A stretch of DNA of 64,000 nucleotides from NCBI GenBank assembly GCA_043797085.1, contig JAZDQA010000008.1, positions 1-64,000 on the forward strand, given 5' to 3'. Numbering within the stretch: position 1 is the stretch's first letter; each line of letters starts with the position of its first letter. This stretch comes from Pseudomonadota bacterium. Its GTDB lineage: Bacteria; Campylobacterota; Campylobacteria; Campylobacterales; Sulfurimonadaceae. The position numbers and the translations under genes were made by a program. Positions 1-64,000 of this stretch are shown here, piece after piece. The notes under the pieces were generated by a model that searched no databases, was not told where the DNA came from, and worked only from the letters and a program-made list of their open reading frames with translations.

Positions 1-3000
1 TTGCGGCAAACGGAAGTTACACCTATATGCCTGCTGCGAACTTCAACGGAGTCGACAGTGTTGATTACACCCTAACCGACGGTACCCTTAGCGATATCGG
101 AACCCTGACCATCACCGTTGCAGCGGTGAACGATGCACCGATACTCGACCTCGACGCCAACAACACAACAGCTTCAGGCAATAATTTTGCGACTACATTT
201 ACTGAAGGTGGAAGTGCGGTTTATCTTGCAGATACCGATATTTCAATTACCGATGTTGATAGCACAACCATTTCGACTGCAACGATTACGATTACGAATA
301 AAGAGGGTGGAGATTTCTTAACTGTAGGTACTTTACCATCCGGTATTACGGCGAGTGCCTATAACTCGACAACAGGTGTGATTACGTTGAGTGGAACGGC
401 CAGTTTGAGTGATTATCAGTCGGCTATTCGTGCTATTCAGTATTCTAATGACGGTTCAACGGTTAATACGACACGAGCCATTACGGTTGTTGTAAATGAC
501 GGAGCAAATAACAGCGCTCTTGTAACTGCAAATATTACTATTGTTACCCTTCCGACGGTTAGTATCACAGACGTATCGGTACAAGAACCGGCTTCTGGAA
601 CGGCTACATTGACGTTTACGATTTCGATTGATCAGCCATTGGCAACGAATTTGACCTTTAACTATGCAACGGCGAACGTAAGTGCTCTATCTGGATTGGA
701 TTATGTTGCTAAAACAACGACGGTTGGAACTATTATTGCCGGTGCGACATCAACGACAGTAACCGTAACAGTAAACAGTGATACCAATCTCTTTGAAGGG
801 GATGAAACCTTTAATCTTAATCTGACTGGATTTAATCAAACGGTAAATTTTGAGCCGGGTGCTCATGTCATCAGTGGAGGTATCCAAGGAATCGGAACCA
901 TCGGTGCAAATAACGGTGCGCCGATTGCTGTGGATGATGTTTTCGTTACTACACCGAATACGCCGTTGGTAACGGGTAATGTTCTGAGCAATGATACATT
1001 GGTTGATAATGCACATGTACAAACCTATAGTGCCATATCAGTGAATGGCGGTACGGTTGTATATAATAATGACGGTACCTTTACTTATACTCCTGCGAAT
1101 GGGTATACCGGAACCGATACCTTTACCTACACATTAATCGATGATGACGGTGATATGGATACGGCAACTGTAACAGTCAATGTTAATTCCATAGTCGTTG
1201 TTCCTCCGGCAGTGAGCAATGTTCCTGATACCACTTACGTAGAGAATGGAACGCCGATCAATCTAGTATCAGGAGTCACGATTTCCGATACAGACAGTAC
1301 TACGCTTTCATCGGTTGTGATTACAGTCAACGGATACATAGCTTCTCAGGATGTTATCGACTATTTGACAGCAGGAACAAGTATTACAGCAACTACATCG
1401 GTCAGTGGAAATACTTGGACATTGACCTTGAGCGGCGGTGTAGATATTAACGAATATCAAAGCGTTATGGGGACGATTATGTACCATAATACGTCCGAAA
1501 ATCCGAGTACTTCGACACGTAATGTTACCGTGACTGCGTATGATCAATCGTATGCGAATCTATATGGAAGTGACGCGGGAACACTCAACATTACAGCCGT
1601 TAATGATGCAGCGATTACTACAAATAACGAAGTTTATACCATAGGTACCAGTCAAGATAATTTACTTCATATTACTTTGCCAACCGATGCGGATACTGAT
1701 ACTAATTTACTTGTTATTACTGTAACAGGCTTACCGATCAACGGTACGGTGACATTGGAAGACGGAACAACTCCTGTAACCAATGGTGAAATATTGACTC
1801 TGGCACAATTAGGTTCATTGAAATTTGATGCAGGTGCTCTAAACAGTACAGGTACCTTGACCTATACGGTTTCAGATGGACAATATACGTCTACAGGAAC
1901 GACAACGATTAATGTCGGAACGACCAAAGCGGATGTCAATACGGTGTATGAAAGCGGATTAAACATAGACACACCTTTAGTGGACTACATTGGAACGCAA
2001 GCAGGTATCGCCGCTACGGTTGCTACAGGCAATCTATTTGCCAATGATGCAGGTACCATTGGGCAAACACTCAGCAATATTACGGTAGGTGGTACAGCTC
2101 CAATTGGTGGTATTATCACGACTACGACATCAATAGGAACATTGCAAGTTTATACGGATAGCAGCCATGTAGGGTATGTAGCGGGAGATTATGTATATAC
2201 GTTGACTTCACCATACAATAACCCTTCTGATCCTCTTGTGCAAAATGCTAGCTCATTTAATGAAGTCTTTAACTATCAGGTTACCGCTAATGGCATACCT
2301 TTAAGTAATACCCTTACGATTAATGTGGTCGATGATACTCCAATAGCAAATCCTGTTGTGCAGGATGTTCCGGAGTCAGAAGAAAAAATCTTTAATATCG
2401 TCTTGACGTTGGATAAGTCAGGAAGTATGGCATGGGGGGCTATAACAGGAGCTACTAATCCTGGTACTGAGCCTACTCGAATGGAGATTGCACAAAGTGC
2501 AATCCGGTCATTGGTACAGGAATATTTTAACCAATCTACCAATGTAACAGTGACATTATTGACGTTTAGTACAAATGCGGCTTATGAGGGTACCTATACG
2601 GATTATAATTCTTTTGCAACAAAATTAGCTACTGTAACTCCGAACGGAGGTACGAACTATGTCGGTGCAACCAATGCGATCGTAAATCAATTTACGGCTG
2701 ATTTAGCTCTGCCAGATGCTGCCAATAAGCAGCAAATTTCTTATTTCATCTCTGATGGTGAAGCTACGGCTGGAACGTCTCCTATTGGAAGCGGATACAT
2801 TGAATACGTTAATTCGCATTCGATAGAATCTTACTCGGTAGGAATCGGTTCAAGTTTACCTGCGGATGTTAGTGATTTGAATTATATACATAATATTGAC
2901 TCCATGGGAAGTGGTACGATAGACAGTGCTTTGATTGTTGATAATCTAAACAATCTCCAATCGGTTCTGCTTAGTACCGTACCGACAGCTTACGGCGGGA

Positions 3001-5549
3001 ACATTACAGCCAATGGTTCGATTGATAATGTTTTGTTTGGTGCGGATGGCGGATACGTCAAATCGATTACCCTTACGATAGGAGGCGTAACGAATACTAT
3101 CACCTATGATGGAACGCTAGTAGACGTTCCAACTTATCCTACAGATCCTGCCGGATTTGCTAGCGGTTCTGTAAGTGTTACTGGAAGCAACATTACAATT
3201 ATTCAAAGTGACACAAACTTCATTTATGGAACGTTTACCTTTGATTTTAATGATGGAAGTTATACGTTTAGCGCACCGAACGGAACAGCTCCTTTGGTAT
3301 TCGAATTTGCGTATACAATCATTGATCGCGACGGAGATATGAAATCATCAACTGCGACGATTAACATCGTCGATGATTCACCGGATGCACGGGATGATTT
3401 ACACACGATTACCACGTATGAGATTGCTGAGGGTAATGTGATTTCAGCGATTGGAACCGATGGAGGACCGAAATTCGGTAACAACATCACACCATTTGCT
3501 GTTCAAGGAGGCGGTGTCGATAAAATCGTTGATAATGCTACCGTAAGCAAATTTAATTATAAAGGGGCGGTGATTGATTTAACATTGACTGCAACGACTA
3601 CAGTTAATTCAGGAACTCCTGTAGCTGTACCAACGATATCGGCCGCAAATGTTACCGCATCAGGATTTACTTTAATAGGTAGTAATACGGTGAATTATAA
3701 TACGGGTGGTGCAGGCATCAGAGGAGGCAATTCAAATACAACACTTGATACTAATGAAAATATAACCGTTAATTTTGCTCAGAAACAGCCGTTAGGAGTC
3801 TCAAATGTCTCTTTAGTGCTCAATGATTTTCTTGCAAACAATACGGTTAGTATTACCGTTAAAGATATTAGTGGAGCAATTATAGCTGGACCGACAAATT
3901 ATAGTGGAATGGCAGGAGGTTCTGCGACAATCACACTGAACCAAACCGGCATCGGGTCAGTCGAAATCGTTGGTGTCAATGCGGCTGGAGATGATGATGC
4001 ACAGCTAGGTAGCGTAGCTTATACTCCTTTAGTTGAAACAACAACTTTGTCTCAAACTAGTGGCACGAACGGTAGTAATCTGGATTGGACTTACAGTGCA
4101 GATAAAGATCTCGATGGAAAAAATGTCTTTACTGCAACTGTAACCGATTCTAGTGATGGTTCAACATTTATTATGCGAAGCAATGGGTATTATAACTATA
4201 TACCTGATCAATCAAACAAACCAGTTCCAGTTGTCGTACATGAAAGTTTTACCGATGGAAATGTAAATAATGGGGTGAGTTTATCATCACCAGATGCAAC
4301 TCCAGGACTTAATACAACCTATGGTATTACTATGAATTCAAACTTTGATGCCTCTACTAGAAGATTAGATTCAGGAGAAGAAGTTACATTAAGTTTTTCT
4401 TCAGCGCTTTACCCTGATGGAGTAAAAGATATTTCTTTAACTAACTATTATGCATCTGGAAGTGCAACTATTACTGTATATGATGTTAATGGAGCTGTAT
4501 TAGATAGTTATGTTGCATCAATTACGACGAATATGACTATTAATACCCAAACAATAGGGATTGGAAGCATCAAAATTGATACTTTTACATCTAGTAATGA
4601 CCAAATCAGTATTACAGCTATTGATTTTACAAAAGTGCCTGACCCAGTATTATATCCAAGTGTATTGGAACCGATTTTGGTCGATTACACCTTGACTGAT
4701 ACCGATGGGCAATTCGATACGGCACAGTTAGCTATCTATACCCCAGATCAAACATTGACGGGTACAGCAGGGGTAGATAATATCTCCGGCGGAATTCTCA
4801 ACGATGCGATTATCGGTGATGCCGGAGACGATACTTTATCTGGAAATGACGGGCATGATACCCTCTCAGGCGGAATAGGAAATGATACTCTCAGCGGTGG
4901 TACTGGAATTGACCATTTAAGCGGAGGGGATGGCAATGATGCTCTTTATGGCGGTGCCGATGCTGATAGCCTCAGCGGTGATGCCGGAGATGATCTTCTT
5001 GATGGGGGAACCGGTGATGATATCGTCAAAGGGGGCATAGGCAACGATGCTCTTTACGGTGGAGCAGGTAATGACCGTCTCGAAGGTGATAGCGGTAATG
5101 ATATTTTAAATGGCGGTGCGGGTGCTGATGTTCTTATGGGTGGAGATGGTGAAGACATTTTGACTTTTGATGCATCTGATACTCTTATCGACGGAGGTAA
5201 AGGTTTTGATACATTACTCATGCCATTTGGAGGCAATATTGACTTTAATCTTTTAAATACAGCAAACAATACGATTAAAAATATGGAAGTTATTGATCTT
5301 TCTGCTAATGGAAGTCATAGTCTGACAAATATCTCATTGCAAGATGTAATCGATATGACAGATGGAAATAAAGATTTGTATATTCTTGGAGATGTGGGTG
5401 ATACAGTAACGGTTGATTCTACGTTGACAAATACGGGAACCTCAACGGAAATAGTCAATGGTGCTTCACACGTATTTGATATCTATACTAATAGTGGTGA
5501 TCCAACAGTTACGTTAAAAATCGAACAAGTCATTACAGACACGATTTAA
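1..5549 (+). CDS. Giant RTX/T1SS-secreted adhesin, LapA-like (5'-partial; the reading frame is open from the window start)
   Basis: Tandem cadherin/Ig-like repeats (NDAP, YTPANGYTGTDTFTYT), a Calx-beta-like segment, a VWA domain with MIDAS DKSGS, many GGxGxDxL RTX nonapeptides, and a T1SS-type C-terminus. Frame open upstream of position 27 (AANGSYTYMP). lapG/lapD lie downstream. Confidence 0.88.
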   Translation, partial: AANGSYTYMPAANFNGVDSVDYTLTDGTLSDIGTLTITVAAVNDAPILDLDANNTTASGNNFATTFTEGGSAVYLADTDISITDVDSTTISTATITITNKEGGDFLTVGTLPSGITASAYNSTTGVITLSGTASLSDYQSAIRAIQYSNDGSTVNTTRAITVVVNDGANNSALVTANITIVTLPTVSITDVSVQEPASGTATLTFTISIDQPLATNLTFNYATANVSALSGLDYVAKTTTVGTIIAGATSTTVTVTVNSDTNLFEGDETFNLNLTGFNQTVNFEPGAHVISGGIQGIGTIGANNGAPIAVDDVFVTTPNTPLVTGNVLSNDTLVDNAHVQTYSAISVNGGTVVYNNDGTFTYTPANGYTGTDTFTYTLIDDDGDMDTATVTVNVNSIVVVPPAVSNVPDTTYVENGTPINLVSGVTISDTDSTTLSSVVITVNGYIASQDVIDYLTAGTSITATTSVSGNTWTLTLSGGVDINEYQSVMGTIMYHNTSENPSTSTRNVTVTAYDQSYANLYGSDAGTLNITAVNDAAITTNNEVYTIGTSQDNLLHITLPTDADTDTNLLVITVTGLPINGTVTLEDGTTPVTNGEILTLAQLGSLKFDAGALNSTGTLTYTVSDGQYTSTGTTTINVGTTKADVNTVYESGLNIDTPLVDYIGTQAGIAATVATGNLFANDAGTIGQTLSNITVGGTAPIGGIITTTTSIGTLQVYTDSSHVGYVAGDYVYTLTSPYNNPSDPLVQNASSFNEVFNYQVTANGIPLSNTLTINVVDDTPIANPVVQDVPESEEKIFNIVLTLDKSGSMAWGAITGATNPGTEPTRMEIAQSAIRSLVQEYFNQSTNVTVTLLTFSTNAAYEGTYTDYNSFATKLATVTPNGGTNYVGATNAIVNQFTADLALPDAANKQQISYFISDGEATAGTSPIGSGYIEYVNSHSIESYSVGIGSSLPADVSDLNYIHNIDSMGSGTIDSALIVDNLNNLQSVLLSTVPTAYGGNITANGSIDNVLFGADGGYVKSITLTIGGVTNTITYDGTLVDVPTYPTDPAGFASGSVSVTGSNITIIQSDTNFIYGTFTFDFNDGSYTFSAPNGTAPLVFEFAYTIIDRDGDMKSSTATINIVDDSPDARDDLHTITTYEIAEGNVISAIGTDGGPKFGNNITPFAVQGGGVDKIVDNATVSKFNYKGAVIDLTLTATTTVNSGTPVAVPTISAANVTASGFTLIGSNTVNYNTGGAGIRGGNSNTTLDTNENITVNFAQKQPLGVSNVSLVLNDFLANNTVSITVKDISGAIIAGPTNYSGMAGGSATITLNQTGIGSVEIVGVNAAGDDDAQLGSVAYTPLVETTTLSQTSGTNGSNLDWTYSADKDLDGKNVFTATVTDSSDGSTFIMRSNGYYNYIPDQSNKPVPVVVHESFTDGNVNNGVSLSSPDATPGLNTTYGITMNSNFDASTRRLDSGEEVTLSFSSALYPDGVKDISLTNYYASGSATITVYDVNGAVLDSYVASITTNMTINTQTIGIGSIKIDTFTSSNDQISITAIDFTKVPDPVLYPSVLEPILVDYTLTDTDGQFDTAQLAIYTPDQTLTGTAGVDNISGGILNDAIIGDAGDDTLSGNDGHDTLSGGIGNDTLSGGTGIDHLSGGDGNDALYGGADADSLSGDAGDDLLDGGTGDDIVKGGIGNDALYGGAGNDRLEGDSGNDILNGGAGADVLMGGDGEDILTFDASDTLIDGGKGFDTLLMPFGGNIDFNLLNTANNTIKNMEVIDLSANGSHSLTNISLQDVIDMTDGNKDLYILGDVGDTVTVDSTLTNTGTSTEIVNGASHVFDIYTNSGDPTVTLKIEQVITDTI

Positions 5550-5590
5550 TTACCAAAATACGGGTATAAATAATTCGCTCTCTCTTCGTC

Positions 5591-5610
5591 GTGGCGGCTA
5601 TCTCCGCCAC
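5591..5610. terminator. GC-rich hairpin after the adhesin gene (possible terminator or 3' stabilising stem)
   Basis: GTGGCGG-ctatct-CCGCCAC, a 7-bp stem about 40 nt after the stop; no clear U-tract. Confidence 0.4.
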
Positions 5611-5767
5611 TCTCCGGAACAGTTTATGTGATTAATTTTGGCTGACTGCTTATAATCTTATTTCATCACAATTTTAAGATATTTTCGTTTTATTGCGCAG
5701 GTTTTTCAACATTTTAATAACAATTAGTGGGTAATATACCAGTATCAAGTATACAGGGCAAATTTAT

Positions 5768-6259
5768 ATGCAGCAGATTATTTTCTTTTTTATATTACTA
5801 CTATTTTCAGGATGCAGCACTCTTTCGTACAATGTCAACCAGGGGAAACTGGATAAAAATCAAAAAATTGTTGTGGATGTATTTTCAAATTATACGGAAA
5901 CTCCTATGGCAGGATACCGTGCGGCGTCAATCATGGATGCGGCACTCCTCCAGCGCGGATTTAAAAGCAATCCAATGTACTCGATGGTATCGGATGAGAG
6001 CAGTAACGTAGAAACACCTTTGACAGAGCGTATTCAAAAAGCAAAAAATTCAGGAGCATCTTTACTCGCGACGGGTGAGGTTATTGAGTGGCGTTACAAA
6101 ACTGGAATCGATGGTGAGCCTGCTGTAAGTTTGGTTATTCGTGTTTATGATACACAGACAGCTCAAGTGATTTTTAGTTCAACCGGAAGTAAGAATGGTT
6201 TGGGATATAGTTCTATAGGTCTTGTTGCCAACGATGTTATTAACGGAATGTTACCTTGA
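5768..6259 (+). CDS. pelC: PelC-like outer-membrane lipoprotein
   Basis: Lipobox LFSGC; PelC-family motifs NYTETPMAG and EWRYKTGIDGEPAV; first gene of the pel cluster. Confidence 0.85.
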   Translation: MQQIIFFFILLLFSGCSTLSYNVNQGKLDKNQKIVVDVFSNYTETPMAGYRAASIMDAALLQRGFKSNPMYSMVSDESSNVETPLTERIQKAKNSGASLLATGEVIEWRYKTGIDGEPAVSLVIRVYDTQTAQVIFSSTGSKNGLGYSSIGLVANDVINGMLP

Positions 6260-6298
6260 TTAGACTTTTTTTATTTCATAATAATCTAAGTTAGTTTT

Positions 6299-7564
6299 AT
6301 GATTCTTCAGCAAATATCGCAAAGACTTAAAATCTTAAATAGCTATACGATATGGATAGAAATCGTTATGTGGACGGTAGCTTTTATTATTTTCGGATAT
6401 TTATTTAGACCTTCTGACCCTATTTTTCTTAACAGTGATTATAATATTTTTCTTATTTACATGACGGTTTTCACCCTTTTTTATGGAACGGTTGTCGGGC
6501 TTTCGATGTTTGGCTTGATCTATTTAGTAGCTTTAAATTTTTACGATGTAATTCCCTATACAAAAGTTATGGAATATCTCATTTTTATTTTAATCTTTGG
6601 TGAATTTCATTACCACTGGAACCGAAAAATAAATATTTTGGAAGAGAGTACTTTTTATACTAAAAATCGATTGCGTATGCTTGGAAATGCTTTTTATTTA
6701 ACAAAAATTTCGCATGATCAGCTCGAAAAAGGGTATGTGTTACAGCCGATAAGTTTACGTGGTGCTATTGCTTCTTTGGTCAGTGATGCGAGTGTGATTG
6801 ATCGATATGAACACCTTTTAAAGCGTTTAGAACACTATTTTTCTCTTGAGTCAGCCGCATATTTTCATATAGACAATGCTAAAAAAATCAAAAAATTGGG
6901 TCAAATCGGATCGCACAATATAGAGTTTGACAGTGCTCATCCCATGATAGAAAAAATGATTGATAATGAACAGGCGATATTCGTTTCCGATGACAGTATT
7001 AAAAAAACAGATATTTTAGTTGTTTTGCCTTCTTTTGATCATCTGGGAGCGTTAAAGGGGGCATTGATTATCAAAGAGATGTCGTTTATGATGTTTAATT
7101 TGGATAATATTTTGAAGATTGAGGTAATTCTTAATTATTTCGAGCAAGAAAATTTGAAATATGCTATTTCAAATAAAAAGTCAAATTATCCACTTTTAAC
7201 CAAACCTGCATTTTCTTTTGAAGTAAGCCGTATGAAAGAGTTAAAGATACGATTTGGGATTGAGAGTTCGATGCTTTTAATTTATGCGGATCAACTTGCT
7301 TCCATTTCAGTTTTGGATTATTTTATTCTTAATAATCTACGTGTTTTGGATATGTATGAGAAGATTGCTTTTGATAATGATGAATATTTTTTCTTATTTT
7401 TACTTCCACTGGAGCGCGTTAGCGGTGCATTGAGTTTTAAGGAACGGCTTATCGGTAAAATGGCTTTGAATGTGCGCAAAGATTTACAAACTTTAATCGT
7501 GGGAATCGATCAAATTGATAATGCATTTGATTGGATCGATAAGACAAAACGTGTTGTTGCTTAA
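6299..7564 (+). CDS. pelD: PelD-like c-di-GMP receptor (N-terminal TM helices, GAF-like domain, degenerate GGDEF)
   Basis: TM N-terminus, PelD motif ISHDQLE, RxxD I-site (LRVLD), no GGDEF catalytic motif; position in the pel operon. Confidence 0.8.
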   Translation: MILQQISQRLKILNSYTIWIEIVMWTVAFIIFGYLFRPSDPIFLNSDYNIFLIYMTVFTLFYGTVVGLSMFGLIYLVALNFYDVIPYTKVMEYLIFILIFGEFHYHWNRKINILEESTFYTKNRLRMLGNAFYLTKISHDQLEKGYVLQPISLRGAIASLVSDASVIDRYEHLLKRLEHYFSLESAAYFHIDNAKKIKKLGQIGSHNIEFDSAHPMIEKMIDNEQAIFVSDDSIKKTDILVVLPSFDHLGALKGALIIKEMSFMMFNLDNILKIEVILNYFEQENLKYAISNKKSNYPLLTKPAFSFEVSRMKELKIRFGIESSMLLIYADQLASISVLDYFILNNLRVLDMYEKIAFDNDEYFFLFLLPLERVSGALSFKERLIGKMALNVRKDLQTLIVGIDQIDNAFDWIDKTKRVVA

Positions 7565-8552
7565 TCTGTTTTTACCGATCGCTTTGTTCGTAGAGGCTCA
7601 TGCTCTTATGACCCTTTTTCGCGGTGGAGATGCAGAGGGACTAAATACCTATTTTGTTTTTCATTTTTTAGCGTCTATTTTTATGACATTTTTTCAGTTG
7701 CAGTATGTTCCGAAGAACTATACAAAAGAGACAAAACAAATGGGGATATTTTTTCTTATTGTAAATTTTTCTACGTTGACGTTTGGATTTATTGTAACCA
7801 TGGTAGTGATTTTTTTTGGGTTAAGAAAAATGATTTTAACTCAGGAAGATATTAATACGGATAAGATTAGTTTTAACCAAATTACGGATGCCTATCCTGA
7901 AATAAAGCGAATTTTTGGAGAAGGTTCATTAGAAGATACTTTAAACAGTGAGCATGCTCATAGCAAGATAAAAATCAAAGCACTTTCTGCACTTTACAAT
8001 ACAAAAAATCCTGAAGCAATGAAACATATCAAAAATGCGCTCAGTGATGATAGTGATGAAGTTCGCTTGTACAGTTTTAGTTTGATCGATAATTTTGAAA
8101 AGGAACTTAATAAAAAAATTCATTTAGCGTTATTGGAGCTTCAAAATGAGTTAGATGAAGTAACACAAGGAGCTATTTATGGAAAACTTGCATTTTTATA
8201 CTGGGATATGCTCTATTATGAGATTTCTGATAGCAATCTAAAGAATTATTTTATGACGAGAGTACAAAATATGATTGATGCCTCTTTCAAACTGGCTCAA
8301 AATGATGGCTCTTTATATGTACTGCAAGGTAGACTACTGTTGTTGAACGGTAAAACACAAGAGGCAGAATCCTCGTTTAAAGATGCTTTAAATGCAGGGG
8401 CTAAGGTAAAAGTTATTAGTACGTATTTAGCCGAAATCGCTTTTCTTAAAAAGGATTTTACGCAAGTAGCCTACTGGCTTAATCAATATCCTAATTTATG
8501 TTTGGATTTAAAAATGTACAGCAACTATCAGTTATGGACAGGGAAAAAATGA
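7521..8552 (+). CDS. pelE: PelE-like inner-membrane HEAT/TPR protein (start uncertain; GTG 7551 is an alternative)
   Basis: N-terminal TM segments, LSDDSDEVRLYSF resembling the PelE motif, TPR-like C-terminus; lies between pelD and pelF. Confidence 0.75.
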   Translation: MHLIGSIRQNVLLLNLFLPIALFVEAHALMTLFRGGDAEGLNTYFVFHFLASIFMTFFQLQYVPKNYTKETKQMGIFFLIVNFSTLTFGFIVTMVVIFFGLRKMILTQEDINTDKISFNQITDAYPEIKRIFGEGSLEDTLNSEHAHSKIKIKALSALYNTKNPEAMKHIKNALSDDSDEVRLYSFSLIDNFEKELNKKIHLALLELQNELDEVTQGAIYGKLAFLYWDMLYYEISDSNLKNYFMTRVQNMIDASFKLAQNDGSLYVLQGRLLLLNGKTQEAESSFKDALNAGAKVKVISTYLAEIAFLKKDFTQVAYWLNQYPNLCLDLKMYSNYQLWTGKK

Positions 8553-10069
8553 ACGTAATTATTGATAAGAAAAATAAATTTGATATATTATTAGTCGCTG
8601 AGGGGACGTATCCGTATGTGCGCGGAGGGGTTTCGGGGTGGATTCACCAATTGATTAATGGACTGAAACATTATCGTTTTGGTATCGTTTTCATCGGAAG
8701 TCGTGAAGAAGATTACGGCGAAATACTGTATCAAATTCCTGAGAATTTGGATTTTTTAATGGTGGCCTATTTATTTAATGATTCGTCAAGACCGCCGGTG
8801 ATGGCGATGGAAGGTAAAAAGGAGGTCATTGATCATGTTGACTTCATTCATGACTGGTTTCGTAACAATGAGTCTACATTACCGGATGAATTGCAAAAAC
8901 TTAGTTTTTACAATGAGCAAGTCAGTGAGAAATTTTTTCTTTACAGTCACCGTTCATGGGAATATATCGAAAAAAAATATTATGAAAAAGCCAGAGAAAT
9001 GCCGTTTATTGATTATTTTTGGACAATACGTAATATTCACAGTCCGATATGGGTCGTTGCTAGAATCGCAAAAGCGTTAGAAGGACGAGCGAAAGTCATT
9101 CATTCCCCCTCAACCGGATATGCAGGTTTTTTAGGAGCACTTCTCGCTTTTAATGACCAGCTTCGGTATATTTTGACGGAGCACGGAATTTATACCAAAG
9201 AGCGTAAAATTGATTTATTAACCAATGATTTTTTGAGTTATCGTAAATTCGATATTTTCAAAGAGCCCGAAGAAGATGATGTTATTAAGCAAATGTGGGT
9301 ACATTTTTTTGAGGGGATAGGACGCTTTAGCTACAAACGAGCTGACTCTATCCTATCTTTATTTATCGGGGCACAAAATATTCAAATTGCATACGGTGCA
9401 GATGCCGCACGTTGCCGCGTTATCCCCAATGGTGTTGATGTTGAACGCTTAGGGAGTGTCATCGATAAACGCCCGGCTATTGTACCTAAAGTCATAACCC
9501 TGATCGGGCGTGTTGTGTCGATTAAAGATATTAAAACTTTTATCCGAGCAATCCGAATAGTTCAAGCCAAAATACCTGAGGTGCAAGGGTGGATTGTAGG
9601 TCCAATTGATGAAGAACCTGATTATTCACAAGAATGTTTGGATATGGTTGAAACTTTTAATTTGCAGGAAAATATAAAATTTTTAGGATTCCAAAATATT
9701 TTGGATATTTTGCCTCAAAGTGGAATTTTAACGCTAAGTTCAATCAGCGAGGGGATGCCATTGGTGGTACTTGAAGGTTTTGCTGCTGGTGTTCCTGCGG
9801 TAACAACCGATGTAGGATCGTGTAAAGAGCTTATTTATGGTGGGCTACATGATGAAGACATTGCGATTGGCAGTGCAGGAGAAGTGGTCTCAATCGCAAA
9901 TCCCGGAGCATTGGCTGAAGGATATTTAAAATTATTAGAGGATGAAGTTTATTGGCATACCTGTCAGCGAAATGCACTTAAAAGAGTGAATACCTATTAT
10001 ACGCAAGCCCAGTTTTTTGATGCGTACGATTCTATCTATAGAGAGGCATTGGCACCGTGGCAGGAATAG
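8549..10069 (+). CDS. pelF: PelF GT4 glycosyltransferase
   Basis: EGTYPYVRGGVSGW, STGYAG, LTEHGIYTKER, SISEGMPLVVLE motifs. Confidence 0.93.
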   Translation: MNVIIDKKNKFDILLVAEGTYPYVRGGVSGWIHQLINGLKHYRFGIVFIGSREEDYGEILYQIPENLDFLMVAYLFNDSSRPPVMAMEGKKEVIDHVDFIHDWFRNNESTLPDELQKLSFYNEQVSEKFFLYSHRSWEYIEKKYYEKAREMPFIDYFWTIRNIHSPIWVVARIAKALEGRAKVIHSPSTGYAGFLGALLAFNDQLRYILTEHGIYTKERKIDLLTNDFLSYRKFDIFKEPEEDDVIKQMWVHFFEGIGRFSYKRADSILSLFIGAQNIQIAYGADAARCRVIPNGVDVERLGSVIDKRPAIVPKVITLIGRVVSIKDIKTFIRAIRIVQAKIPEVQGWIVGPIDEEPDYSQECLDMVETFNLQENIKFLGFQNILDILPQSGILTLSSISEGMPLVVLEGFAAGVPAVTTDVGSCKELIYGGLHDEDIAIGSAGEVVSIANPGALAEGYLKLLEDEVYWHTCQRNALKRVNTYYTQAQFFDAYDSIYREALAPWQE

Positions 10070-11433
10070 GATTTCAGTTAAAAAAAATCACTGAAAAAGG
10101 GACAATCAGTTCTCTAATAAAAGCCTACGGGTATTCGGCAGCACTTAGCAGCGGTCCTTGGGTTATTTCCATGATTGTTATTTTTATGATTGGATTTATT
10201 AATATTTATTTTTTCCATTCGGGTGATCATGCGGTTAAGTTTCAAGTCATCGTCACCTATGCGTTAATGATGGCATCAAGTTTGATCTTTACCGGATTTT
10301 TACAACTCCCTTTTACCCGTTTTATTGCCGATAGAATATTTGAGGGGAAAGAAAAGCTTGTTCTGCCTAATTTTTTTGGTGTTTTATTTGTTATTTTATC
10401 ATTGGGTTTTTTAGTGGCATTTCCGCTTACAAAATGGTTATTTTTTGACCAAAGTACACTTTTTGTTACCTTGGCAGTAGCGACCTTTTTAGTACTAAGC
10501 TGCGTATGGATTTCAAATATTTTGGCAGTTAGTCTGCGGTTTTATAAATTTGTTATTTTTTCGTATTTCTTAGCTTATATGATTATTCTTGCATTGTCTA
10601 TTTATTTACGAAACTATGGAATCGAAGGACTATTATTCTCTTTCCTTACGGGCAATATTATCCTTTTCTTGTTGATGCTGATGGCAATTATTCGTCATTA
10701 TCCCTCTTCTTATTTTATCCGTTTCGATTTGTTTGATAATCGATATTTTTATTGGACATTGGGTTTTGCAGGATTATTTTACAATTTGGGTGTTTGGGCG
10801 GATAAAATTATTTTTTGGTACCATCCTTCCACCGGGATCAATGTTATTGGTCGTTTGAATGGATCGGTGCTGTATGATATGCCAATTTTCTTGGCATATC
10901 TATCTATTATTCCGGGGATGGCGGTCTTTTTTTATCGTCTTGAGGTGGAATTTGCTGAAAAATACGATTTATACTATTCGGCTGTGAGAATGGGTGGAGT
11001 ATTAGAGCAAATTGAACGGCACAGAAAAGGGATGATGGACGTTGTGAGAACATCCATTCGCGAAATTTTGACGATTCAAGGAGTTTTTAATCTGGCAATT
11101 TTTATGATTTCAGTTCCCCTGTTTGAAGCTTTGAAAATACCGCAACTTTTTTTGCCTCTCTTTTATATTGATTTAATCGGTACTCAGATACAACTGGGAT
11201 TTATGTCTATTTTGGCGTTTTTATTTTATATTGACCGACGTAAAGAGGCAATGATATTGTCTATTATGTTTTTTATTTTAAATATAATTTTCACATTTGT
11301 TTCCATTGAATTAGGTCCTTATTTTTTCGGATATGGATTTGCTGTTTCATTATTGATTGTTTTTATCGGTAGTTTGTATTATTTGAAAAAAGTTTTAGAA
11401 AGGTTGAACTATGAAACATTTATGCTTCAATAA
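10057..11433 (+). CDS. pelG: PelG Pel polysaccharide transporter
   Basis: MAGIGFQL N-terminus, SSGPW motif, multiple TM helices, C-terminal LNYETFMLQ. Confidence 0.93.
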   Translation: MAGIGFQLKKITEKGTISSLIKAYGYSAALSSGPWVISMIVIFMIGFINIYFFHSGDHAVKFQVIVTYALMMASSLIFTGFLQLPFTRFIADRIFEGKEKLVLPNFFGVLFVILSLGFLVAFPLTKWLFFDQSTLFVTLAVATFLVLSCVWISNILAVSLRFYKFVIFSYFLAYMIILALSIYLRNYGIEGLLFSFLTGNIILFLLMLMAIIRHYPSSYFIRFDLFDNRYFYWTLGFAGLFYNLGVWADKIIFWYHPSTGINVIGRLNGSVLYDMPIFLAYLSIIPGMAVFFYRLEVEFAEKYDLYYSAVRMGGVLEQIERHRKGMMDVVRTSIREILTIQGVFNLAIFMISVPLFEALKIPQLFLPLFYIDLIGTQIQLGFMSILAFLFYIDRRKEAMILSIMFFILNIIFTFVSIELGPYFFGYGFAVSLLIVFIGSLYYLKKVLERLNYETFMLQ

Positions 11434-14149
11434 GTGGGTTGTCTCTGTCGTTTATTTTATTTTTCTCGTAACCGGAAGTTTTGCTAAGAGCAACGAACAC
11501 GATGTCGCTTTTTATTATGAAAAATTGCCAAGTGAGACGTTTATGCAACATTTTGATTGGGTAGTTGTCGATCCGGATGTCATTCACCCTTCGATTAAAC
11601 GCTCATTTCAAAAAAAGCTTTTTGCGTATGTAAGCATCGGAGAGATAGAGCCATGGCGCGATTCAAATAAAGGGTATGATCGTCAATGGGTTTTGAAAAA
11701 TAACAAAGCATGGGATTCTCTGATTGTTGATTATACCAATCCGAAATATCAGAATTTTTTGATTAAAAAAATGAAAAATATCCAAGCACAAGGGTACGAT
11801 AATTTTTTTCTTGATACCGCTGATGCACCTTTTGGTGTTATTCTCCCTGCAGAAGAAGAAAAATACAAACAAGGTTTAGCTACGTTGTTAAAAGCCATTC
11901 GCACTGCATTTCCAAAAGCGAAGATCATTGCGAATCGTGGGTTTGAAGCGCAAGAGGCTTTGTGTAAAAATGTCAATGCAGTTGCTGCTGAATCTTTGTA
12001 TCAAGGAATTGATACGGCTAATTTTCACTACAAAGAGGTCTCAGCATCGGATAGAGAATGGATTAGTACGAAACTCAAACATTTTCAAGAGTGTGGGCTT
12101 GAAGCCATCGCCATTGATTATGTGTCACCGAAAAATCAAAAGCTACAACGTGCAACAGCAGATAAAATAGTAAAAGACGGATTTACCCCTTATGTAACCG
12201 ATTATAAACTCAATACTCATGGGGTTGGAAGGCACAAACGTCTTAGTCGTGAAGTATTGATTTTATACGATGCTTCTGAGCTTAAAGAACATGACCCGAT
12301 CTATTCTGCTGCATATCTCCAACTGTCGTTACCGTTGGAATATTTAGGTTTTATTCCCCATTTACATGATATTAGCAAAGGATTGCCGGATTTGACTACG
12401 CAATCTTTTGCCGGAATTATTATTTGGGAAGGTGGGCGTGATGAGAATGCTCTTTTTAATTGGGTTAAAGAGGCTGTCAATCAGAATATCAAGCTTCTTT
12501 TTTTAAATTCTTTTGGATTTGATCTGACTCTAGAGCGCTTGTCATTTTTGGGATTAGCATCGTCTAATACCCAAGCTCAGGCACTTGATCCAATCAAAAT
12601 AGTGCACAGTGATCCCATGGTAGGTTTTGAAATCCAACCTTTTTTGGAAAATAGAGATCCGTTGTTATCGTTACAATCGGGAAAAGCATTGATTGAAGTG
12701 ACAAATAAGCATGGAGAAGTTTTTGTCCCTGCCGCATTGACTCCATGGGGTGGATTTGCTCTGGATCAAAGTTTTTTAGTCTACGCTGGTGATGAGTCTT
12801 ATTGGGCTATGGATCCGGTAAAACTTTTTGCTCAAGCACTTCAACTCTCTTCTATCCCTGTCCCCTCTGCCACTACTGAAAATGGTTCACGTCTCTGGTT
12901 TACCCATATTGATGGTGATGGGATGATCGAACGTACGCGATTTCGATCGGATGAATACGCAGTTGAAACCCTTTATAAAGATATTTTAATGCGTTATCGC
13001 GTTCCCCATTCGATTTCAGTTATTGTCGGTGAAGTTTCTAAAAATGGTGTGGCTCCTGAAATATCCGAGCGTATGGAATCTGCGGTTAAAAAGATTTTTG
13101 CACTTAAGCATGTTGAACCGGCAAGTCATTCACATTCACATCCGTTTAAATGGAAAAAAATTACGGAAGCCGAAAATGATCCGAGCGAATATCATTTAAA
13201 AATAAAAGGGTATGAATTTTCTTTGGACCAAGAGCTACAAGGTAGTTTAGACTACATCAATACTTACTTGACCTCTTCGGATAAAAAAGCTTCAATGCTC
13301 TTTTGGACAGGTGATTGTAATCCGCCGGAGAATGTGTTAGAGTTGGCAGATGAAACAGAAATCTTGACCATTAACGGCGGAGATACGACCATTCAAAAAA
13401 GTACACCATGGCTCTCTTACATTGCACCAATGAGTGTTAAGAAAGACTCTTACCGAAGAATTAATGCGGCTATGCAAAATGAAAATGTTTATACAGGCAA
13501 TTGGATCAGTCCAAAATGGGGATACCGTAAGGTTATTGAAACATTTGAATTAACCAATTCCCCTAGACGCTACAAGCCGATTAATATTTATTACCATTTT
13601 TATTCAGCGTCTCTTACCCCTTCCATTGAGGCATTAAAGAGTGTGTATGATTATGTTTTAAAGCAAAAAACATTGCCTCTGTATGCGTCAGAGTACATTT
13701 ATATTGCAAAAGATTTTTATCGTACATCAATCTCTGAAGTGGAAGATGGATGGCTTATTCGTAATCGCGGGGATCTTAAAACAGTGAGAATTGCAAAAGA
13801 TGCAGGTTATCCTGATTTAGAACGAAGTACGGGAATTATTGGTTTTCAAGACGATGTTGACGGGCGATACGTTCATTTGGATGGGAGTGGAGAATATCGG
13901 TTGTATCTCAGTGACGCTTTGCCAAAGATTCCCTTTTTGATCGAAAGCAATGGTAGAGTCGTTAAAGCTCAAAAACAAAGTGTGACTCTGAAAAGTTATG
14001 TACCGTTGAAAATGAGTTGGTTTGTTCCGTCTTCCTGTGAGATTCAAACAATTTCAGCTCTTGCTTTGAATAAAGAAACAAAAAATACAACGTTAACCTA
14101 TACGACCACATCAGCTGCGGAGGTTACGGTTGCTTACCACTGTCGCTGA
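11411..14149 (+). CDS. pelA: PelA bifunctional glycoside hydrolase / polysaccharide deacetylase
   Basis: Signal peptide; hydrolase motifs AYVSIGE, FFLDT, NRGFE, AAESL; deacetylase motifs HIDGDG, SHSHSHPF, FWTGDC, YYHFYS. Confidence 0.9.
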   Translation: MKHLCFNKWVVSVVYFIFLVTGSFAKSNEHDVAFYYEKLPSETFMQHFDWVVVDPDVIHPSIKRSFQKKLFAYVSIGEIEPWRDSNKGYDRQWVLKNNKAWDSLIVDYTNPKYQNFLIKKMKNIQAQGYDNFFLDTADAPFGVILPAEEEKYKQGLATLLKAIRTAFPKAKIIANRGFEAQEALCKNVNAVAAESLYQGIDTANFHYKEVSASDREWISTKLKHFQECGLEAIAIDYVSPKNQKLQRATADKIVKDGFTPYVTDYKLNTHGVGRHKRLSREVLILYDASELKEHDPIYSAAYLQLSLPLEYLGFIPHLHDISKGLPDLTTQSFAGIIIWEGGRDENALFNWVKEAVNQNIKLLFLNSFGFDLTLERLSFLGLASSNTQAQALDPIKIVHSDPMVGFEIQPFLENRDPLLSLQSGKALIEVTNKHGEVFVPAALTPWGGFALDQSFLVYAGDESYWAMDPVKLFAQALQLSSIPVPSATTENGSRLWFTHIDGDGMIERTRFRSDEYAVETLYKDILMRYRVPHSISVIVGEVSKNGVAPEISERMESAVKKIFALKHVEPASHSHSHPFKWKKITEAENDPSEYHLKIKGYEFSLDQELQGSLDYINTYLTSSDKKASMLFWTGDCNPPENVLELADETEILTINGGDTTIQKSTPWLSYIAPMSVKKDSYRRINAAMQNENVYTGNWISPKWGYRKVIETFELTNSPRRYKPINIYYHFYSASLTPSIEALKSVYDYVLKQKTLPLYASEYIYIAKDFYRTSISEVEDGWLIRNRGDLKTVRIAKDAGYPDLERSTGIIGFQDDVDGRYVHLDGSGEYRLYLSDALPKIPFLIESNGRVVKAQKQSVTLKSYVPLKMSWFVPSSCEIQTISALALNKETKNTTLTYTTTSAAEVTVAYHCR

Positions 14150-15086
14150 GAAGAAAACGACGGTTATCTCAACCTTTGAGATGATTGGGATATTTGTACT
14201 CTTTTGTTCTTTGTTAATCGTATTTTTTCCAAAAGATAAAATTGAGCATCTCGTAACCAAAGAATCATCCAATTATAATCTGAGTGTTCAGTACCTTACG
14301 AATATCATTAATTCTTACCCTAATGATACGCGTGCAAAGTTTATGTTAGTCGAAATTTATTTAAAAATGCACTATTTCGATGAAGCTACTTTGTTGCTCG
14401 AAACATTACCGCAAGCAGATGAGTATAAAAAAAAGTTAAATTCATTGCAATATGATATTGCTAAAGCCCGCTATTTTTCATCAACGCTCGGAAAGAATAA
14501 TGAGGCAGATGTTGTCGCAATGGAAAAAATATTGCGCAATATGATGGTGTTGGCAACGTCTAAAAAGGAATGGGTGTTTTTGCTAGACGAAGCTAAAAGT
14601 ATGAATTTCCAACATTTGAGTGTGACCCTTGAAATAACGATGATAAAAAAGAATTTTTTGACACACCATCAAGCATTAGAAACTTTTGGACGGGCACGGT
14701 TTTTAAAGATGGATAAAGAAGTGAATGAACTTTTGCTTATAGGTCTTAAAGATACTAAAGATGTTGAGTGGATTAAGATCGCAGGGGATTATTATGTTTC
14801 AACAAAAAATTATTCGACTGCTATTTCTATGTATAAAACACTTTTAAGCAGAGACTTGCCTAAAAGTGAGCAAAAGAAAATTTTTGAGAAATTATTAACT
14901 CTTTATATCACTGAAAAAAAGAATGAAGCTGCCATTAAAATGATAGAAGAATATGAGGATATGATTTTAAAAAATGATGATTTGATTAAGAAAACAATTT
15001 CATTTTATCTTGCAAATAACCATTTGGATTTAGCAAAGAAATTTAGTTTGAAAATTTATAAAAACCGTTATCCTTCAGGAATTTAG
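14130..15086 (+). CDS. PelB N-terminal-like protein (TM anchor plus TPRs)
   Basis: TTG start with GGAGG RBS. TM segment followed by LSVQYLTNIINSYPND and TPRs, resembling the N-terminus of canonical PelB. Confidence 0.65.
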   Translation: MLTTVAEKKTTVISTFEMIGIFVLFCSLLIVFFPKDKIEHLVTKESSNYNLSVQYLTNIINSYPNDTRAKFMLVEIYLKMHYFDEATLLLETLPQADEYKKKLNSLQYDIAKARYFSSTLGKNNEADVVAMEKILRNMMVLATSKKEWVFLLDEAKSMNFQHLSVTLEITMIKKNFLTHHQALETFGRARFLKMDKEVNELLLIGLKDTKDVEWIKIAGDYYVSTKNYSTAISMYKTLLSRDLPKSEQKKIFEKLLTLYITEKKNEAAIKMIEEYEDMILKNDDLIKKTISFYLANNHLDLAKKFSLKIYKNRYPSGI

Positions 15087-18000
15087 ATGCGGTTTATTTT
15101 TATTTCAATGATATTTATTGCTACTTTGCTCGCTAAAGATGAGTCATGTTATTCGCTTCAACTCTATTCTTTTTCTGATAAACTGGGAGAAGCAGATACG
15201 ATTGATACATCGATTTATCCTGATGAGTGTAAAGTGATGCATATTAATGATCAATACACGTTGCGATGTGAATGTAAAAATAGTTATAAGGAAGCCCATT
15301 CAATTATTAAGAAATATCATAAATTTGTCAGTGATGCGATTGTCGTTCAAACGTATAAATGGCGTTTTGATATTAATTCAACAGTAGAAGCCTCGATTGT
15401 ATTAGAAGAAAATTTGCCTTCACTACCACTAAAAATAGATAAAAAGTCAAACCTTTCAGAAGATATTTTGCGATTAACTTTGCAGGTTATGCTTTACAGC
15501 GGTGATTTAAAAAATGCTTTAATGATTGTTCAGCAGGGTGTAAATCAGTTTCCAAACAGTTCATGGTGGAATGAACAAGCCGCTCAAATTGCTCTTTGGA
15601 GCGGAAATTCCTCAGATGCGCTAAATTATTATCTTAAATTTTATACACTGACACCAACTTCCAAAACTCGTAAAGATATTCAGGCTCTTGCCGGACAACT
15701 GCAAAATCAAGAGGTATTGATTCAGATGTTGAAAGAAGCGATATGGGTTGGGGAAGAACATAATATTTCTAAACTTGTAAATGCCTATCAAAATAGTGGA
15801 AATTTATCTCAAGGAGCTGAGTTTTTTGGGTCTTTATATACTAAAAATAAAGATAAAAATACTTTAAAGGCAAAGATTGGTTTGCTTCAGCTTGATCGAA
15901 AAACAAGTGAAGCCCAAACGGATTATGATATTTACGTTAAGGCGTATGGATTCGACCAAGAATTGGATATACGATTTGCAACGATAGCTTTTTCGGAAAG
16001 AAAAATAGATTTAGCCTATAACTATCTTCATCGTCACGCTCAAACCATTGCCCATAATCGGGATGACTATTGGCATTTTTATATCGAAATATTATGGTTT
16101 AAAAGATCATTTGATGAGCTTTACACAATTTTGCATGAACGTTATAATGAGCATTTGCTCCGAGCGTTCGATAAGGATCGTTTAGCCCTTCTGTCTCTCT
16201 CTTATGACAAAAAATTTGCATCCGATTTTGCCTTGGAAACCTTCTTGAAAGAACAAAAAACAAGTTCATTTTTTACATTCATCTTTTTAGCTAAGGAGCA
16301 AAAAGCATTTAGTCTGATTGAATCGACTATTGATACTTTGGATGAACAACATCGACTATTGTTAGAAAAAATGGCTGAATTTTGGATTTTAAAGGGAGAG
16401 ATTGCCATTGGGCATCGTTTAGTGGATAAAGCGGATGGATTTTATCAAAAGGCTATTGAAATTAATCCAAATAATACGGCTATTAATGTTACCTATGGAT
16501 GGTTTCTATTGGAACAAAATCGGATTGATTCATTACAAAAATGGCTCAAGAAAATTGAAAAAGAAGAAAAAAGCAACTCGATTGAATATGCATTATTGAG
16601 TGCATCGGCTTATTTGAAAATGCAAAATAGCGATAAAGCAAAAGGATATGTAGAAAAATTGCTCTCTACATATCCCAATGATCCAACTTTATACGTTTTG
16701 TACAGTGATGTTTTGAATCTTTGGAGCGATAAAGAACTCGCTTATAAATATCAGTACCGTGCATGGAAAAATATGAATCGTGCTCTTGATAAAAACCCTT
16801 TAATGGAAAAAAATCCTGAATTTTTAGGGACATATCTCCGACTAGGAATGCAGTTTGAGCCACAAAAATATAAAAAATGGATTCAACGAGCAAAAAAAGG
16901 GTTAAGCAAAGAGGCATATAATAATTTTGTACTCGGTGTAGCCGTCATTGGCTCCAATGATGAAGCCATCGCCTACGCTAAAAAAAGAGTTCAAAAAAAT
17001 GAGCCATGGCTTGAACTGTACATGGCATTTTCTGAAAATGATATTGATAAAATGTCAAAAACTGTTTTATCGCATGCACAAGAACTTCCCATCGCTGACA
17101 GAGTTCAAGCCGCCTATCAAGCCGGAAATCACAATGATGCTTTTTCTTTAGGAATTCAAGGCTTGAATGAAAATCCAAATAATAATGATCTTTATGGGTT
17201 ATTGTACAATTACTGGATGCAAGACTATACGAAACTTCGTTTGGAAACATCTTATATTTATCGATCTCCGTTGATCTATCAAGAGATGGATTTGAGAGTT
17301 AATCATCCATTAATCAAAGGGTATGATTCGCATATAGAATTCCGACATAGGAATCAAAAAAGTGATAATATTGAAAATCTTCCTACTGTTCCATCCCAAG
17401 ATCAGGAAGTTTTGCTCGGGCTGAAAAAAAGAAGTAAATTTGTTGACACAGAGATAGAAATGGGATACCGAAAAAGTTTGCAATCTTTTTGGATGGGACA
17501 AATGAAAGCGGCTTTTCATCTTCCCTCCTACACCTTCAATCTTCAACTTAAGCAACATGCTGATGCGGATGAGAGTGTTTATCTAAGTGTGGGTGGGTAT
17601 AAAAATACTATTGAATTCGATGGAATGCACAGTTTAACCAATACACTTCAACTGGCTGCTTTTATAAAAGAAAACAGTTATTATGGTGCGGATGGAGTAA
17701 AAGCAGGAAGCGGTTGCGAGTATTCGGCAACCATTTCCAAACTGTTGCGCAGTGGGTATCCGGATTTTGGTGTGCACGGTTCTCTGGGGTACTACGGATA
17801 TAATCAGTCCAATAAAATTTTAGGTTCTCTTGAAACCGTTCTTCCCTTAAACGAGACACCCATTTTGCCAAATGACTACACTCAGATGGCATTAGGAATG
17901 TTTTACGGAACCGGAACTCGTGAGTATTTTATAAAACAATGGCGTCCTTACATCACTACGGATATTGCCTACAATACAGAAAATGGATTAGGATATACTA

Positions 18001-18134
18001 TTGTGAGTGGTATCGGGGGGATGCTTTTGAGGGATGATCGACTTTCCCTGGAAGTTAGTTATTCATCCAATATTGGTGTTTTTTCCAATGACTATTACAA
18101 GCTATCCTTTCTCTATTTTTTATACGGATGGTAA
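15087..18134 (+). CDS. pelB: PelB-like TPR / beta-barrel export protein with an N-terminal SPOR-like domain
   Basis: Own signal peptide, long TPR region, C-terminal beta-strand region with PelB-like motifs (ADESVYL, RSGYPDF, WRPY). Confidence 0.8.
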   Translation: MRFIFISMIFIATLLAKDESCYSLQLYSFSDKLGEADTIDTSIYPDECKVMHINDQYTLRCECKNSYKEAHSIIKKYHKFVSDAIVVQTYKWRFDINSTVEASIVLEENLPSLPLKIDKKSNLSEDILRLTLQVMLYSGDLKNALMIVQQGVNQFPNSSWWNEQAAQIALWSGNSSDALNYYLKFYTLTPTSKTRKDIQALAGQLQNQEVLIQMLKEAIWVGEEHNISKLVNAYQNSGNLSQGAEFFGSLYTKNKDKNTLKAKIGLLQLDRKTSEAQTDYDIYVKAYGFDQELDIRFATIAFSERKIDLAYNYLHRHAQTIAHNRDDYWHFYIEILWFKRSFDELYTILHERYNEHLLRAFDKDRLALLSLSYDKKFASDFALETFLKEQKTSSFFTFIFLAKEQKAFSLIESTIDTLDEQHRLLLEKMAEFWILKGEIAIGHRLVDKADGFYQKAIEINPNNTAINVTYGWFLLEQNRIDSLQKWLKKIEKEEKSNSIEYALLSASAYLKMQNSDKAKGYVEKLLSTYPNDPTLYVLYSDVLNLWSDKELAYKYQYRAWKNMNRALDKNPLMEKNPEFLGTYLRLGMQFEPQKYKKWIQRAKKGLSKEAYNNFVLGVAVIGSNDEAIAYAKKRVQKNEPWLELYMAFSENDIDKMSKTVLSHAQELPIADRVQAAYQAGNHNDAFSLGIQGLNENPNNNDLYGLLYNYWMQDYTKLRLETSYIYRSPLIYQEMDLRVNHPLIKGYDSHIEFRHRNQKSDNIENLPTVPSQDQEVLLGLKKRSKFVDTEIEMGYRKSLQSFWMGQMKAAFHLPSYTFNLQLKQHADADESVYLSVGGYKNTIEFDGMHSLTNTLQLAAFIKENSYYGADGVKAGSGCEYSATISKLLRSGYPDFGVHGSLGYYGYNQSNKILGSLETVLPLNETPILPNDYTQMALGMFYGTGTREYFIKQWRPYITTDIAYNTENGLGYTIVSGIGGMLLRDDRLSLEVSYSSNIGVFSNDYYKLSFLYFLYGW

Positions 18135-18173
18135 TGATATATAATATTTTTATCTGATGTTACGCACCTATTA

Positions 18174-18294
18174 CACATTGAGTGATTTTCTTGAAAATTC
18201 AAAAATGCATAAGCTAATGACGTAAAACAAAAGTAGCACTGCCTCTTAACGAATGAAGTTTAGAGTTGAATTTTCAAGAAAATCACTCAATGTG
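18174..18294. repeat. 29-bp perfect inverted repeat around a 63-bp spacer (MITE/REP-like element)
   Basis: CACATTGAGTGATTTTCTTGAAAATTCAA at 18174-18202 and its exact reverse complement at 18266-18294. Confidence 0.85.
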
Positions 18295-18341
18295 CATAAT
18301 GTCAGTTATTGTTTTTTTTAAAAATTCGCTATCATAGCCAC

Positions 18342-18986
18342 ATGAAAAAGTCGTTTACCCTTTTCTTCATAGCAGCGGCAATCGCTGCTACTCTTATAAG
18401 CTCTCCTGAATTTACCATTGCCAAACCTTTTTTAGACAAAATCGAAAAAGAGTACGGTGTTTTTGCTAAACGTCGTGCACTTGCATTGGTGCAAATGATG
18501 AGCAGTGTCAGAGATCAAGAAGAGATGGAAAAAATGGAAAAAGTGAATGATTTTTTCAATCAAACTCCGTATGCATCCGATCAAGCTACGTATGGACAAA
18601 GCGATTATTGGGCGACTCGATTGGAGTTTATCGGTCGTGATAAAGCGGATTGTGAGGACTATGTCATCGCAAAATATTTCACCCTCAAAGAGTTGGGTGT
18701 TTCACCCAAAAAACTCTATATGACCTACGCGAAATCATTGAAGTTCAAAACGGCTCATTTGGTTTTAACGTATTACGAAACTCCACGATCAATTCCATTG
18801 GTTTTGGATAATTACAATTTTAAAATTCTTCCTGCATCCCAGCGTGACGATTTGATTCCGATTTACAGTTTTAGCGGTGATGAACTTTTTTCTGCCAAAC
18901 AAGCACAAATCGGAAAACTCGTCCCCGCATCCAGTGCACAAAAACGTCCATGGAACGAACTTATCATCACCCAACAAAAGGAATAA
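18342..18986 (+). CDS. lapG: LapG-like periplasmic transglutaminase-like cysteine protease (BTLCP/C93)
   Basis: Signal peptide, VNDFFN, DYWAT, and catalytic triad motifs DCEDY / AHLVL / VLDN; adjacent to lapD. Confidence 0.9.
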   Translation: MKKSFTLFFIAAAIAATLISSPEFTIAKPFLDKIEKEYGVFAKRRALALVQMMSSVRDQEEMEKMEKVNDFFNQTPYASDQATYGQSDYWATRLEFIGRDKADCEDYVIAKYFTLKELGVSPKKLYMTYAKSLKFKTAHLVLTYYETPRSIPLVLDNYNFKILPASQRDDLIPIYSFSGDELFSAKQAQIGKLVPASSAQKRPWNELIITQQKE

Positions 18987-18989
18987 AAC

Positions 18990-20951
18990 ATGAGCTTATT
19001 TAAACAACTTTCCATTATGCTGACACTTTTTTTAGGAATCATTCTCGCTTCGGTTATGATTTTAAATTTTAAAACAGCAACTGAGTTTGTCCAAAATCAA
19101 CTCTATACGGATGCCAAAAATACGTCGCATTCTCTGGGATTATCGCTTTCAAAAGTGGCCGATCCACAGGATACATCGACGATGGATACGATGATTAATG
19201 CGATTTTTGACAGTGGATATTATGAACGTATCAGTCTCAAAGATGTGGATGGAAAAATACTGTATGAGCGTAAAACGGATGTTGTGGTGAGCGATGTCCC
19301 ATTATGGTTTATTGGTATTGTTCCTATCCAAAGCAGTACCGCTTCCAGTGATATTATGATGGGGTGGAGTCGTTTTGGAACCTTGGAAGTACGCGGTCAT
19401 ACGGGTAATGCGTACCTTCAGCTTTATTCCACTTTGATTGAATTGGTGAAAACGTTTCTTATTTTAGGTGCGATTGTTTTTGCTTTTTTGTATCTGCTGT
19501 TATCGTTGAGTTTGAAATCACTTAAACGAATTGGTGATCAGGCAAAAGGAATTATCAAAAATCAATTTATCTTTGAAGACAAAATTCCTTTTACAACAGA
19601 ATTTCGGTCAGTTACGGTAGCGATGAATGCCATGGTAGGAAAAGTAAAAGATATTTTTGAGCGTGAAGATGAGACATTGAAACGTTATCATGAACTTTTG
19701 TACAAAGATGCTGAAACAAAGCTCTACAATCGCCGTTATTTGGTTGCAAAACTTCCTGACTATCTTCAGGCAGACACGTTGTTTTCAGCCGGTGTTTATG
19801 CATTGTTTAGTTTTGATGAACTGGATCGACTGAAAAAAGAGCTTGGGTATGAAGCTTACCGTTCGCTCCTTACTTCTTTTGCAAATAGCTTGAATGATGA
19901 GTTTTCCGGTGATCCGCACACTCTTATCGCACGCTTGAATGAAAGTGATTTTTTTGTGGTAATACCATCAAAAGAGTCATCGGAGATTATCACGAGACTT
20001 GAAAAGATTATGAATCTGTTGCATCAGAATATCATACGAGAAGATGAGCCAGCAGTAATGCATGTGGTCGTAGGGTGCAGTGTTGGAAACTATACCGAGA
20101 ACGATACCCTTAAATCTCTTTTTTCACGAGCAGATCATTCGGTTACTCAAGCAAAACTTCGACAAAATTTTTCAATTGATATCAACGTTGAGGGTAAAGA
20201 TTCTCTCATACTTGGTCGTGAAGAGTGGAGAAATGAACTGCTGCTGAGCTTGGAAGAATCACGAATGTTATTGGCATTCCAAAGTGTTGTGAATGTACAT
20301 GACGGTAAAACGGATGTACTGCACGAAGAGATATTTTTACGTCTTTTGGATAAAGAAGGGACGATTCATTCAGCCGGTTATTTTATCCCTATTGCTACAA
20401 GTTTGGGTCTGATTGATATTTTGGATCGTTACATGATTACGCAAGTATTAAAGTATTTAAAAGAGCAAAATCAAGTTACTTCAATGGCGCTAAATCTAAG
20501 TGGAGATTTTGTCAAAAAATATGCCAATATTGAGTGGTTAAAAATACAGCTTGAACTTTTTTCACGTACCAATCGAACACAATTGTGGTTTGAAGTAAGT
20601 AACTCTATCGCATTATCTGAGCTTGAAGCGGTACAATCCTTGTGTAAAACAGTCAAACATCTTGGACATCGTTTCGGGATAGATCATTTTGCGTTGCCCG
20701 AGAGCGGGGCACTTTATCTACAAGCCATAGGACCTGATTATGTTAAATCGAATGCAGGGTATTTACAAGATATGATGCTGGATAACGAGACAGGAAATAC
20801 ACGCGAAAGTTTGAATAATTTAGTAAAAAGTTTGGGAATTTCGATTGTGGCGATAATGATCGAAAATTCCGAACAGATGGAAGCCCTTAAAAATCTCGGA
20901 GTAACAAGATTTCAAGGCTCGTTTGTTGCACCTGTGGCGATGCTCAAGTAA
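18990..20951 (+). CDS. lapD: LapD-like c-di-GMP receptor (LapD/MoxY periplasmic domain, HAMP, degenerate GGDEF and EAL)
   Basis: MSLFKQL N-terminus, SLGLSL, AIFDSGYY, VPLWF, and the GW (LapG-binding Trp) motif. Degenerate catalytic motifs NESDF and EIF/DHF. Confidence 0.9.
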   Translation: MSLFKQLSIMLTLFLGIILASVMILNFKTATEFVQNQLYTDAKNTSHSLGLSLSKVADPQDTSTMDTMINAIFDSGYYERISLKDVDGKILYERKTDVVVSDVPLWFIGIVPIQSSTASSDIMMGWSRFGTLEVRGHTGNAYLQLYSTLIELVKTFLILGAIVFAFLYLLLSLSLKSLKRIGDQAKGIIKNQFIFEDKIPFTTEFRSVTVAMNAMVGKVKDIFEREDETLKRYHELLYKDAETKLYNRRYLVAKLPDYLQADTLFSAGVYALFSFDELDRLKKELGYEAYRSLLTSFANSLNDEFSGDPHTLIARLNESDFFVVIPSKESSEIITRLEKIMNLLHQNIIREDEPAVMHVVVGCSVGNYTENDTLKSLFSRADHSVTQAKLRQNFSIDINVEGKDSLILGREEWRNELLLSLEESRMLLAFQSVVNVHDGKTDVLHEEIFLRLLDKEGTIHSAGYFIPIATSLGLIDILDRYMITQVLKYLKEQNQVTSMALNLSGDFVKKYANIEWLKIQLELFSRTNRTQLWFEVSNSIALSELEAVQSLCKTVKHLGHRFGIDHFALPESGALYLQAIGPDYVKSNAGYLQDMMLDNETGNTRESLNNLVKSLGISIVAIMIENSEQMEALKNLGVTRFQGSFVAPVAMLK

Positions 20952-20954
20952 AAA

Positions 20955-21035
20955 CTACTTCTTTTTACGAGTGAGGACAAAAACGAAAGCGGCGATTACC
21001 GCGAGTAGTATAAAGATATTGCCTTGTTCGACCAT
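20955..21035 (-). CDS. Small membrane protein, 26 aa (MVEQGNIFILLAVIAAFVFVLTRKKK)
   Basis: ATG preceded by GGAG, a single hydrophobic helix and a basic tail; fills the lapD-ygiQ gap. Confidence 0.55.
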   Translation of the reverse strand: MVEQGNIFILLAVIAAFVFVLTRKKK

Positions 21036-21119
21036 AAGAAGCTCCAAAAGTTTTAATGATTTTTTATTATACCGTACATCATAGCCCTTTATAAGAGGTT
21101 ACACCGTACAATCGCATTT

Positions 21120-22862
21120 ATGAAAACACAACCTCCTAAAATTTTTCGATTTCTCCCAACTACCCGTGCTGAGATGGATGAACGCGGCTGGGATCAGTGT
21201 GATGTTATCCTTGTTAATGGCGATGCCTATATTGATTCACCTTTCATTGGTATAGCCGCAGTAGGACGAATTTTAGAGCGTGAAGGGTATCGTGTCGGTA
21301 TCATCGGACAGCCTGATATTACCAGTGATACGGATATTAAACGACTTGGCGAACCGAGACTCTTTTGGGGAGTGAGCGGCGGAAGCGTTGATTCGATGGT
21401 TTCCAACTATACCGCAACTAAAAAATTTCGCAATAATGATGATTATACTCCCGGCGGCGTGAACAACAAACGTCCTGACCGTGCAGTGCTTGTCTATACT
21501 AATCTTATCCGTCAATATTACAAAAGTACGGTTCCCATCGTTCTTGGAGGAATAGAAGCCAGCTTACGCCGTGTTACTCATTATGACTACTGGACGAACA
21601 AACTGCGTAAGCCAATTTTATTTGATGCCAAAGCCGATTTTTTGATCTACGGTATGGGGGAGGGAGCAATTATTGCTCTTCCAAAAGCACTTGACGAAGG
21701 AAAATCACCATACGACATACGAGGTGTGTGCTACATTTCCAAAGAGCCAAAAGAGGGATATCTGACATTGCCTTCTCACAAAGAGTGCTTGGATGAAAAA
21801 GAAAAATACATTGATCTCTTTGATGCATTTTATGATAATAATGATCCTATTTCAGCATTAGGATTGTGTCAAGAGGTTGATGGACGTTACAGTATCCAAA
21901 ACCCTCCTGCCGATTATCTCGATGAGAATGAAATGGATGCCGTTTCAGCCCTCCCTTTTACCCGCGAGCTTCATCCTTATCACCGACCTCAAGGCGAAGT
22001 AAAATGTCTTGAAACAATCAAGTTTTCGATTATGACCCATCAGGGGTGTTGGGGAGAGTGTAATTTCTGTGCGATCGGTGTTCATCAAGGACGCACCATC
22101 CGTACGCGAAGCGAAGAATCGATACTGACCGAAGCAACACAGTTTACGGAGTATAAAGATTTCAAAGGAATTATCAGCGACGTTGGTGGTCCTACGGCGA
22201 ACATGTACGGATACGAGTGCAATAAAAAGCTCAAACACGGAACCTGTGATCACCAACGCTGTGTCGATGATACCCATTTATGCAAATCAATGAAAGTTGA
22301 CCATACACGCATTATTAATCTCTTGCGTCGTCTTCGTGAAGTTCGTGGCATTAAAAAAGCATTTGTCGCTTCAGGGGTACGCTATGACCTCATCAATGAA
22401 GATAAACGACAAGGGTATGATTACCTCAAAGAGATGGTGCGTCATCACATCTCAGGACAGATGAAAGTCGCCCCCGAACACACCTCCGATCATGTCCTCC
22501 ATTTGATGAACAAACCGGGGAAACAAACGCTCGTTGATTTCAAAAAGCTCTATGATCAGCTCAACCGCGAAGAGGGAAAAAAGCAGTTTTTGACCTACTA
22601 TCTCATCGCTGCCCATCCGGGATGCACCGAAAAAGACATGCACGATTTGAAGCGTTTTACCACAGATGAATTAAAGATGAACCCTGAACAAGCACAGGTC
22701 TTTACTCCAACACCTGGGACGTATTCGGCGGTGATGTACTACACCGAAATGGACCCAAAAACCCGTGAAAAAATCTTCGTTGAAAAAGATACGTCTCGCA
22801 AAGAGAAACAAAAACAGATCGTCGTTGCTAAAGATAACTTTAAAAGCGGGTTCGGGAGTTAA
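21120..22862 (+). CDS. ygiQ: YgiQ/UPF0313 family radical SAM protein
   Basis: FLPTT, GDAYIDSP, CWGECNFC (CxxxCxxC), DVGGPTANMYG, APEH motifs. Confidence 0.9.
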   Translation: MKTQPPKIFRFLPTTRAEMDERGWDQCDVILVNGDAYIDSPFIGIAAVGRILEREGYRVGIIGQPDITSDTDIKRLGEPRLFWGVSGGSVDSMVSNYTATKKFRNNDDYTPGGVNNKRPDRAVLVYTNLIRQYYKSTVPIVLGGIEASLRRVTHYDYWTNKLRKPILFDAKADFLIYGMGEGAIIALPKALDEGKSPYDIRGVCYISKEPKEGYLTLPSHKECLDEKEKYIDLFDAFYDNNDPISALGLCQEVDGRYSIQNPPADYLDENEMDAVSALPFTRELHPYHRPQGEVKCLETIKFSIMTHQGCWGECNFCAIGVHQGRTIRTRSEESILTEATQFTEYKDFKGIISDVGGPTANMYGYECNKKLKHGTCDHQRCVDDTHLCKSMKVDHTRIINLLRRLREVRGIKKAFVASGVRYDLINEDKRQGYDYLKEMVRHHISGQMKVAPEHTSDHVLHLMNKPGKQTLVDFKKLYDQLNREEGKKQFLTYYLIAAHPGCTEKDMHDLKRFTTDELKMNPEQAQVFTPTPGTYSAVMYYTEMDPKTREKIFVEKDTSRKEKQKQIVVAKDNFKSGFGS

Positions 22863-22921
22863 ATAAATCGAGAATAATTTTTTTGGTTATAATTGGCTGA
22901 TTTTATTAATGAGGCTGTTTT

Positions 22922-23503
22922 ATGAAAAAAGTATTGATAATCATCTTTCTAAGTACTCTCTACGTGTTTGGAACAAGTTTTGATTGCACGAAAACTCATA
23001 GCAATGTTGAAAAGATGATATGTTCAGATGAGGAACTTTCAAAGCTTGATGAAAATCTCTCGAAAGCATTTAAAGAAGCTATCAAAAGTACAGAACACAA
23101 AGATCAGCTTAAAAAGGAGCAGTTTTCTTGGATTCGAGAGAGAAATAAATGTTCGAATATTGAATGTCTAGTCAGTAGTTATCAATCACGTATCAATTCA
23201 CTAAAAGTAGATAATGACAATTGTTGTTTAATTTTGCGTATGGATGATACTAAAGGTCAAAATGTAACGTATTATGAACTTTCAGCATTAAAGTATGGTG
23301 ATTTGGTTGTATATCAAAATGGATACGGTAAATATTTTTTAGAGCAATATTCTACAAATAAGTCTCTAATAGAACTTGCAGAAAGTATAAAAATCAAAAA
23401 ATATAAGGACAATTATTACGTCATAGTTGTCCCAATGCAAGAAAAAATTAACGACTTAAAAATTTACAGATATAGCAATGGAAAATTAATTCCATGTATG
23501 TAA
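22922..23503 (+). CDS. LprI/DUF1311-like secreted protein (lysozyme-inhibitor family N-terminus)
   Basis: Signal peptide, SFDC...VEKMICSDEELSKLD...EQFSWIRERNKC...YQSRI; AT-rich. Confidence 0.7.
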   Translation: MKKVLIIIFLSTLYVFGTSFDCTKTHSNVEKMICSDEELSKLDENLSKAFKEAIKSTEHKDQLKKEQFSWIRERNKCSNIECLVSSYQSRINSLKVDNDNCCLILRMDDTKGQNVTYYELSALKYGDLVVYQNGYGKYFLEQYSTNKSLIELAESIKIKKYKDNYYVIVVPMQEKINDLKIYRYSNGKLIPCM

Positions 23504-23517
23504 ATAAAAATAACATA

Positions 23518-23542
23518 CCCTTCGACAGGCTCAGGGCGAACG
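23518..23542. repeat. REP-like element CCCTTCGACAGGCTCAGGGCGAACG
   Basis: GC-rich short hairpin (CCCT...AGGG) in AT-rich intergenic DNA; resembles a widespread CCTTCGACAGGCTCAGG repeat motif (from recall). Confidence 0.55.
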
Positions 23543-23636
23543 AGATAAAATAAGTAAATGCAGTAGAAAAAAAGTTTACTCTCATTTAGGCGAAATAAGA
23601 TAAAATATTTGATAAGAAAAAAAAGGGGGTTGAATC

Positions 23637-23870
23637 ATGATAAGTTTATCTATTCAAGAACCGAAAATCGAGCATTTTTTTAAACATTCACAAGAAGAAA
23701 TGATCAAAGCATTGCGCTTTATCGTTGAGCATGAGATCGACTATGGTGAATCTTCAAACGAGCTTTCTGTTGAACAAAAAAAAGAGCTTACATCACGTAT
23801 CGAGTCGTATCACAATGATCGTTCCATAGGTAAATCGTGGAGTGATATTAAGAGTTCATTACTGCATTAA
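23637..23870 (+). CDS. Putative addiction-module antitoxin
   Basis: 77 aa with ELSVEQKKELTSRIESY...SWSDIK, typical of addiction-module antitoxins; immediately upstream of a RelE/ParE toxin. Confidence 0.75.
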   Translation: MISLSIQEPKIEHFFKHSQEEMIKALRFIVEHEIDYGESSNELSVEQKKELTSRIESYHNDRSIGKSWSDIKSSLLH

Positions 23871-24206
23871 ATGTTGGAAGTTAAACTACATCCGAAAGCC
23901 CAAGAGGATTTAGCTGAAGCTCTCGATTACTACACCTCTATCGATCAACCGATCAAAAATAAATTTATCGATGATTTGGATTTGACATTCGGCAAAATTC
24001 AAAAGTATCCAAAGCTATATCCCTATGAGACACTAACGGCTCAAAAAGTTTTGTTAAAAAAATTCCCCTATATCGTGCTGTATGAACATTTTGAAAATGT
24101 CATTATGGTTTTGGCTATTTTCCATACCAAGAGACATCCGAATATTTTAGATGTTAGAAAAGAGACGCTACAAAAAGAAAATTTTAAAAGCGGATTTGCT
24201 AGTTAA
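23871..24206 (+). CDS. RelE/ParE family toxin
   Basis: VKLHPKAQEDLAEALDYY...KFPYIVLYE...VLAIFHTKRHP. Confidence 0.85.
   Translation: MLEVKLHPKAQEDLAEALDYYTSIDQPIKNKFIDDLDLTFGKIQKYPKLYPYETLTAQKVLLKKFPYIVLYEHFENVIMVLAIFHTKRHPNILDVRKETLQKENFKSGFAS
24174..24206 (+). repeat. Diverged duplicate of the ygiQ 3' end (copy of 22830-22862)
   Basis: 27/33 nt identical; KENFKSGFAS* versus KDNFKSGFGS*. Confidence 0.8.
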
Positions 24207-26146
24207 AGGGATGTAGGTTTACCAGTGTAATAACCTTGAGAATAATTAATCCCGAGTTCTTTAACAATATTGAAAATTTCTTCAGTTGCAACAAATTCGG
24301 CAATGGTTTTAACACCAATTCTATTCGCGAAATCAACGACGGATTCAACAACAATACGATGGCGGGGATTTTGGTCAATATTACGAATAAGTGAGCCGTC
24401 AATTTTTAGAAAATCAACATTAAGTTTGAGAATATTTTCAAAGTTCGAATAGCCACTGCCAAAATCATCGATGGCAATACTCGCTCCAAGCTCTTTCATT
24501 CGGGTAATAAAGAGTGCAACTTCATCAAAGTTTTCGATTCCTTCGGATTCAAGTATCTCAAAGACGACACGATTTGCCGTACCTGTTTGTTTTAAAACAC
24601 GCTCGATAGTGGAAATTGTGTAGGGATTGAGAATATCACTACTGGAAAGATTAATCGAAAAATTCTCACTTCGTGTGCTAAAAGTACGACATGCTTGATA
24701 GATTACTTGTTGAGTAATATTTGAATATAGTCCTATTTTTTGAGAAATCAGTAAAAAATCACTGGGTGGAATAAGGCTTCCATCCGTACTTTGAATCCGT
24801 ACTAACGCTTCATATTTTTCGATGATACCTGTTTTGCAGTTGATAATCGGTTGGTACTGACATATGATACGATGCTCGATGAGTGACTGGCGTATTTGAG
24901 CAGACATTGCAATATTGCTTTTGTATTGCTCTTCAATCCCTTCATCAGCATCATACAAAGAGTAGGGCTTTTTAAAAATACGTGCCTTATTAAGGGCAAT
25001 ATTTGCATGTATGAGTGGTTTATCGCTCATCATAGCGATCCCCATAGAGGCACGTAAATGAATCGACTCTTCTCCTATAATAAAGGTTCTTCTCATAAAT
25101 GTAGACAGTAGCATTCCAATATTTTTTTGTACATCTTCTTCTGAAAGCTCACGTGCAAGTATAATAGCAAACTCATCTCCATCAATGCGGTAAGCTTCTA
25201 ACTTCATATCTTTAAACCAATTGGCTATTTGTTTGAGCAAATCATCACCGGTATCGATTCCAAAAAAATCGTTAACTTCTCTAAAATCATCAATATTAAA
25301 AATGGCAACGGTATTATTAGGAAATTGCGTTAAGTCTTCTTGAAATTTTAATCGATTTGGAAGTCCTGTCAACGTGTCACGATAGAGGTTTTGGATGATT
25401 TCATGTGTTTTTATCATTACTTTTTCTTCCAGTTGTTCATTGCTTAGACGAAGTTCCTCTGTAGCCCATGCAACTTTTTTTTCAAGTACAACATGGCTTT
25501 TTCGCAGGGTGTGACGATAAAGAAGTAAAAATGGAAATAACCCTAAAAGAATAGCGATGGAGGAAGCAACAGAAGTAAAGACTGAAGCGTTGGAAAGTTT
25601 TTGAATAGATTCTACATCGATGTCAGCACCGATGATATAGCGATAACCCGATGATGTGGTATGAGGAATATAAATACTTCGAAATTTCCCCCATTGATCG
25701 GGATTTGCATCCATGTCTACAACTGTTTTATTACTCTTAAGAGCTTTAATCATAAGATCATTTTTTGGGTATGTATCATAAAAATGGGTTAAATTTTCTC
25801 CGCTTATAAGTTCTCTATTGCGGGCACTACTAGAGGTAAAGCGTAAGTTCCCTTGCGGATCGAGAATCATTGAATAAATATACACAACTCCTTGGGCATT
25901 TGCTAGAGTGGTTAGTGTTTGAATCATATTGGCATCTTCAATATTTGTGGGAGGTGTCGTAGAAACTGTTGTGTGATAGTTGTCACCAATAATGATTTGT
26001 GCCGATTTTACTGCACGCTCTAATGTAGTGTTGATATTTGTATCGGTTAGTTTTTTTTCACTGTCATGATAACGGTAGCCTACGGCAAAAAGGATAGAGA
26101 TAAAAAAGAGAAAAGCAAGAAAAAATTTTTTGATGTCAACTTGCAT
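24203..26146 (-). CDS. Membrane GGDEF-EAL protein with Cache-like sensor; probable phosphodiesterase
   Basis: TM-periplasmic domain-TM; DGDEF (degenerate); intact EAL, EILESE, DDFGSGYS, KIDGS, QGYY. Confidence 0.88.
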   Translation of the reverse strand: MQVDIKKFFLAFLFFISILFAVGYRYHDSEKKLTDTNINTTLERAVKSAQIIIGDNYHTTVSTTPPTNIEDANMIQTLTTLANAQGVVYIYSMILDPQGNLRFTSSSARNRELISGENLTHFYDTYPKNDLMIKALKSNKTVVDMDANPDQWGKFRSIYIPHTTSSGYRYIIGADIDVESIQKLSNASVFTSVASSIAILLGLFPFLLLYRHTLRKSHVVLEKKVAWATEELRLSNEQLEEKVMIKTHEIIQNLYRDTLTGLPNRLKFQEDLTQFPNNTVAIFNIDDFREVNDFFGIDTGDDLLKQIANWFKDMKLEAYRIDGDEFAIILARELSEEDVQKNIGMLLSTFMRRTFIIGEESIHLRASMGIAMMSDKPLIHANIALNKARIFKKPYSLYDADEGIEEQYKSNIAMSAQIRQSLIEHRIICQYQPIINCKTGIIEKYEALVRIQSTDGSLIPPSDFLLISQKIGLYSNITQQVIYQACRTFSTRSENFSINLSSSDILNPYTISTIERVLKQTGTANRVVFEILESEGIENFDEVALFITRMKELGASIAIDDFGSGYSNFENILKLNVDFLKIDGSLIRNIDQNPRHRIVVESVVDFANRIGVKTIAEFVATEEIFNIVKELGINYSQGYYTGKPTSL

Positions 26147-26242
26147 ATAAAACCTTTATGGTATTAAAAAAAATAATAAATTTTAGTATTAAATTGTTAT
26201 TGGATAAGTATAACACACCAAAAATAAAAGCGGATATACAAG

Positions 26243-28156
26243 TTAAAGATACATAGGTTTACCCGTATAGTAACCTTGCGAGTAGGTAATCCCAAGTTCT
26301 GTTACGATGTTGAGTATTTCCTCACTTGCAACGAATTCGGCAATGGTTTCGATACCGATACGGTGTGCAAAATCAACAATGGACTCAACAACAATGCGGT
26401 GGCGGGGATTTTGATCAATATTACGAATGAGTGAGCCGTCAATTTTTAGAAAATCAACATTAAGTTTGAGAATATTTTCAAAGTTTGAATATCCAGTGCC
26501 AAAATCATCGATGGCGATACTAGCTCCAAGTTCTTTCATTCGGGTAATAAACAGAGCAACTTCATCAAAGTTTTCAATCCCCTCAGACTCCAAAATCTCA
26601 AAAACGATTCGGCTTGCGGTATTGGTTTGTTTTAATATTCTCTCAATGGTGGTAAGGGTATGGGGATCGAGAATATCGCTGTTGGAGAGGTTGATAGAAA
26701 AGTGTTCGGTACGGTTGCTGAAGGTATGACAGGCTTGATAAATAACTTCTTGTGTGATGCTTGAATAGAGTTTTGTTTTTTTAGCAATCGGTAAAAAGTC
26801 ATTAGGGGGGATGAGGGTACCATCATCCCGAGCAATTCGAACGAGTGTCTCATATTTGGTGGTTAATCCCGTTTTACAATTGACGATGGGTTGATATTGA
26901 CATACGATACGATGTTCGATGAGAGCTTGGCGTATTTGTGCAGACATGGCAATGTTCGTTTTATATTGATCTTCGATTCCCTCAGCTGAATCATACAAAG
27001 AATAAGGTTTTTTAAGACTTCGTGCTTTATTGAGGGCGATGTCGGCATGAATAATCGGTTTTCTGCTCATAATAGCGACACCCACTGTACCACGTAGGTG
27101 AAAGGTTTCCTCCCCGATAATAAAATTTCTTTCCTCAAAATTAGAAAGAAAAGTAGTGATCTTGTGAGCTATTTGTTCACGTGAAAATTCACGGGGAAGG
27201 ATAAAGGCAAATTCATCACCGCCAATACGATAAGGCTGCAGTTTTGTCTCACTTAACCAATAGGCTATCTGCGCCAGCAGATCATCGCCCGCATCGATTC
27301 CAAAAAAATCATTGACCTCTTTAAAATCGTCGATGTTAAAAATAGCAACGGTATTATTTGGAAAGAGGAGCAAATCTTCTTGAAGTTTGAGTCGGTTGGG
27401 AAGGGTGGTTAACGTATCATGGTAAAGGCTTTGGATGAGCTCGTGAGTTTTCTCTTTTACTTTGATTTCCAAATCTTGATTGATGGTTTGAAATTTTTGA
27501 GCATAGTTCCATACCCGCTTCTGCATCGATTCGAAGGCTTTTATGATTTGCACAAATTCATACTGTGCGTAGGGAATATCAAAAATAATTTTTTCACCAG
27601 GTCTAAAATTGTGTACTTTATGGGCAATGAGTTTGATTGGAAGTAAAAGACGATTAATCCAAATCAATATGAGCCATAAAGTTATGATTGCACCCATAAT
27701 AATCAATCCATACAACGTATAAAAATGGTCCATGGTTTTGGCAAATTCTTCGCCTGAGTAGGTGAGGGTAATGGTACCGATTGATTTTGGAGAAGAGGGT
27801 TCCATAAGATTTTTAGTGATTTTAATTGTTTTGGTCAGAGAACTGGAGGCATTTTTACGATAATTAAATATGCTAATCCCCTTTATATCTGTGACTTCTA
27901 GTGCGACTACTTCATCGAGCCTGGTGATTAAGGAAACTTTGTCTTCAATTTCTTTTATTCCTAAAAAGAGAGAGATAGCTATGGTGGGCTCTATGGATTG
28001 AATCAACAAAGAAGCTTTTTCCTTTTGGGTGTCCAACGTCAAATCACGAACAATCCAATAAGTAGCTAATGTTGAAACAGCAAATATAACAGATCCTCCT
28101 ATCAGTAAAGTCATAAGGATTTTTGTGGAGAGACGGGCATTACTAAAACGGCTCAT
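26243..28156 (-). CDS. YfiN-like membrane HAMP-GGDEF-EAL protein
   Basis: TM-short periplasmic domain-TM-HAMP; GGDEF; ETL, DDFGTGYS, QGYY. Confidence 0.85.
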   Translation of the reverse strand: MSRFSNARLSTKILMTLLIGGSVIFAVSTLATYWIVRDLTLDTQKEKASLLIQSIEPTIAISLFLGIKEIEDKVSLITRLDEVVALEVTDIKGISIFNYRKNASSSLTKTIKITKNLMEPSSPKSIGTITLTYSGEEFAKTMDHFYTLYGLIIMGAIITLWLILIWINRLLLPIKLIAHKVHNFRPGEKIIFDIPYAQYEFVQIIKAFESMQKRVWNYAQKFQTINQDLEIKVKEKTHELIQSLYHDTLTTLPNRLKLQEDLLLFPNNTVAIFNIDDFKEVNDFFGIDAGDDLLAQIAYWLSETKLQPYRIGGDEFAFILPREFSREQIAHKITTFLSNFEERNFIIGEETFHLRGTVGVAIMSRKPIIHADIALNKARSLKKPYSLYDSAEGIEDQYKTNIAMSAQIRQALIEHRIVCQYQPIVNCKTGLTTKYETLVRIARDDGTLIPPNDFLPIAKKTKLYSSITQEVIYQACHTFSNRTEHFSINLSNSDILDPHTLTTIERILKQTNTASRIVFEILESEGIENFDEVALFITRMKELGASIAIDDFGTGYSNFENILKLNVDFLKIDGSLIRNIDQNPRHRIVVESIVDFAHRIGIETIAEFVASEEILNIVTELGITYSQGYYTGKPMYL

Positions 28157-28707
28157 TCGACTAACCTTGCAATTTGAAATAAAGAATTATTGAAACGAAA
28201 TTTCCCTGCTTTTAAAATATTTTTATTGATATAAATCACGGTACTGCGTTCGATGACTATGGTACCTAAAATTCCTAAATCAAGATTTTGTGCATTGTAT
28301 GAAAAGGTAGGACTATTGTTCGAAGTACCCCATGAAGCCACTTTATTAACCGAAGATTTACTCATGTCGATGAGGTAGGCAAAGGCGATATCATGGCGTA
28401 TGACGAGCTCATCTACAGAGATAGCGATTGCAATAAAAGGGAGCGCTCCGACATTTCCGTTATGGTTGCTGTTGATCTCATCCGCAATTTTTTTAGCACT
28501 ATTTTTTCGGTTATCATCATATACGATACCTAAAATAGCTTTACCTGAGGAGCTGTGCGATAATGCTTGTGTATCCAGTGCCATAATTTTTGGGATCATA
28601 CGGATGTGTGTATTAAGGAGAAGTGTGTCCTCAGCATGGACGGTAAAAAGTGCTGTCATCAATAGTGCGAACAGACGTATCAAAACTTCCATCCCATTCG
28701 AATCCAA
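28153..28707 (-). CDS. YfiR/HmsC (DUF4154)-like periplasmic protein (true start probably slightly downstream)
   Basis: Signal peptide (TVHA), and C-terminal IYINKNILKAGKFRFNNSLFQIAR resembling the YfiR family; lies between the TonB receptor and the HAMP-GGDEF gene. Confidence 0.65.
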   Translation of the reverse strand: MDSNGMEVLIRLFALLMTALFTVHAEDTLLLNTHIRMIPKIMALDTQALSHSSSGKAILGIVYDDNRKNSAKKIADEINSNHNGNVGALPFIAIAISVDELVIRHDIAFAYLIDMSKSSVNKVASWGTSNNSPTFSYNAQNLDLGILGTIVIERSTVIYINKNILKAGKFRFNNSLFQIARLVE

Positions 28708-30746
28708 AAGGTACGATCCGCTATTGGATAATCATCAGCATAGGTAGATTCAGGTGCAGGGTATCGCACGGTTGTATCGGTAATATTTTTTATAACACCT
28801 TGTACATACCATCCCTTAGGGGCGTTCATGTCCCAGCCTAAAGCAAGATCAAGGGTATTGTATGCGGCTAAATCATCACGAGCATCAGAGATATAACGCT
28901 TTTTACTGCCAACATAATTCCATATTCCAGCCAACGTCCAATGATTGTCAAAATCATAGCTGTAAGCCGCTTTTATCAAATGTGAAGCGGTATAAGGAAG
29001 GGCACTTTCATTACCATTTTTATCTTTTACTGTTCCATAAATGTAGCTATACGAAAGTGTGAGGGTGTCATCAGCGCTCAATTTCCCCCGCAATTCAGCT
29101 TCTCCGCCTTGAATCACATTTTTACCATAATTTTGAAATGTATTGGTTGCATCACGGACGATTTGTTGAGAATTGATAAGATAAAAGAGATTGAGCCCTG
29201 CTGTGAGATTCGTATTTATTTTTCGTAAGTATTGCGCTTCAAAAGATTTAACTTTCTCAGCGCTCAGATTGGGATTTCCGCCTGCATAAAGGCTCCATGT
29301 AAGATGCATCTCTTGAAATGAAGGGTAGCGATTACCAGTACCTGCCATGAGTTTAAAAATATCATTACGTGTCGGCTGATAAACAATCGAAGCACGACCA
29401 TAAAAGTCTGAATCAATATCGGATGTACTCGTAATTCCTAGTGTCATTGCTATAGCGATTTGATCGTTGACAGTCATCGTATCGGAAAGATAGAAATTGG
29501 TGGTTTGACGCTTGGCATTTTGATATTTAAAATATTGAAATGGGGTGTCCGTATAATCGAGTATATTGGTTGTTAATCCTGTTTTATCGGATGTAACTGA
29601 ATAGGAATCTATTGCTTCATCCCATGTTGATTCGATTCCACAAGTGAGATGATGGGACTCTAATCCATCATAATGAACGGATGCTCCCCCTGTAATACGG
29701 CGACTTTCAACCATCAAAGATGCCCAGTACCCATCCATAAAGGTGACTGTTTTGGTCGCAAGTGTAACCGGATTAAGTAAAAAAGTGTATGTTCCTGTCG
29801 GGAGGGGACGAGAATCACTTTTCCAGCTATCTTCCATTATAGATGCTTTTAAAATGAGGGTGGTATTATTCGTTAGAGGAAGGGTATATTTACTTTGAAT
29901 ATACCATGAAGGCTGTTGGAGCATTCCATCCGCATTTGGAAGAGCATTAAGATTTCCAAATGCACTGTTGTTTTTGTAATTGTTAAATCGCCCGTTTAAT
30001 TCAAATGCATCATAAGAATAGGTTATCCCAAAACCGCTGTGATGCATTCCTAACTTCGCATATCCTGTTTGAGGTGAATTAGGTGAAACGGCTGTATCCG
30101 TTACTTGCACGGGGCTTTGAAGATCGTCATGCTGAGTAAATGCGTCCAAAATGAGATTCCATTTTTCACCACTGTATTGCGCCCAACCGCCTATACCGAT
30201 TGCATCGTCGCTTCCTGCATGGGTGAATAGTCTCCCTTTTTGATCAGATGTAGAGGCTGATTTCGCATGAGTAATGACATTGATGGTTCCGGCGTATCCA
30301 TTGACACCTTCTATAAAGCTTCCTGATCCACGGACAACTTCAATCCTTTCGATAAGTTCAATGGGTAAATCCAGATAAGCGTCATAACCGCTAAAAAAGT
30401 GATCATTGACAACAAAGCCGTCGATGACGAGGGTTGATTGTCCGTAAGCTGTAGGATTGGAGCCTCGAAAAATAGGGGTACGATTGTTCATGGTATTGGC
30501 TGCCATATCGACACCGGGGACAAGTGTCAGTGCTTCACCCAGCGTTCTTACCCCTAGTTTGGATAGATCATCACTGTGCAAAATTGAGAGGATAAAGGGC
30601 TGATAATCAATATTTTGATTGGTTTGTGTTGCAATTTTAGTCGTATCGGAGATATCTTTTAGAAGTGAGGTTCCTATCTCTGTTTCAGAGGCTAAAGCAC
30701 ATGCTGTGAAAAATGACAAGGAAAAAGCTAGAGGAATTAGGCGCAC
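28680..30746 (-). CDS. TonB-dependent outer-membrane receptor
   Basis: Signal peptide, plug motifs (EALTLVPGV, IERIEVVRGSGS, GTINVIT), NPNLSAE, terminal Phe (GWKF). Confidence 0.9.
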   Translation of the reverse strand: MRLIPLAFSLSFFTACALASETEIGTSLLKDISDTTKIATQTNQNIDYQPFILSILHSDDLSKLGVRTLGEALTLVPGVDMAANTMNNRTPIFRGSNPTAYGQSTLVIDGFVVNDHFFSGYDAYLDLPIELIERIEVVRGSGSFIEGVNGYAGTINVITHAKSASTSDQKGRLFTHAGSDDAIGIGGWAQYSGEKWNLILDAFTQHDDLQSPVQVTDTAVSPNSPQTGYAKLGMHHSGFGITYSYDAFELNGRFNNYKNNSAFGNLNALPNADGMLQQPSWYIQSKYTLPLTNNTTLILKASIMEDSWKSDSRPLPTGTYTFLLNPVTLATKTVTFMDGYWASLMVESRRITGGASVHYDGLESHHLTCGIESTWDEAIDSYSVTSDKTGLTTNILDYTDTPFQYFKYQNAKRQTTNFYLSDTMTVNDQIAIAMTLGITSTSDIDSDFYGRASIVYQPTRNDIFKLMAGTGNRYPSFQEMHLTWSLYAGGNPNLSAEKVKSFEAQYLRKINTNLTAGLNLFYLINSQQIVRDATNTFQNYGKNVIQGGEAELRGKLSADDTLTLSYSYIYGTVKDKNGNESALPYTASHLIKAAYSYDFDNHWTLAGIWNYVGSKKRYISDARDDLAAYNTLDLALGWDMNAPKGWYVQGVIKNITDTTVRYPAPESTYADDYPIADRTFWIRMGWKF

Positions 30747-30870
30747 TTATTTTTCCTCATTCATAGGAAGATATTATTGCGCTATGGTATCAAAAATAAA
30801 TTAAATTTACATCACTATTACCTCTCTTTTAGTTTCAATCCTCTACAATAACTTTTCAAATCTTTTAACA

Positions 30871-31131
30871 ATGGAATACTTTTTGCGTATCGATAAATTT
30901 CTTAATGCAGTCAACCTAACCAAACGCAGAGCAGTGGCTCAGGATATGATTAATGAGGATGTCGTTTTGTTGAACAACAAAGTGGTTAAACCTGCTAAAA
31001 ATGTTGCTGTAGGCGATATCATCACCCTTATTTATCTTGCACATGAACAGCGTTTTGAAGTACTATTACTCCCAACGATCAAATCAACACCAAAATCTCA
31101 ACAACATCTATACGTGAAGGAGCTTGTATGA
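30871..31131 (+). CDS. S4-domain RNA-binding protein (Hsp15/RqcP-like)
   Basis: RIDKFL...KRRAVAQ...KPAKNVAVGD. Confidence 0.85.
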   Translation: MEYFLRIDKFLNAVNLTKRRAVAQDMINEDVVLLNNKVVKPAKNVAVGDIITLIYLAHEQRFEVLLLPTIKSTPKSQQHLYVKELV

Positions 31132-32108
31132 ATCCTACAAAAAATGATTTTGAAGCACTTTTTGAACATCGCATGAATGATGAACAAATGCGAGAGTTTT
31201 TAATGAGATTGAAACTTGATGGTTCAACTCCTGTGTCCGTTATTTCCGATGCGGCTCAAGTGATGCGCTCTCATGCTATTGCACTAAAAGTAGCTCCCTC
31301 GCTGCAATCTAACCTTATTGATATTGTCGGAACGGGCGGTGATAAAAGCGGTAGCTTTAATGTTTCTTCGACGGTCTCAATTCTTTTGGCAGGAGCCGGT
31401 GCGTATGTAGCCAAACACGGGAATCGTTCGATTACCTCCAAATCAGGAAGTGCTGATGTGTTGGAATATTTGGGTATCAAGCTTGATCTTGATTTAGAGA
31501 AAAATGCCCAATTGCTCGAAGAGACCGGATTTGCTTTTTTGTTTGCTCAGTATCACCATCCTGCGATGAAGTTTATCATGCCTATCCGCCGCAGTATCCC
31601 TGAAAAGACACTCTTCAATATTTTGGGTCCTTTAACCAATCCGGTAGGACTTTCAAAAATTCTTTTAGGGGTATTTGATGAAGTATTTGTCCCTAAAATG
31701 GTACAAGCCGCTCAAAATATGGGAATGTCGTCGGCAATAGTGGTAAGTTCACGCGAAAAGATGGATGAGATTAGCATTAGTGATATTACGTATGCGGCGC
31801 GCTTGCATAATAATAAAATTGATTATTTTGAGATTGATCCCGAAGCCGTAGGAATCAAAAAAGCCCCGTTTGAAGCGATTTTAGGTGGCGATGCAGTAGC
31901 AAATGCCACTATTTTTAAAGATATTTTAAACAATCGCTCTACTGATGCACAACGTGATATTGTCCTTATTAATGCAGGATATGCGCTGATTGCCGAGGGG
32001 ATGGCACGTGATATACAAGAAGGGTTGGAGATAGCGCGGGATACGCTTCAAAGCGGCAAAGCGGCGAAAAAACTTGAGCAAATCATTTCGGTATCGTCGA
32101 AATTATGA
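31128..32108 (+). CDS. trpD: Anthranilate phosphoribosyltransferase
   Basis: DIVGTGGD, KHGNRSITSKSGSAD, FNILGPLTNP. Confidence 0.95.
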   Translation: MNPTKNDFEALFEHRMNDEQMREFLMRLKLDGSTPVSVISDAAQVMRSHAIALKVAPSLQSNLIDIVGTGGDKSGSFNVSSTVSILLAGAGAYVAKHGNRSITSKSGSADVLEYLGIKLDLDLEKNAQLLEETGFAFLFAQYHHPAMKFIMPIRRSIPEKTLFNILGPLTNPVGLSKILLGVFDEVFVPKMVQAAQNMGMSSAIVVSSREKMDEISISDITYAARLHNNKIDYFEIDPEAVGIKKAPFEAILGGDAVANATIFKDILNNRSTDAQRDIVLINAGYALIAEGMARDIQEGLEIARDTLQSGKAAKKLEQIISVSSKL

Positions 32109-32515
32109 TGCAATTAACGCTTCAAGAACTTCCGAAACTTTGTGAGACGGTAACACAGACTCTTCCAAATGGAGGAGTTGTCATTCTTCAAGGAGATTTG
32201 GCAAGCGGTAAAACCACTTTTACCCAAAGTTTCGCCGCTTTTTTAGGGTTAAAAGATGCCGTCACTTCCCCTACGTTTTCGCTTCAACAAAAATATGGTG
32301 ATAAATTGTATCACTATGATTTGTACAATTATGGATTTGATAAATTTTTATCTTTGGGAATGATGGAAGAACTGGAGCATGCTGGGTATCATCTCATAGA
32401 GTGGGGAGATGAAAAGCTCACAGCGTGGCTCAAAAGAGCGGGAATAGAGTGTATTGTGATAAAAATTACGAAATGCAATAATGATATGCGATGCTACGAG
32501 GTGCAAAATGGATAA
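32105..32515 (+). CDS. tsaE: tRNA t6A37 ATPase TsaE
   Basis: GDLASGKTT, SPTFSL, HYDLY, IEWG. Confidence 0.92.
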   Translation: MMQLTLQELPKLCETVTQTLPNGGVVILQGDLASGKTTFTQSFAAFLGLKDAVTSPTFSLQQKYGDKLYHYDLYNYGFDKFLSLGMMEELEHAGYHLIEWGDEKLTAWLKRAGIECIVIKITKCNNDMRCYEVQNG

Positions 32516-33242
32516 AGTAAACCACACGTTAAAAATTGAAAATTTAGTCAAAACAATTAAAAATCATGAAATTGTACGAGGCATCAGTATGGAGCTTCAT
32601 ACGGGTGAAGTAGTAGGATTATTAGGACCCAATGGTGCTGGGAAAACGACAACATTTTATATGATCTGTGGTTTGGTCGAATCCACATCGGGTCGTGTTT
32701 ACATTGATGGTGAGGATGTATCCTCGATGCCATTGCATAAACGCTCTCAAATGGGAATTGGGTATTTGCCCCAAGAAGCTTCTATTTTTAAAGATTTGAG
32801 TGTGGAAGAAAATCTTATTATCGCGGCTGAAGCTGGAAAACTATCCAAAAAAATGCGAGAACAACGCATCGAAGAACTCTTAGAGATGTTTAATATCGAG
32901 CCTATTCGCGCTCGTCGCGGAATCAATCTAAGCGGTGGAGAGCGACGACGGGTTGAGATTGCTCGTGCATTGGTCAATAAACCCCGTTTTTTACTCCTTG
33001 ATGAGCCTTTTGCAGGGGTTGATCCTATCGCCGTAATGGACATTCAAAATGTCATTTCACAGTTGGTTGAATACGGTATTGGTGTATTGATAACGGATCA
33101 TAATGTTCGGGAAACGTTGGCGGTATGTGATCGTGCCTACGTCATTAAAAGCGGAGAGCTTCTGGCTTCTGGAACGAGCGATGAGATCGCACACAATCCT
33201 GATGTGCGAGAACATTATCTGGGCGAATCGTTTAAACTCTAA
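32508..33242 (+). CDS. lptB: LPS export ABC ATPase LptB
   Basis: GPNGAGKTT, YLPQEASIF, LSGGERRRVEIAR, DEPFAGVDP, YLGESF; upstream of rpoN. Confidence 0.95.
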   Translation: MDKVNHTLKIENLVKTIKNHEIVRGISMELHTGEVVGLLGPNGAGKTTTFYMICGLVESTSGRVYIDGEDVSSMPLHKRSQMGIGYLPQEASIFKDLSVEENLIIAAEAGKLSKKMREQRIEELLEMFNIEPIRARRGINLSGGERRRVEIARALVNKPRFLLLDEPFAGVDPIAVMDIQNVISQLVEYGIGVLITDHNVRETLAVCDRAYVIKSGELLASGTSDEIAHNPDVREHYLGESFKL

Positions 33243-33244
33243 AT

Positions 33245-34516
33245 ATGGGCGCATTAAAGGTTCGAGCATCGGTTGAGGTTAAAAACAAACTCTCGAATAC
33301 TTTGCGTAATTGGCTTCCGATTTTACATTCGAGTTTGAGTGATTTGGGAGAAGCGATGGCACCTTTTGTTGAGGGGAATCCGCTTATTGACGTTAAATCT
33401 GGATACGAAGAGTCATTCGAAGCAAAAATACCGCGAAAAATTCAATATGGCTATGTCCAAAATTCACACTCTGAAGCGATAGAAGCCCTGACAGTACAGC
33501 AGAAAAGTTTATATGATGTTTTAGATGAGCAATGTGAAGCTCCACTTTTTCCGACACCACTCTCGCAAGCAGTCGCTCGTCATGTCTGTGAAAATCTCGA
33601 TGAGGGAGGATATTATGAGGGGGATGGTGAAACTTTTTGTCTCTCAATGGGGATAAGTTTCGAGACGTTTGAACAAATACGAAAGCGTTTTCGATTTATA
33701 GAGCAAGTGGGAATCGGTGCAAGAAATTTACAGGAGTCCTTCTTATTTCAGCTCGACCACACCTCTATAAGCGATACTGTTTATCATCTGGCAACCGACA
33801 TGATAGAAAATTTAGAAAGCCTAAATCGTTACCATAAAGAAGAATATTTTCATGAGGCAATGAGAGTAATAGGGAGTTTTAAAAATCCGCCTGCCATTGA
33901 TTTTTTGGAAAACTCATTGCAAGTTATTCCTGATTTGATGATTTTTAATGATCCGGATACGGGAATAGAAGTTAAGCTCAATGATAACTATTATCCTGCC
34001 ATCACAATCGATACTGAATATGGTGTTGAACACAGCTTTATTACGCAAAAGTTTAAAGAAGCAAAAAGTTTGGTAGATGCTTTGGAAATGCGTAAAGCAA
34101 CCTTGTATAAAGTGGGACTGATGATTGTTGAATATCAGTATACTTTTTTCACAGGCGGAGCGATTAAGCCGTTAACTCTGAAAATGTTAGCCGATGAGTT
34201 TGGTCATAACCCTTCGACGATTTCACGCGCTATTGCCAACAAATACATTGCGTGTGACCGAGGTATTTATGCGATGAAAGAGTTTTTTACGACCGCCATT
34301 GATGAGGATGTATCCAATGCTGCTATCAAAGAGTATGTCAGTGAATGTGTGAAACAAGAATCGCATAAAAAACCGTTGAGTGATATGAAACTTCTGGAGA
34401 TGGTTCAAACCAAATTTAATATCACAATGGTTCGCCGAACAATTGCCAAATACCGTTCACAAGCCAATATCGCAGGGTCAAGTGAGCGTAAAAAACTCTA
34501 TCAGCTAGGACGATGA
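33245..34516 (+). CDS. rpoN: RNA polymerase sigma-54 factor
   Basis: RpoN box VRRTIAKYR, HTH segment HNPSTISRA. Confidence 0.95.
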   Translation: MGALKVRASVEVKNKLSNTLRNWLPILHSSLSDLGEAMAPFVEGNPLIDVKSGYEESFEAKIPRKIQYGYVQNSHSEAIEALTVQQKSLYDVLDEQCEAPLFPTPLSQAVARHVCENLDEGGYYEGDGETFCLSMGISFETFEQIRKRFRFIEQVGIGARNLQESFLFQLDHTSISDTVYHLATDMIENLESLNRYHKEEYFHEAMRVIGSFKNPPAIDFLENSLQVIPDLMIFNDPDTGIEVKLNDNYYPAITIDTEYGVEHSFITQKFKEAKSLVDALEMRKATLYKVGLMIVEYQYTFFTGGAIKPLTLKMLADEFGHNPSTISRAIANKYIACDRGIYAMKEFFTTAIDEDVSNAAIKEYVSECVKQESHKKPLSDMKLLEMVQTKFNITMVRRTIAKYRSQANIAGSSERKKLYQLGR

Positions 34517-35256
34517 AAAAGTTAAAAGCACGTTTAGACGCAGAGGTTGCACGACGGAATTGTTCAGAGGAGATGTGCGAGGATAAGCCTGATCCTTTGA
34601 TGATTGCGCGTTCATTTGGAGATGAATGCAATGCCCTTACGTGCGCTTTATTTGCGTATGGAAATGTACGTGCAATTGTTGGTTTTTTACGATCATTGGA
34701 CAGCGGACTAATTGATATGGGCGAAGAGGATATTGTGAGGTCTGTTGAGGGAAAATATTATCGTTTTCAAAATAGTGAAGATATAGCACAATGGTTTATC
34801 ACGCTTCGACGTTTAAAACTTAATGGAGGAGTAGAAGAAGCATTTAGGCAGGGATACGACCAAGGAGGGGTATTGGAGGGGTTAGATGCCCTTATTGAAA
34901 CATTGTATGCTCTAAACCCGTATCGATCCAAAGGCTATGCCTTCCTCATTGGAAAACCAATTAAAAAAAGTTCTTCCCCCTCAGCTATGAAACGTATCTT
35001 GATGTATTTACGCTGGATGGTTCGTCATGATACGCTTGATATGGGGTTGTGGAGCGTTATGTCGTCTTCTGAACTCATTATGCCGCTGGATACCCATACG
35101 TTTCATGTTTCAACTAAATTAGGGCTGTTAAAGAGAAAGCAATGTGATCTTAAAGCCGCACTGGAATTAACGGAAAATTTAAAAAAATTTGATCCATTAG
35201 ACCCCATAAAGTACGATTTTGCACTTTACAGGCTAGGGCAAGAAGGAATTATTTAA
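34513..35256 (+). CDS. TIGR02757/DUF2400 family protein
   Basis: DPL, FAYG, KR..MYLRWMVR, PLDTH, DPIKYDFALY. Confidence 0.88.
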   Translation: MKKLKARLDAEVARRNCSEEMCEDKPDPLMIARSFGDECNALTCALFAYGNVRAIVGFLRSLDSGLIDMGEEDIVRSVEGKYYRFQNSEDIAQWFITLRRLKLNGGVEEAFRQGYDQGGVLEGLDALIETLYALNPYRSKGYAFLIGKPIKKSSSPSAMKRILMYLRWMVRHDTLDMGLWSVMSSSELIMPLDTHTFHVSTKLGLLKRKQCDLKAALELTENLKKFDPLDPIKYDFALYRLGQEGII

Positions 35257-37181
35257 GGAAGGTGGCTTGGACCTCCAATGTAAAATCCTTGTACATAGTC
35301 GATATTTAATGTTTGTAATGTTGTGAAAATTACATCGTTTTCAACATTTTCAGCAATTGATTTTGCTCCAACGGCGTTGGCAAATGCTGCTATGATTCGA
35401 ACCGTTTCTAAATATTTTCGATTATCATTGATTTTATTAATCAACCCACCATCAATTTTAAGATAATCAATATCCAAGTGAATAATTTTATCTAAATTGG
35501 AATAGCCTGCACCAAAATTATCAACCGATATTTTTACGCCCAACTGCTTAACCCTTGCAATGAAGAGCGATACCAGAACATAATGATCATAAATATCCTC
35601 TTCAGAAAGTTCAAAGATAATTCGGCGAGCAGTATTGGTGCCTACGATTGTCTCTTCGATGTAGCGTAGTGTATGATTATCTGCGATATCGAGTATGGAT
35701 AAATGAACAGTGAAGTTTTCACTACGATTTGCAAATGCCTCACACGTTTGACGAATAATTTCTCGTGAGATTTCAGGATAAAGGGCTGTCTTTTTGGCAA
35801 TGGCTAAAAAGTTCAAAGGAGAGATGAGGGTTGCATCTTTACTAATTAATCGTGCGAGAGTCTCATAAGCTTGAATCTCTCCGCTTTGAGTCGAAATTAT
35901 GGGTTGATAATAGCAAATTATACGCCCATCATAGTACGCCTCTCGAATAGAGGATGCAATAGCGATATTTTGATGTTGCTCCTTTTCAAGTTCTTTATCT
36001 TCTTTATAAATCGAAAAATCTTGTGATGTTTCGGTTGCATTAGCGAGTGCTTCATCCGCATGAGAAAGAGAAAGATGAACACTAGTATCAATTCCAAGCC
36101 GAATTGATACGATAATTTTCTCATTTAATACATTAAATGAGTGCTGGTTGAGTGAATGGAGCAAAAACTCAGCAAAAGTTGGCAAATCTTCTGTCGTTTT
36201 ATCTGAATCGAGGAGTAGGGCAAATTCATCTCGTCCTAATCGATACGCAATGAGTCCCAATTTGGTAAGAAGCAGTGAAACTTGTTGTCGTAAAGAATCA
36301 GTGATTGAAGCACCAAAAAAGTGATTCAGTTCTTGAAAATTTTTAAGATGAATAATGACAAGAGCATGATAAGCATGACGATCCATATCAAACGCAAGAC
36401 GATGTCTGTTTGGAAGATGGGTCAGGGGATCAATAAATCCTTCATTAATCAGTTCTTTTGTTTTTTCTTCTACTCGTTCATGTAAAATCTCAGTAGTTTC
36501 CTGCAATTTTTCAGTGGTGGATTCAATCTCTTCGCTCAGGCGCTTTGTATCATTTGCAAGTACATTGCGGTAAACAATTAAGAAAGGGAGAATACCTGCA
36601 AAAAGAAGAAGGGATTTTGCAATGGTATCAAAAATTGCCATTTGTGATAGTTTTTGAAGCGAAGTGGGTTCTGTAACGGCAACAGTTAAATAGTGAATTC
36701 CTGATGCGGTAGTACTTGGAAGATAGAGAGTGTGAAAACCTTGAACCGGATCAAGATGAAAATAGGGTTGATTGCTTTTTAGAATTTTAGTGAGTTGTTC
36801 ACGATCATTATGCACTGCATCAAGAGGTCCAATGAGTGTTTGATTAGAGGCAGTATAGATATTACTCATACCATAACGCAACGTATTATTGGCATCCACA
36901 AATACACTGTAAAGGCGTCCCATTTTGTGGCTGCGTGCAAATGATGTCATGTTCTCTATCATGGTTGCCGTCTCTATCGGGGTGATTTGACCTTCCCATA
37001 GATGATCATAATAATTGCTTCCTGGAAGTATTGAGGCAGACGAGGCAGCTTCTAATAAATCACTTTTAATTGTTTCTATATGGGTTTTTTTAGCATCATA
37101 ATATTCTCGAATACCCATTCCGATGACCACTGCAATAAAAAGTAAAAGAGTTATAAAAAATTTCTTACTATTAACGCGCAT
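35253..37181 (-). CDS. Membrane GGDEF-EAL protein with degenerate motifs
   Basis: TM-Cache-like-TM; GRDEF; ETL; ELSE; DNFGAGYS. Confidence 0.85.
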   Translation of the reverse strand: MRVNSKKFFITLLLFIAVVIGMGIREYYDAKKTHIETIKSDLLEAASSASILPGSNYYDHLWEGQITPIETATMIENMTSFARSHKMGRLYSVFVDANNTLRYGMSNIYTASNQTLIGPLDAVHNDREQLTKILKSNQPYFHLDPVQGFHTLYLPSTTASGIHYLTVAVTEPTSLQKLSQMAIFDTIAKSLLLFAGILPFLIVYRNVLANDTKRLSEEIESTTEKLQETTEILHERVEEKTKELINEGFIDPLTHLPNRHRLAFDMDRHAYHALVIIHLKNFQELNHFFGASITDSLRQQVSLLLTKLGLIAYRLGRDEFALLLDSDKTTEDLPTFAEFLLHSLNQHSFNVLNEKIIVSIRLGIDTSVHLSLSHADEALANATETSQDFSIYKEDKELEKEQHQNIAIASSIREAYYDGRIICYYQPIISTQSGEIQAYETLARLISKDATLISPLNFLAIAKKTALYPEISREIIRQTCEAFANRSENFTVHLSILDIADNHTLRYIEETIVGTNTARRIIFELSEEDIYDHYVLVSLFIARVKQLGVKISVDNFGAGYSNLDKIIHLDIDYLKIDGGLINKINDNRKYLETVRIIAAFANAVGAKSIAENVENDVIFTTLQTLNIDYVQGFYIGGPSHLP

Positions 37182-37311
37182 ATAATCCTCCCTGTCTTAA
37201 TAAATGTCAGTATAACATTATATTAACAAAATAAATAAGTCAGTATTGGCGCAACGGTTGTAAAAATGAAATTATGGTACAATCGCCTAATTAATCAGGA
37301 GTCCAATTGGA

Positions 37312-38721
37312 ATGAAAAAAATTTTAATCGTGAGTGATGGGGTTATCGGTCACCATTTTATTGAACGTGTTATTGGTACGCATACTACTGAAAATGTCTA
37401 TTATGTTATACACTCAAAAGCAGATGAAACGTATGACAGCTACAACCAATCACGTTTTAAATTTTTTAATTTCGATCCAACCAGTTATTATAAAATTACC
37501 ACTATTTTAAAAATGGATTTTACGCAAGCTATTTTAGCGATGGAAAATCAGCTCGAACTTGAACAGACAATCAAAAATATTCGCGCATTAAAACCGAATA
37601 TTCGTATTGTCGCCTTAGATTTATGGAACTCGGTCAGCCTTGAAGATGGGGTTGAATGGATTAATATGCGTCAAATCTTAGCTTTGAATCTTATCGATCA
37701 TCTTCCTAACATCCCTGTTCTCGCTCAAAATATCGGCTTGGGAAATGGTGAAATAATGGAGGTTTTGGTCCCTTTTGGAAGCTCGTTTGTGTATCGGCAC
37801 ATCGGTTCAATTGAACAAAATAATTGGAAAATAGCGGCAATTTATCGGAATCGTCAGTTAATTTTACCTTCGGATCAAAAAATGATTCAGCCCAATGATG
37901 TCTTGATATTAGTGGGCGAACCCAATGTGCTTAAATCCGTTTATCGTGCAATTAAGCGTGAGCTTGGTCAGTTTCCGGCTCCTTTTGGCAGTAAACTTTA
38001 TTTGTACATCGATATGGCGTATGAAAAGCCAAAAACAATGTTTGAATTGGTGCGACGAAGTATTTATATCCAACGAAAATTGAAAAAACCGCTCTTAATC
38101 AAGATTGTAAATCCAGGAAATATAGATCATTTACGTCAGATTAAAGCCTGTGCAGTAGAGGGTGTAGAGATTGAAATCGTTTACGATTCCATCGTTGACG
38201 AAGAGATGTTTTTATCCGATATTAAAAAACATCATATTGGTCTTTTTCTTGTTTCTCATACCATGTTTGCACGTCGATCCATACGTAAAAAGCTTTATCA
38301 AGGAAATGTTCCGGTTTTAAAACTTGCAAACCGATCATTTTCAACGCTCAAGCAATCTTTGGTTATTTTGGGGGAAGAAAATCATGTTGAGCATATTTCA
38401 ACCACGGTTTTTGATGTCGCGTCGCAGCTTGGCTTTAATTTGGAATTGATTGATTATACGGTTGAGGAGAGGGCAAATGTTACGCAGGCGATTGAACATT
38501 TTAACAATCTTTCGACTATCTTTTCTAAATCGATTAATGTCGTAAAAACCGATGAAAATCCCATCCGTTTTTTACGAGATTATGATAATTTTTTGCAATG
38601 CCTCCCTTTTACGGACAAGATGTTTGAAAATCCGTTTAAATGTTTTTTCGCTACCGATCCTGAGATTTTATACGCAAAACTCGATGGTTACCACCAGCTT
38701 TTTATCCCGACACAAATATAA
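37312..38721 (+). CDS. COG3400 family TrkA-C-domain protein
   Basis: NFDPTS, GLGNGEIMEV, YRHIGSIEQ..WKIAAIYR, GQFPAPFG. Confidence 0.75.
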   Translation: MKKILIVSDGVIGHHFIERVIGTHTTENVYYVIHSKADETYDSYNQSRFKFFNFDPTSYYKITTILKMDFTQAILAMENQLELEQTIKNIRALKPNIRIVALDLWNSVSLEDGVEWINMRQILALNLIDHLPNIPVLAQNIGLGNGEIMEVLVPFGSSFVYRHIGSIEQNNWKIAAIYRNRQLILPSDQKMIQPNDVLILVGEPNVLKSVYRAIKRELGQFPAPFGSKLYLYIDMAYEKPKTMFELVRRSIYIQRKLKKPLLIKIVNPGNIDHLRQIKACAVEGVEIEIVYDSIVDEEMFLSDIKKHHIGLFLVSHTMFARRSIRKKLYQGNVPVLKLANRSFSTLKQSLVILGEENHVEHISTTVFDVASQLGFNLELIDYTVEERANVTQAIEHFNNLSTIFSKSINVVKTDENPIRFLRDYDNFLQCLPFTDKMFENPFKCFFATDPEILYAKLDGYHQLFIPTQI

Positions 38722-38780
38722 TTTAAGCCTATTTAAAGTATCATAGTAAAACTTTCATACTTTATTTCAGTAGGCTTTTT

Positions 38781-39827
38781 ATGACAATCAATATTTCTCT
38801 TAATCGAATCATCGATGACTCTTATCCTATCCATATCGGTCCGTTGCAAGCGATTGATTTCAATGGTAAAGTAGCGGTTCTAACCAATCCAAAAGTGGCA
38901 GGATTGCATCTGGGAACACTTCTTTCGAAACTAAATGCAAAAGAAGTTTTTATCATTACGATCCCCGACGGAGAACAATACAAAAATCTTGAGACAATAG
39001 AATTTATTTTGGATCGGATGTTTGACCACCGATTGAATCGAAAATCTTTACTTATCGCTTTTGGCGGTGGTGTGATCGGTGATATGGGGGGATTTGCTTC
39101 AAGTCTTTATAATCGCGGTATTGATTTTGTACAGATCCCAACGACATTGCTTTCTCAAGTTGATGCGAGTGTTGGTGGAAAAACAGGCGTGAATAACCGA
39201 TTTGGAAAGAATCTTATCGGAGCCTTTCATCAACCCAAAGCCGTTCATATTGATCCAAGTTTTTTGAACACACTTCCTTCCCGTGAGTTTGGTGCAGGTG
39301 TGGCAGAAATTGTCAAGATGGCAGTGACGTTTAATAAAGATTTTTTTGAATGGCTCGAAAACAATGACTTACGAGAAGACGATAATCTGCTTCATGCCAT
39401 TTCCAAAGCGGTTGAAACAAAAGCCCGTGTTGTCGAAGCCGATGAAAAAGAGTTGGGACTTCGAGCTGCACTTAACTACGGGCACACTTTTGGGCATGTG
39501 ATTGAAAATGAGACCCGATATGAGACTTATTTGCATGGAGAGAGTGTGGCAATCGGTATGATTATGGCGAATAATCTTGCATGTGAATTAGGATTTATGA
39601 CCATTGATGAGATGTTACGGATTCGAGTTGTCTTAGAGCGCTATGGTTTACCCCTTTCATATGACATTATTGATGTAGAGAAATTTTACCAAGCATTTTT
39701 CTTGGATAAAAAAAGTGCTGACAGTGCTATAACGTTTATTTTACCTCGCTCTATCGGCGACGTTGAAATTACAGACAGCGTGGATGCCAATATCGTTAAA
39801 TCAATTTTAAGACGATTCCAAAAATGA
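38781..39827 (+). CDS. aroB: 3-dehydroquinate synthase
   Basis: GGGVIGD, PTTLLSQVDASVGGKTG, NYGHTFGH, HGESV. Confidence 0.96.
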   Translation: MTINISLNRIIDDSYPIHIGPLQAIDFNGKVAVLTNPKVAGLHLGTLLSKLNAKEVFIITIPDGEQYKNLETIEFILDRMFDHRLNRKSLLIAFGGGVIGDMGGFASSLYNRGIDFVQIPTTLLSQVDASVGGKTGVNNRFGKNLIGAFHQPKAVHIDPSFLNTLPSREFGAGVAEIVKMAVTFNKDFFEWLENNDLREDDNLLHAISKAVETKARVVEADEKELGLRAALNYGHTFGHVIENETRYETYLHGESVAIGMIMANNLACELGFMTIDEMLRIRVVLERYGLPLSYDIIDVEKFYQAFFLDKKSADSAITFILPRSIGDVEITDSVDANIVKSILRRFQK

Positions 39828-41449
39828 AATCACTTTTTTTCTCTAAACGTATTCTCCTTATTTTATTTTTTATAACGCTTTCATTGAATGCAGTAGCTGT
39901 TGAACAGGGGGAGACTGACACCAATAGTGCGTTTCAAGAGAATGTCGATAGCAAAAAAAATGAATTGGAAAAACTCCAAAAAACACTCTCAAAAGAAAAT
40001 AGTATTTGGATTAAAAGTTATGATTCGTATTCGGCATATCGAGCGGCACGTAAGAGCTTGCGTGAGGTTAAATGGCGTATAAATGAGCTAAAAGATTCTC
40101 GTTCAACCAGTGAACATAAGCTCGAACTGGAAGCGCTTCAGGCAAAAGAGAGAATCTTGACCGATCAGATTGCATTGTTGCAAGCACAGGGAACTTCTCC
40201 TTTTATCGCGTTACTCAAACCTGATGAAGCCGGTACGCTTCCCAGTGTTACCAATCCTTTTGAGATTGTTATGGGTCTCTCATACGTTAAGCGTCTCAAT
40301 AGTCAATTTAGTGATTACACCGTTCGTGCAGAAGATTTACAAGATATTATTGCCAATCTTGAGCGGCAAGCTCAGCTAAGCAAAGAGCTTACACTGCTGG
40401 AACCAAAAGAGAAAAAATATTGGACGGACTTAGAAAATACTCTCTTGAGAATTGAAAAGTTCAAATTGGCACTCGATACGTTAAATACCACGACGAAAGT
40501 ATATGAAAAGCGGATAGAAACAACGGAAGCCAAAATTAACAAAGAGATTAAAGATCAGTTGTATAAACTCTTTACTCTCTTTGTTGTTGTTGTTGTTTTA
40601 TTGCTTATCTCATTTTTGATAAAGCGCACCGTTAAACATTACGTTATAGACAATGAACGATTTTATACGGTCAATAAAATCGTAACGTTCATTAGCATGA
40701 CGCTCATTACGATGGTTGTCCTTTTTAGTTATATGGATAACGTGGGCTATCTTGCAACCGTTCTTGGTTTTGCTTCTGCCGGTTTAGCAATTGCGATGCG
40801 TGATTGGTTTATGTCTCTTTTTGGATGGATTGTTATTTTCGTTGGGGGATCGATTCATGTCGGTGATCGTATTCGTGTTGTCAAAGAGGGGATGGAATAC
40901 GTCGGTGATATTTTAGATATTTCTCCGTTGCGAATCACTTTGATGGAAGATGTGACACTGACAACGGTTGAAGTAAATCGCAGAGCAGGGCGGATTATTT
41001 TCGTTCCTAACAATTATATTTTTACGTCAATGATTGCTAACTATTCTCATGCCTCACTCAAAACGGTATGGGACGGGATCGATGTGATGATAACGTTTGA
41101 TTCAAATCATAAAAAAGCAGTTCAGATTGTTAAAGAAATTTGCCGTAAATATTCCAAGGGTTACACCGAAATCACCCGTAAACAGCTCAACAAATTACGC
41201 GATAGATACAGTCTTAAAAACAGCAATGTTGAACCTAGAATATTTACCTTTATTGAATCAAATGGAATAAAAGTAAGTGCGTGGTATTTAACCAATGCGT
41301 ATGCTACTCTTACGTTGCGCAGTACCATTTCAGGTGATATTGTCGATGCATTTAATGCCGAATTTGATATCACGATAGCCTATCCTACTCAAACGTTTTA
41401 TAGTGCGCCCATTCCTCCCAAATCATTGCCTAAAGTAGAAGAAGTATGA
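39824..41449 (+). CDS. MscS-family mechanosensitive channel with long N-terminal coiled coil
   Basis: LGFASAGLAIAMRD, VGDRI, FVPNN, IAYPTQ. Confidence 0.85.
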   Translation: MKSLFFSKRILLILFFITLSLNAVAVEQGETDTNSAFQENVDSKKNELEKLQKTLSKENSIWIKSYDSYSAYRAARKSLREVKWRINELKDSRSTSEHKLELEALQAKERILTDQIALLQAQGTSPFIALLKPDEAGTLPSVTNPFEIVMGLSYVKRLNSQFSDYTVRAEDLQDIIANLERQAQLSKELTLLEPKEKKYWTDLENTLLRIEKFKLALDTLNTTTKVYEKRIETTEAKINKEIKDQLYKLFTLFVVVVVLLLISFLIKRTVKHYVIDNERFYTVNKIVTFISMTLITMVVLFSYMDNVGYLATVLGFASAGLAIAMRDWFMSLFGWIVIFVGGSIHVGDRIRVVKEGMEYVGDILDISPLRITLMEDVTLTTVEVNRRAGRIIFVPNNYIFTSMIANYSHASLKTVWDGIDVMITFDSNHKKAVQIVKEICRKYSKGYTEITRKQLNKLRDRYSLKNSNVEPRIFTFIESNGIKVSAWYLTNAYATLTLRSTISGDIVDAFNAEFDITIAYPTQTFYSAPIPPKSLPKVEEV

Positions 41450-42690
41450 AGCCAAAAGTCTATTTTAAAACCTTCGGATGCCGTACTAATGTGTTTGATT
41501 CCCAAGTAATGATGAGTGGTCTAAAAGATTATGAGGTTACTGAAGAAGAGAGTGCAGCAGATATTGTCGTTGTGAACTCATGTACGGTAACCAATGGAGC
41601 GGATGTAAGTGTTCGCGGCTATATTAACAGTATGGAAAAACAAGGAAAAAAGCTTTTTCTAACCGGTTGCGGAGCACACACGAAAGGTGAGAGCCTTTTT
41701 GGTGCCAATAAGGTTCATGGAGTATTCGGTCAATCGGAAAAAATGAAAATCAATACGCTGCTCTCCAGCGAAAACCGTTTTTATGAGATTGGTGATTTAA
41801 ACTACGTCGATGATGCGATCGTTGATGAATTTGTTGGAAAATCGAGAGCTTTCATCAAAATTCAAGAGGGATGCAACTTCCGTTGTAATTACTGTATTAT
41901 CCCGTTTGTCCGTGGCGATGCGCGTAGTATGGATGAGACGAAGATTTTAGAACAGGTTTCACGTCTTGCGAGCAACGGTTTTGGTGAATTTGTCCTCACG
42001 GGGACGAATGTCGGAAGCTATGGGCAGGGCGAGGGGAAAACTATTGCCTCTTTGATGCAAAAAATGTCGCTTATACGGGGTGTTCGCCGTATTCGTGTCG
42101 GGTCACTTGAACCTATCCAAATCAATGAAGCGTTTCGCGAAATTTTAGATGAACCGTGGTTGGAGCGTCATTTACATATTGCTATTCAGCACAGCTCTAA
42201 TGAGATGTTAAAGATGATGAACCGTCGGAATCGATTTGAGAGTGATAGAGAACTTTTTAGCCTTTTGCATGAAAAAGGTTTTGCTTTGGGGACGGATTTT
42301 ATTGTCGGTCATCCGGGAGAGAGCGATGCACTCTGGGACGATGCAATGAAAAATATCCGTGAACTTCATTTGACGCATATCCATCCTTTTACCTATTCTA
42401 AGCGGGATGGAACCCCCAGTGCTCTTTTAAAACCTGAGATAAATGGAGCAGTTTCCAGTGTACGAATGGCGGAGCTTAATGCTCTGATTACGTCGAATAA
42501 TCTTAACTTTCGACGTACAATGACAGCTGCGTTAGAGGTTTTAATTGAATCAGGTAATAATGGTATTTACAGTGGATTGGATCAATTTTTTAATAAAACA
42601 GTAATCTATAGTGAGGAAGATTTATCAGGTAATTGGGTAACAATCGATAACTATGAGGTAGAAGATGAACATAACAAAGCTCAATTTTAA
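41446..42690 (+). CDS. mtaB: tRNA methylthiotransferase MtaB
   Basis: TFGCRTN, NSCTVT, IQEGCNFRCNYC, HIHPFTYSKRDGT. Confidence 0.92.
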   Translation: MKPKVYFKTFGCRTNVFDSQVMMSGLKDYEVTEEESAADIVVVNSCTVTNGADVSVRGYINSMEKQGKKLFLTGCGAHTKGESLFGANKVHGVFGQSEKMKINTLLSSENRFYEIGDLNYVDDAIVDEFVGKSRAFIKIQEGCNFRCNYCIIPFVRGDARSMDETKILEQVSRLASNGFGEFVLTGTNVGSYGQGEGKTIASLMQKMSLIRGVRRIRVGSLEPIQINEAFREILDEPWLERHLHIAIQHSSNEMLKMMNRRNRFESDRELFSLLHEKGFALGTDFIVGHPGESDALWDDAMKNIRELHLTHIHPFTYSKRDGTPSALLKPEINGAVSSVRMAELNALITSNNLNFRRTMTAALEVLIESGNNGIYSGLDQFFNKTVIYSEEDLSGNWVTIDNYEVEDEHNKAQF

Positions 42691-44332
42691 TCGTAATCAG
42701 CTTATTTTATTAGCCTCAGGCGGAATTATCCTTCTCTTATTGCTTTATGCTCTTTTGCGAGACAGCAGTGAAGTAATTTCTCTCGATGAAGCAACCCGTA
42801 TTGTTGAAGCCAACCTCGTCGAAAAAGCGGTAATGGATGGCGGATATCTCTATCTCTCAACTTCAAATGAAGGTGTTGTTAAAATTTCATCATCACAGCT
42901 TCCGAGTGAATTAACATCTCATTTAAAAATTGAAGCTAAAAAATCAAACGGATGGCTTTGGTTTATATTGGTCGTTTCGATTATTTCAGGGGCTATCGGA
43001 TGGGTTTATAATACGAGACGTATTGATGGTGGCGTACATGAAGAGAATAATCAACAGACGCCTGTAAAATCTTTAGATACCGAAACTTCCACTCAATCTT
43101 CTCCCGTTCCCGTTAAATCAAATGTACGCTTTAGCGATATTGGCGGTATCGGTGATGTGAAAGAAGAACTCGAAGAGATTATCGATTTTTTACGCAATCC
43201 TAAACGCTATTACAGTTTTGGAGCACGAATGCCTAGAGGAGTATTGTTAGTAGGACCTCCGGGTGTAGGAAAAACGATGATTGCCAAAGCAGTAGCAGCA
43301 GAAGCAGACGTTCCGTTTTTCTACCAAAGCGGTGCCTCGTTTGTTCAGATTTATGTAGGGATGGGGGCTAAACGCGTACATGAGCTTTTTGCAGCAGCGA
43401 AAAAAAATGCTCCTTCGATTATCTTTATTGACGAGATTGACGCTGTAGGTAAAAAACGTGGAGGCGAACGCAATGATGAGCGAGAAGGGACTCTCAATCA
43501 GCTCTTAACCGAGATGGATGGATTTGAGGATACGAGCGGTATTATCGTGATTGCAGCAACCAATAATATTGAGATTATGGACAGTGCACTACTGCGTTCA
43601 GGACGCTTTGATCGTCGAATTTTTGTTGAACTTCCCACTGCAAGTGAGCGCTCTTCCATTTTAGAAAAATATTTACAGCATATTCCTCATGATCTTAGCG
43701 TTGACGATATCGCAAAAATGACCGTAGGATTTAACGGTGCATCGTTGGCGGCATTAGTCAATGAAGCGGCACTTCTATGTTTACGCGGCAGAGAGTTTCA
43801 AGTCAAAATGGATCATTTTTTAGCCGTAAAAGATAAAGTAATGCTGGGTAAAAAACGGCTTACGATGTTGAGTGAAAAGCAGCGTCACTATCAAGCACGC
43901 TATCAGGCAGGTAAAGTATTCGCAGCTACATGGTTTGATTTGGCGTATGAAAAAATTACTCTCAGTAATGACACCATAACCCCTCCCGTTTCAGAACCGC
44001 TTTTAAAACATGAAATAGAAGCGCATGTACGAATTCATCTTGCCGGAATTGTTGCGTGCGAACTTCGTTTTGGGGAACACGCTTCTTCATCTTCCCATGA
44101 TTTATCGGTTGCACGTTCATTGGTAGATTCGATGGTGGATGAGTATGGCATGGGTACTTCACTTATACCATCTGTAAACGACAGGTTTGAATTAATCAAT
44201 CGTTTATACGAAGAAACACGTATCTTGCTTGATCATCATGAAAAAAATATTGATAAGATTGAAGCGATTTTGAGTGAATATGAGCATATTTCAAAAGCAC
44301 TGGCAAAAGAGACTATTCGTGATATTTTATAG
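42665..44332 (+). CDS. FtsH-like membrane AAA ATPase lacking the HExxH protease motif
   Basis: Two TMs, [40 protein letters not shown] in place of HEAGH. Confidence 0.85.
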
Positions 44333-44843
44333 TGGATTTTTTCTAAAAAATGAGAATGTATTTTTTCAAAAATATTTAGAAGAGAGTGCTTATACCGTTG
44401 CAGGATTTAGCTATGGTGCGATTAAAGCTGCTCTTCATGCATCTGAATCAACGATGCGTATTGATACATTGCAACTTTTTTCACCTGCTTTTTTTCAAAC
44501 GAAAAAGGAGTCGTTTAAACGGCTTCAACTCGGTGCATTTACGAAAGACATGGAGCTTTATAGAGATAATTTTTTCATCAGTTGTTTTACACCAAGATAC
44601 GTTGAATACGTTGAATTAGACGATAAAGCAGATGAAAACCAACTTCGTGAATTACTTTATTTTGAGTGGACTCAAGAGCTGATGGATTCTATCGTCTCCA
44701 AAGGAATACGGGTTGAAGTCTATCTGGGACTCGAAGATCGCGTGATCGATCCTGTAGGGGCAAGAGAATTTTTTATCCAATATGCCACCGTGACATCCAT
44801 ACAAACAGGCAACCATTTTTTACAGGAGAAAAACAATGATTAA
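44319..44843 (+). CDS. bioV: Pimeloyl-ACP methyl ester esterase BioV
   Basis: FYSGF, GFSYG nucleophile elbow, LQLFSPAFF, YLG..D..ID, NHFL. Confidence 0.8.
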   Translation: MIFYSGFFLKNENVFFQKYLEESAYTVAGFSYGAIKAALHASESTMRIDTLQLFSPAFFQTKKESFKRLQLGAFTKDMELYRDNFFISCFTPRYVEYVELDDKADENQLRELLYFEWTQELMDSIVSKGIRVEVYLGLEDRVIDPVGAREFFIQYATVTSIQTGNHFLQEKNND

Positions 44844-45354
44844 AATCGGCGTAATTACAGCATCAGACCGTGCGAGTGCGGGAATTTATGAGGATATATC
44901 AGGAGTGGCTATCCAAGATACTATGAAAGATTATTTAAAATCGGAACATGAAATTGTTTATCGTTGTATACCTGATGTCCAAGCAACGATCGAAGCAACG
45001 ATGATAGAGTTGTGTGACACAGGGTGCTGTTTGGTGGTGACTACAGGTGGAACAGGTCCCGCGTTACGTGATGTCACGCCGGAGGCAACGGAAAATGTTT
45101 GTGAGAAGATGATGCCGGGATTTGGCGAACTGATGCGTCAGGTGAGTCTTAAATACGTTCCTACTGCGATTTTGTCTCGTCAAACGGCAGGAATTCGCGG
45201 TTCTAGCCTCATAATCAATCTTCCGGGGAAACCAAAATCAATACGTGAGTGTCTGGATGCGGTGTTCCCAGCTGTTCCTTATTGCATCGATTTGATTGGG
45301 GGAGATTATTTGGAGTGCAATGAAGAGGTTATTAAGGCATTTAGACCGAAGTAA
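44836..45354 (+). CDS. mog: Molybdopterin adenylyltransferase
   Basis: SDRAS.GIYED, TTGGTGPALRDVTPEA, NLPGKP, VPYCIDL. Confidence 0.93.
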   Translation: MIKIGVITASDRASAGIYEDISGVAIQDTMKDYLKSEHEIVYRCIPDVQATIEATMIELCDTGCCLVVTTGGTGPALRDVTPEATENVCEKMMPGFGELMRQVSLKYVPTAILSRQTAGIRGSSLIINLPGKPKSIRECLDAVFPAVPYCIDLIGGDYLECNEEVIKAFRPK

Positions 45355-45431
45355 CTCGATGAGTTTTAAAACTCTTTCAACACTTCTTGGCTATAATTCG
45401 CCCAATAAATCATACTTTATAGGATACCTTG

Positions 45432-45941
45432 ATGCAAAAAATTGAAGGGAAAGTTTGGAATTTCGGTAAAGATATCGATACCGACCTTATTATCGCTGCT
45501 CGTTACCTCAATACCTCTAATCCGCAAGAGCTTGCAAAGCACGTTATGGAAGATGCTGATCCGACATTTGTGACCAAAATGACTCCCGGTGATATTATCG
45601 TTGCGGATGAAAATTTTGGATGCGGTTCATCTCGTGAGCATGCTCCAATTGCTCTAAAAGCTGCTGGAGTAGCAGCGATTATTGCTCCGACTTTTGCCCG
45701 TATTTTTTACCGTAACGCGTTTAATATGGGATTGCCTATTTTTGAACTTCCTGAAAGTTTGGAAATCAAAGAAGGCGAATCGGTCAGCATTGATATGGAT
45801 GCGGGAACGATTACCAATATGACAAATGGAAAAGTGTATAACTTTATCCCTATCCCGCCTTTTATGCAAGAACTTATCAGCGCAGGCGGATTGATGAATT
45901 TCGCGTCAGCAGAAATAGCAGCGCAAGGAGAAAAAAAATAA
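45432..45941 (+). CDS. leuD: 3-isopropylmalate dehydratase small subunit
   Basis: [26 protein letters not shown]. Confidence 0.95.
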
Positions 45942-47017
45942 TGAAAAAATACAATATTGCCCTTATCAAAGGGGACGGAATCGGTCCTGAGATTATCGAT
46001 GAAGCGACCAAAGTTCTCGATGCAGTAGCCGCATCTGAAGACATTGAATTTAATTACCAAGAAGTATTAATGGGAGGGTGTGCGTATGACGCTACCGGCG
46101 ATCCGCTTCCACAAGAGACGATTAATGTTTCATTGGCAAGTGATGCAGTCCTTTTTGGTGCTATCGGCGGTGAAAAATGGGATACTCTTCCGAGAGAAAA
46201 ACGCCCTGAGAGTGGATTGCTCCGTTTTCGCAAAGAGTTAGGTGTTTTTGCCAATCTTCGTCCTGCTAATGTGTACGATGAACTGGTCAATGCAAGTTCC
46301 CTCAAGCCTGAGATCGTTAAAGGTGTTGATTTGATGGTGGTGCGTGAGCTTATCGGCGGAATTTATTTTGGTGAGCCAAAAGGGCGCGACGAGAATAAAG
46401 GTTGGAACACCATGGTGTACACCCGTGATGAAGTTATACGTATCGCTCATGTCGCCTTCAAAATCGCGATGGATCGTTCGAAAAAAGTATGTTCCGTCGA
46501 TAAAGCAAATGTATTGGATGTCAGTCAGTTGTGGCGTGAAGTGGTCATCGAAGTTTCTAAAGAGTATCCAGAAGTTGCGCTTTCACATATGTATGTTGAT
46601 AATGCTGCAATGCAGTTGATTCGTGATCCAAAACAGTTTGACGTTATTTTGACGGGAAATATTTTCGGAGATATTTTGAGCGATGAGGCGAGTATGCTCT
46701 CCGGTTCTATCGGTTTACTTCCATCGGCTTCGGTTGGTGCGGCTATTGGTGTATATGAACCGATTCACGGTTCTGCTCCGGATATTGCAGGGCAGGGAAT
46801 CGCCAATCCTATCGCAACCATCGCAAGTGCTGCCATGATGCTTCGTTACGCATTGGGTGAAAATGCAGCGGCTGATCGAATCGACTATGGTATCAAGCAA
46901 GCGTTAGCCCAAGGGTATAGAACCAAGGATATTGCGGCATTTGATGCTAAAGAGATTTGTTCCACCAGCGAAATGGGTTCCATTATCGCTAACTTAGCGG
47001 CGAAATGCAAACTCTAA
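45941..47017 (+). CDS. leuB: 3-isopropylmalate dehydrogenase
   Basis: [36 protein letters not shown]. Confidence 0.96.
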
Positions 47018-47253
47018 CCCTCGCAAATATTTATGAACTTCAAGGTCTCAAAGAGGAGGCGCTTGAAATTTACAAAGAAATTTTAAAAAAAGATCCTTCC
47101 AACGGAGATGCTAAAATAGCAATTCGACGACTCTCCGGAATGCGTAAAAAGTTTTTAGGCGTTAACAATGAGATGAAAGCTTTTTTTGTCCAAATGGATG
47201 AGGAAGCCGAATTTATCCAATTTGAAAGGTGGCTATTACGAGCATGGAATTAA
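47005..47253 (+). CDS. Small TPR protein
   Basis: [29 protein letters not shown], a single TPR. Confidence 0.75.
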
Positions 47254-47585
47254 AAGATGTTATTTTATCAACTCTTGCAGAAATTGAAGAGATTGGTGCT
47301 CTCAGAGAAATAGAAATACCAACAATCAAGAAAGAGTCTATTGAAGCAGTACGTTTAGTTGAAACTCAAGCTTCATATTCTCAAAATGTTAGTGAGAATA
47401 CTACTTCTCATGATGATGAGATGAGAATATTAGATGGTATTCGAGAGCGTCTTTTAGTTTTATTTGAAGGTTTTCAATCGCCCAATAATGTTCAAATTGA
47501 AGCAAAAGTAGATCTGACGTTGAATTTTTTAGAATATTTACTCGCTACCATCGACAATCGACTCGAAACAATTAAAGTGAAATAA
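47244..47585 (+). CDS. CiaD-like protein
   Basis: [11 protein letters not shown]...RERLLVLFEG...KVDLTLNFLEYLLA, resembling the Campylobacterota CiaD-like family. Confidence 0.65.
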   Translation: MELKDVILSTLAEIEEIGALREIEIPTIKKESIEAVRLVETQASYSQNVSENTTSHDDEMRILDGIRERLLVLFEGFQSPNNVQIEAKVDLTLNFLEYLLATIDNRLETIKVK

Positions 47586-47603
47586 CCAAAGGCTAAGACT
47601 TAC

Positions 47604-48443
47604 ATGACAGAACAATATCGAATTTTGATTCAATGCAACGATGAAAAAGGGTTGGTTTACAAAGTATCCAGTATTTTTTATCATCGAAATTTGAATATTT
47701 TATCCAATAACGAATTTGTAGATAAAACCCATAATAAGTTTTTTATGCGAAGTGTCGTGAGCGGTGAAGCGGATATGGAAGCGCTTAAGAATGAGCTTAT
47801 TGCCGTCCTACCTTCTGATGTACACTTGGATGTTATCGCTCCGCGTAAAAAACGAATCGTTCTCATGGCTACAAAAGAGTCTCACGCACTTGGAGATATT
47901 TTGATTCGTTATGAAGCGGGTGAATTGGATGCAGTTATTGTAGGGGTTGTTTCCAATTATGATACATTAGAGCCTTTAGTATCGAAGTTTGACATCCCTT
48001 TTTATGCCGTATCTCATGAGGGGTTGGACAGAGAGGCTCATGAGCAAAAAGTCTTGGAGTGTTTAAGCTCTTTGGGTGAGATTGATTATATGGTATTGGC
48101 AAAATACATGCGAATCCTGACACCCCAATTTGTGGATGCGTACGAAGATAAGATTATCAATATTCATCACTCATTTTTACCGGCATTTATCGGTGCAAAT
48201 CCTTATAAACAAGCGTATGAACGTGGCGTAAAAATCATTGGAGCAACAGCCCATTTTGTTAACAATAATCTCGATGAAGGACCGATTATCGCTCAGAACG
48301 TTATTCATATCGATCACGCCTACGGATGGGAAGATATGCAGCGTTCAGGGCGTGATGTTGAAAAAATCGTTCTTTCTCGTGCCTTGAAGCTTGCTCTTGA
48401 AGATCGTATTTTTGTCCACGCCAACCGAACGGTAATTTTTTAG
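47604..48443 (+). CDS. purU: Formyltetrahydrofolate deformylase
   Basis: ACT N-terminus, LAKYMRIL, INIHHSFLPAFIGANPY, DEGPII. Confidence 0.95.
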   Translation: MTEQYRILIQCNDEKGLVYKVSSIFYHRNLNILSNNEFVDKTHNKFFMRSVVSGEADMEALKNELIAVLPSDVHLDVIAPRKKRIVLMATKESHALGDILIRYEAGELDAVIVGVVSNYDTLEPLVSKFDIPFYAVSHEGLDREAHEQKVLECLSSLGEIDYMVLAKYMRILTPQFVDAYEDKIINIHHSFLPAFIGANPYKQAYERGVKIIGATAHFVNNNLDEGPIIAQNVIHIDHAYGWEDMQRSGRDVEKIVLSRALKLALEDRIFVHANRTVIF

Positions 48444-48446
48444 GTT

Positions 48447-48917
48447 ATGTTTAATATTGTATTAGTAACCCCTCAAATTCCTAACAATACAGGAGCTATT
48501 GGCAGATTATGCGTCAATACAGGCTCAGCTCTTCATCTCATTAAGCCCTTAGGCTTTGATATTGACGAAAAAGCGGTTCGTCGAGCTGGTTTGGATTATT
48601 GGAACAAAATTGATTTACATGTTTGGGAAAGTATAGAGGAATTTTTTATCCATAATCCTCTGAGTGAGCGTTTCTTTTTTGCCACAACAAAAACTACACA
48701 ACCTTATTTTGACCACAAATTTCAATCAGGGGATTACCTTTTCTTTGGCAGCGAAACAGCAGGCATCCCAGCTGAAATATTAGCGTCTGCACCAAAACAA
48801 TGTATGACCATACCCATGACTAAAGAGGGGCGAAGTCTTAATCTTGCTATTAGTACAGGAATAATTTTGTATGAAGCAATCAAACAAAATTTTGTTGAAT
48901 ATCAAGAAGGTATGTAA
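48447..48917 (+). CDS. trmL: tRNA (cytidine34-2'-O)-methyltransferase
   Basis: PQIPNNTG, RRAGLDYW, FGSETAG, RSLNLA. Confidence 0.92.
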   Translation: MFNIVLVTPQIPNNTGAIGRLCVNTGSALHLIKPLGFDIDEKAVRRAGLDYWNKIDLHVWESIEEFFIHNPLSERFFFATTKTTQPYFDHKFQSGDYLFFGSETAGIPAEILASAPKQCMTIPMTKEGRSLNLAISTGIILYEAIKQNFVEYQEGM

Positions 48918-49045
48918 TGTGGTTTCAAATTCTTGATTCTTTTATTATCGTTTTATTCGTTCTTTTCATAATTTTTATTTTTAGAGGATACCATCTCTCT
49001 AAGCGTGAAGAAGAATATGATAATGATGAATCTAAAACGAATTAA
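48917..49045 (+). CDS. Small membrane protein, 42 aa (MWFQILDSFIIVLFVLFIIFIFRGYHLSKREEEYDNDESKTN)
   Basis: ATG overlaps the trmL stop (TAATG); single TM helix with an acidic tail. Confidence 0.55.
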   Translation: MWFQILDSFIIVLFVLFIIFIFRGYHLSKREEEYDNDESKTN

Positions 49046-49125
49046 AATAGTTGTGATGCCCATTTCTCCATTTTTGTTTCGAAACGATTCATAAATCCAC
49101 TTGCTTTAATAATAACCTTTGCCAT
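49042..49125 (-). CDS. Small 27-aa protein (MAKVIIKASGFMNRFETKMEKWASQLF), divergent from the S24 repressor
   Basis: AAGGCGGAG RBS directly before the ATG; stop overlaps the convergent small ORF. Confidence 0.5.
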   Translation of the reverse strand: MAKVIIKASGFMNRFETKMEKWASQLF

Positions 49126-49199
49126 TTTCTCCGCCTTTTAGTATTTTAAATTGTCAAATAGTAAGGTATTTGAAAAATAAAGATTAAAAATATTGCAAT

Positions 49200-49217
49200 T
49201 TGACATATTTTTGTCAA
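49200..49217. promoter_or_regulatory. Palindromic operator candidate TTGACA-N6-TGTCAA
   Basis: Perfect 6-bp arms between divergent genes, upstream of a CI/LexA-like repressor; an extra TTGTCAA half-site at 49151-49157. Confidence 0.5.
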
Positions 49218-49266
49218 TAATATGGCATAATGTCTTTATTGAATGAATGAGAGGGAGTGTTTTATT

Positions 49267-49926
49267 ATGAAAAGTTTTTTTGATATAGTAGAAACCATTA
49301 AAGATGTTGTCTCAGGTGAATTTGCTGAGAAAAAAGTATTTGATAAAGATGTTGCAGAGTTATTGGATATTTCACAAATGAACTTTGCTACTATGAAAAA
49401 AAGAAATAAAATCCCCTTTAATGAATTACTTGATTTTTGTGCCAAGCGTTCTATTGCTATTAATTGGCTTTTGTACAATCAGTCACCTGAAAGTTTGATA
49501 GAGCCGACAAATCGTTTTTACATGGTTCGATATTTTTCATCGGTAAGTGCATCTGCTGGCGGTGGTGCTGAAAATGGTGATTTCGATTTTGAACCGCTGA
49601 TGCTTGAAGGAAATTTTGTAGCAACACTGGGTGGTGAGAAAGAGCTGCGGTTTATAGAGGCGATAAATGTTTCCGGTGATTCGATGGAACCCTCTTTTAG
49701 TTATAACGATATCGTCTTTATTAATCGATCAAAAACCGATGTTGGACGGGGTGGAATCTTTACGATTCGAACGGAACATGGACTCTTTATTAAGCGGGTA
49801 CAAGTGAGAATTGATGGGAAACTGGATATTATTTCGGACAATAAAGACTATCCAATTTCCATAGCACGGCGTGATGAAGTGGAGATTATTGGTCGTGTTG
49901 TCGGACGATTTGGTTGTATTGACTGA
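49267..49926 (+). CDS. Phage CI/LexA-like repressor (HTH plus S24 autopeptidase)
   Basis: HTH N-terminus (INWLL), Ala-Gly cleavage site ASAGGG, catalytic Ser (GDSMEP) and Lys (FIKRV), SDN, IIGRV. Confidence 0.88.
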   Translation: MKSFFDIVETIKDVVSGEFAEKKVFDKDVAELLDISQMNFATMKKRNKIPFNELLDFCAKRSIAINWLLYNQSPESLIEPTNRFYMVRYFSSVSASAGGGAENGDFDFEPLMLEGNFVATLGGEKELRFIEAINVSGDSMEPSFSYNDIVFINRSKTDVGRGGIFTIRTEHGLFIKRVQVRIDGKLDIISDNKDYPISIARRDEVEIIGRVVGRFGCID

Positions 49927-49947
49927 CAAAATTCAAAGGTTTTTTGT

Positions 49948-51414
49948 ATGATTTTTTTTAGATATATCGCTTTCATTTTGATACTTATTTTAAGTGGTTG
50001 CAGTGCTAAGAGTGGCATTGCAGTGACTCAAGTCATAACTACGGCTCCCGTACCACCTCTTTGCGTAGAGGGAAATAGTACCGCTCTTTCAGATGATATA
50101 GCATTAGTGCAAGAGATTGAATCGGATCCCCAAGTAAATATGGCTAAAGTTAGTGATCTTGACCATTATCCTCAAATTATGGCTCCGTATGTCAATCTAA
50201 ATGCCAATAATCAAACCAATGTATATGAAATTCAAAAACATTTTGATGAAAATTACTATCGAACTTGGAGCTATCAAGCAGCACCTATTTGTGCCAAAGA
50301 AGCTGCATGGTATGTCAGTGCATTTAAATCGGGCTATGGAAGCAATTTAAAGCCATTGCCTGCATCATGGTTTAATGAGATGGAAACTCAAAGTAATTTT
50401 CAGGCATTTTCAAGCGTGAATCAATACGCTATCGCGACCAAATGGATGAATATGCGCGTATTCCCAACAGCAAATCCTCTGTATAAAAATCCTCAAAAAG
50501 CCGGAGATGGTTATCCCTTTGATTTGCTTCAAAATAGCAGTGTAGCGTTTAATGAACCTCTCTTTATTTCGCACGCTTCATTGGATGGCGCATGGGTCTA
50601 TATTTTTACCAACAGTGCTTCAGGATGGGTTGAAGCAAACGGTATTGCGGTATTGAACAGCGATCATATTGAAATCTTAAAAAGAAAAGAAAAACTTTTT
50701 ATTACTGACGATAAAATTCCTTTACGTGACAGCGATAAACGCTTTGTGGCGTATTCACGCATTGGTATGGTTCTTCCGCTTTTAGAAGAGACTAATGATA
50801 ATTATAAAGCTTTATATGTTGATAACAGCGGAAGATTAAAAGAACTTTTTGTTCCAAAAGAATCAGCCCATATTGGAAGCAGTTTAATAAATAAAGATGA
50901 ATTGATGAAGCTTGGTACTCATTTATTACGTAATACGTACGGGTGGGGCGGAATGTTTGAAGAGCGCGATTGTTCCTCAATGATTCGTGATTTTGTTACC
51001 CCTTTTGGAATTTGGTTACCGCGCAATTCTGCTCAGCAAGCGAAGAAAGGAGAAGTGATACCTTTTAATGATTTAAACAATTCTCAAAGAATTAGCTTGA
51101 TCAAAGAAAAGGGAATTCCCTTTGAGACGATTTTGTATAAAAAAGGGCATGTTCTTCTTTATCTTGGAACGTATGAAGACAGCGTTATGGTAATGCACAA
51201 TATTTGGGGTATTCGGACAAAGGACAAAGCAGGGCTAAAGGGGAGAGTGATTGTTGGTCGAGCTGTAATAAGCACCCTTGAACTTGGTGCCGATGTTGAA
51301 AATTTCGATTCTAGCAATATGCTTTTGAGTACATTAGTAAGTATGAATATTTTTACAAAATCTCCGCTTCCTATCGCACAAAAACGGGAGAAAGCAAAAC
51401 TCTCTAAGCTTTAA
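49948..51414 (+). CDS. SH3 / NlpC-P60 lipoprotein cell-wall peptidase
   Basis: Lipobox LSGC, GYPFDLLQNS, YGWGG...RDCS, LPRNS, GHVLLY. Confidence 0.85.
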   Translation: MIFFRYIAFILILILSGCSAKSGIAVTQVITTAPVPPLCVEGNSTALSDDIALVQEIESDPQVNMAKVSDLDHYPQIMAPYVNLNANNQTNVYEIQKHFDENYYRTWSYQAAPICAKEAAWYVSAFKSGYGSNLKPLPASWFNEMETQSNFQAFSSVNQYAIATKWMNMRVFPTANPLYKNPQKAGDGYPFDLLQNSSVAFNEPLFISHASLDGAWVYIFTNSASGWVEANGIAVLNSDHIEILKRKEKLFITDDKIPLRDSDKRFVAYSRIGMVLPLLEETNDNYKALYVDNSGRLKELFVPKESAHIGSSLINKDELMKLGTHLLRNTYGWGGMFEERDCSSMIRDFVTPFGIWLPRNSAQQAKKGEVIPFNDLNNSQRISLIKEKGIPFETILYKKGHVLLYLGTYEDSVMVMHNIWGIRTKDKAGLKGRVIVGRAVISTLELGADVENFDSSNMLLSTLVSMNIFTKSPLPIAQKREKAKLSKL

Positions 51415-51709
51415 TATCGAGTAATGAACCTAGCATTTCATCTTGAGTGCGAATGGCATTCACATTCGCTTCTGTAATGTTTTCGATAGAGATTTGATCG
51501 GTAATCTCTTTGTTTAGATTGGTCTGTGATTTTTCCGATTTAGTGTCATCTGCTCTTGAGCTTATCGCTTGAGTAGAATTTCCTCCATTCTCTTTAACAA
51601 GGGTGTTTTTTGGAATAAATCCATCCGTATTAACATTGGCTACATTATTAGCACTATTATTCATATAAGTCTGATTCGATGTAAGAGAAGAAATATTTGA
51701 GCTTATCAT
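51404..51709 (-). CDS. Short flagellar basal-body rod-like protein
   Basis: SANNVANVNTDGF N-terminal motif and the ANVNAIRTQDEMLGSLLDIKA C-terminal motif. Confidence 0.75.
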   Translation of the reverse strand: MISSNISSLTSNQTYMNNSANNVANVNTDGFIPKNTLVKENGGNSTQAISSRADDTKSEKSQTNLNKEITDQISIENITEANVNAIRTQDEMLGSLLDIKA

Positions 51710-51778
51710 TTAAAGCGCCTTCTTTTGGATATAAACAGTATAAAACCAGCCACCTTAAGAGATGGCAATGGTTGTCAA

Positions 51779-52975
51779 TTAGTGTAAATCGGCGTTGAGT
51801 TTTACTTCACGGGTTGAACGTCGAATGAGCAATTGCCCCGTCGTAGAGTCTTGACGATAGTGGATACCGTTAAGTGCAACTAAATCTTTCCCTTTGAAGC
51901 TGACTCCGCTCAATTGTGCATTTGGGTTTGCTTCTTGGATTTTAGAAAGCTCTTCGCCACTCACCGAAAATTTGGTTCCTGCTAGTACAGCGATCCCAGC
52001 ATCGACGATACAACCATCACCCAGTGCAATACCCGTTACCGAGTTAGCACCTAAAAGAGTGTTTTTACCGATAGTGACAGGGATACCGTCCGTTCCGCTA
52101 AGAACACCGAGGATCGAAGCTCCACCGCCCACGTCTGAGCCATCACCTACGATAGCAGAGCTTGAAATACGTCCTTCTACCATACTGACACCGGTTGTTC
52201 CTGCATTGAAGTTCACATAACTTGCACCCGGCATGATTGTTGTTCCTGCATGGAGCTGTGCTCCGAAACGTACTTTTGAATCATCCAATACGCGAGTATT
52301 GTTCGCAGGGATGATATGTTGGAGATAACGAGGGAATTTATCGACGAAATCGATTTTCGGATATTCGTTGGCAAATTTGAGTTCGATCTCGTTTTCACGG
52401 AGCCATTCGAGTTCGATCGGTTGACCGTCTGACCATGCCACATTGTGCAATGCACCAAAGGCACCATTGAGATTGAGGGAACGCAAAGGAGCTTTTGATG
52501 ATGAAAGAGCGTAGAGTTTGAGATAAGTTCCCTCAACACTGACGCAGGCAACATCGTTGAAAAGTATAACGAGACGAAACTCGCCATCACGCATACCGCG
52601 CTCTTTGATTTGATTGTAAAGTGCGGAAATGATTTGAATATTTTTATGTGCATCACCATACGCTTCATCAGAGTATGGGGTAAATGCATTCAAGCATCCT
52701 TCTAAAAACTTGACCGTGACGGGGATAATTACTTCATCCGCGTTAAAATCGATCTCAAAGCCTTGCTCTTGAGCACTTTTGATAAAAATTGCCGCACTGC
52801 CGAAGTTTTCATTCCAATTGATATGTGGGTAAGTAGCTTGGAGAATTTTATCACTGTTAAGCTGACCGAAATCGACACGGCAAATACCGAATGCTAGAGG
52901 ATTTTTATACCCTTGTGAGTTTTGGATTTCATTGACGCACTCTTTGAAAGCACTTTCTGTTTCTATTATATTCAT
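51779..52975 (-). CDS. dapD: Tetrahydrodipicolinate N-succinyltransferase
   Basis: VDKFPR, YVNFNAGT, MVEGRISS, GGGASILGVLSG, terminal LNADLH. Confidence 0.93.
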   Translation of the reverse strand: MNIIETESAFKECVNEIQNSQGYKNPLAFGICRVDFGQLNSDKILQATYPHINWNENFGSAAIFIKSAQEQGFEIDFNADEVIIPVTVKFLEGCLNAFTPYSDEAYGDAHKNIQIISALYNQIKERGMRDGEFRLVILFNDVACVSVEGTYLKLYALSSSKAPLRSLNLNGAFGALHNVAWSDGQPIELEWLRENEIELKFANEYPKIDFVDKFPRYLQHIIPANNTRVLDDSKVRFGAQLHAGTTIMPGASYVNFNAGTTGVSMVEGRISSSAIVGDGSDVGGGASILGVLSGTDGIPVTIGKNTLLGANSVTGIALGDGCIVDAGIAVLAGTKFSVSGEELSKIQEANPNAQLSGVSFKGKDLVALNGIHYRQDSTTGQLLIRRSTREVKLNADLH

Positions 52976-53081
52976 TAAAGCTCTCTTGTTTAAAATTTAA
53001 TTCCGAATTTTAGCATAACTCTCTACGGCTGTGTTGAAGATCGCATGTTATACTACGTATAAATTATTTTATGGAATTATT

Positions 53082-53567
53082 ATGGAACAGTGGATTGAAC
53101 TTTTAAAAGCGAACAATTATTTAGGGATCAAAAAGTATCTTAAAAATGGTGCTTCACCAAATGAGAGTGAAGAAAATGGAGAATCGGTCATTTGTTTCGC
53201 GCTTCGTTATCATTGTGATTTGGAAATACTTGAATTGTTGATTGCAGAGGGTGCTGATTTGTATGAGACGGATAATGAAGGGGTGAGTGTCTTTGATGTT
53301 GCCGTGACGTATAATAATCTTTTTTTGATTGAGAAGCTGATTAAAGATGGTTTTGATGTCAACAAATCGACACGCCGCAGTGGATTCACCCCTTTGATGG
53401 GAGCTGTATGTTATGGACGAGTTGAAGTGATTCAAAAATTGTTGGAGATGGGAGTGGACGTCAAAGCACGGGACGGACATGGATTAACTGCTATTGACTT
53501 TGCCCGTAAAATGCATAAAAAAGCAATTTTAGCCTTACTTCAAGGAGAAAAAGATGGAACAGTTTAA
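53082..53567 (+). CDS. Ankyrin-repeat protein
   Basis: [32 protein letters not shown] repeats. Confidence 0.88.
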
Positions 53568-54444
53568 AACGTTTTTATTGCTTGGAAGTCTTAGTGTCGT
53601 ACTGGTGTTTATCGGCGGCTATTTAGGGGGTCAGATGGGAATGCTCATCGCTCTCATTATGGCAGGTGGAATGAATTTTTATGCTTATTATTTTTCGGAT
53701 ACGGCGATTTTGAAACACTACAATGCGGTTGAAGTTGATCCCCGAGAAGCGCCGATGCTTTATCGGGTTATTGAAAGATTGGTGGAGCGCGCCGAACTTC
53801 CTATGCCGAAAGTTTATATTATCCACGATCACATTCCCAATGCGTTTGCAACGGGACGAAATCCTGAACATGCGGCAGTAGCGATTACAACAGGGTTATT
53901 GGAACTTTTAAACGAAGAAGAGGTTGAGGGAGTGATGGCGCATGAGCTCTCTCATGTTCACCATCGCGATATTCTCGTCGCAACGGTTGCTGCCACCATC
54001 GCTGGGGCTATTGCATTTATTGCCAATATGTTGCAATTTGGAGCTATATTCGGCAATCGGGATAATCGAGGCGGTAATCCGATTATGATGATAGCAATGG
54101 CGATTGTTTTACCTATCGCTGCAAGTGTGATTCAAATGACGATTAGCAGGTCGCGTGAGTTTATGGCGGATGAGGGGGCTGCAAAGTTGACAGGGCATCC
54201 TGAATGGCTTCAAAGTGCTTTGGTAAAGTTGACAAATTACAATGGACGAGGAGAAGTGCAGGGTGCTACACCTGAAAATGCACACATGTTTATTATCAGT
54301 CCATTTGACGGGAAAAACTTTTCATTTTCAAATCTTTTTAAAACGCATCCCACAACGGAACAAAGATTGGAACGATTGGAAGCATTAAAAAATCAAATTG
54401 ATACAGAAGAACCGTCAAAATTGTATGACCGTCATTACAGTTAA
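53554..54444 (+). CDS. htpX: Zinc metalloprotease HtpX
   Basis: [27 protein letters not shown]. Confidence 0.93.
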
Positions 54445-54447
54445 ATA

Positions 54448-54585
54448 TTATTCGTGTTCGATTTTTAGTGTAAAATAAGGCTTTTTAGCCTCTGTCGAAT
54501 GTGGTTTATGAAAAAAATAACTCCGATAAAAAGCGTACACAATCATCATCAATGCTAATACAATGATTAAAAAACCTATCATCAT
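54448..54585 (-). CDS. Small membrane protein, 45 aa (MMIGFLIIVLALMMIVYAFYRSYFFHKPHSTEAKKPYFTLKIEHE)
   Basis: AAGGAGG RBS before the ATG; N-terminal TM helix; fills the htpX-cinA gap. Confidence 0.6.
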   Translation of the reverse strand: MMIGFLIIVLALMMIVYAFYRSYFFHKPHSTEAKKPYFTLKIEHE

Positions 54586-54642
54586 TTTTTTCCTCCTTGG
54601 AGTCTACAAAAAGTATATCGTCATTGTAATAATAATTTTTAA

Positions 54643-55383
54643 TTATAGAACTTCAAAAAGGATCGATTTGTTCGTTAGATCATGGATAAAAAGATTAAAA
54701 TTCTCGTCACACAATGTTTTATCGGGGGATGCAATAGAAATTTCTACGGTAGGAATACCATTATTCATCATCGGAAGAGATGAAAAATCAACGCTTGGAT
54801 TAAGTTTTTCCATAACCTCAATGAGGGTGTTTTCACTTGTTTGAGCGATCAGTGTTTTTCGATAGGTTTTCTCTGCCAAGGGATAAAAACGTTCCAATGC
54901 TTCTTCAACCATAGGATGAGACATCTCAGGAAATCCCGGCATGAAAAAATAACGATTTTCAAGATAAAATCCTGACATATTGTTGATAACGTTATGCAAT
55001 AATTCGGACTTTTTAGGCAACATTGCCATGTTAATACGATGGGGGAATGCCTGATCTCCAAATCGCTCAAGAATATTCGCATAAAATGATGGATGAGAAA
55101 CAAGGATACTGTCACTAAAAACATCGCTGGCAATTTGACGGGTTAGATCATCGGGAGTAGAGCCGATACCGCCAAAACTAAACATGACACCATTTGGATC
55201 TTTTTTAATAAGGGTATAAATTGAATGGATGAGTTCAATGTCATCTTTGATGATGAACGTTGAAAATAAAACGTGTCCTCGATGTAAAAGAGCATCACGA
55301 ACGAAGTCAAAATGTTTGTCAATTCTGCGACCATTGAGAATTTCAGAGCCGATAATAACGGCATAAAAGTGTGGTGTTTTCAT
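54643..55383 (-). CDS. CinA-like molybdopterin-binding-domain protein
   Basis: IIGSEILNG, GGIGSTPDDLT, MPGFP. Confidence 0.85.
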   Translation of the reverse strand: MKTPHFYAVIIGSEILNGRRIDKHFDFVRDALLHRGHVLFSTFIIKDDIELIHSIYTLIKKDPNGVMFSFGGIGSTPDDLTRQIASDVFSDSILVSHPSFYANILERFGDQAFPHRINMAMLPKKSELLHNVINNMSGFYLENRYFFMPGFPEMSHPMVEEALERFYPLAEKTYRKTLIAQTSENTLIEVMEKLNPSVDFSSLPMMNNGIPTVEISIASPDKTLCDENFNLFIHDLTNKSILFEVL

Positions 55384-55466
55384 CTGATTATTATAGCGTA
55401 ACAGCCATTTTTAACCAACATAGCGCTAAAATAAAGCTATTAAATAATGACAATTGGATAAGAATT

Positions 55467-57524
55467 ATGGTTAAACCTCTTTTAATTGAAATCGGTGTTG
55501 AAGAACTCCCAGCCGTTCCTTTGCTCAAAGAACTTGCGGAAATTGAGAAAAAATGGGTAAACGTTTTGGAAAAAAACGGTTTGCTGTGTGAGTTTGAATT
55601 TTACTATACCCCTCGTCGTCTCGTGTTGTGGCACCGTGAGTTTAAGACTGCCCAAGAAGATCGAATCGAAGAATTTTACGGTGCTCCGGTAGAAATGGCG
55701 ATAAAAGATGGTGTGGCTACCCCTGCTGCACTTGGTTTTGCAAAAAAATGCGGCGTTGACTTTGAACAGCTCTCGCGTTCAGAAAAGGCGGGCAAAGAAG
55801 TTCTTTATTATTCCAAGAATGTTGAGGGGAAAGAGAGCTCAGTTTTACTCAACGAAATGATTAATCAGTGGATTAAAAGTCTTAATTTCGGTAAATCCAT
55901 GCGATGGGGAAGCAATACGGAGAGCTTTATCCGTCCGATTCGCTGGTTAAATGTGATGTTGGGTGAAAAACAAGTAGACGCAGAGCTTTTTGGTGTGAAA
56001 TCAGCTCCTGAAACCTACGTTCACCGTATCAGCCATTTTGAAGCCAAACCGCTCGGCTCGTTGCATGAGTATTTTGATGTTCTTAAAAACGGTTCGGTCA
56101 CATTATTTCCACAAGAACGTCGCTCTACTATTTTAGAAGCCTTCAAAAACTTAGAAAATGAGCATGGAATTACGATTGAGATTGATGAAGATTTGCTCGA
56201 TGAAGTCGTGGCAATTACTGAACATCCGACACCTTTGCTTGGTAAGTTTGATGAAAGTTTTTTAGAGCTTCCTCCTGAAGTCATCGTCACCTCAATGAAA
56301 GAACATCAGCGTTATTTCCCAGTATTTAAAGAGGGTAAACTTATCAATGCGTTTGTAGTGGTTTCTAATGCCTTGGCGGATGATTTTACACAGGTAATCG
56401 AAGGGAATGAACGTGTTTTACGACCGCGTCTTAGTGATGCATTGTTCTTTTATCATAACGACCTCAAAAAAGGACTCAGTACCGCTGGCTTGGAAAAAGT
56501 TGTCTTTATGAACGGTTTGGGAACGTTGGCAGAAAAAATCAAACGTGAAAAAATAGTAGCTAAAAAGCTTTTGTCTGAATCACGAATTTGGGGACTTTTT
56601 TTAGACGACGATTATGCTGAAGAACATCTTGAAGAAGCAATGACTTTAGCTAAAGCTGATTTAATGTCTGAGATGGTTTATGAATTTACTGAGCTTCAGG
56701 GGCTGATGGGTTCGTATTATTTTAAAAAATTATATCCTGAAAAAGGTTCGAGGATTGTTGAAGCAATTAAAGAACAATATAAATTTTCGGGTGAAGAGAT
56801 TAGTAGCTCTTTTAGTGCTATTGTGAATATCGCTATGAAACTTGATACATTAATTGGGATGTTCAGTATTGGAGAGATTCCGACGGGTTCACGTGATCCG
56901 TTCGCCCTTCGCCGTGCTGTCAATGGTATTATTAGTATTGCTTTAAAACATAAAATTCCTTTGGATTTTTCAACTTTTATAGATTCTGTACAAGAATTTT
57001 ATCCTCAAAATATTGATTATAAAAAGAATATTGAGCAATTTATTATTGAGCGTTTATCTGGTATTTATCCAAATGTAAATTCATCAATTATCCAGTCGGT
57101 AGTAGTAAAAAAAGAAGGTATATTTTTAGATATTAGAGTAGTTGATTTAAGGATTAAAGCTGTAGATGAAATTGCTTCTTCTGATGGATTTGAAGAAATA
57201 TTTTCTACATTTAAACGAGTGTGTAATATTTTAAAAGATGATAGTGATGATAATCTTTTTCCAGATATCGACCTTTTTGAACATGAGGCAGAACATATTT
57301 TGTGGAATAAATTAGTAGAAGTTATCAATAATAAAGATTCGTATGGGTTGATGATAAAATATTTAGATGCACTATTTGCTCTTAAAGCTCCGTTGGATTC
57401 ATTTTTTGAAAACGTTATGGTTAATACAGAAGATTTATTGGTTCGAGCTAATCGAAAAACATTATTAAGAAAAATTTACGCAGAGATATACTCGATTGCC
57501 GATATTAAAAATATTACCTTATGA
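55467..57524 (+). CDS. glyS: Glycine-tRNA ligase beta subunit
   Basis: LLIEIGVEELP, TPRRL, KSMRWG, HQRYF, GNERVLRPRLSDA, EFTELQG, TGSRDPFALRR. Confidence 0.95.
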   Translation: MVKPLLIEIGVEELPAVPLLKELAEIEKKWVNVLEKNGLLCEFEFYYTPRRLVLWHREFKTAQEDRIEEFYGAPVEMAIKDGVATPAALGFAKKCGVDFEQLSRSEKAGKEVLYYSKNVEGKESSVLLNEMINQWIKSLNFGKSMRWGSNTESFIRPIRWLNVMLGEKQVDAELFGVKSAPETYVHRISHFEAKPLGSLHEYFDVLKNGSVTLFPQERRSTILEAFKNLENEHGITIEIDEDLLDEVVAITEHPTPLLGKFDESFLELPPEVIVTSMKEHQRYFPVFKEGKLINAFVVVSNALADDFTQVIEGNERVLRPRLSDALFFYHNDLKKGLSTAGLEKVVFMNGLGTLAEKIKREKIVAKKLLSESRIWGLFLDDDYAEEHLEEAMTLAKADLMSEMVYEFTELQGLMGSYYFKKLYPEKGSRIVEAIKEQYKFSGEEISSSFSAIVNIAMKLDTLIGMFSIGEIPTGSRDPFALRRAVNGIISIALKHKIPLDFSTFIDSVQEFYPQNIDYKKNIEQFIIERLSGIYPNVNSSIIQSVVVKKEGIFLDIRVVDLRIKAVDEIASSDGFEEIFSTFKRVCNILKDDSDDNLFPDIDLFEHEAEHILWNKLVEVINNKDSYGLMIKYLDALFALKAPLDSFFENVMVNTEDLLVRANRKTLLRKIYAEIYSIADIKNITL

Positions 57525-58638
57525 TGTTATCATCATCGGTGCAGGGATAAATGGCTGTTGTAGCGCCTATACTCTCGCGCAGGCAGGATTAAACGTTGCT
57601 TTGGTTGATCAAGATGGTATTGCTTCGGGTGGCAGCGGTGCGGCAGGGGCATTTATCTCACCTAAAATCTCTAAAGCCGGTGAACTCAAAGAGATAATGA
57701 GTGAAGCACACGCCGAAGCACTCGAATTTTACACCACCCGTTTCCCCCAGTTTACCCTCACAAAACCCCTTCTTCATATTGCTAACAGCCCACAAGAAGC
57801 CGATAAACTCGAATATTTCAAGCATGAAACTTCTCTGCATCATTCTGCACTCGATGAAGAATTAAAATCACTTCTGAGCGAAGACGCGTTAAATGAGAGC
57901 ACTATCTATTTTGATGAAGGGGCGGTTGTTGATGCGCAGGGGGTATGTCGTGCGATGGTGGATGGAATCGATTTTTATCTCCTCAAGGTACAACAGCTTA
58001 TCTATTCAGATGGATTATGGCAAGTCGGTGAATTGCGTGCCAAACATCTCGTCCTCTCGATCGGAGCCTATCCCAAACTCTTGCCGATTGATTATGTCGG
58101 ATTAAGAGGAATTTGGGGGCATCGTATCGACATTGAAACCTCTACGCATATTCCCTGTATCCTTCACCACCATGTTTCTATATCACCGATGACAAAAAAG
58201 GGAATAGTCGCTATAGGTGCTACCCATGATGTCCATTATTCTCCGTTTTCAGGAGAACCATATGAGGTAGAGCAGGGGAGAGTATTGCTTCTCGAAAAAG
58301 CATCCAAAACATTAAAACTAAATGATACTAACATTCTAAATGACTATATGGGATTGCGTTCGGGTTCCAGTGACTATCTCCCGATGCTGGGGAGTTTGGT
58401 TAATGCTGAGGCAACGCTCGAAAAATTCCCCCATTTACGGCATGGTCAAGCCGTCGATTCGAGCGAATATATTTATTATCCAAATCTTACGATGATAAAT
58501 GGTTCAGGGGGATATGGATTTGTTCTCGCTCCCTATTTGGCAAAGCGATTAACCGCGTATATTGCAGAGAGAAAAAGTATTGATCCGATTTTATCCCCGT
58601 CACGCTTTTTCCCGCGATGGGCAAAACGTCAGTCATAA
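57496..58638 (+). CDS. FAD-dependent oxidoreductase (MnmC C-terminal-domain-like)
   Basis: IIGAGINGC Rossmann motif, ASGGSGAAG, IGATH, GLRSGSSDYLP. Confidence 0.75.
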   Translation: MPILKILPYDVIIIGAGINGCCSAYTLAQAGLNVALVDQDGIASGGSGAAGAFISPKISKAGELKEIMSEAHAEALEFYTTRFPQFTLTKPLLHIANSPQEADKLEYFKHETSLHHSALDEELKSLLSEDALNESTIYFDEGAVVDAQGVCRAMVDGIDFYLLKVQQLIYSDGLWQVGELRAKHLVLSIGAYPKLLPIDYVGLRGIWGHRIDIETSTHIPCILHHHVSISPMTKKGIVAIGATHDVHYSPFSGEPYEVEQGRVLLLEKASKTLKLNDTNILNDYMGLRSGSSDYLPMLGSLVNAEATLEKFPHLRHGQAVDSSEYIYYPNLTMINGSGGYGFVLAPYLAKRLTAYIAERKSIDPILSPSRFFPRWAKRQS

Positions 58639-59093
58639 ACCACAACCCCATAGTTGTCATCAATACGATAAAAGCGCGAATCACTGGTGATACTTAAATC
58701 ACCTAAACGTCCTAAATGAACATAGCTTTTTTTGTTTAATGCAATTCCATTTTCGGTAAAAAAGCGTTTGAGATTGACGAATTTGATGTCATTAACGTAT
58801 TTGTATTCAAACTGATTATAGAGACGCATTTTTTTGTACGCAAAGATGTGGGAATCCATATTGAGAGTGGATGCGGCGTAGTTGGTAGGCAGGTATCCGG
58901 TGAGATCGGTAAGAGAGGTTTCGATATGCGAATATCTTTCAGGCAAAGTCTGTTTTTCGATAAAAACGTAACGATTAAGCTTGATATGGCGACTTTCATT
59001 CCAGTAGGTATAAGCCGGCGAACTAAGTTGTAACTTGGTATTGATTTCTCGCCAGAGCCAATGTTTATCCAGCAGTGAATAGAGTGCTGACAT
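58629..59093 (-). CDS. Hypothetical protein, possibly tandem winged-HTH
   Basis: 154-aa soluble ORF, co-oriented downstream of the C40 peptidase gene. Confidence 0.6.
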   Translation of the reverse strand: MSALYSLLDKHWLWREINTKLQLSSPAYTYWNESRHIKLNRYVFIEKQTLPERYSHIETSLTDLTGYLPTNYAASTLNMDSHIFAYKKMRLYNQFEYKYVNDIKFVNLKRFFTENGIALNKKSYVHLGRLGDLSITSDSRFYRIDDNYGVVVYD

Positions 59094-59099
59094 TAATAA

Positions 59100-59897
59100 T
59101 CACTCATTTTGAGAATCTTGATCATTAAGAGCTATACGCTTGGCATACATGAAACGTTGCTTGTAGTATCCCTTGTCAATTGAGTCGTATTGTACTTTTT
59201 GTCCGGTAAAGGATGCGTGAATAATTTTTCCCTCACCCGCATATATTGCCACATGTGAAGGATCGGATTTGTAAGTACGGTAAAATAATAAATCACCCAC
59301 TTCTAAATCTTTGTAATTGACATCTTCACCGAGTTGTGCTTGTTCAGCTGCGCTGTGTGGAAGTGTAACCCCAAACTGACGATAGACTTGCTGGGTAAAC
59401 CCGGAACAGTCGGTACGATCCCCATCCTTATTTCCAAAGCCATAGGGGGTTCCTAAAAACTCTTTGGCTTTCGCCAAAACACGCCCTTTTATGGAACTTA
59501 AATTTGCAAAAAGTGATTTTTTTGGTTTTTCTTCTGTTTTTGCAGTATTCGTCAGGAGTATCGGATCGGGACAGCTGTTTAGTATTTCAACTTTGGGTGA
59601 TGAGGGTTTATTAATGACTAAATAGGGTAAGTCATTATTGCCGATAGAAGGTTTTTTAGGAAATACCGGAGTAGCTGCTATGGTTGGCGGTGTAATAATA
59701 TAGGGGGTTTGAGGTTTTGTCGGGGTAAGATTATGTATGATTTTTTTGAAAGGGTTTGGTTCATCTTGAGAGTTATCAGCGGATCGTGATAGTTCCCGTT
59801 CGTATTCTAAAAATAATGATGTTTCACGTTTTGGAGAATCAGCGAAAAGATGGGTGGAAAAAACGATAAATGTAATAATTAGATACCTGCTAATCAT
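59100..59897 (-). CDS. C40/NlpC-P60 peptidase
   Basis: Signal peptide, Pro-rich linker, LGTPY..DCSGF, GDLLF, HVAIY, IHAS; AGGAGG RBS before 59897. Confidence 0.88.
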   Translation of the reverse strand: MISRYLIITFIVFSTHLFADSPKRETSLFLEYERELSRSADNSQDEPNPFKKIIHNLTPTKPQTPYIITPPTIAATPVFPKKPSIGNNDLPYLVINKPSSPKVEILNSCPDPILLTNTAKTEEKPKKSLFANLSSIKGRVLAKAKEFLGTPYGFGNKDGDRTDCSGFTQQVYRQFGVTLPHSAAEQAQLGEDVNYKDLEVGDLLFYRTYKSDPSHVAIYAGEGKIIHASFTGQKVQYDSIDKGYYKQRFMYAKRIALNDQDSQNE

Positions 59898-60040
59898 CCA
59901 ACCTCCTGTATTCGTCACAATATAGTTTATTTCGAACCTCAACCATTATAAATCTAAAAAACTTTAGTTTTTATTATAATTTAATATTCTTGTCATGGCG
60001 TTATGGTACACTATCATTAAAAACAAACAGTAAATGAGGC

Positions 60041-60997
60041 ATGAATTTAGTGAAAGAAGCAATCGTACTTCTCAATATGGGTGGTCCCAATAATCTGCGT
60101 GAAGTAGAGATGTTTTTAACCAATATGTTTAATGATCCTGCGATTATTCGTACAAAAAGTGTCTTATTACGTCGTTTTATTGCTGGAATAATTACTCTTT
60201 CGCGTGCTGAAAAATCCCAAGAAATTTATCGTCAAATTGGTGGAAAATCACCCATAGTAGATTTAACAACGTCATTGGTTACTAAACTTCAAGCCGCAGT
60301 TGGTGAAGAGGTTATTGTTGATTTTGTGATGCGGTATACACCTCCTATGGCGGATGAGGTGATTAAAAAGCTGAAAAAAAGCGGTGTTGGAAAAGTATAT
60401 CTTATCCCTTTATTTCCGCAATATTCCACTACTACAACGGCGTCTTCCCTCGATGATTTTGAAGCCGTTTCTCGTAAAAATGAGTGGTATCCTATCATGG
60501 TAGAGTTAAAACATTTTTTTACTAATGATAAATATAATACTCTTCTGCTGACTCTTATTAAAGAAACGCTTGCTGATAATAATCCGAATGATTTTGAATT
60601 GATTTTTTCTGCTCACGGTTTGCCTCAAAAAATTGTCGATAGCGGAGACCCGTATCAGCGGCATGTAAGTGCTCATGTCGAGCTATTAAAAGATAAATTT
60701 CATAATGAAGGGATTTATTTTAGAGGAGTTCACTTGGCATATCAATCCAAAGTAGGTCCAATGAAATGGTTAGATCCCTCTCTTGAATCGATGCTGAAGA
60801 GTTTGAATACGAAAAAGGTGATTATCGTCCCTATCGCTTTTACGATTGATAATTCTGAAACCAACTATGAACTCTCAATGGAATACGCTGAAATTGCTCA
60901 TGAACTGGGCTATAGCGATTATCGTGTCTGTAAATGCCCTAACGACCATTCCCTCTTTGTTCAAACTCTCAAAGAACTTTTTGAAAAAATGCGATAA
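60041..60997 (+). CDS. hemH: Ferrochelatase
   Basis: LLNMGGP, GGKSP, PQYS, FSAHGLP, YQSKVGP, ET.YEL. Confidence 0.95.
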   Translation: MNLVKEAIVLLNMGGPNNLREVEMFLTNMFNDPAIIRTKSVLLRRFIAGIITLSRAEKSQEIYRQIGGKSPIVDLTTSLVTKLQAAVGEEVIVDFVMRYTPPMADEVIKKLKKSGVGKVYLIPLFPQYSTTTTASSLDDFEAVSRKNEWYPIMVELKHFFTNDKYNTLLLTLIKETLADNNPNDFELIFSAHGLPQKIVDSGDPYQRHVSAHVELLKDKFHNEGIYFRGVHLAYQSKVGPMKWLDPSLESMLKSLNTKKVIIVPIAFTIDNSETNYELSMEYAEIAHELGYSDYRVCKCPNDHSLFVQTLKELFEKMR

Positions 60998-60999
60998 TT

Positions 61000-61632
61000 A
61001 TGTCTAAAATAGTCATTTTTGATATGGACGGTACTCTGATAAATTCCAGTTTGGATATTACTCTCTCTATCAATCATGTACGTTTAGCGTGTTACTCTCT
61101 TGAGCCTCTAACGGAACAATTTGTGATTGATGCTATCAATGCACATGATCGTAACTTAACTTCTCTTTTTTATCAAACTCAAGAATATGAAATAAAAGCC
61201 AAAAAACTATTTGAATCCCACTACTACGATCAGTGCATACAAAATGTACATCCTTATCCCCAAATCAAAGAGACGCTTGAACATCTTCAATCCAGTGGAT
61301 GTCTCATGAGCGTTGCGACCAATGCTCCCAGTATCTTTGCTAAACGGATGTTGACTCATTTGGGTATTGCAGAGTATTTTAGTTGTATTATTGGTGCGGA
61401 TAATGTGGATCAACCAAAACCGCATCCTCAAATGATTGAATTGATTTTAAACCATCATGGTTACGATGTGTACAACGACCAAGCATGGATGATCGGTGAT
61501 AACAGTAAAGATATGCAAGCTGCCCGGAGTGCCAATGTCGGTACAATATTTGCTGCATGGGGATTTAGTGATACGGGAGTAGGTGATTATATCGCCTTCG
61601 CGCCATCGGAAATCAAATCGATTATTTTATAA
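61000..61632 (+). CDS. HAD-superfamily phosphatase (Gph-like)
   Basis: FDMDGTL, ATN, KPHP, IGDN..D. Confidence 0.88.
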   Translation: MSKIVIFDMDGTLINSSLDITLSINHVRLACYSLEPLTEQFVIDAINAHDRNLTSLFYQTQEYEIKAKKLFESHYYDQCIQNVHPYPQIKETLEHLQSSGCLMSVATNAPSIFAKRMLTHLGIAEYFSCIIGADNVDQPKPHPQMIELILNHHGYDVYNDQAWMIGDNSKDMQAARSANVGTIFAAWGFSDTGVGDYIAFAPSEIKSIIL

Positions 61633-61642
61633 GGAGCTTACT

Positions 61643-62878
61643 ATGTTTGAAGTAGATCTTTTGGTGTCAATCGTCATGATGTCGTTACTTTTTTTACGGC
61701 ATATCAGCGTTTATAAAGATCGCAATAAAATAAACTATACCCCTGTGGTGTTGGCGATTGGTTTTATTGGAGGACTTCTTCATTTTGTAATGCTGGGTGA
61801 TGGGACAGGATGGCTGTTGGTCTTGCGTGAATCAATGCTGACATTAACGGTAGGCATTGTCCTCTCAACGATTATGAGCGTTATGAGTCAAACGCAAAAT
61901 GCCCAAAATCAGTACACCAGTAACCTTCGTATTCAAACTATAGTGGATGAGGTAGAGCAGTTAAAACCTCTTTTTAGCACTATCAATACATCGCTTTCCC
62001 GTGTAACTCAAATGGAAAGCACGACACACGAACAACTAAAAAATATTTTTAGAGAAGAAATCGAAGCGCTGGGATCAATTTTGAATAATCAAAAGTTCTT
62101 TATCCAAAAAGTTGAGTCTGTTTTAGCCCAGCAACAGCTTGCGCAGGAAAAATTTGAAGAGTTTAGTCTCAGCGAGCTTCCGAGTCTGGACAATGTGGTT
62201 CACCGTCATATCGATTTATTGCGTATTGCAGAACAAGATCATTTTAATCAGCTTAAAAGTGTTATCAAGAGTTCCAGTGAAGAGAAAGTCGAAATTCATA
62301 ATGAATTCATTCAAATGAAACATGCTCTCGAAAAACTTCAAAAATCTCATTCGATTGATGGAGCGATGGGAGTTATGGAACATGAGTTCTCACGTATCAT
62401 TGCTGAATTCGCACGTCATATTCAAACCATTGGTTCAAAGAGTGAAAGCATCGTAACGACACTGCTGGAAAATGAAACCATACTCAAAGCTTCTCGTGAT
62501 CAAAGTGAATTGATAATGCAGCAAATGGTGTTGTCATCCAATCAGATGCGAGAAATGAATCACAACACCAAGGAGCTCAATGAGTCTTTGCGACCGCTTG
62601 GATCGCTTTTTGGATCGGCGGAGTCGTTGTTTAAAGAGTTTATGATGGCTAAAAGTACTTTATCTGAACTTATCGTTACTCTCGAATCGTATGAGAAACA
62701 TGAACATCGTGCTCTTCGTGAGCATTTGGAAAACGTTGCCAACAATGCAATTATACAAATGGAACTTTTTACTCAAAATATAGCAAAATTTGAGGAAACT
62801 CAACGTTTTGTTTCTCCCAAAGATGTACAGGAACTTTCCCATAAAGTGAAGCTTCACCAAAGCTACAATGGGGAATGA
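61643..62878 (+). CDS. Membrane protein with three TMs and a long coiled coil
   Basis: AAGGAG RBS, hydrophobic N-terminus, heptad-rich C-terminus. Confidence 0.7.
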   Translation: MFEVDLLVSIVMMSLLFLRHISVYKDRNKINYTPVVLAIGFIGGLLHFVMLGDGTGWLLVLRESMLTLTVGIVLSTIMSVMSQTQNAQNQYTSNLRIQTIVDEVEQLKPLFSTINTSLSRVTQMESTTHEQLKNIFREEIEALGSILNNQKFFIQKVESVLAQQQLAQEKFEEFSLSELPSLDNVVHRHIDLLRIAEQDHFNQLKSVIKSSSEEKVEIHNEFIQMKHALEKLQKSHSIDGAMGVMEHEFSRIIAEFARHIQTIGSKSESIVTTLLENETILKASRDQSELIMQQMVLSSNQMREMNHNTKELNESLRPLGSLFGSAESLFKEFMMAKSTLSELIVTLESYEKHEHRALREHLENVANNAIIQMELFTQNIAKFEETQRFVSPKDVQELSHKVKLHQSYNGE

Positions 62879-62929
62879 GAAACATTTGGATAAAATGCTA
62901 TTCGTAAAATAATAAAATATGGATAAATA

Positions 62930-63640
62930 ATGATTGAATACTATGAACAAGCCGATGAAGAGGGACAAAACTATCGAATAGAGGTAGATTTATCTCTAGT
63001 TGACGAGGTTCCTGATCTAGAAAAGCCTTGGTTACTATGGCTTTTTGTCAAAGTGGCTGACAGTGAAGATGCTGAGTTTATCGGCTTTAGAGATGACCTC
63101 ATTGTGACTCTTGATGCTCAAGTAGAAGCTGTGTATGCAGGTACTATTGTAAAAGATGGATGGTGTGAGCTTTATTTTTACGCATCTACGTCTAAAAAGT
63201 TTGAAAACATTACCTCGGATGTCATGGCTCGACATAGTAAATATGCTTACGAGCGTGGTTCTTCACGTGACACAAAATGGGAAATGTATCAGGAGCGTCT
63301 CTATCCTGAGCCTTTTGACCTTATCAGTATACAAAGCCGTCATACTCTCGAAGCACTTTTGGAAGAAGAGGATGATTTGTCTGTCCCTAGAGAAGTGGAA
63401 CATTATTTCTTTTTTCAAACGCCTACCGCGTTACAGCGTTTTGAAGCGTCAATGATTTCAGATGGATTTAGTCTCAAAGAGCATATTAATGATGATGAAA
63501 GTGATTATGTATATGGAGTGACTTTGACAAAAATGGAGTCTGTGACTCCAGAGCAAGTCAATGAAACGACATCAACGCTTTATGAATTAGTGATGCAAGA
63601 GCATGGTCATTATGAGGGCTGGAGCACGGTGCTTTCTTGA
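62930..63640 (+). CDS. DUF695 / RraB-like domain protein
   Basis: ELYFYA, DTKWEMY..LYP, DDLSVPREVEHY, GHYEGWST. Confidence 0.72.
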   Translation: MIEYYEQADEEGQNYRIEVDLSLVDEVPDLEKPWLLWLFVKVADSEDAEFIGFRDDLIVTLDAQVEAVYAGTIVKDGWCELYFYASTSKKFENITSDVMARHSKYAYERGSSRDTKWEMYQERLYPEPFDLISIQSRHTLEALLEEEDDLSVPREVEHYFFFQTPTALQRFEASMISDGFSLKEHINDDESDYVYGVTLTKMESVTPEQVNETTSTLYELVMQEHGHYEGWSTVLS

Positions 63641-64000
63641 AGCTCTCCCTTTGGAAGATGAAAGGGGTTCTCCCCTATTTAGCAGCCCTTTTTCTAAATG
63701 CTTTTACCGATTTAGGGCATAAGATACTCATCCAAAATACCGTTTTTAAAATCTATGACAATCAAGAACAAATCATACTTACCGCGATTTTAAATGCTTT
63801 TATCCTCCTCCCTTTTATCGTATTGTTTACTCCCGCAGGATTTTTGTCACAGCGTTTTTCACGTTCTCATGTCATGCGCTATGGTGCACTTTCTGCTATA
63901 TTTATCACATTGGGAATTACGCTTGCTTATTATCAAGGATGGTTTTGGTGCGCTTTTGCCTTTACGCTTCTTCTTGGGGTGCAAGCTGCATTGTATTCAC
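63637..64000 (+). CDS. aas: Aas/LplT-type MFS protein (3'-partial; start TTG 63637 or ATG 63658)
   Basis: FLNAFTDLGHKILIQNTVFK...LLPFIVLFTPAGFLS...QAALYS, as in the MFS N-terminus of Campylobacterota Aas. Confidence 0.75.
   Translation, partial: MKLSLWKMKGVLPYLAALFLNAFTDLGHKILIQNTVFKIYDNQEQIILTAILNAFILLPFIVLFTPAGFLSQRFSRSHVMRYGALSAIFITLGITLAYYQGWFWCAFAFTLLLGVQAALYS

Follow-up and report, generated by a model that had tools for sequence, protein, structure and literature searches.

A complete Pel gene set lies between an adhesin gene and lapG-lapD in a Sulfuricurvum-like bacterium and is likely the insertion of one lineage

The closest described systems are the Pel operon of Pseudomonas aeruginosa, with the canonical order pelABCDEFG and a one-piece pelB, and the Lap system of Pseudomonas fluorescens (LapA, LapBCE, LapD, and LapG), to which the MpIBP anchor (5IX9) can be added. 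The latter systems combine a TIGR03375-type type I secretion system (T1SS), an RTX adhesin with a retention fold and DP and TAAG motifs, a LapG protease with a catalytic triad and calcium site, and a LapD with a Trp loop and dead GGDEF and EAL domains. Within the Campylobacterota, a pel operon in the order C-D-E-F-G-A-B with a shortened pelB is predicted for Nautilia profundicola AmH (PMC7112194, supplementary file 9), and the legend to Fig. 5 iii of that paper names a "pelB fission" clade; these parts of the paper contain predictions only and do not mention a Lap linkage. The first-pass annotation knew of no experimental description in this lineage. Published predictions already cover the occurrence of Pel in the Campylobacterota, its CDEFGAB order, and the fission of pelB. 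What is new is the slot, the insertion scar, and, for the barrel half of PelB, the prediction of a SPOR-like domain.

The window, i.e., the whole stretch of 64,000 nucleotides analyzed here, comes from the genome of a Sulfuricurvum-like sulfur bacterium (G000, contig C8). It carries a complete Pel gene set between a giant adhesin gene and lapG-lapD (Table 1). As the first-pass annotation had proposed, the adhesin gene, pelC-D-E-F-G-A-B1-B2, lapG, and lapD form one co-oriented run. Every gene is present and every frame is open, and the gene coordinates place the whole Pel operon between the adhesin and its release protease and receptor. Because an identical contig in run X1 (spanning 3997-6184) and a diverged contig in run X6 (5349-6213, with 86 letters replaced) bridge the left junction between the adhesin gene and pelC, this junction is not an assembly chimera. 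At the right junction between pelB2 and lapG, where a repeat is present, no bridging contig was found among the contigs listed, and related contigs in run X5 reach 18203 and resume from 18271. Runs X5, X6, and X8, which come from other studies, contain related strains about 93% alike that also carry adhesin, pel, and lap pieces. The RNA library X1 covered 23 of 30 bins over pel, as contigs with gaps that cannot show transcription.

Table 1. Features of the adhesin-pel-lap locus (window positions; scores are given as score>cutoff)
Feature	Position	Strand	Evidence
LapA-like RTX adhesin, C-terminal 1848 aa	3..5549	+	tandem-95/cadherin-like repeats, Big_9, Calx-beta, vWA, RTX
Insertion scar: decayed copy of adhesin-lapG spacer and first ~17 lapG codons	5550..5614	+	score 67 vs G435 junction
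pelC, outer-membrane lipoprotein, lipobox Cys16	5768..6259	+	matches 5T10, 9H80 (E 7e-18, 3e-14)
pelD, predicted c-di-GMP receptor	6299..7564	+	16-row profile matches solved PelD, E 4e-18
pelE-like membrane/TPR protein	7515..8552	+	named from position and homologues only
pelF, GT4 glycosyltransferase	8498..10069	+	NF038011 605>100 bits
pelG, inner-membrane exporter	10057..11433	+	PF16933 447>29 bits
pelA, hydrolase/deacetylase	11411..14149	+	residues 31-857 match 9CGY, E 6e-134
pelB1, N-terminal membrane anchor and TPRs, front part of split PelB	14130..15086	+	profile matches PelB 53-113, E 2.4e-5
pelB2, predicted signal peptide, predicted SPOR-like domain, TPRs, beta-barrel	15087..18134	+	aligns to P. 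aeruginosa PelB 292-1170
Dispersed repeat, 121 nt, 29-nt perfect inverted arms (MITE/ERIC-like hairpin)	18174..18294		15 full-length and 4 partial copies in G000
Predicted sigma-70 -10 box, 6 nt before lapG ATG (leaderless type)	18328..18341	+	pattern match
lapG, BTLCP cysteine protease	18342..18986	+	matches 4FGO/4U65; triad C104-H139-D156, calcium site D103/E105
lapD, predicted c-di-GMP receptor	18990..20951	+	PF16448 134>25, GGDEF, EAL; W126 in periplasmic loop

All seven functions of the P. aeruginosa operon are represented, that of PelE by a candidate, and the key residues of PelD, PelA, and PelC are kept, while the order CDEFGAB and the division of PelB into two genes differ from it. The c-di-GMP residues of PelD, an RxxD motif plus a distal Arg (R367, D370, and R402; PMC2170427), correspond to R348, D351, and R383 in a profile alignment to 4DMZ, and all three were found in 13 of 16 homologues, so that the effector motif read as intact in the first pass was borne out. 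The single PelD sequence gave no match against the PDB, and its Pfam PelD_GGDEF score was below the cutoff (20.4<27). Similarly, PelE had no family match at cutoff; it is encoded between pelD and pelF and has homologues in all 20 other Campylobacterota loci compared. The bifunctional PelA keeps H499, D501, D503, H573, H577, E691, and H729 as well as E194, and the PelC lipoprotein is accompanied by a PelB with TPRs and a beta-barrel (PF24604, 119>31). UDP-GalNAc could come from two GalE homologues encoded at other sites in the genome.

The PelB split was the same in 16 of the 20 other loci; PelB was whole in two and split at a different point in two (G043 and G106), where the first half was about 700 amino acids long. 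A frameshift as the origin of the split was rejected given this recurrence and the hydrophobic start that PelB2 has of its own. In structure comparisons of PelB2 residues ~20 to 95, SPOR domains occupied four of the top five rows (RlpA, Z 6.4; CwlC, 6.3; DedD, 6.2; DamX, 5.6), all with Z values below 8. Foldseek matched the region to CwlC with a probability of 0.99 but an E value of 0.034, and there was no Pfam SPOR match. As PelB here consists of two chains, the one-chain bridge between the membranes proposed earlier (PMC12141448) cannot exist as a single chain. A complex prediction for PelB1 with the PelB2 TPRs scored 0.32 versus 0.00 for the best control, with at least 84% contact agreement and a partner pLDDT of at least 81. 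We treated this as weak support and did not use it as evidence. Among solved pairs, 116 of 157 attained the mark, as did 2 of 215 mismatched ones, but with a score of ≤0.60 it was attained by only 18 solved pairs and both mismatches.

The 5' end of the adhesin frame is cut by the start of contig C8, and its N-terminal 526 amino acids are probably encoded at positions 229030-230607 of contig C11 in the same genome. There, tolC, ABC, hlyD, and luxR-like genes precede an adhesin N terminus, and the secretion genes are of the LapB type (ABC TIGR03375, 872>693; TolC, 273>225; HlyD, 398>209). The first-pass annotation had proposed looking for a retention module and a TAAG-like site, and both were found on this fragment: a retention fold, a DP motif (103), and TAAG (116), which agrees with the LapG cleavage motif [T/A/P]AA[G/V] (10.1101/198937) and is present in 11 of 15 aligned adhesin N termini. 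A model of the fragment matched 5IX9 with a Z of 10.3 (rmsd 2.1, 75 aligned residues; next match, 3.9). The NF033682 match was weak (17.3<50), and 12 of 15 homologues matched this family at an E value of ≤1. We infer the C11-C8 join from gene order in relatives; the two contigs have no direct sequence overlap and share only a 30-nt repeat. Another LapA-like N terminus in the genome, on contig C2, is disfavored as the missing start, since in relatives the adhesin and lapG follow a T1SS block of the C11 type.

The lap genes likewise resemble those of P. fluorescens: the LapG triad and calcium site and the LapD Trp are kept, the LapD GW loop aligns with 4U64, and the GGDEF and EAL domains, which we take to be degenerate from their catalytic motifs, agree with the first-pass reading. 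The differences are that LapG and LapD score below the NCBIfam equivalog cutoffs (NF045674, 175<320; NF045673, 331<1020), each of these families being the best match, that a luxR-like gene precedes the adhesin, that lapG looks leaderless, and that a polysaccharide operon lies between the adhesin and lapG. The true lapG start is the ATG at 18342. A -10 box followed by ATG, a leaderless pattern taken from PMC3847290, precedes 17 of 18 lapG genes versus 36 of 1,486 background starts. This pattern is the genus norm, and the idea that lapG lost a ribosome-binding site upon insertion was therefore rejected. A donor origin of the 5' half of lapG was also discarded, as identity along the gene has no clear step. 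With the -10 box and the repeat hairpin between pelB2 and lapG, lapGD looks separately transcribed. No riboswitch or known RNA was found in an Rfam search of positions 1 to 32000 at the gathering score.

The adhesin gene is followed by a remnant of the junction that the insertion would have interrupted. The score of this scar was reached by 0 of 2,000 shuffles, and of 32,036 windows across the genome (mean, 23.7; standard deviation, 4.6), lapG alone matched better. The GC content of the Pel cassette was 0.356 versus 0.408, and 19 of 1,125 same-size windows were equally low. The adhesin end and scar were closer to G435 (46/60 versus 20/60 to G453), whereas the right spacer was closer to G453 (21/30 versus 12/30 to G435), and a recombinant of two alleles is therefore a possible origin of the locus. 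Scanning the two junctions for sigma-70 promoters gave no clear result, and terminators were detected at neither. Without a predicted terminator behind the adhesin, transcription may read through from there into pel.

In relatives, the adhesin lies directly before lapG in all 14 informative lap-positive congeners, and the closest relatives (G435 and G453; LapD, 93 to 94%) lack pelG. Among 31 hand-picked congeners, the slot between hit and trpD held lap only in 15, lap and pel in 1, a reversed galE-pel in 2, pel with RTX and lapD remnants in 1, a lapD remnant in 1, a second GT4/GH114 cluster in 3, cellulose genes in 1, and none of these in 7. The five congener PelFG sequences formed one clade (100/100), and those of G231, G405, and G413 were nearly identical, with hosts far apart on a trpD tree, which represents one gene adjoining the slot that may move with it. 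Intact nesting was seen in 1 of 66 congeners. It was absent from 44 further genomes of the family that have both pelG and a C93 protease and in which positions were checked; in 41 of these (the others being G010, G152, and G213), pel and lapG were never on one contig, a count that understates possible linkage because most family genomes are fragmented metagenome-assembled genomes. In 80 PelA loci from many taxa, screened with a working positive control, lapG, the LapD sensor, RTX, and T1SS genes were found in none, with at least 1.5 kb of flank on both sides in only 15 loci and on one side in 67. No relatives came up when metagenomes were scanned with PelA and PelB. Among the genomes examined, the nesting is seen in this lineage only.

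These results make it likely that the nesting is one lineage's insertion at a slot that swaps matrix gene sets and not a conserved fused system. We consider it probable that a Pel operon was inserted at the adhesin-lapG junction of a genus-wide Lap locus and that two c-di-GMP outputs have become neighbors. The hit-trpD interval would serve for gain, loss, and exchange of matrix cassettes within the genus, a predicted leaderless promoter belonging to lapG would make the junction tolerant of insertion, and the two outputs would have evolved separately and probably be transcribed separately. However, the arrangement has persisted with intact frames, which fits selection and counts against a plain insertion. 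Selection could have produced a coregulated superlocus, with pel under the T1SS-adhesin promoter or LuxR-like regulator and the adhesin binding Pel as one matrix. The shared orientation, the left junction without a predicted terminator, and the intact genes, in an arrangement that related strains from other studies share, all agree with this, as does G408, a distant host with a sister pel clade in which pel lies in the same orientation before RTX and lapD remnants. Yet those lap genes are decayed, pelC is preceded by a TATAAT box at 5651, a strong hairpin and a predicted promoter precede lapG, and the intact arrangement is as rare as described above; coregulation of this kind is unlikely.

The decay in G408 fits with Pel and Lap as alternative attachment strategies, this genome being caught before losing one of them. 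G231 and G405 carry pel where lap would be, and none of the four other pel-positive congeners keeps lapG or a LapD sensor domain, while 39 of 65 congeners have lapD. However, these are four genomes only, of which three share a near-identical pel and two are incomplete (92 to 93%); no gene decays here, pelG and the C93 protease occur together in 41 other genomes of the family, and strains about 7% diverged have the arrangement in common, which makes such a transient step very improbable. A further, rather unlikely reading is that the slot swaps at least four attachment systems (the Lap adhesin, Pel, an undescribed PelF-like/GH114/TolC cluster, and cellulose) and that this lineage stacked two of them as a selected unit, in which the adhesin would work jointly with Pel and the SPOR-like domain would hold the Pel pore to the cell wall and replace the one-piece membrane-to-membrane PelB bridge.

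Under the favored insertion, both systems would still respond to one signal. At high c-di-GMP, PelD would bind the nucleotide, PelDEFG would make poly-GalNAc, PelA would deacetylate the polymer, and the PelB2/PelC pore would export it; LapD would hold LapG, and the retention domain would keep the T1SS-secreted adhesin tethered. A drop in c-di-GMP would end Pel synthesis, and LapG would cut at TAAG and free the adhesin. Because the gene calls, effector motifs, retention module, and TAAG site hold up, higher c-di-GMP probably increases both the synthesis of Pel and the retention of the adhesin. Such a shared switch needs no linkage, as both effectors act after translation; 20 open reading frames in the genome keep an intact GG[DE]EF motif. 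Of the one-switch, integrated locus proposed in the first pass, the shared control is likely, but the fusion was overstated given the lineage-only nesting, the scar, and the seemingly separate transcription of lapGD.

Overall, the locus reveals no new regulatory principle. The natural split of PelB, in some lineages combined with a domain predicted to bind the cell wall, is relevant to whether one PelB chain must bridge both membranes. For the biofilm machinery of sulfur-oxidizing Campylobacterota, the locus suggests that whole matrix cassettes have moved to one slot, with a transcription boundary as the landing site, and near-identical neighbors with and without pel (G000 versus G435 and G453) allow a test of the contribution of Pel to a biofilm built on an adhesin.

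The window opens contig C8 of a 2.4-Mb genome (G000). Positions 3 to 20951 carry 11 plus-strand open frames, which family and structure searches identified as an adhesin fragment of RTX/vWA type, PelC, PelD, a PelE-like protein (from its position and homologues only), PelF, PelG, PelA, PelB in two halves (B1 and B2), LapG, and LapD. The co-oriented run of adhesin, pel, lapG, and lapD genes described in the first-pass annotation was thus borne out. Neighboring pel genes abut or overlap, with larger gaps 3' of the adhesin (218 nt) and 3' of pelB2, and Pel and Lap, two known systems, are both apparently intact. The flanking hit, murF, and trpD-like genes are shared, at 76 to 79% identity, with the locus L097, labelled Sulfuricurvum sp.; we therefore infer that the host, a Campylobacterota bacterium, is Sulfuricurvum-like.

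Coordinates of the locus and of associated features
Feature	Location	Strand	Content
Adhesin fragment	window 3-5549	+	
pelC-D-E-F-G-A-B1-B2	window 5768-18134	+	
MITE/ERIC-like repeat	window 18174-18294		intergenic, ~121 nt, 29-nt inverted arms; 18 more sites in G000
lapG	window 18342-18986	+	
lapD	window 18990-20951	+	
Candidate local c-di-GMP modulators	window 24203-30746	-	TonB-type receptor-like ORF, small periplasmic protein, two membrane GGDEF-EAL proteins
Second T1SS (L094)	G000 contig C2, 2-8714		LapA-like adhesin; site is TSSG, not TAAG
Third T1SS	G000 contig C13, 236281-252375		flanked by two large repeat proteins, ~2500 and 1280 aa
O/P-type porin gene	L030 (G011), 5549-7345		headed by SPOR-like domain; just before pelC

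The gene order C-D-E-F-G-A-B is common to this cassette and the Nautilia profundicola pel operon listed in supplementary file 9 of PMC7112194, which also names pelB fission for aquatic thermophiles. Full-length PelA has been reported in Epsilonproteobacteria (PMC12022489), the wide spread of pel is emphasized in PMC7890745, and lapDG are given for about 1300 species (10.1101/198937). The literature searched, PMC6890996 included and with subscription papers mostly outside the search, yielded no report of pel nested in a Lap locus or of a SPOR domain in a Pel PelB, and no study of Lap function in Campylobacterota. PelG exceeded its cutoff in 18 of 401 phylum genomes and LapD did so in 128; both occurred in 5 of the 18, and the four besides G000 have them at least 90 kb apart. 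Within the genus (66 genomes), 5 carried pelG and 40 lapD, both together only in G000. Across the family, pelG was above the cutoff in 70/353 genomes and a C93 protease was present in 246/353, and the two shared a contig in none of 41 further family genomes with both, many of them fragmented. No lap genes lay near PelA at 80 loci of mixed taxa with limited flanks. Among the genomes surveyed, both systems occur elsewhere in Campylobacterota; the nesting was seen in the G000 lineage only. One genus of family f3 had LapD in 74 of the 79 genomes sampled; with this count and that of C93 proteases in the family, Lap-type control is common in the phylum. G213, G152, and G010 (L063 to L068) carry lapG-lapD with no adjoining adhesin, two of the three showing the -10-then-ATG pattern described below.

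We compared the hit-trpD interval in 31 hand-picked congeners (lapD-positive on longer contigs, lapD-negative but with a contig that spans hit and trpD, or pel carriers). This slot held lap only in 15, lap and pel in G000, a reversed galE-pel arrangement in 2, and none of the listed systems in 7; in G408 it held pel with remnants of RTX and lapD after it, and in G409 a lapD remnant, while pel lay outside it in G413. In three congeners, G420 (L178-L179), G447 (L180-L181), and G451 (L188-L189), it was occupied by an uncharacterized polysaccharide cluster (Sel1 repeat, GH114, TolC-like, PelF-like GT4 [DUF3492], GNAT, GT2, CE4, flippase-like, HlyD, and HD-domain proteins, UDP-sugar dehydrogenase, and epimerase), which has the appearance of a Pel-related system that uses tripartite export. 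G446 (L184-L185) had a cellulose cluster there, with BcsA, B, Z, split BcsC, and BcsQ facing a GT2/CE4 cluster. PelFG sequences from the five pel-carrying congeners formed one clade (100/100), in which G000 and G408 grouped (96/97). The hosts are scattered on the trpD tree, which points to pel transfer within the genus, subject to the limits of trees built from single loci.

In all 14 lap-positive congeners with a readable junction, the adhesin ends directly before lapG (G454, whose contig begins within lapG, was left out of the count), and the T1SS-adhesin-lapGD-ygiQ block is shared by the closest relatives, G435 and G453, in which no pelG occurs. Just past the adhesin stop of G000, 65 nt align to the spacer and the start of lapG in G435 with a score of 67, which 0 of 2000 shuffles reached and which only lapG itself exceeded among 32,036 genome windows. 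Against the lapG of G000 itself the match is weaker (score 34, reached by 32 of 2000 shuffles), and the spacer that now precedes lapG is closer to G453 than to G435; the junction therefore may have arisen by recombination between two alleles rather than by simple duplication. The cassette is AT-rich, with 19 of 1125 windows as low in GC. The adhesin-pelC junction is genuine, since it is bridged by an identical contig in the RNA library X1, which may come from the same strain, and by a diverged contig in sequencing run X6; run X5 contains a pel fragment of 8.8 kb with about 93% similarity. The pairing of Pel and Lap thus probably arose from an insertion specific to this lineage, in a slot whose matrix genes vary.

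Of 18 lapG genes in 16 genomes, 17 have a gnTAnnAT box 5 to 9 nt before the ATG (the table omits lapG of G458, G421, G091, and G454), versus 36 of 1486 other starts, and the same pattern is used for leaderless mRNAs in this bacterial class in PMC3847290. With this predicted leaderless start, lapGD is probably a separate transcription unit, and an upstream insert need not harm either side. The interval between pelB2 and lapG also contains a repeat of 121 nt with perfectly inverted 29-nt arms, which had no Rfam family at the gathering score. G000 contains 15 full and 4 partial copies; among the genomes searched, the repeat was present in G435 and G453 and was not found in G423, G231, and G408. 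One X5 contig joins the repeat end to window position 5703, an arrangement suggesting that the X5 strain has a copy at its left junction.

B2 aligns to residues 292 to 1170 of Pseudomonas aeruginosa PelB, and B1 is the anchored front. The same split was found at 16 of 20 other loci, with a different split at 2 and unsplit PelB at 2. PelB is proposed in PMC12141448 as a possible bridge between both membranes; in G000 such bridging would take two chains. A domain of about 75 residues heads a PelB barrel gene in G000 and at 8 of the 20 other loci, all of which were in the training alignment, and no further hits were obtained. Its model resembles SPOR domains with middling scores, so peptidoglycan anchoring through it is put forward as a hypothesis. 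The pel loci of G011, G187, G258, and G386 have a second full-length pelA after pelB.

At the end of contig C11 lie tolC, a TIGR03375 ABC gene, hlyD, and a LuxR-like gene, followed by an open adhesin N terminus of 526 aa, which stops in the repeat type that opens C8. The two contigs share no sequence overlap; because relatives show the matching gene order, we infer that both pieces belong to one adhesin. The best structural match to the model of this N terminus was the anchoring domain 5IX9 (Z, 10.3, against 3.9 for the next row; rmsd, 2.1; 75 residues), while the curated retention-module HMM stayed under its cutoff (17.3 against 50). The N terminus carries DP (position 103) and TAAG (position 116), both motifs described in 10.1101/198937, and 11 of 15 aligned N termini contain the cleavage motif. 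The retention module and TAAG-like site anticipated in the first-pass annotation are thus found on C11, conditional on this join. The C2 adhesin may be a poor substrate or nonsubstrate of the single LapG of G000.

Both effectors look intact, as had been claimed. PelD R348, D351, and R383 align with the three residues described in PMC2170427 as essential for c-di-GMP binding, all of which are kept in 13 of 16 homologues, and LapD has the periplasmic Trp described in PMC13090378. LapG and LapD each score below their own NCBIfam equivalog cutoff, and the C-H-D residues and calcium site of LapG are conserved. PelA retains the equivalents of H526, D528, D530, H600, H604, E723, H761, and E218, named and numbered as in PMC12022489. 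In G000, the GG[DE]EF motif is intact in 20 ORFs, and there are two GalE homologues. The candidate modulator block lies 3 to 10 kb downstream of lapD, with similar blocks in G435, G420, and G447. The proposal of one c-di-GMP switch stood in part: linkage of the genes is not its source, but, from the effectors themselves, Pel and Lap are likely to respond jointly to c-di-GMP.
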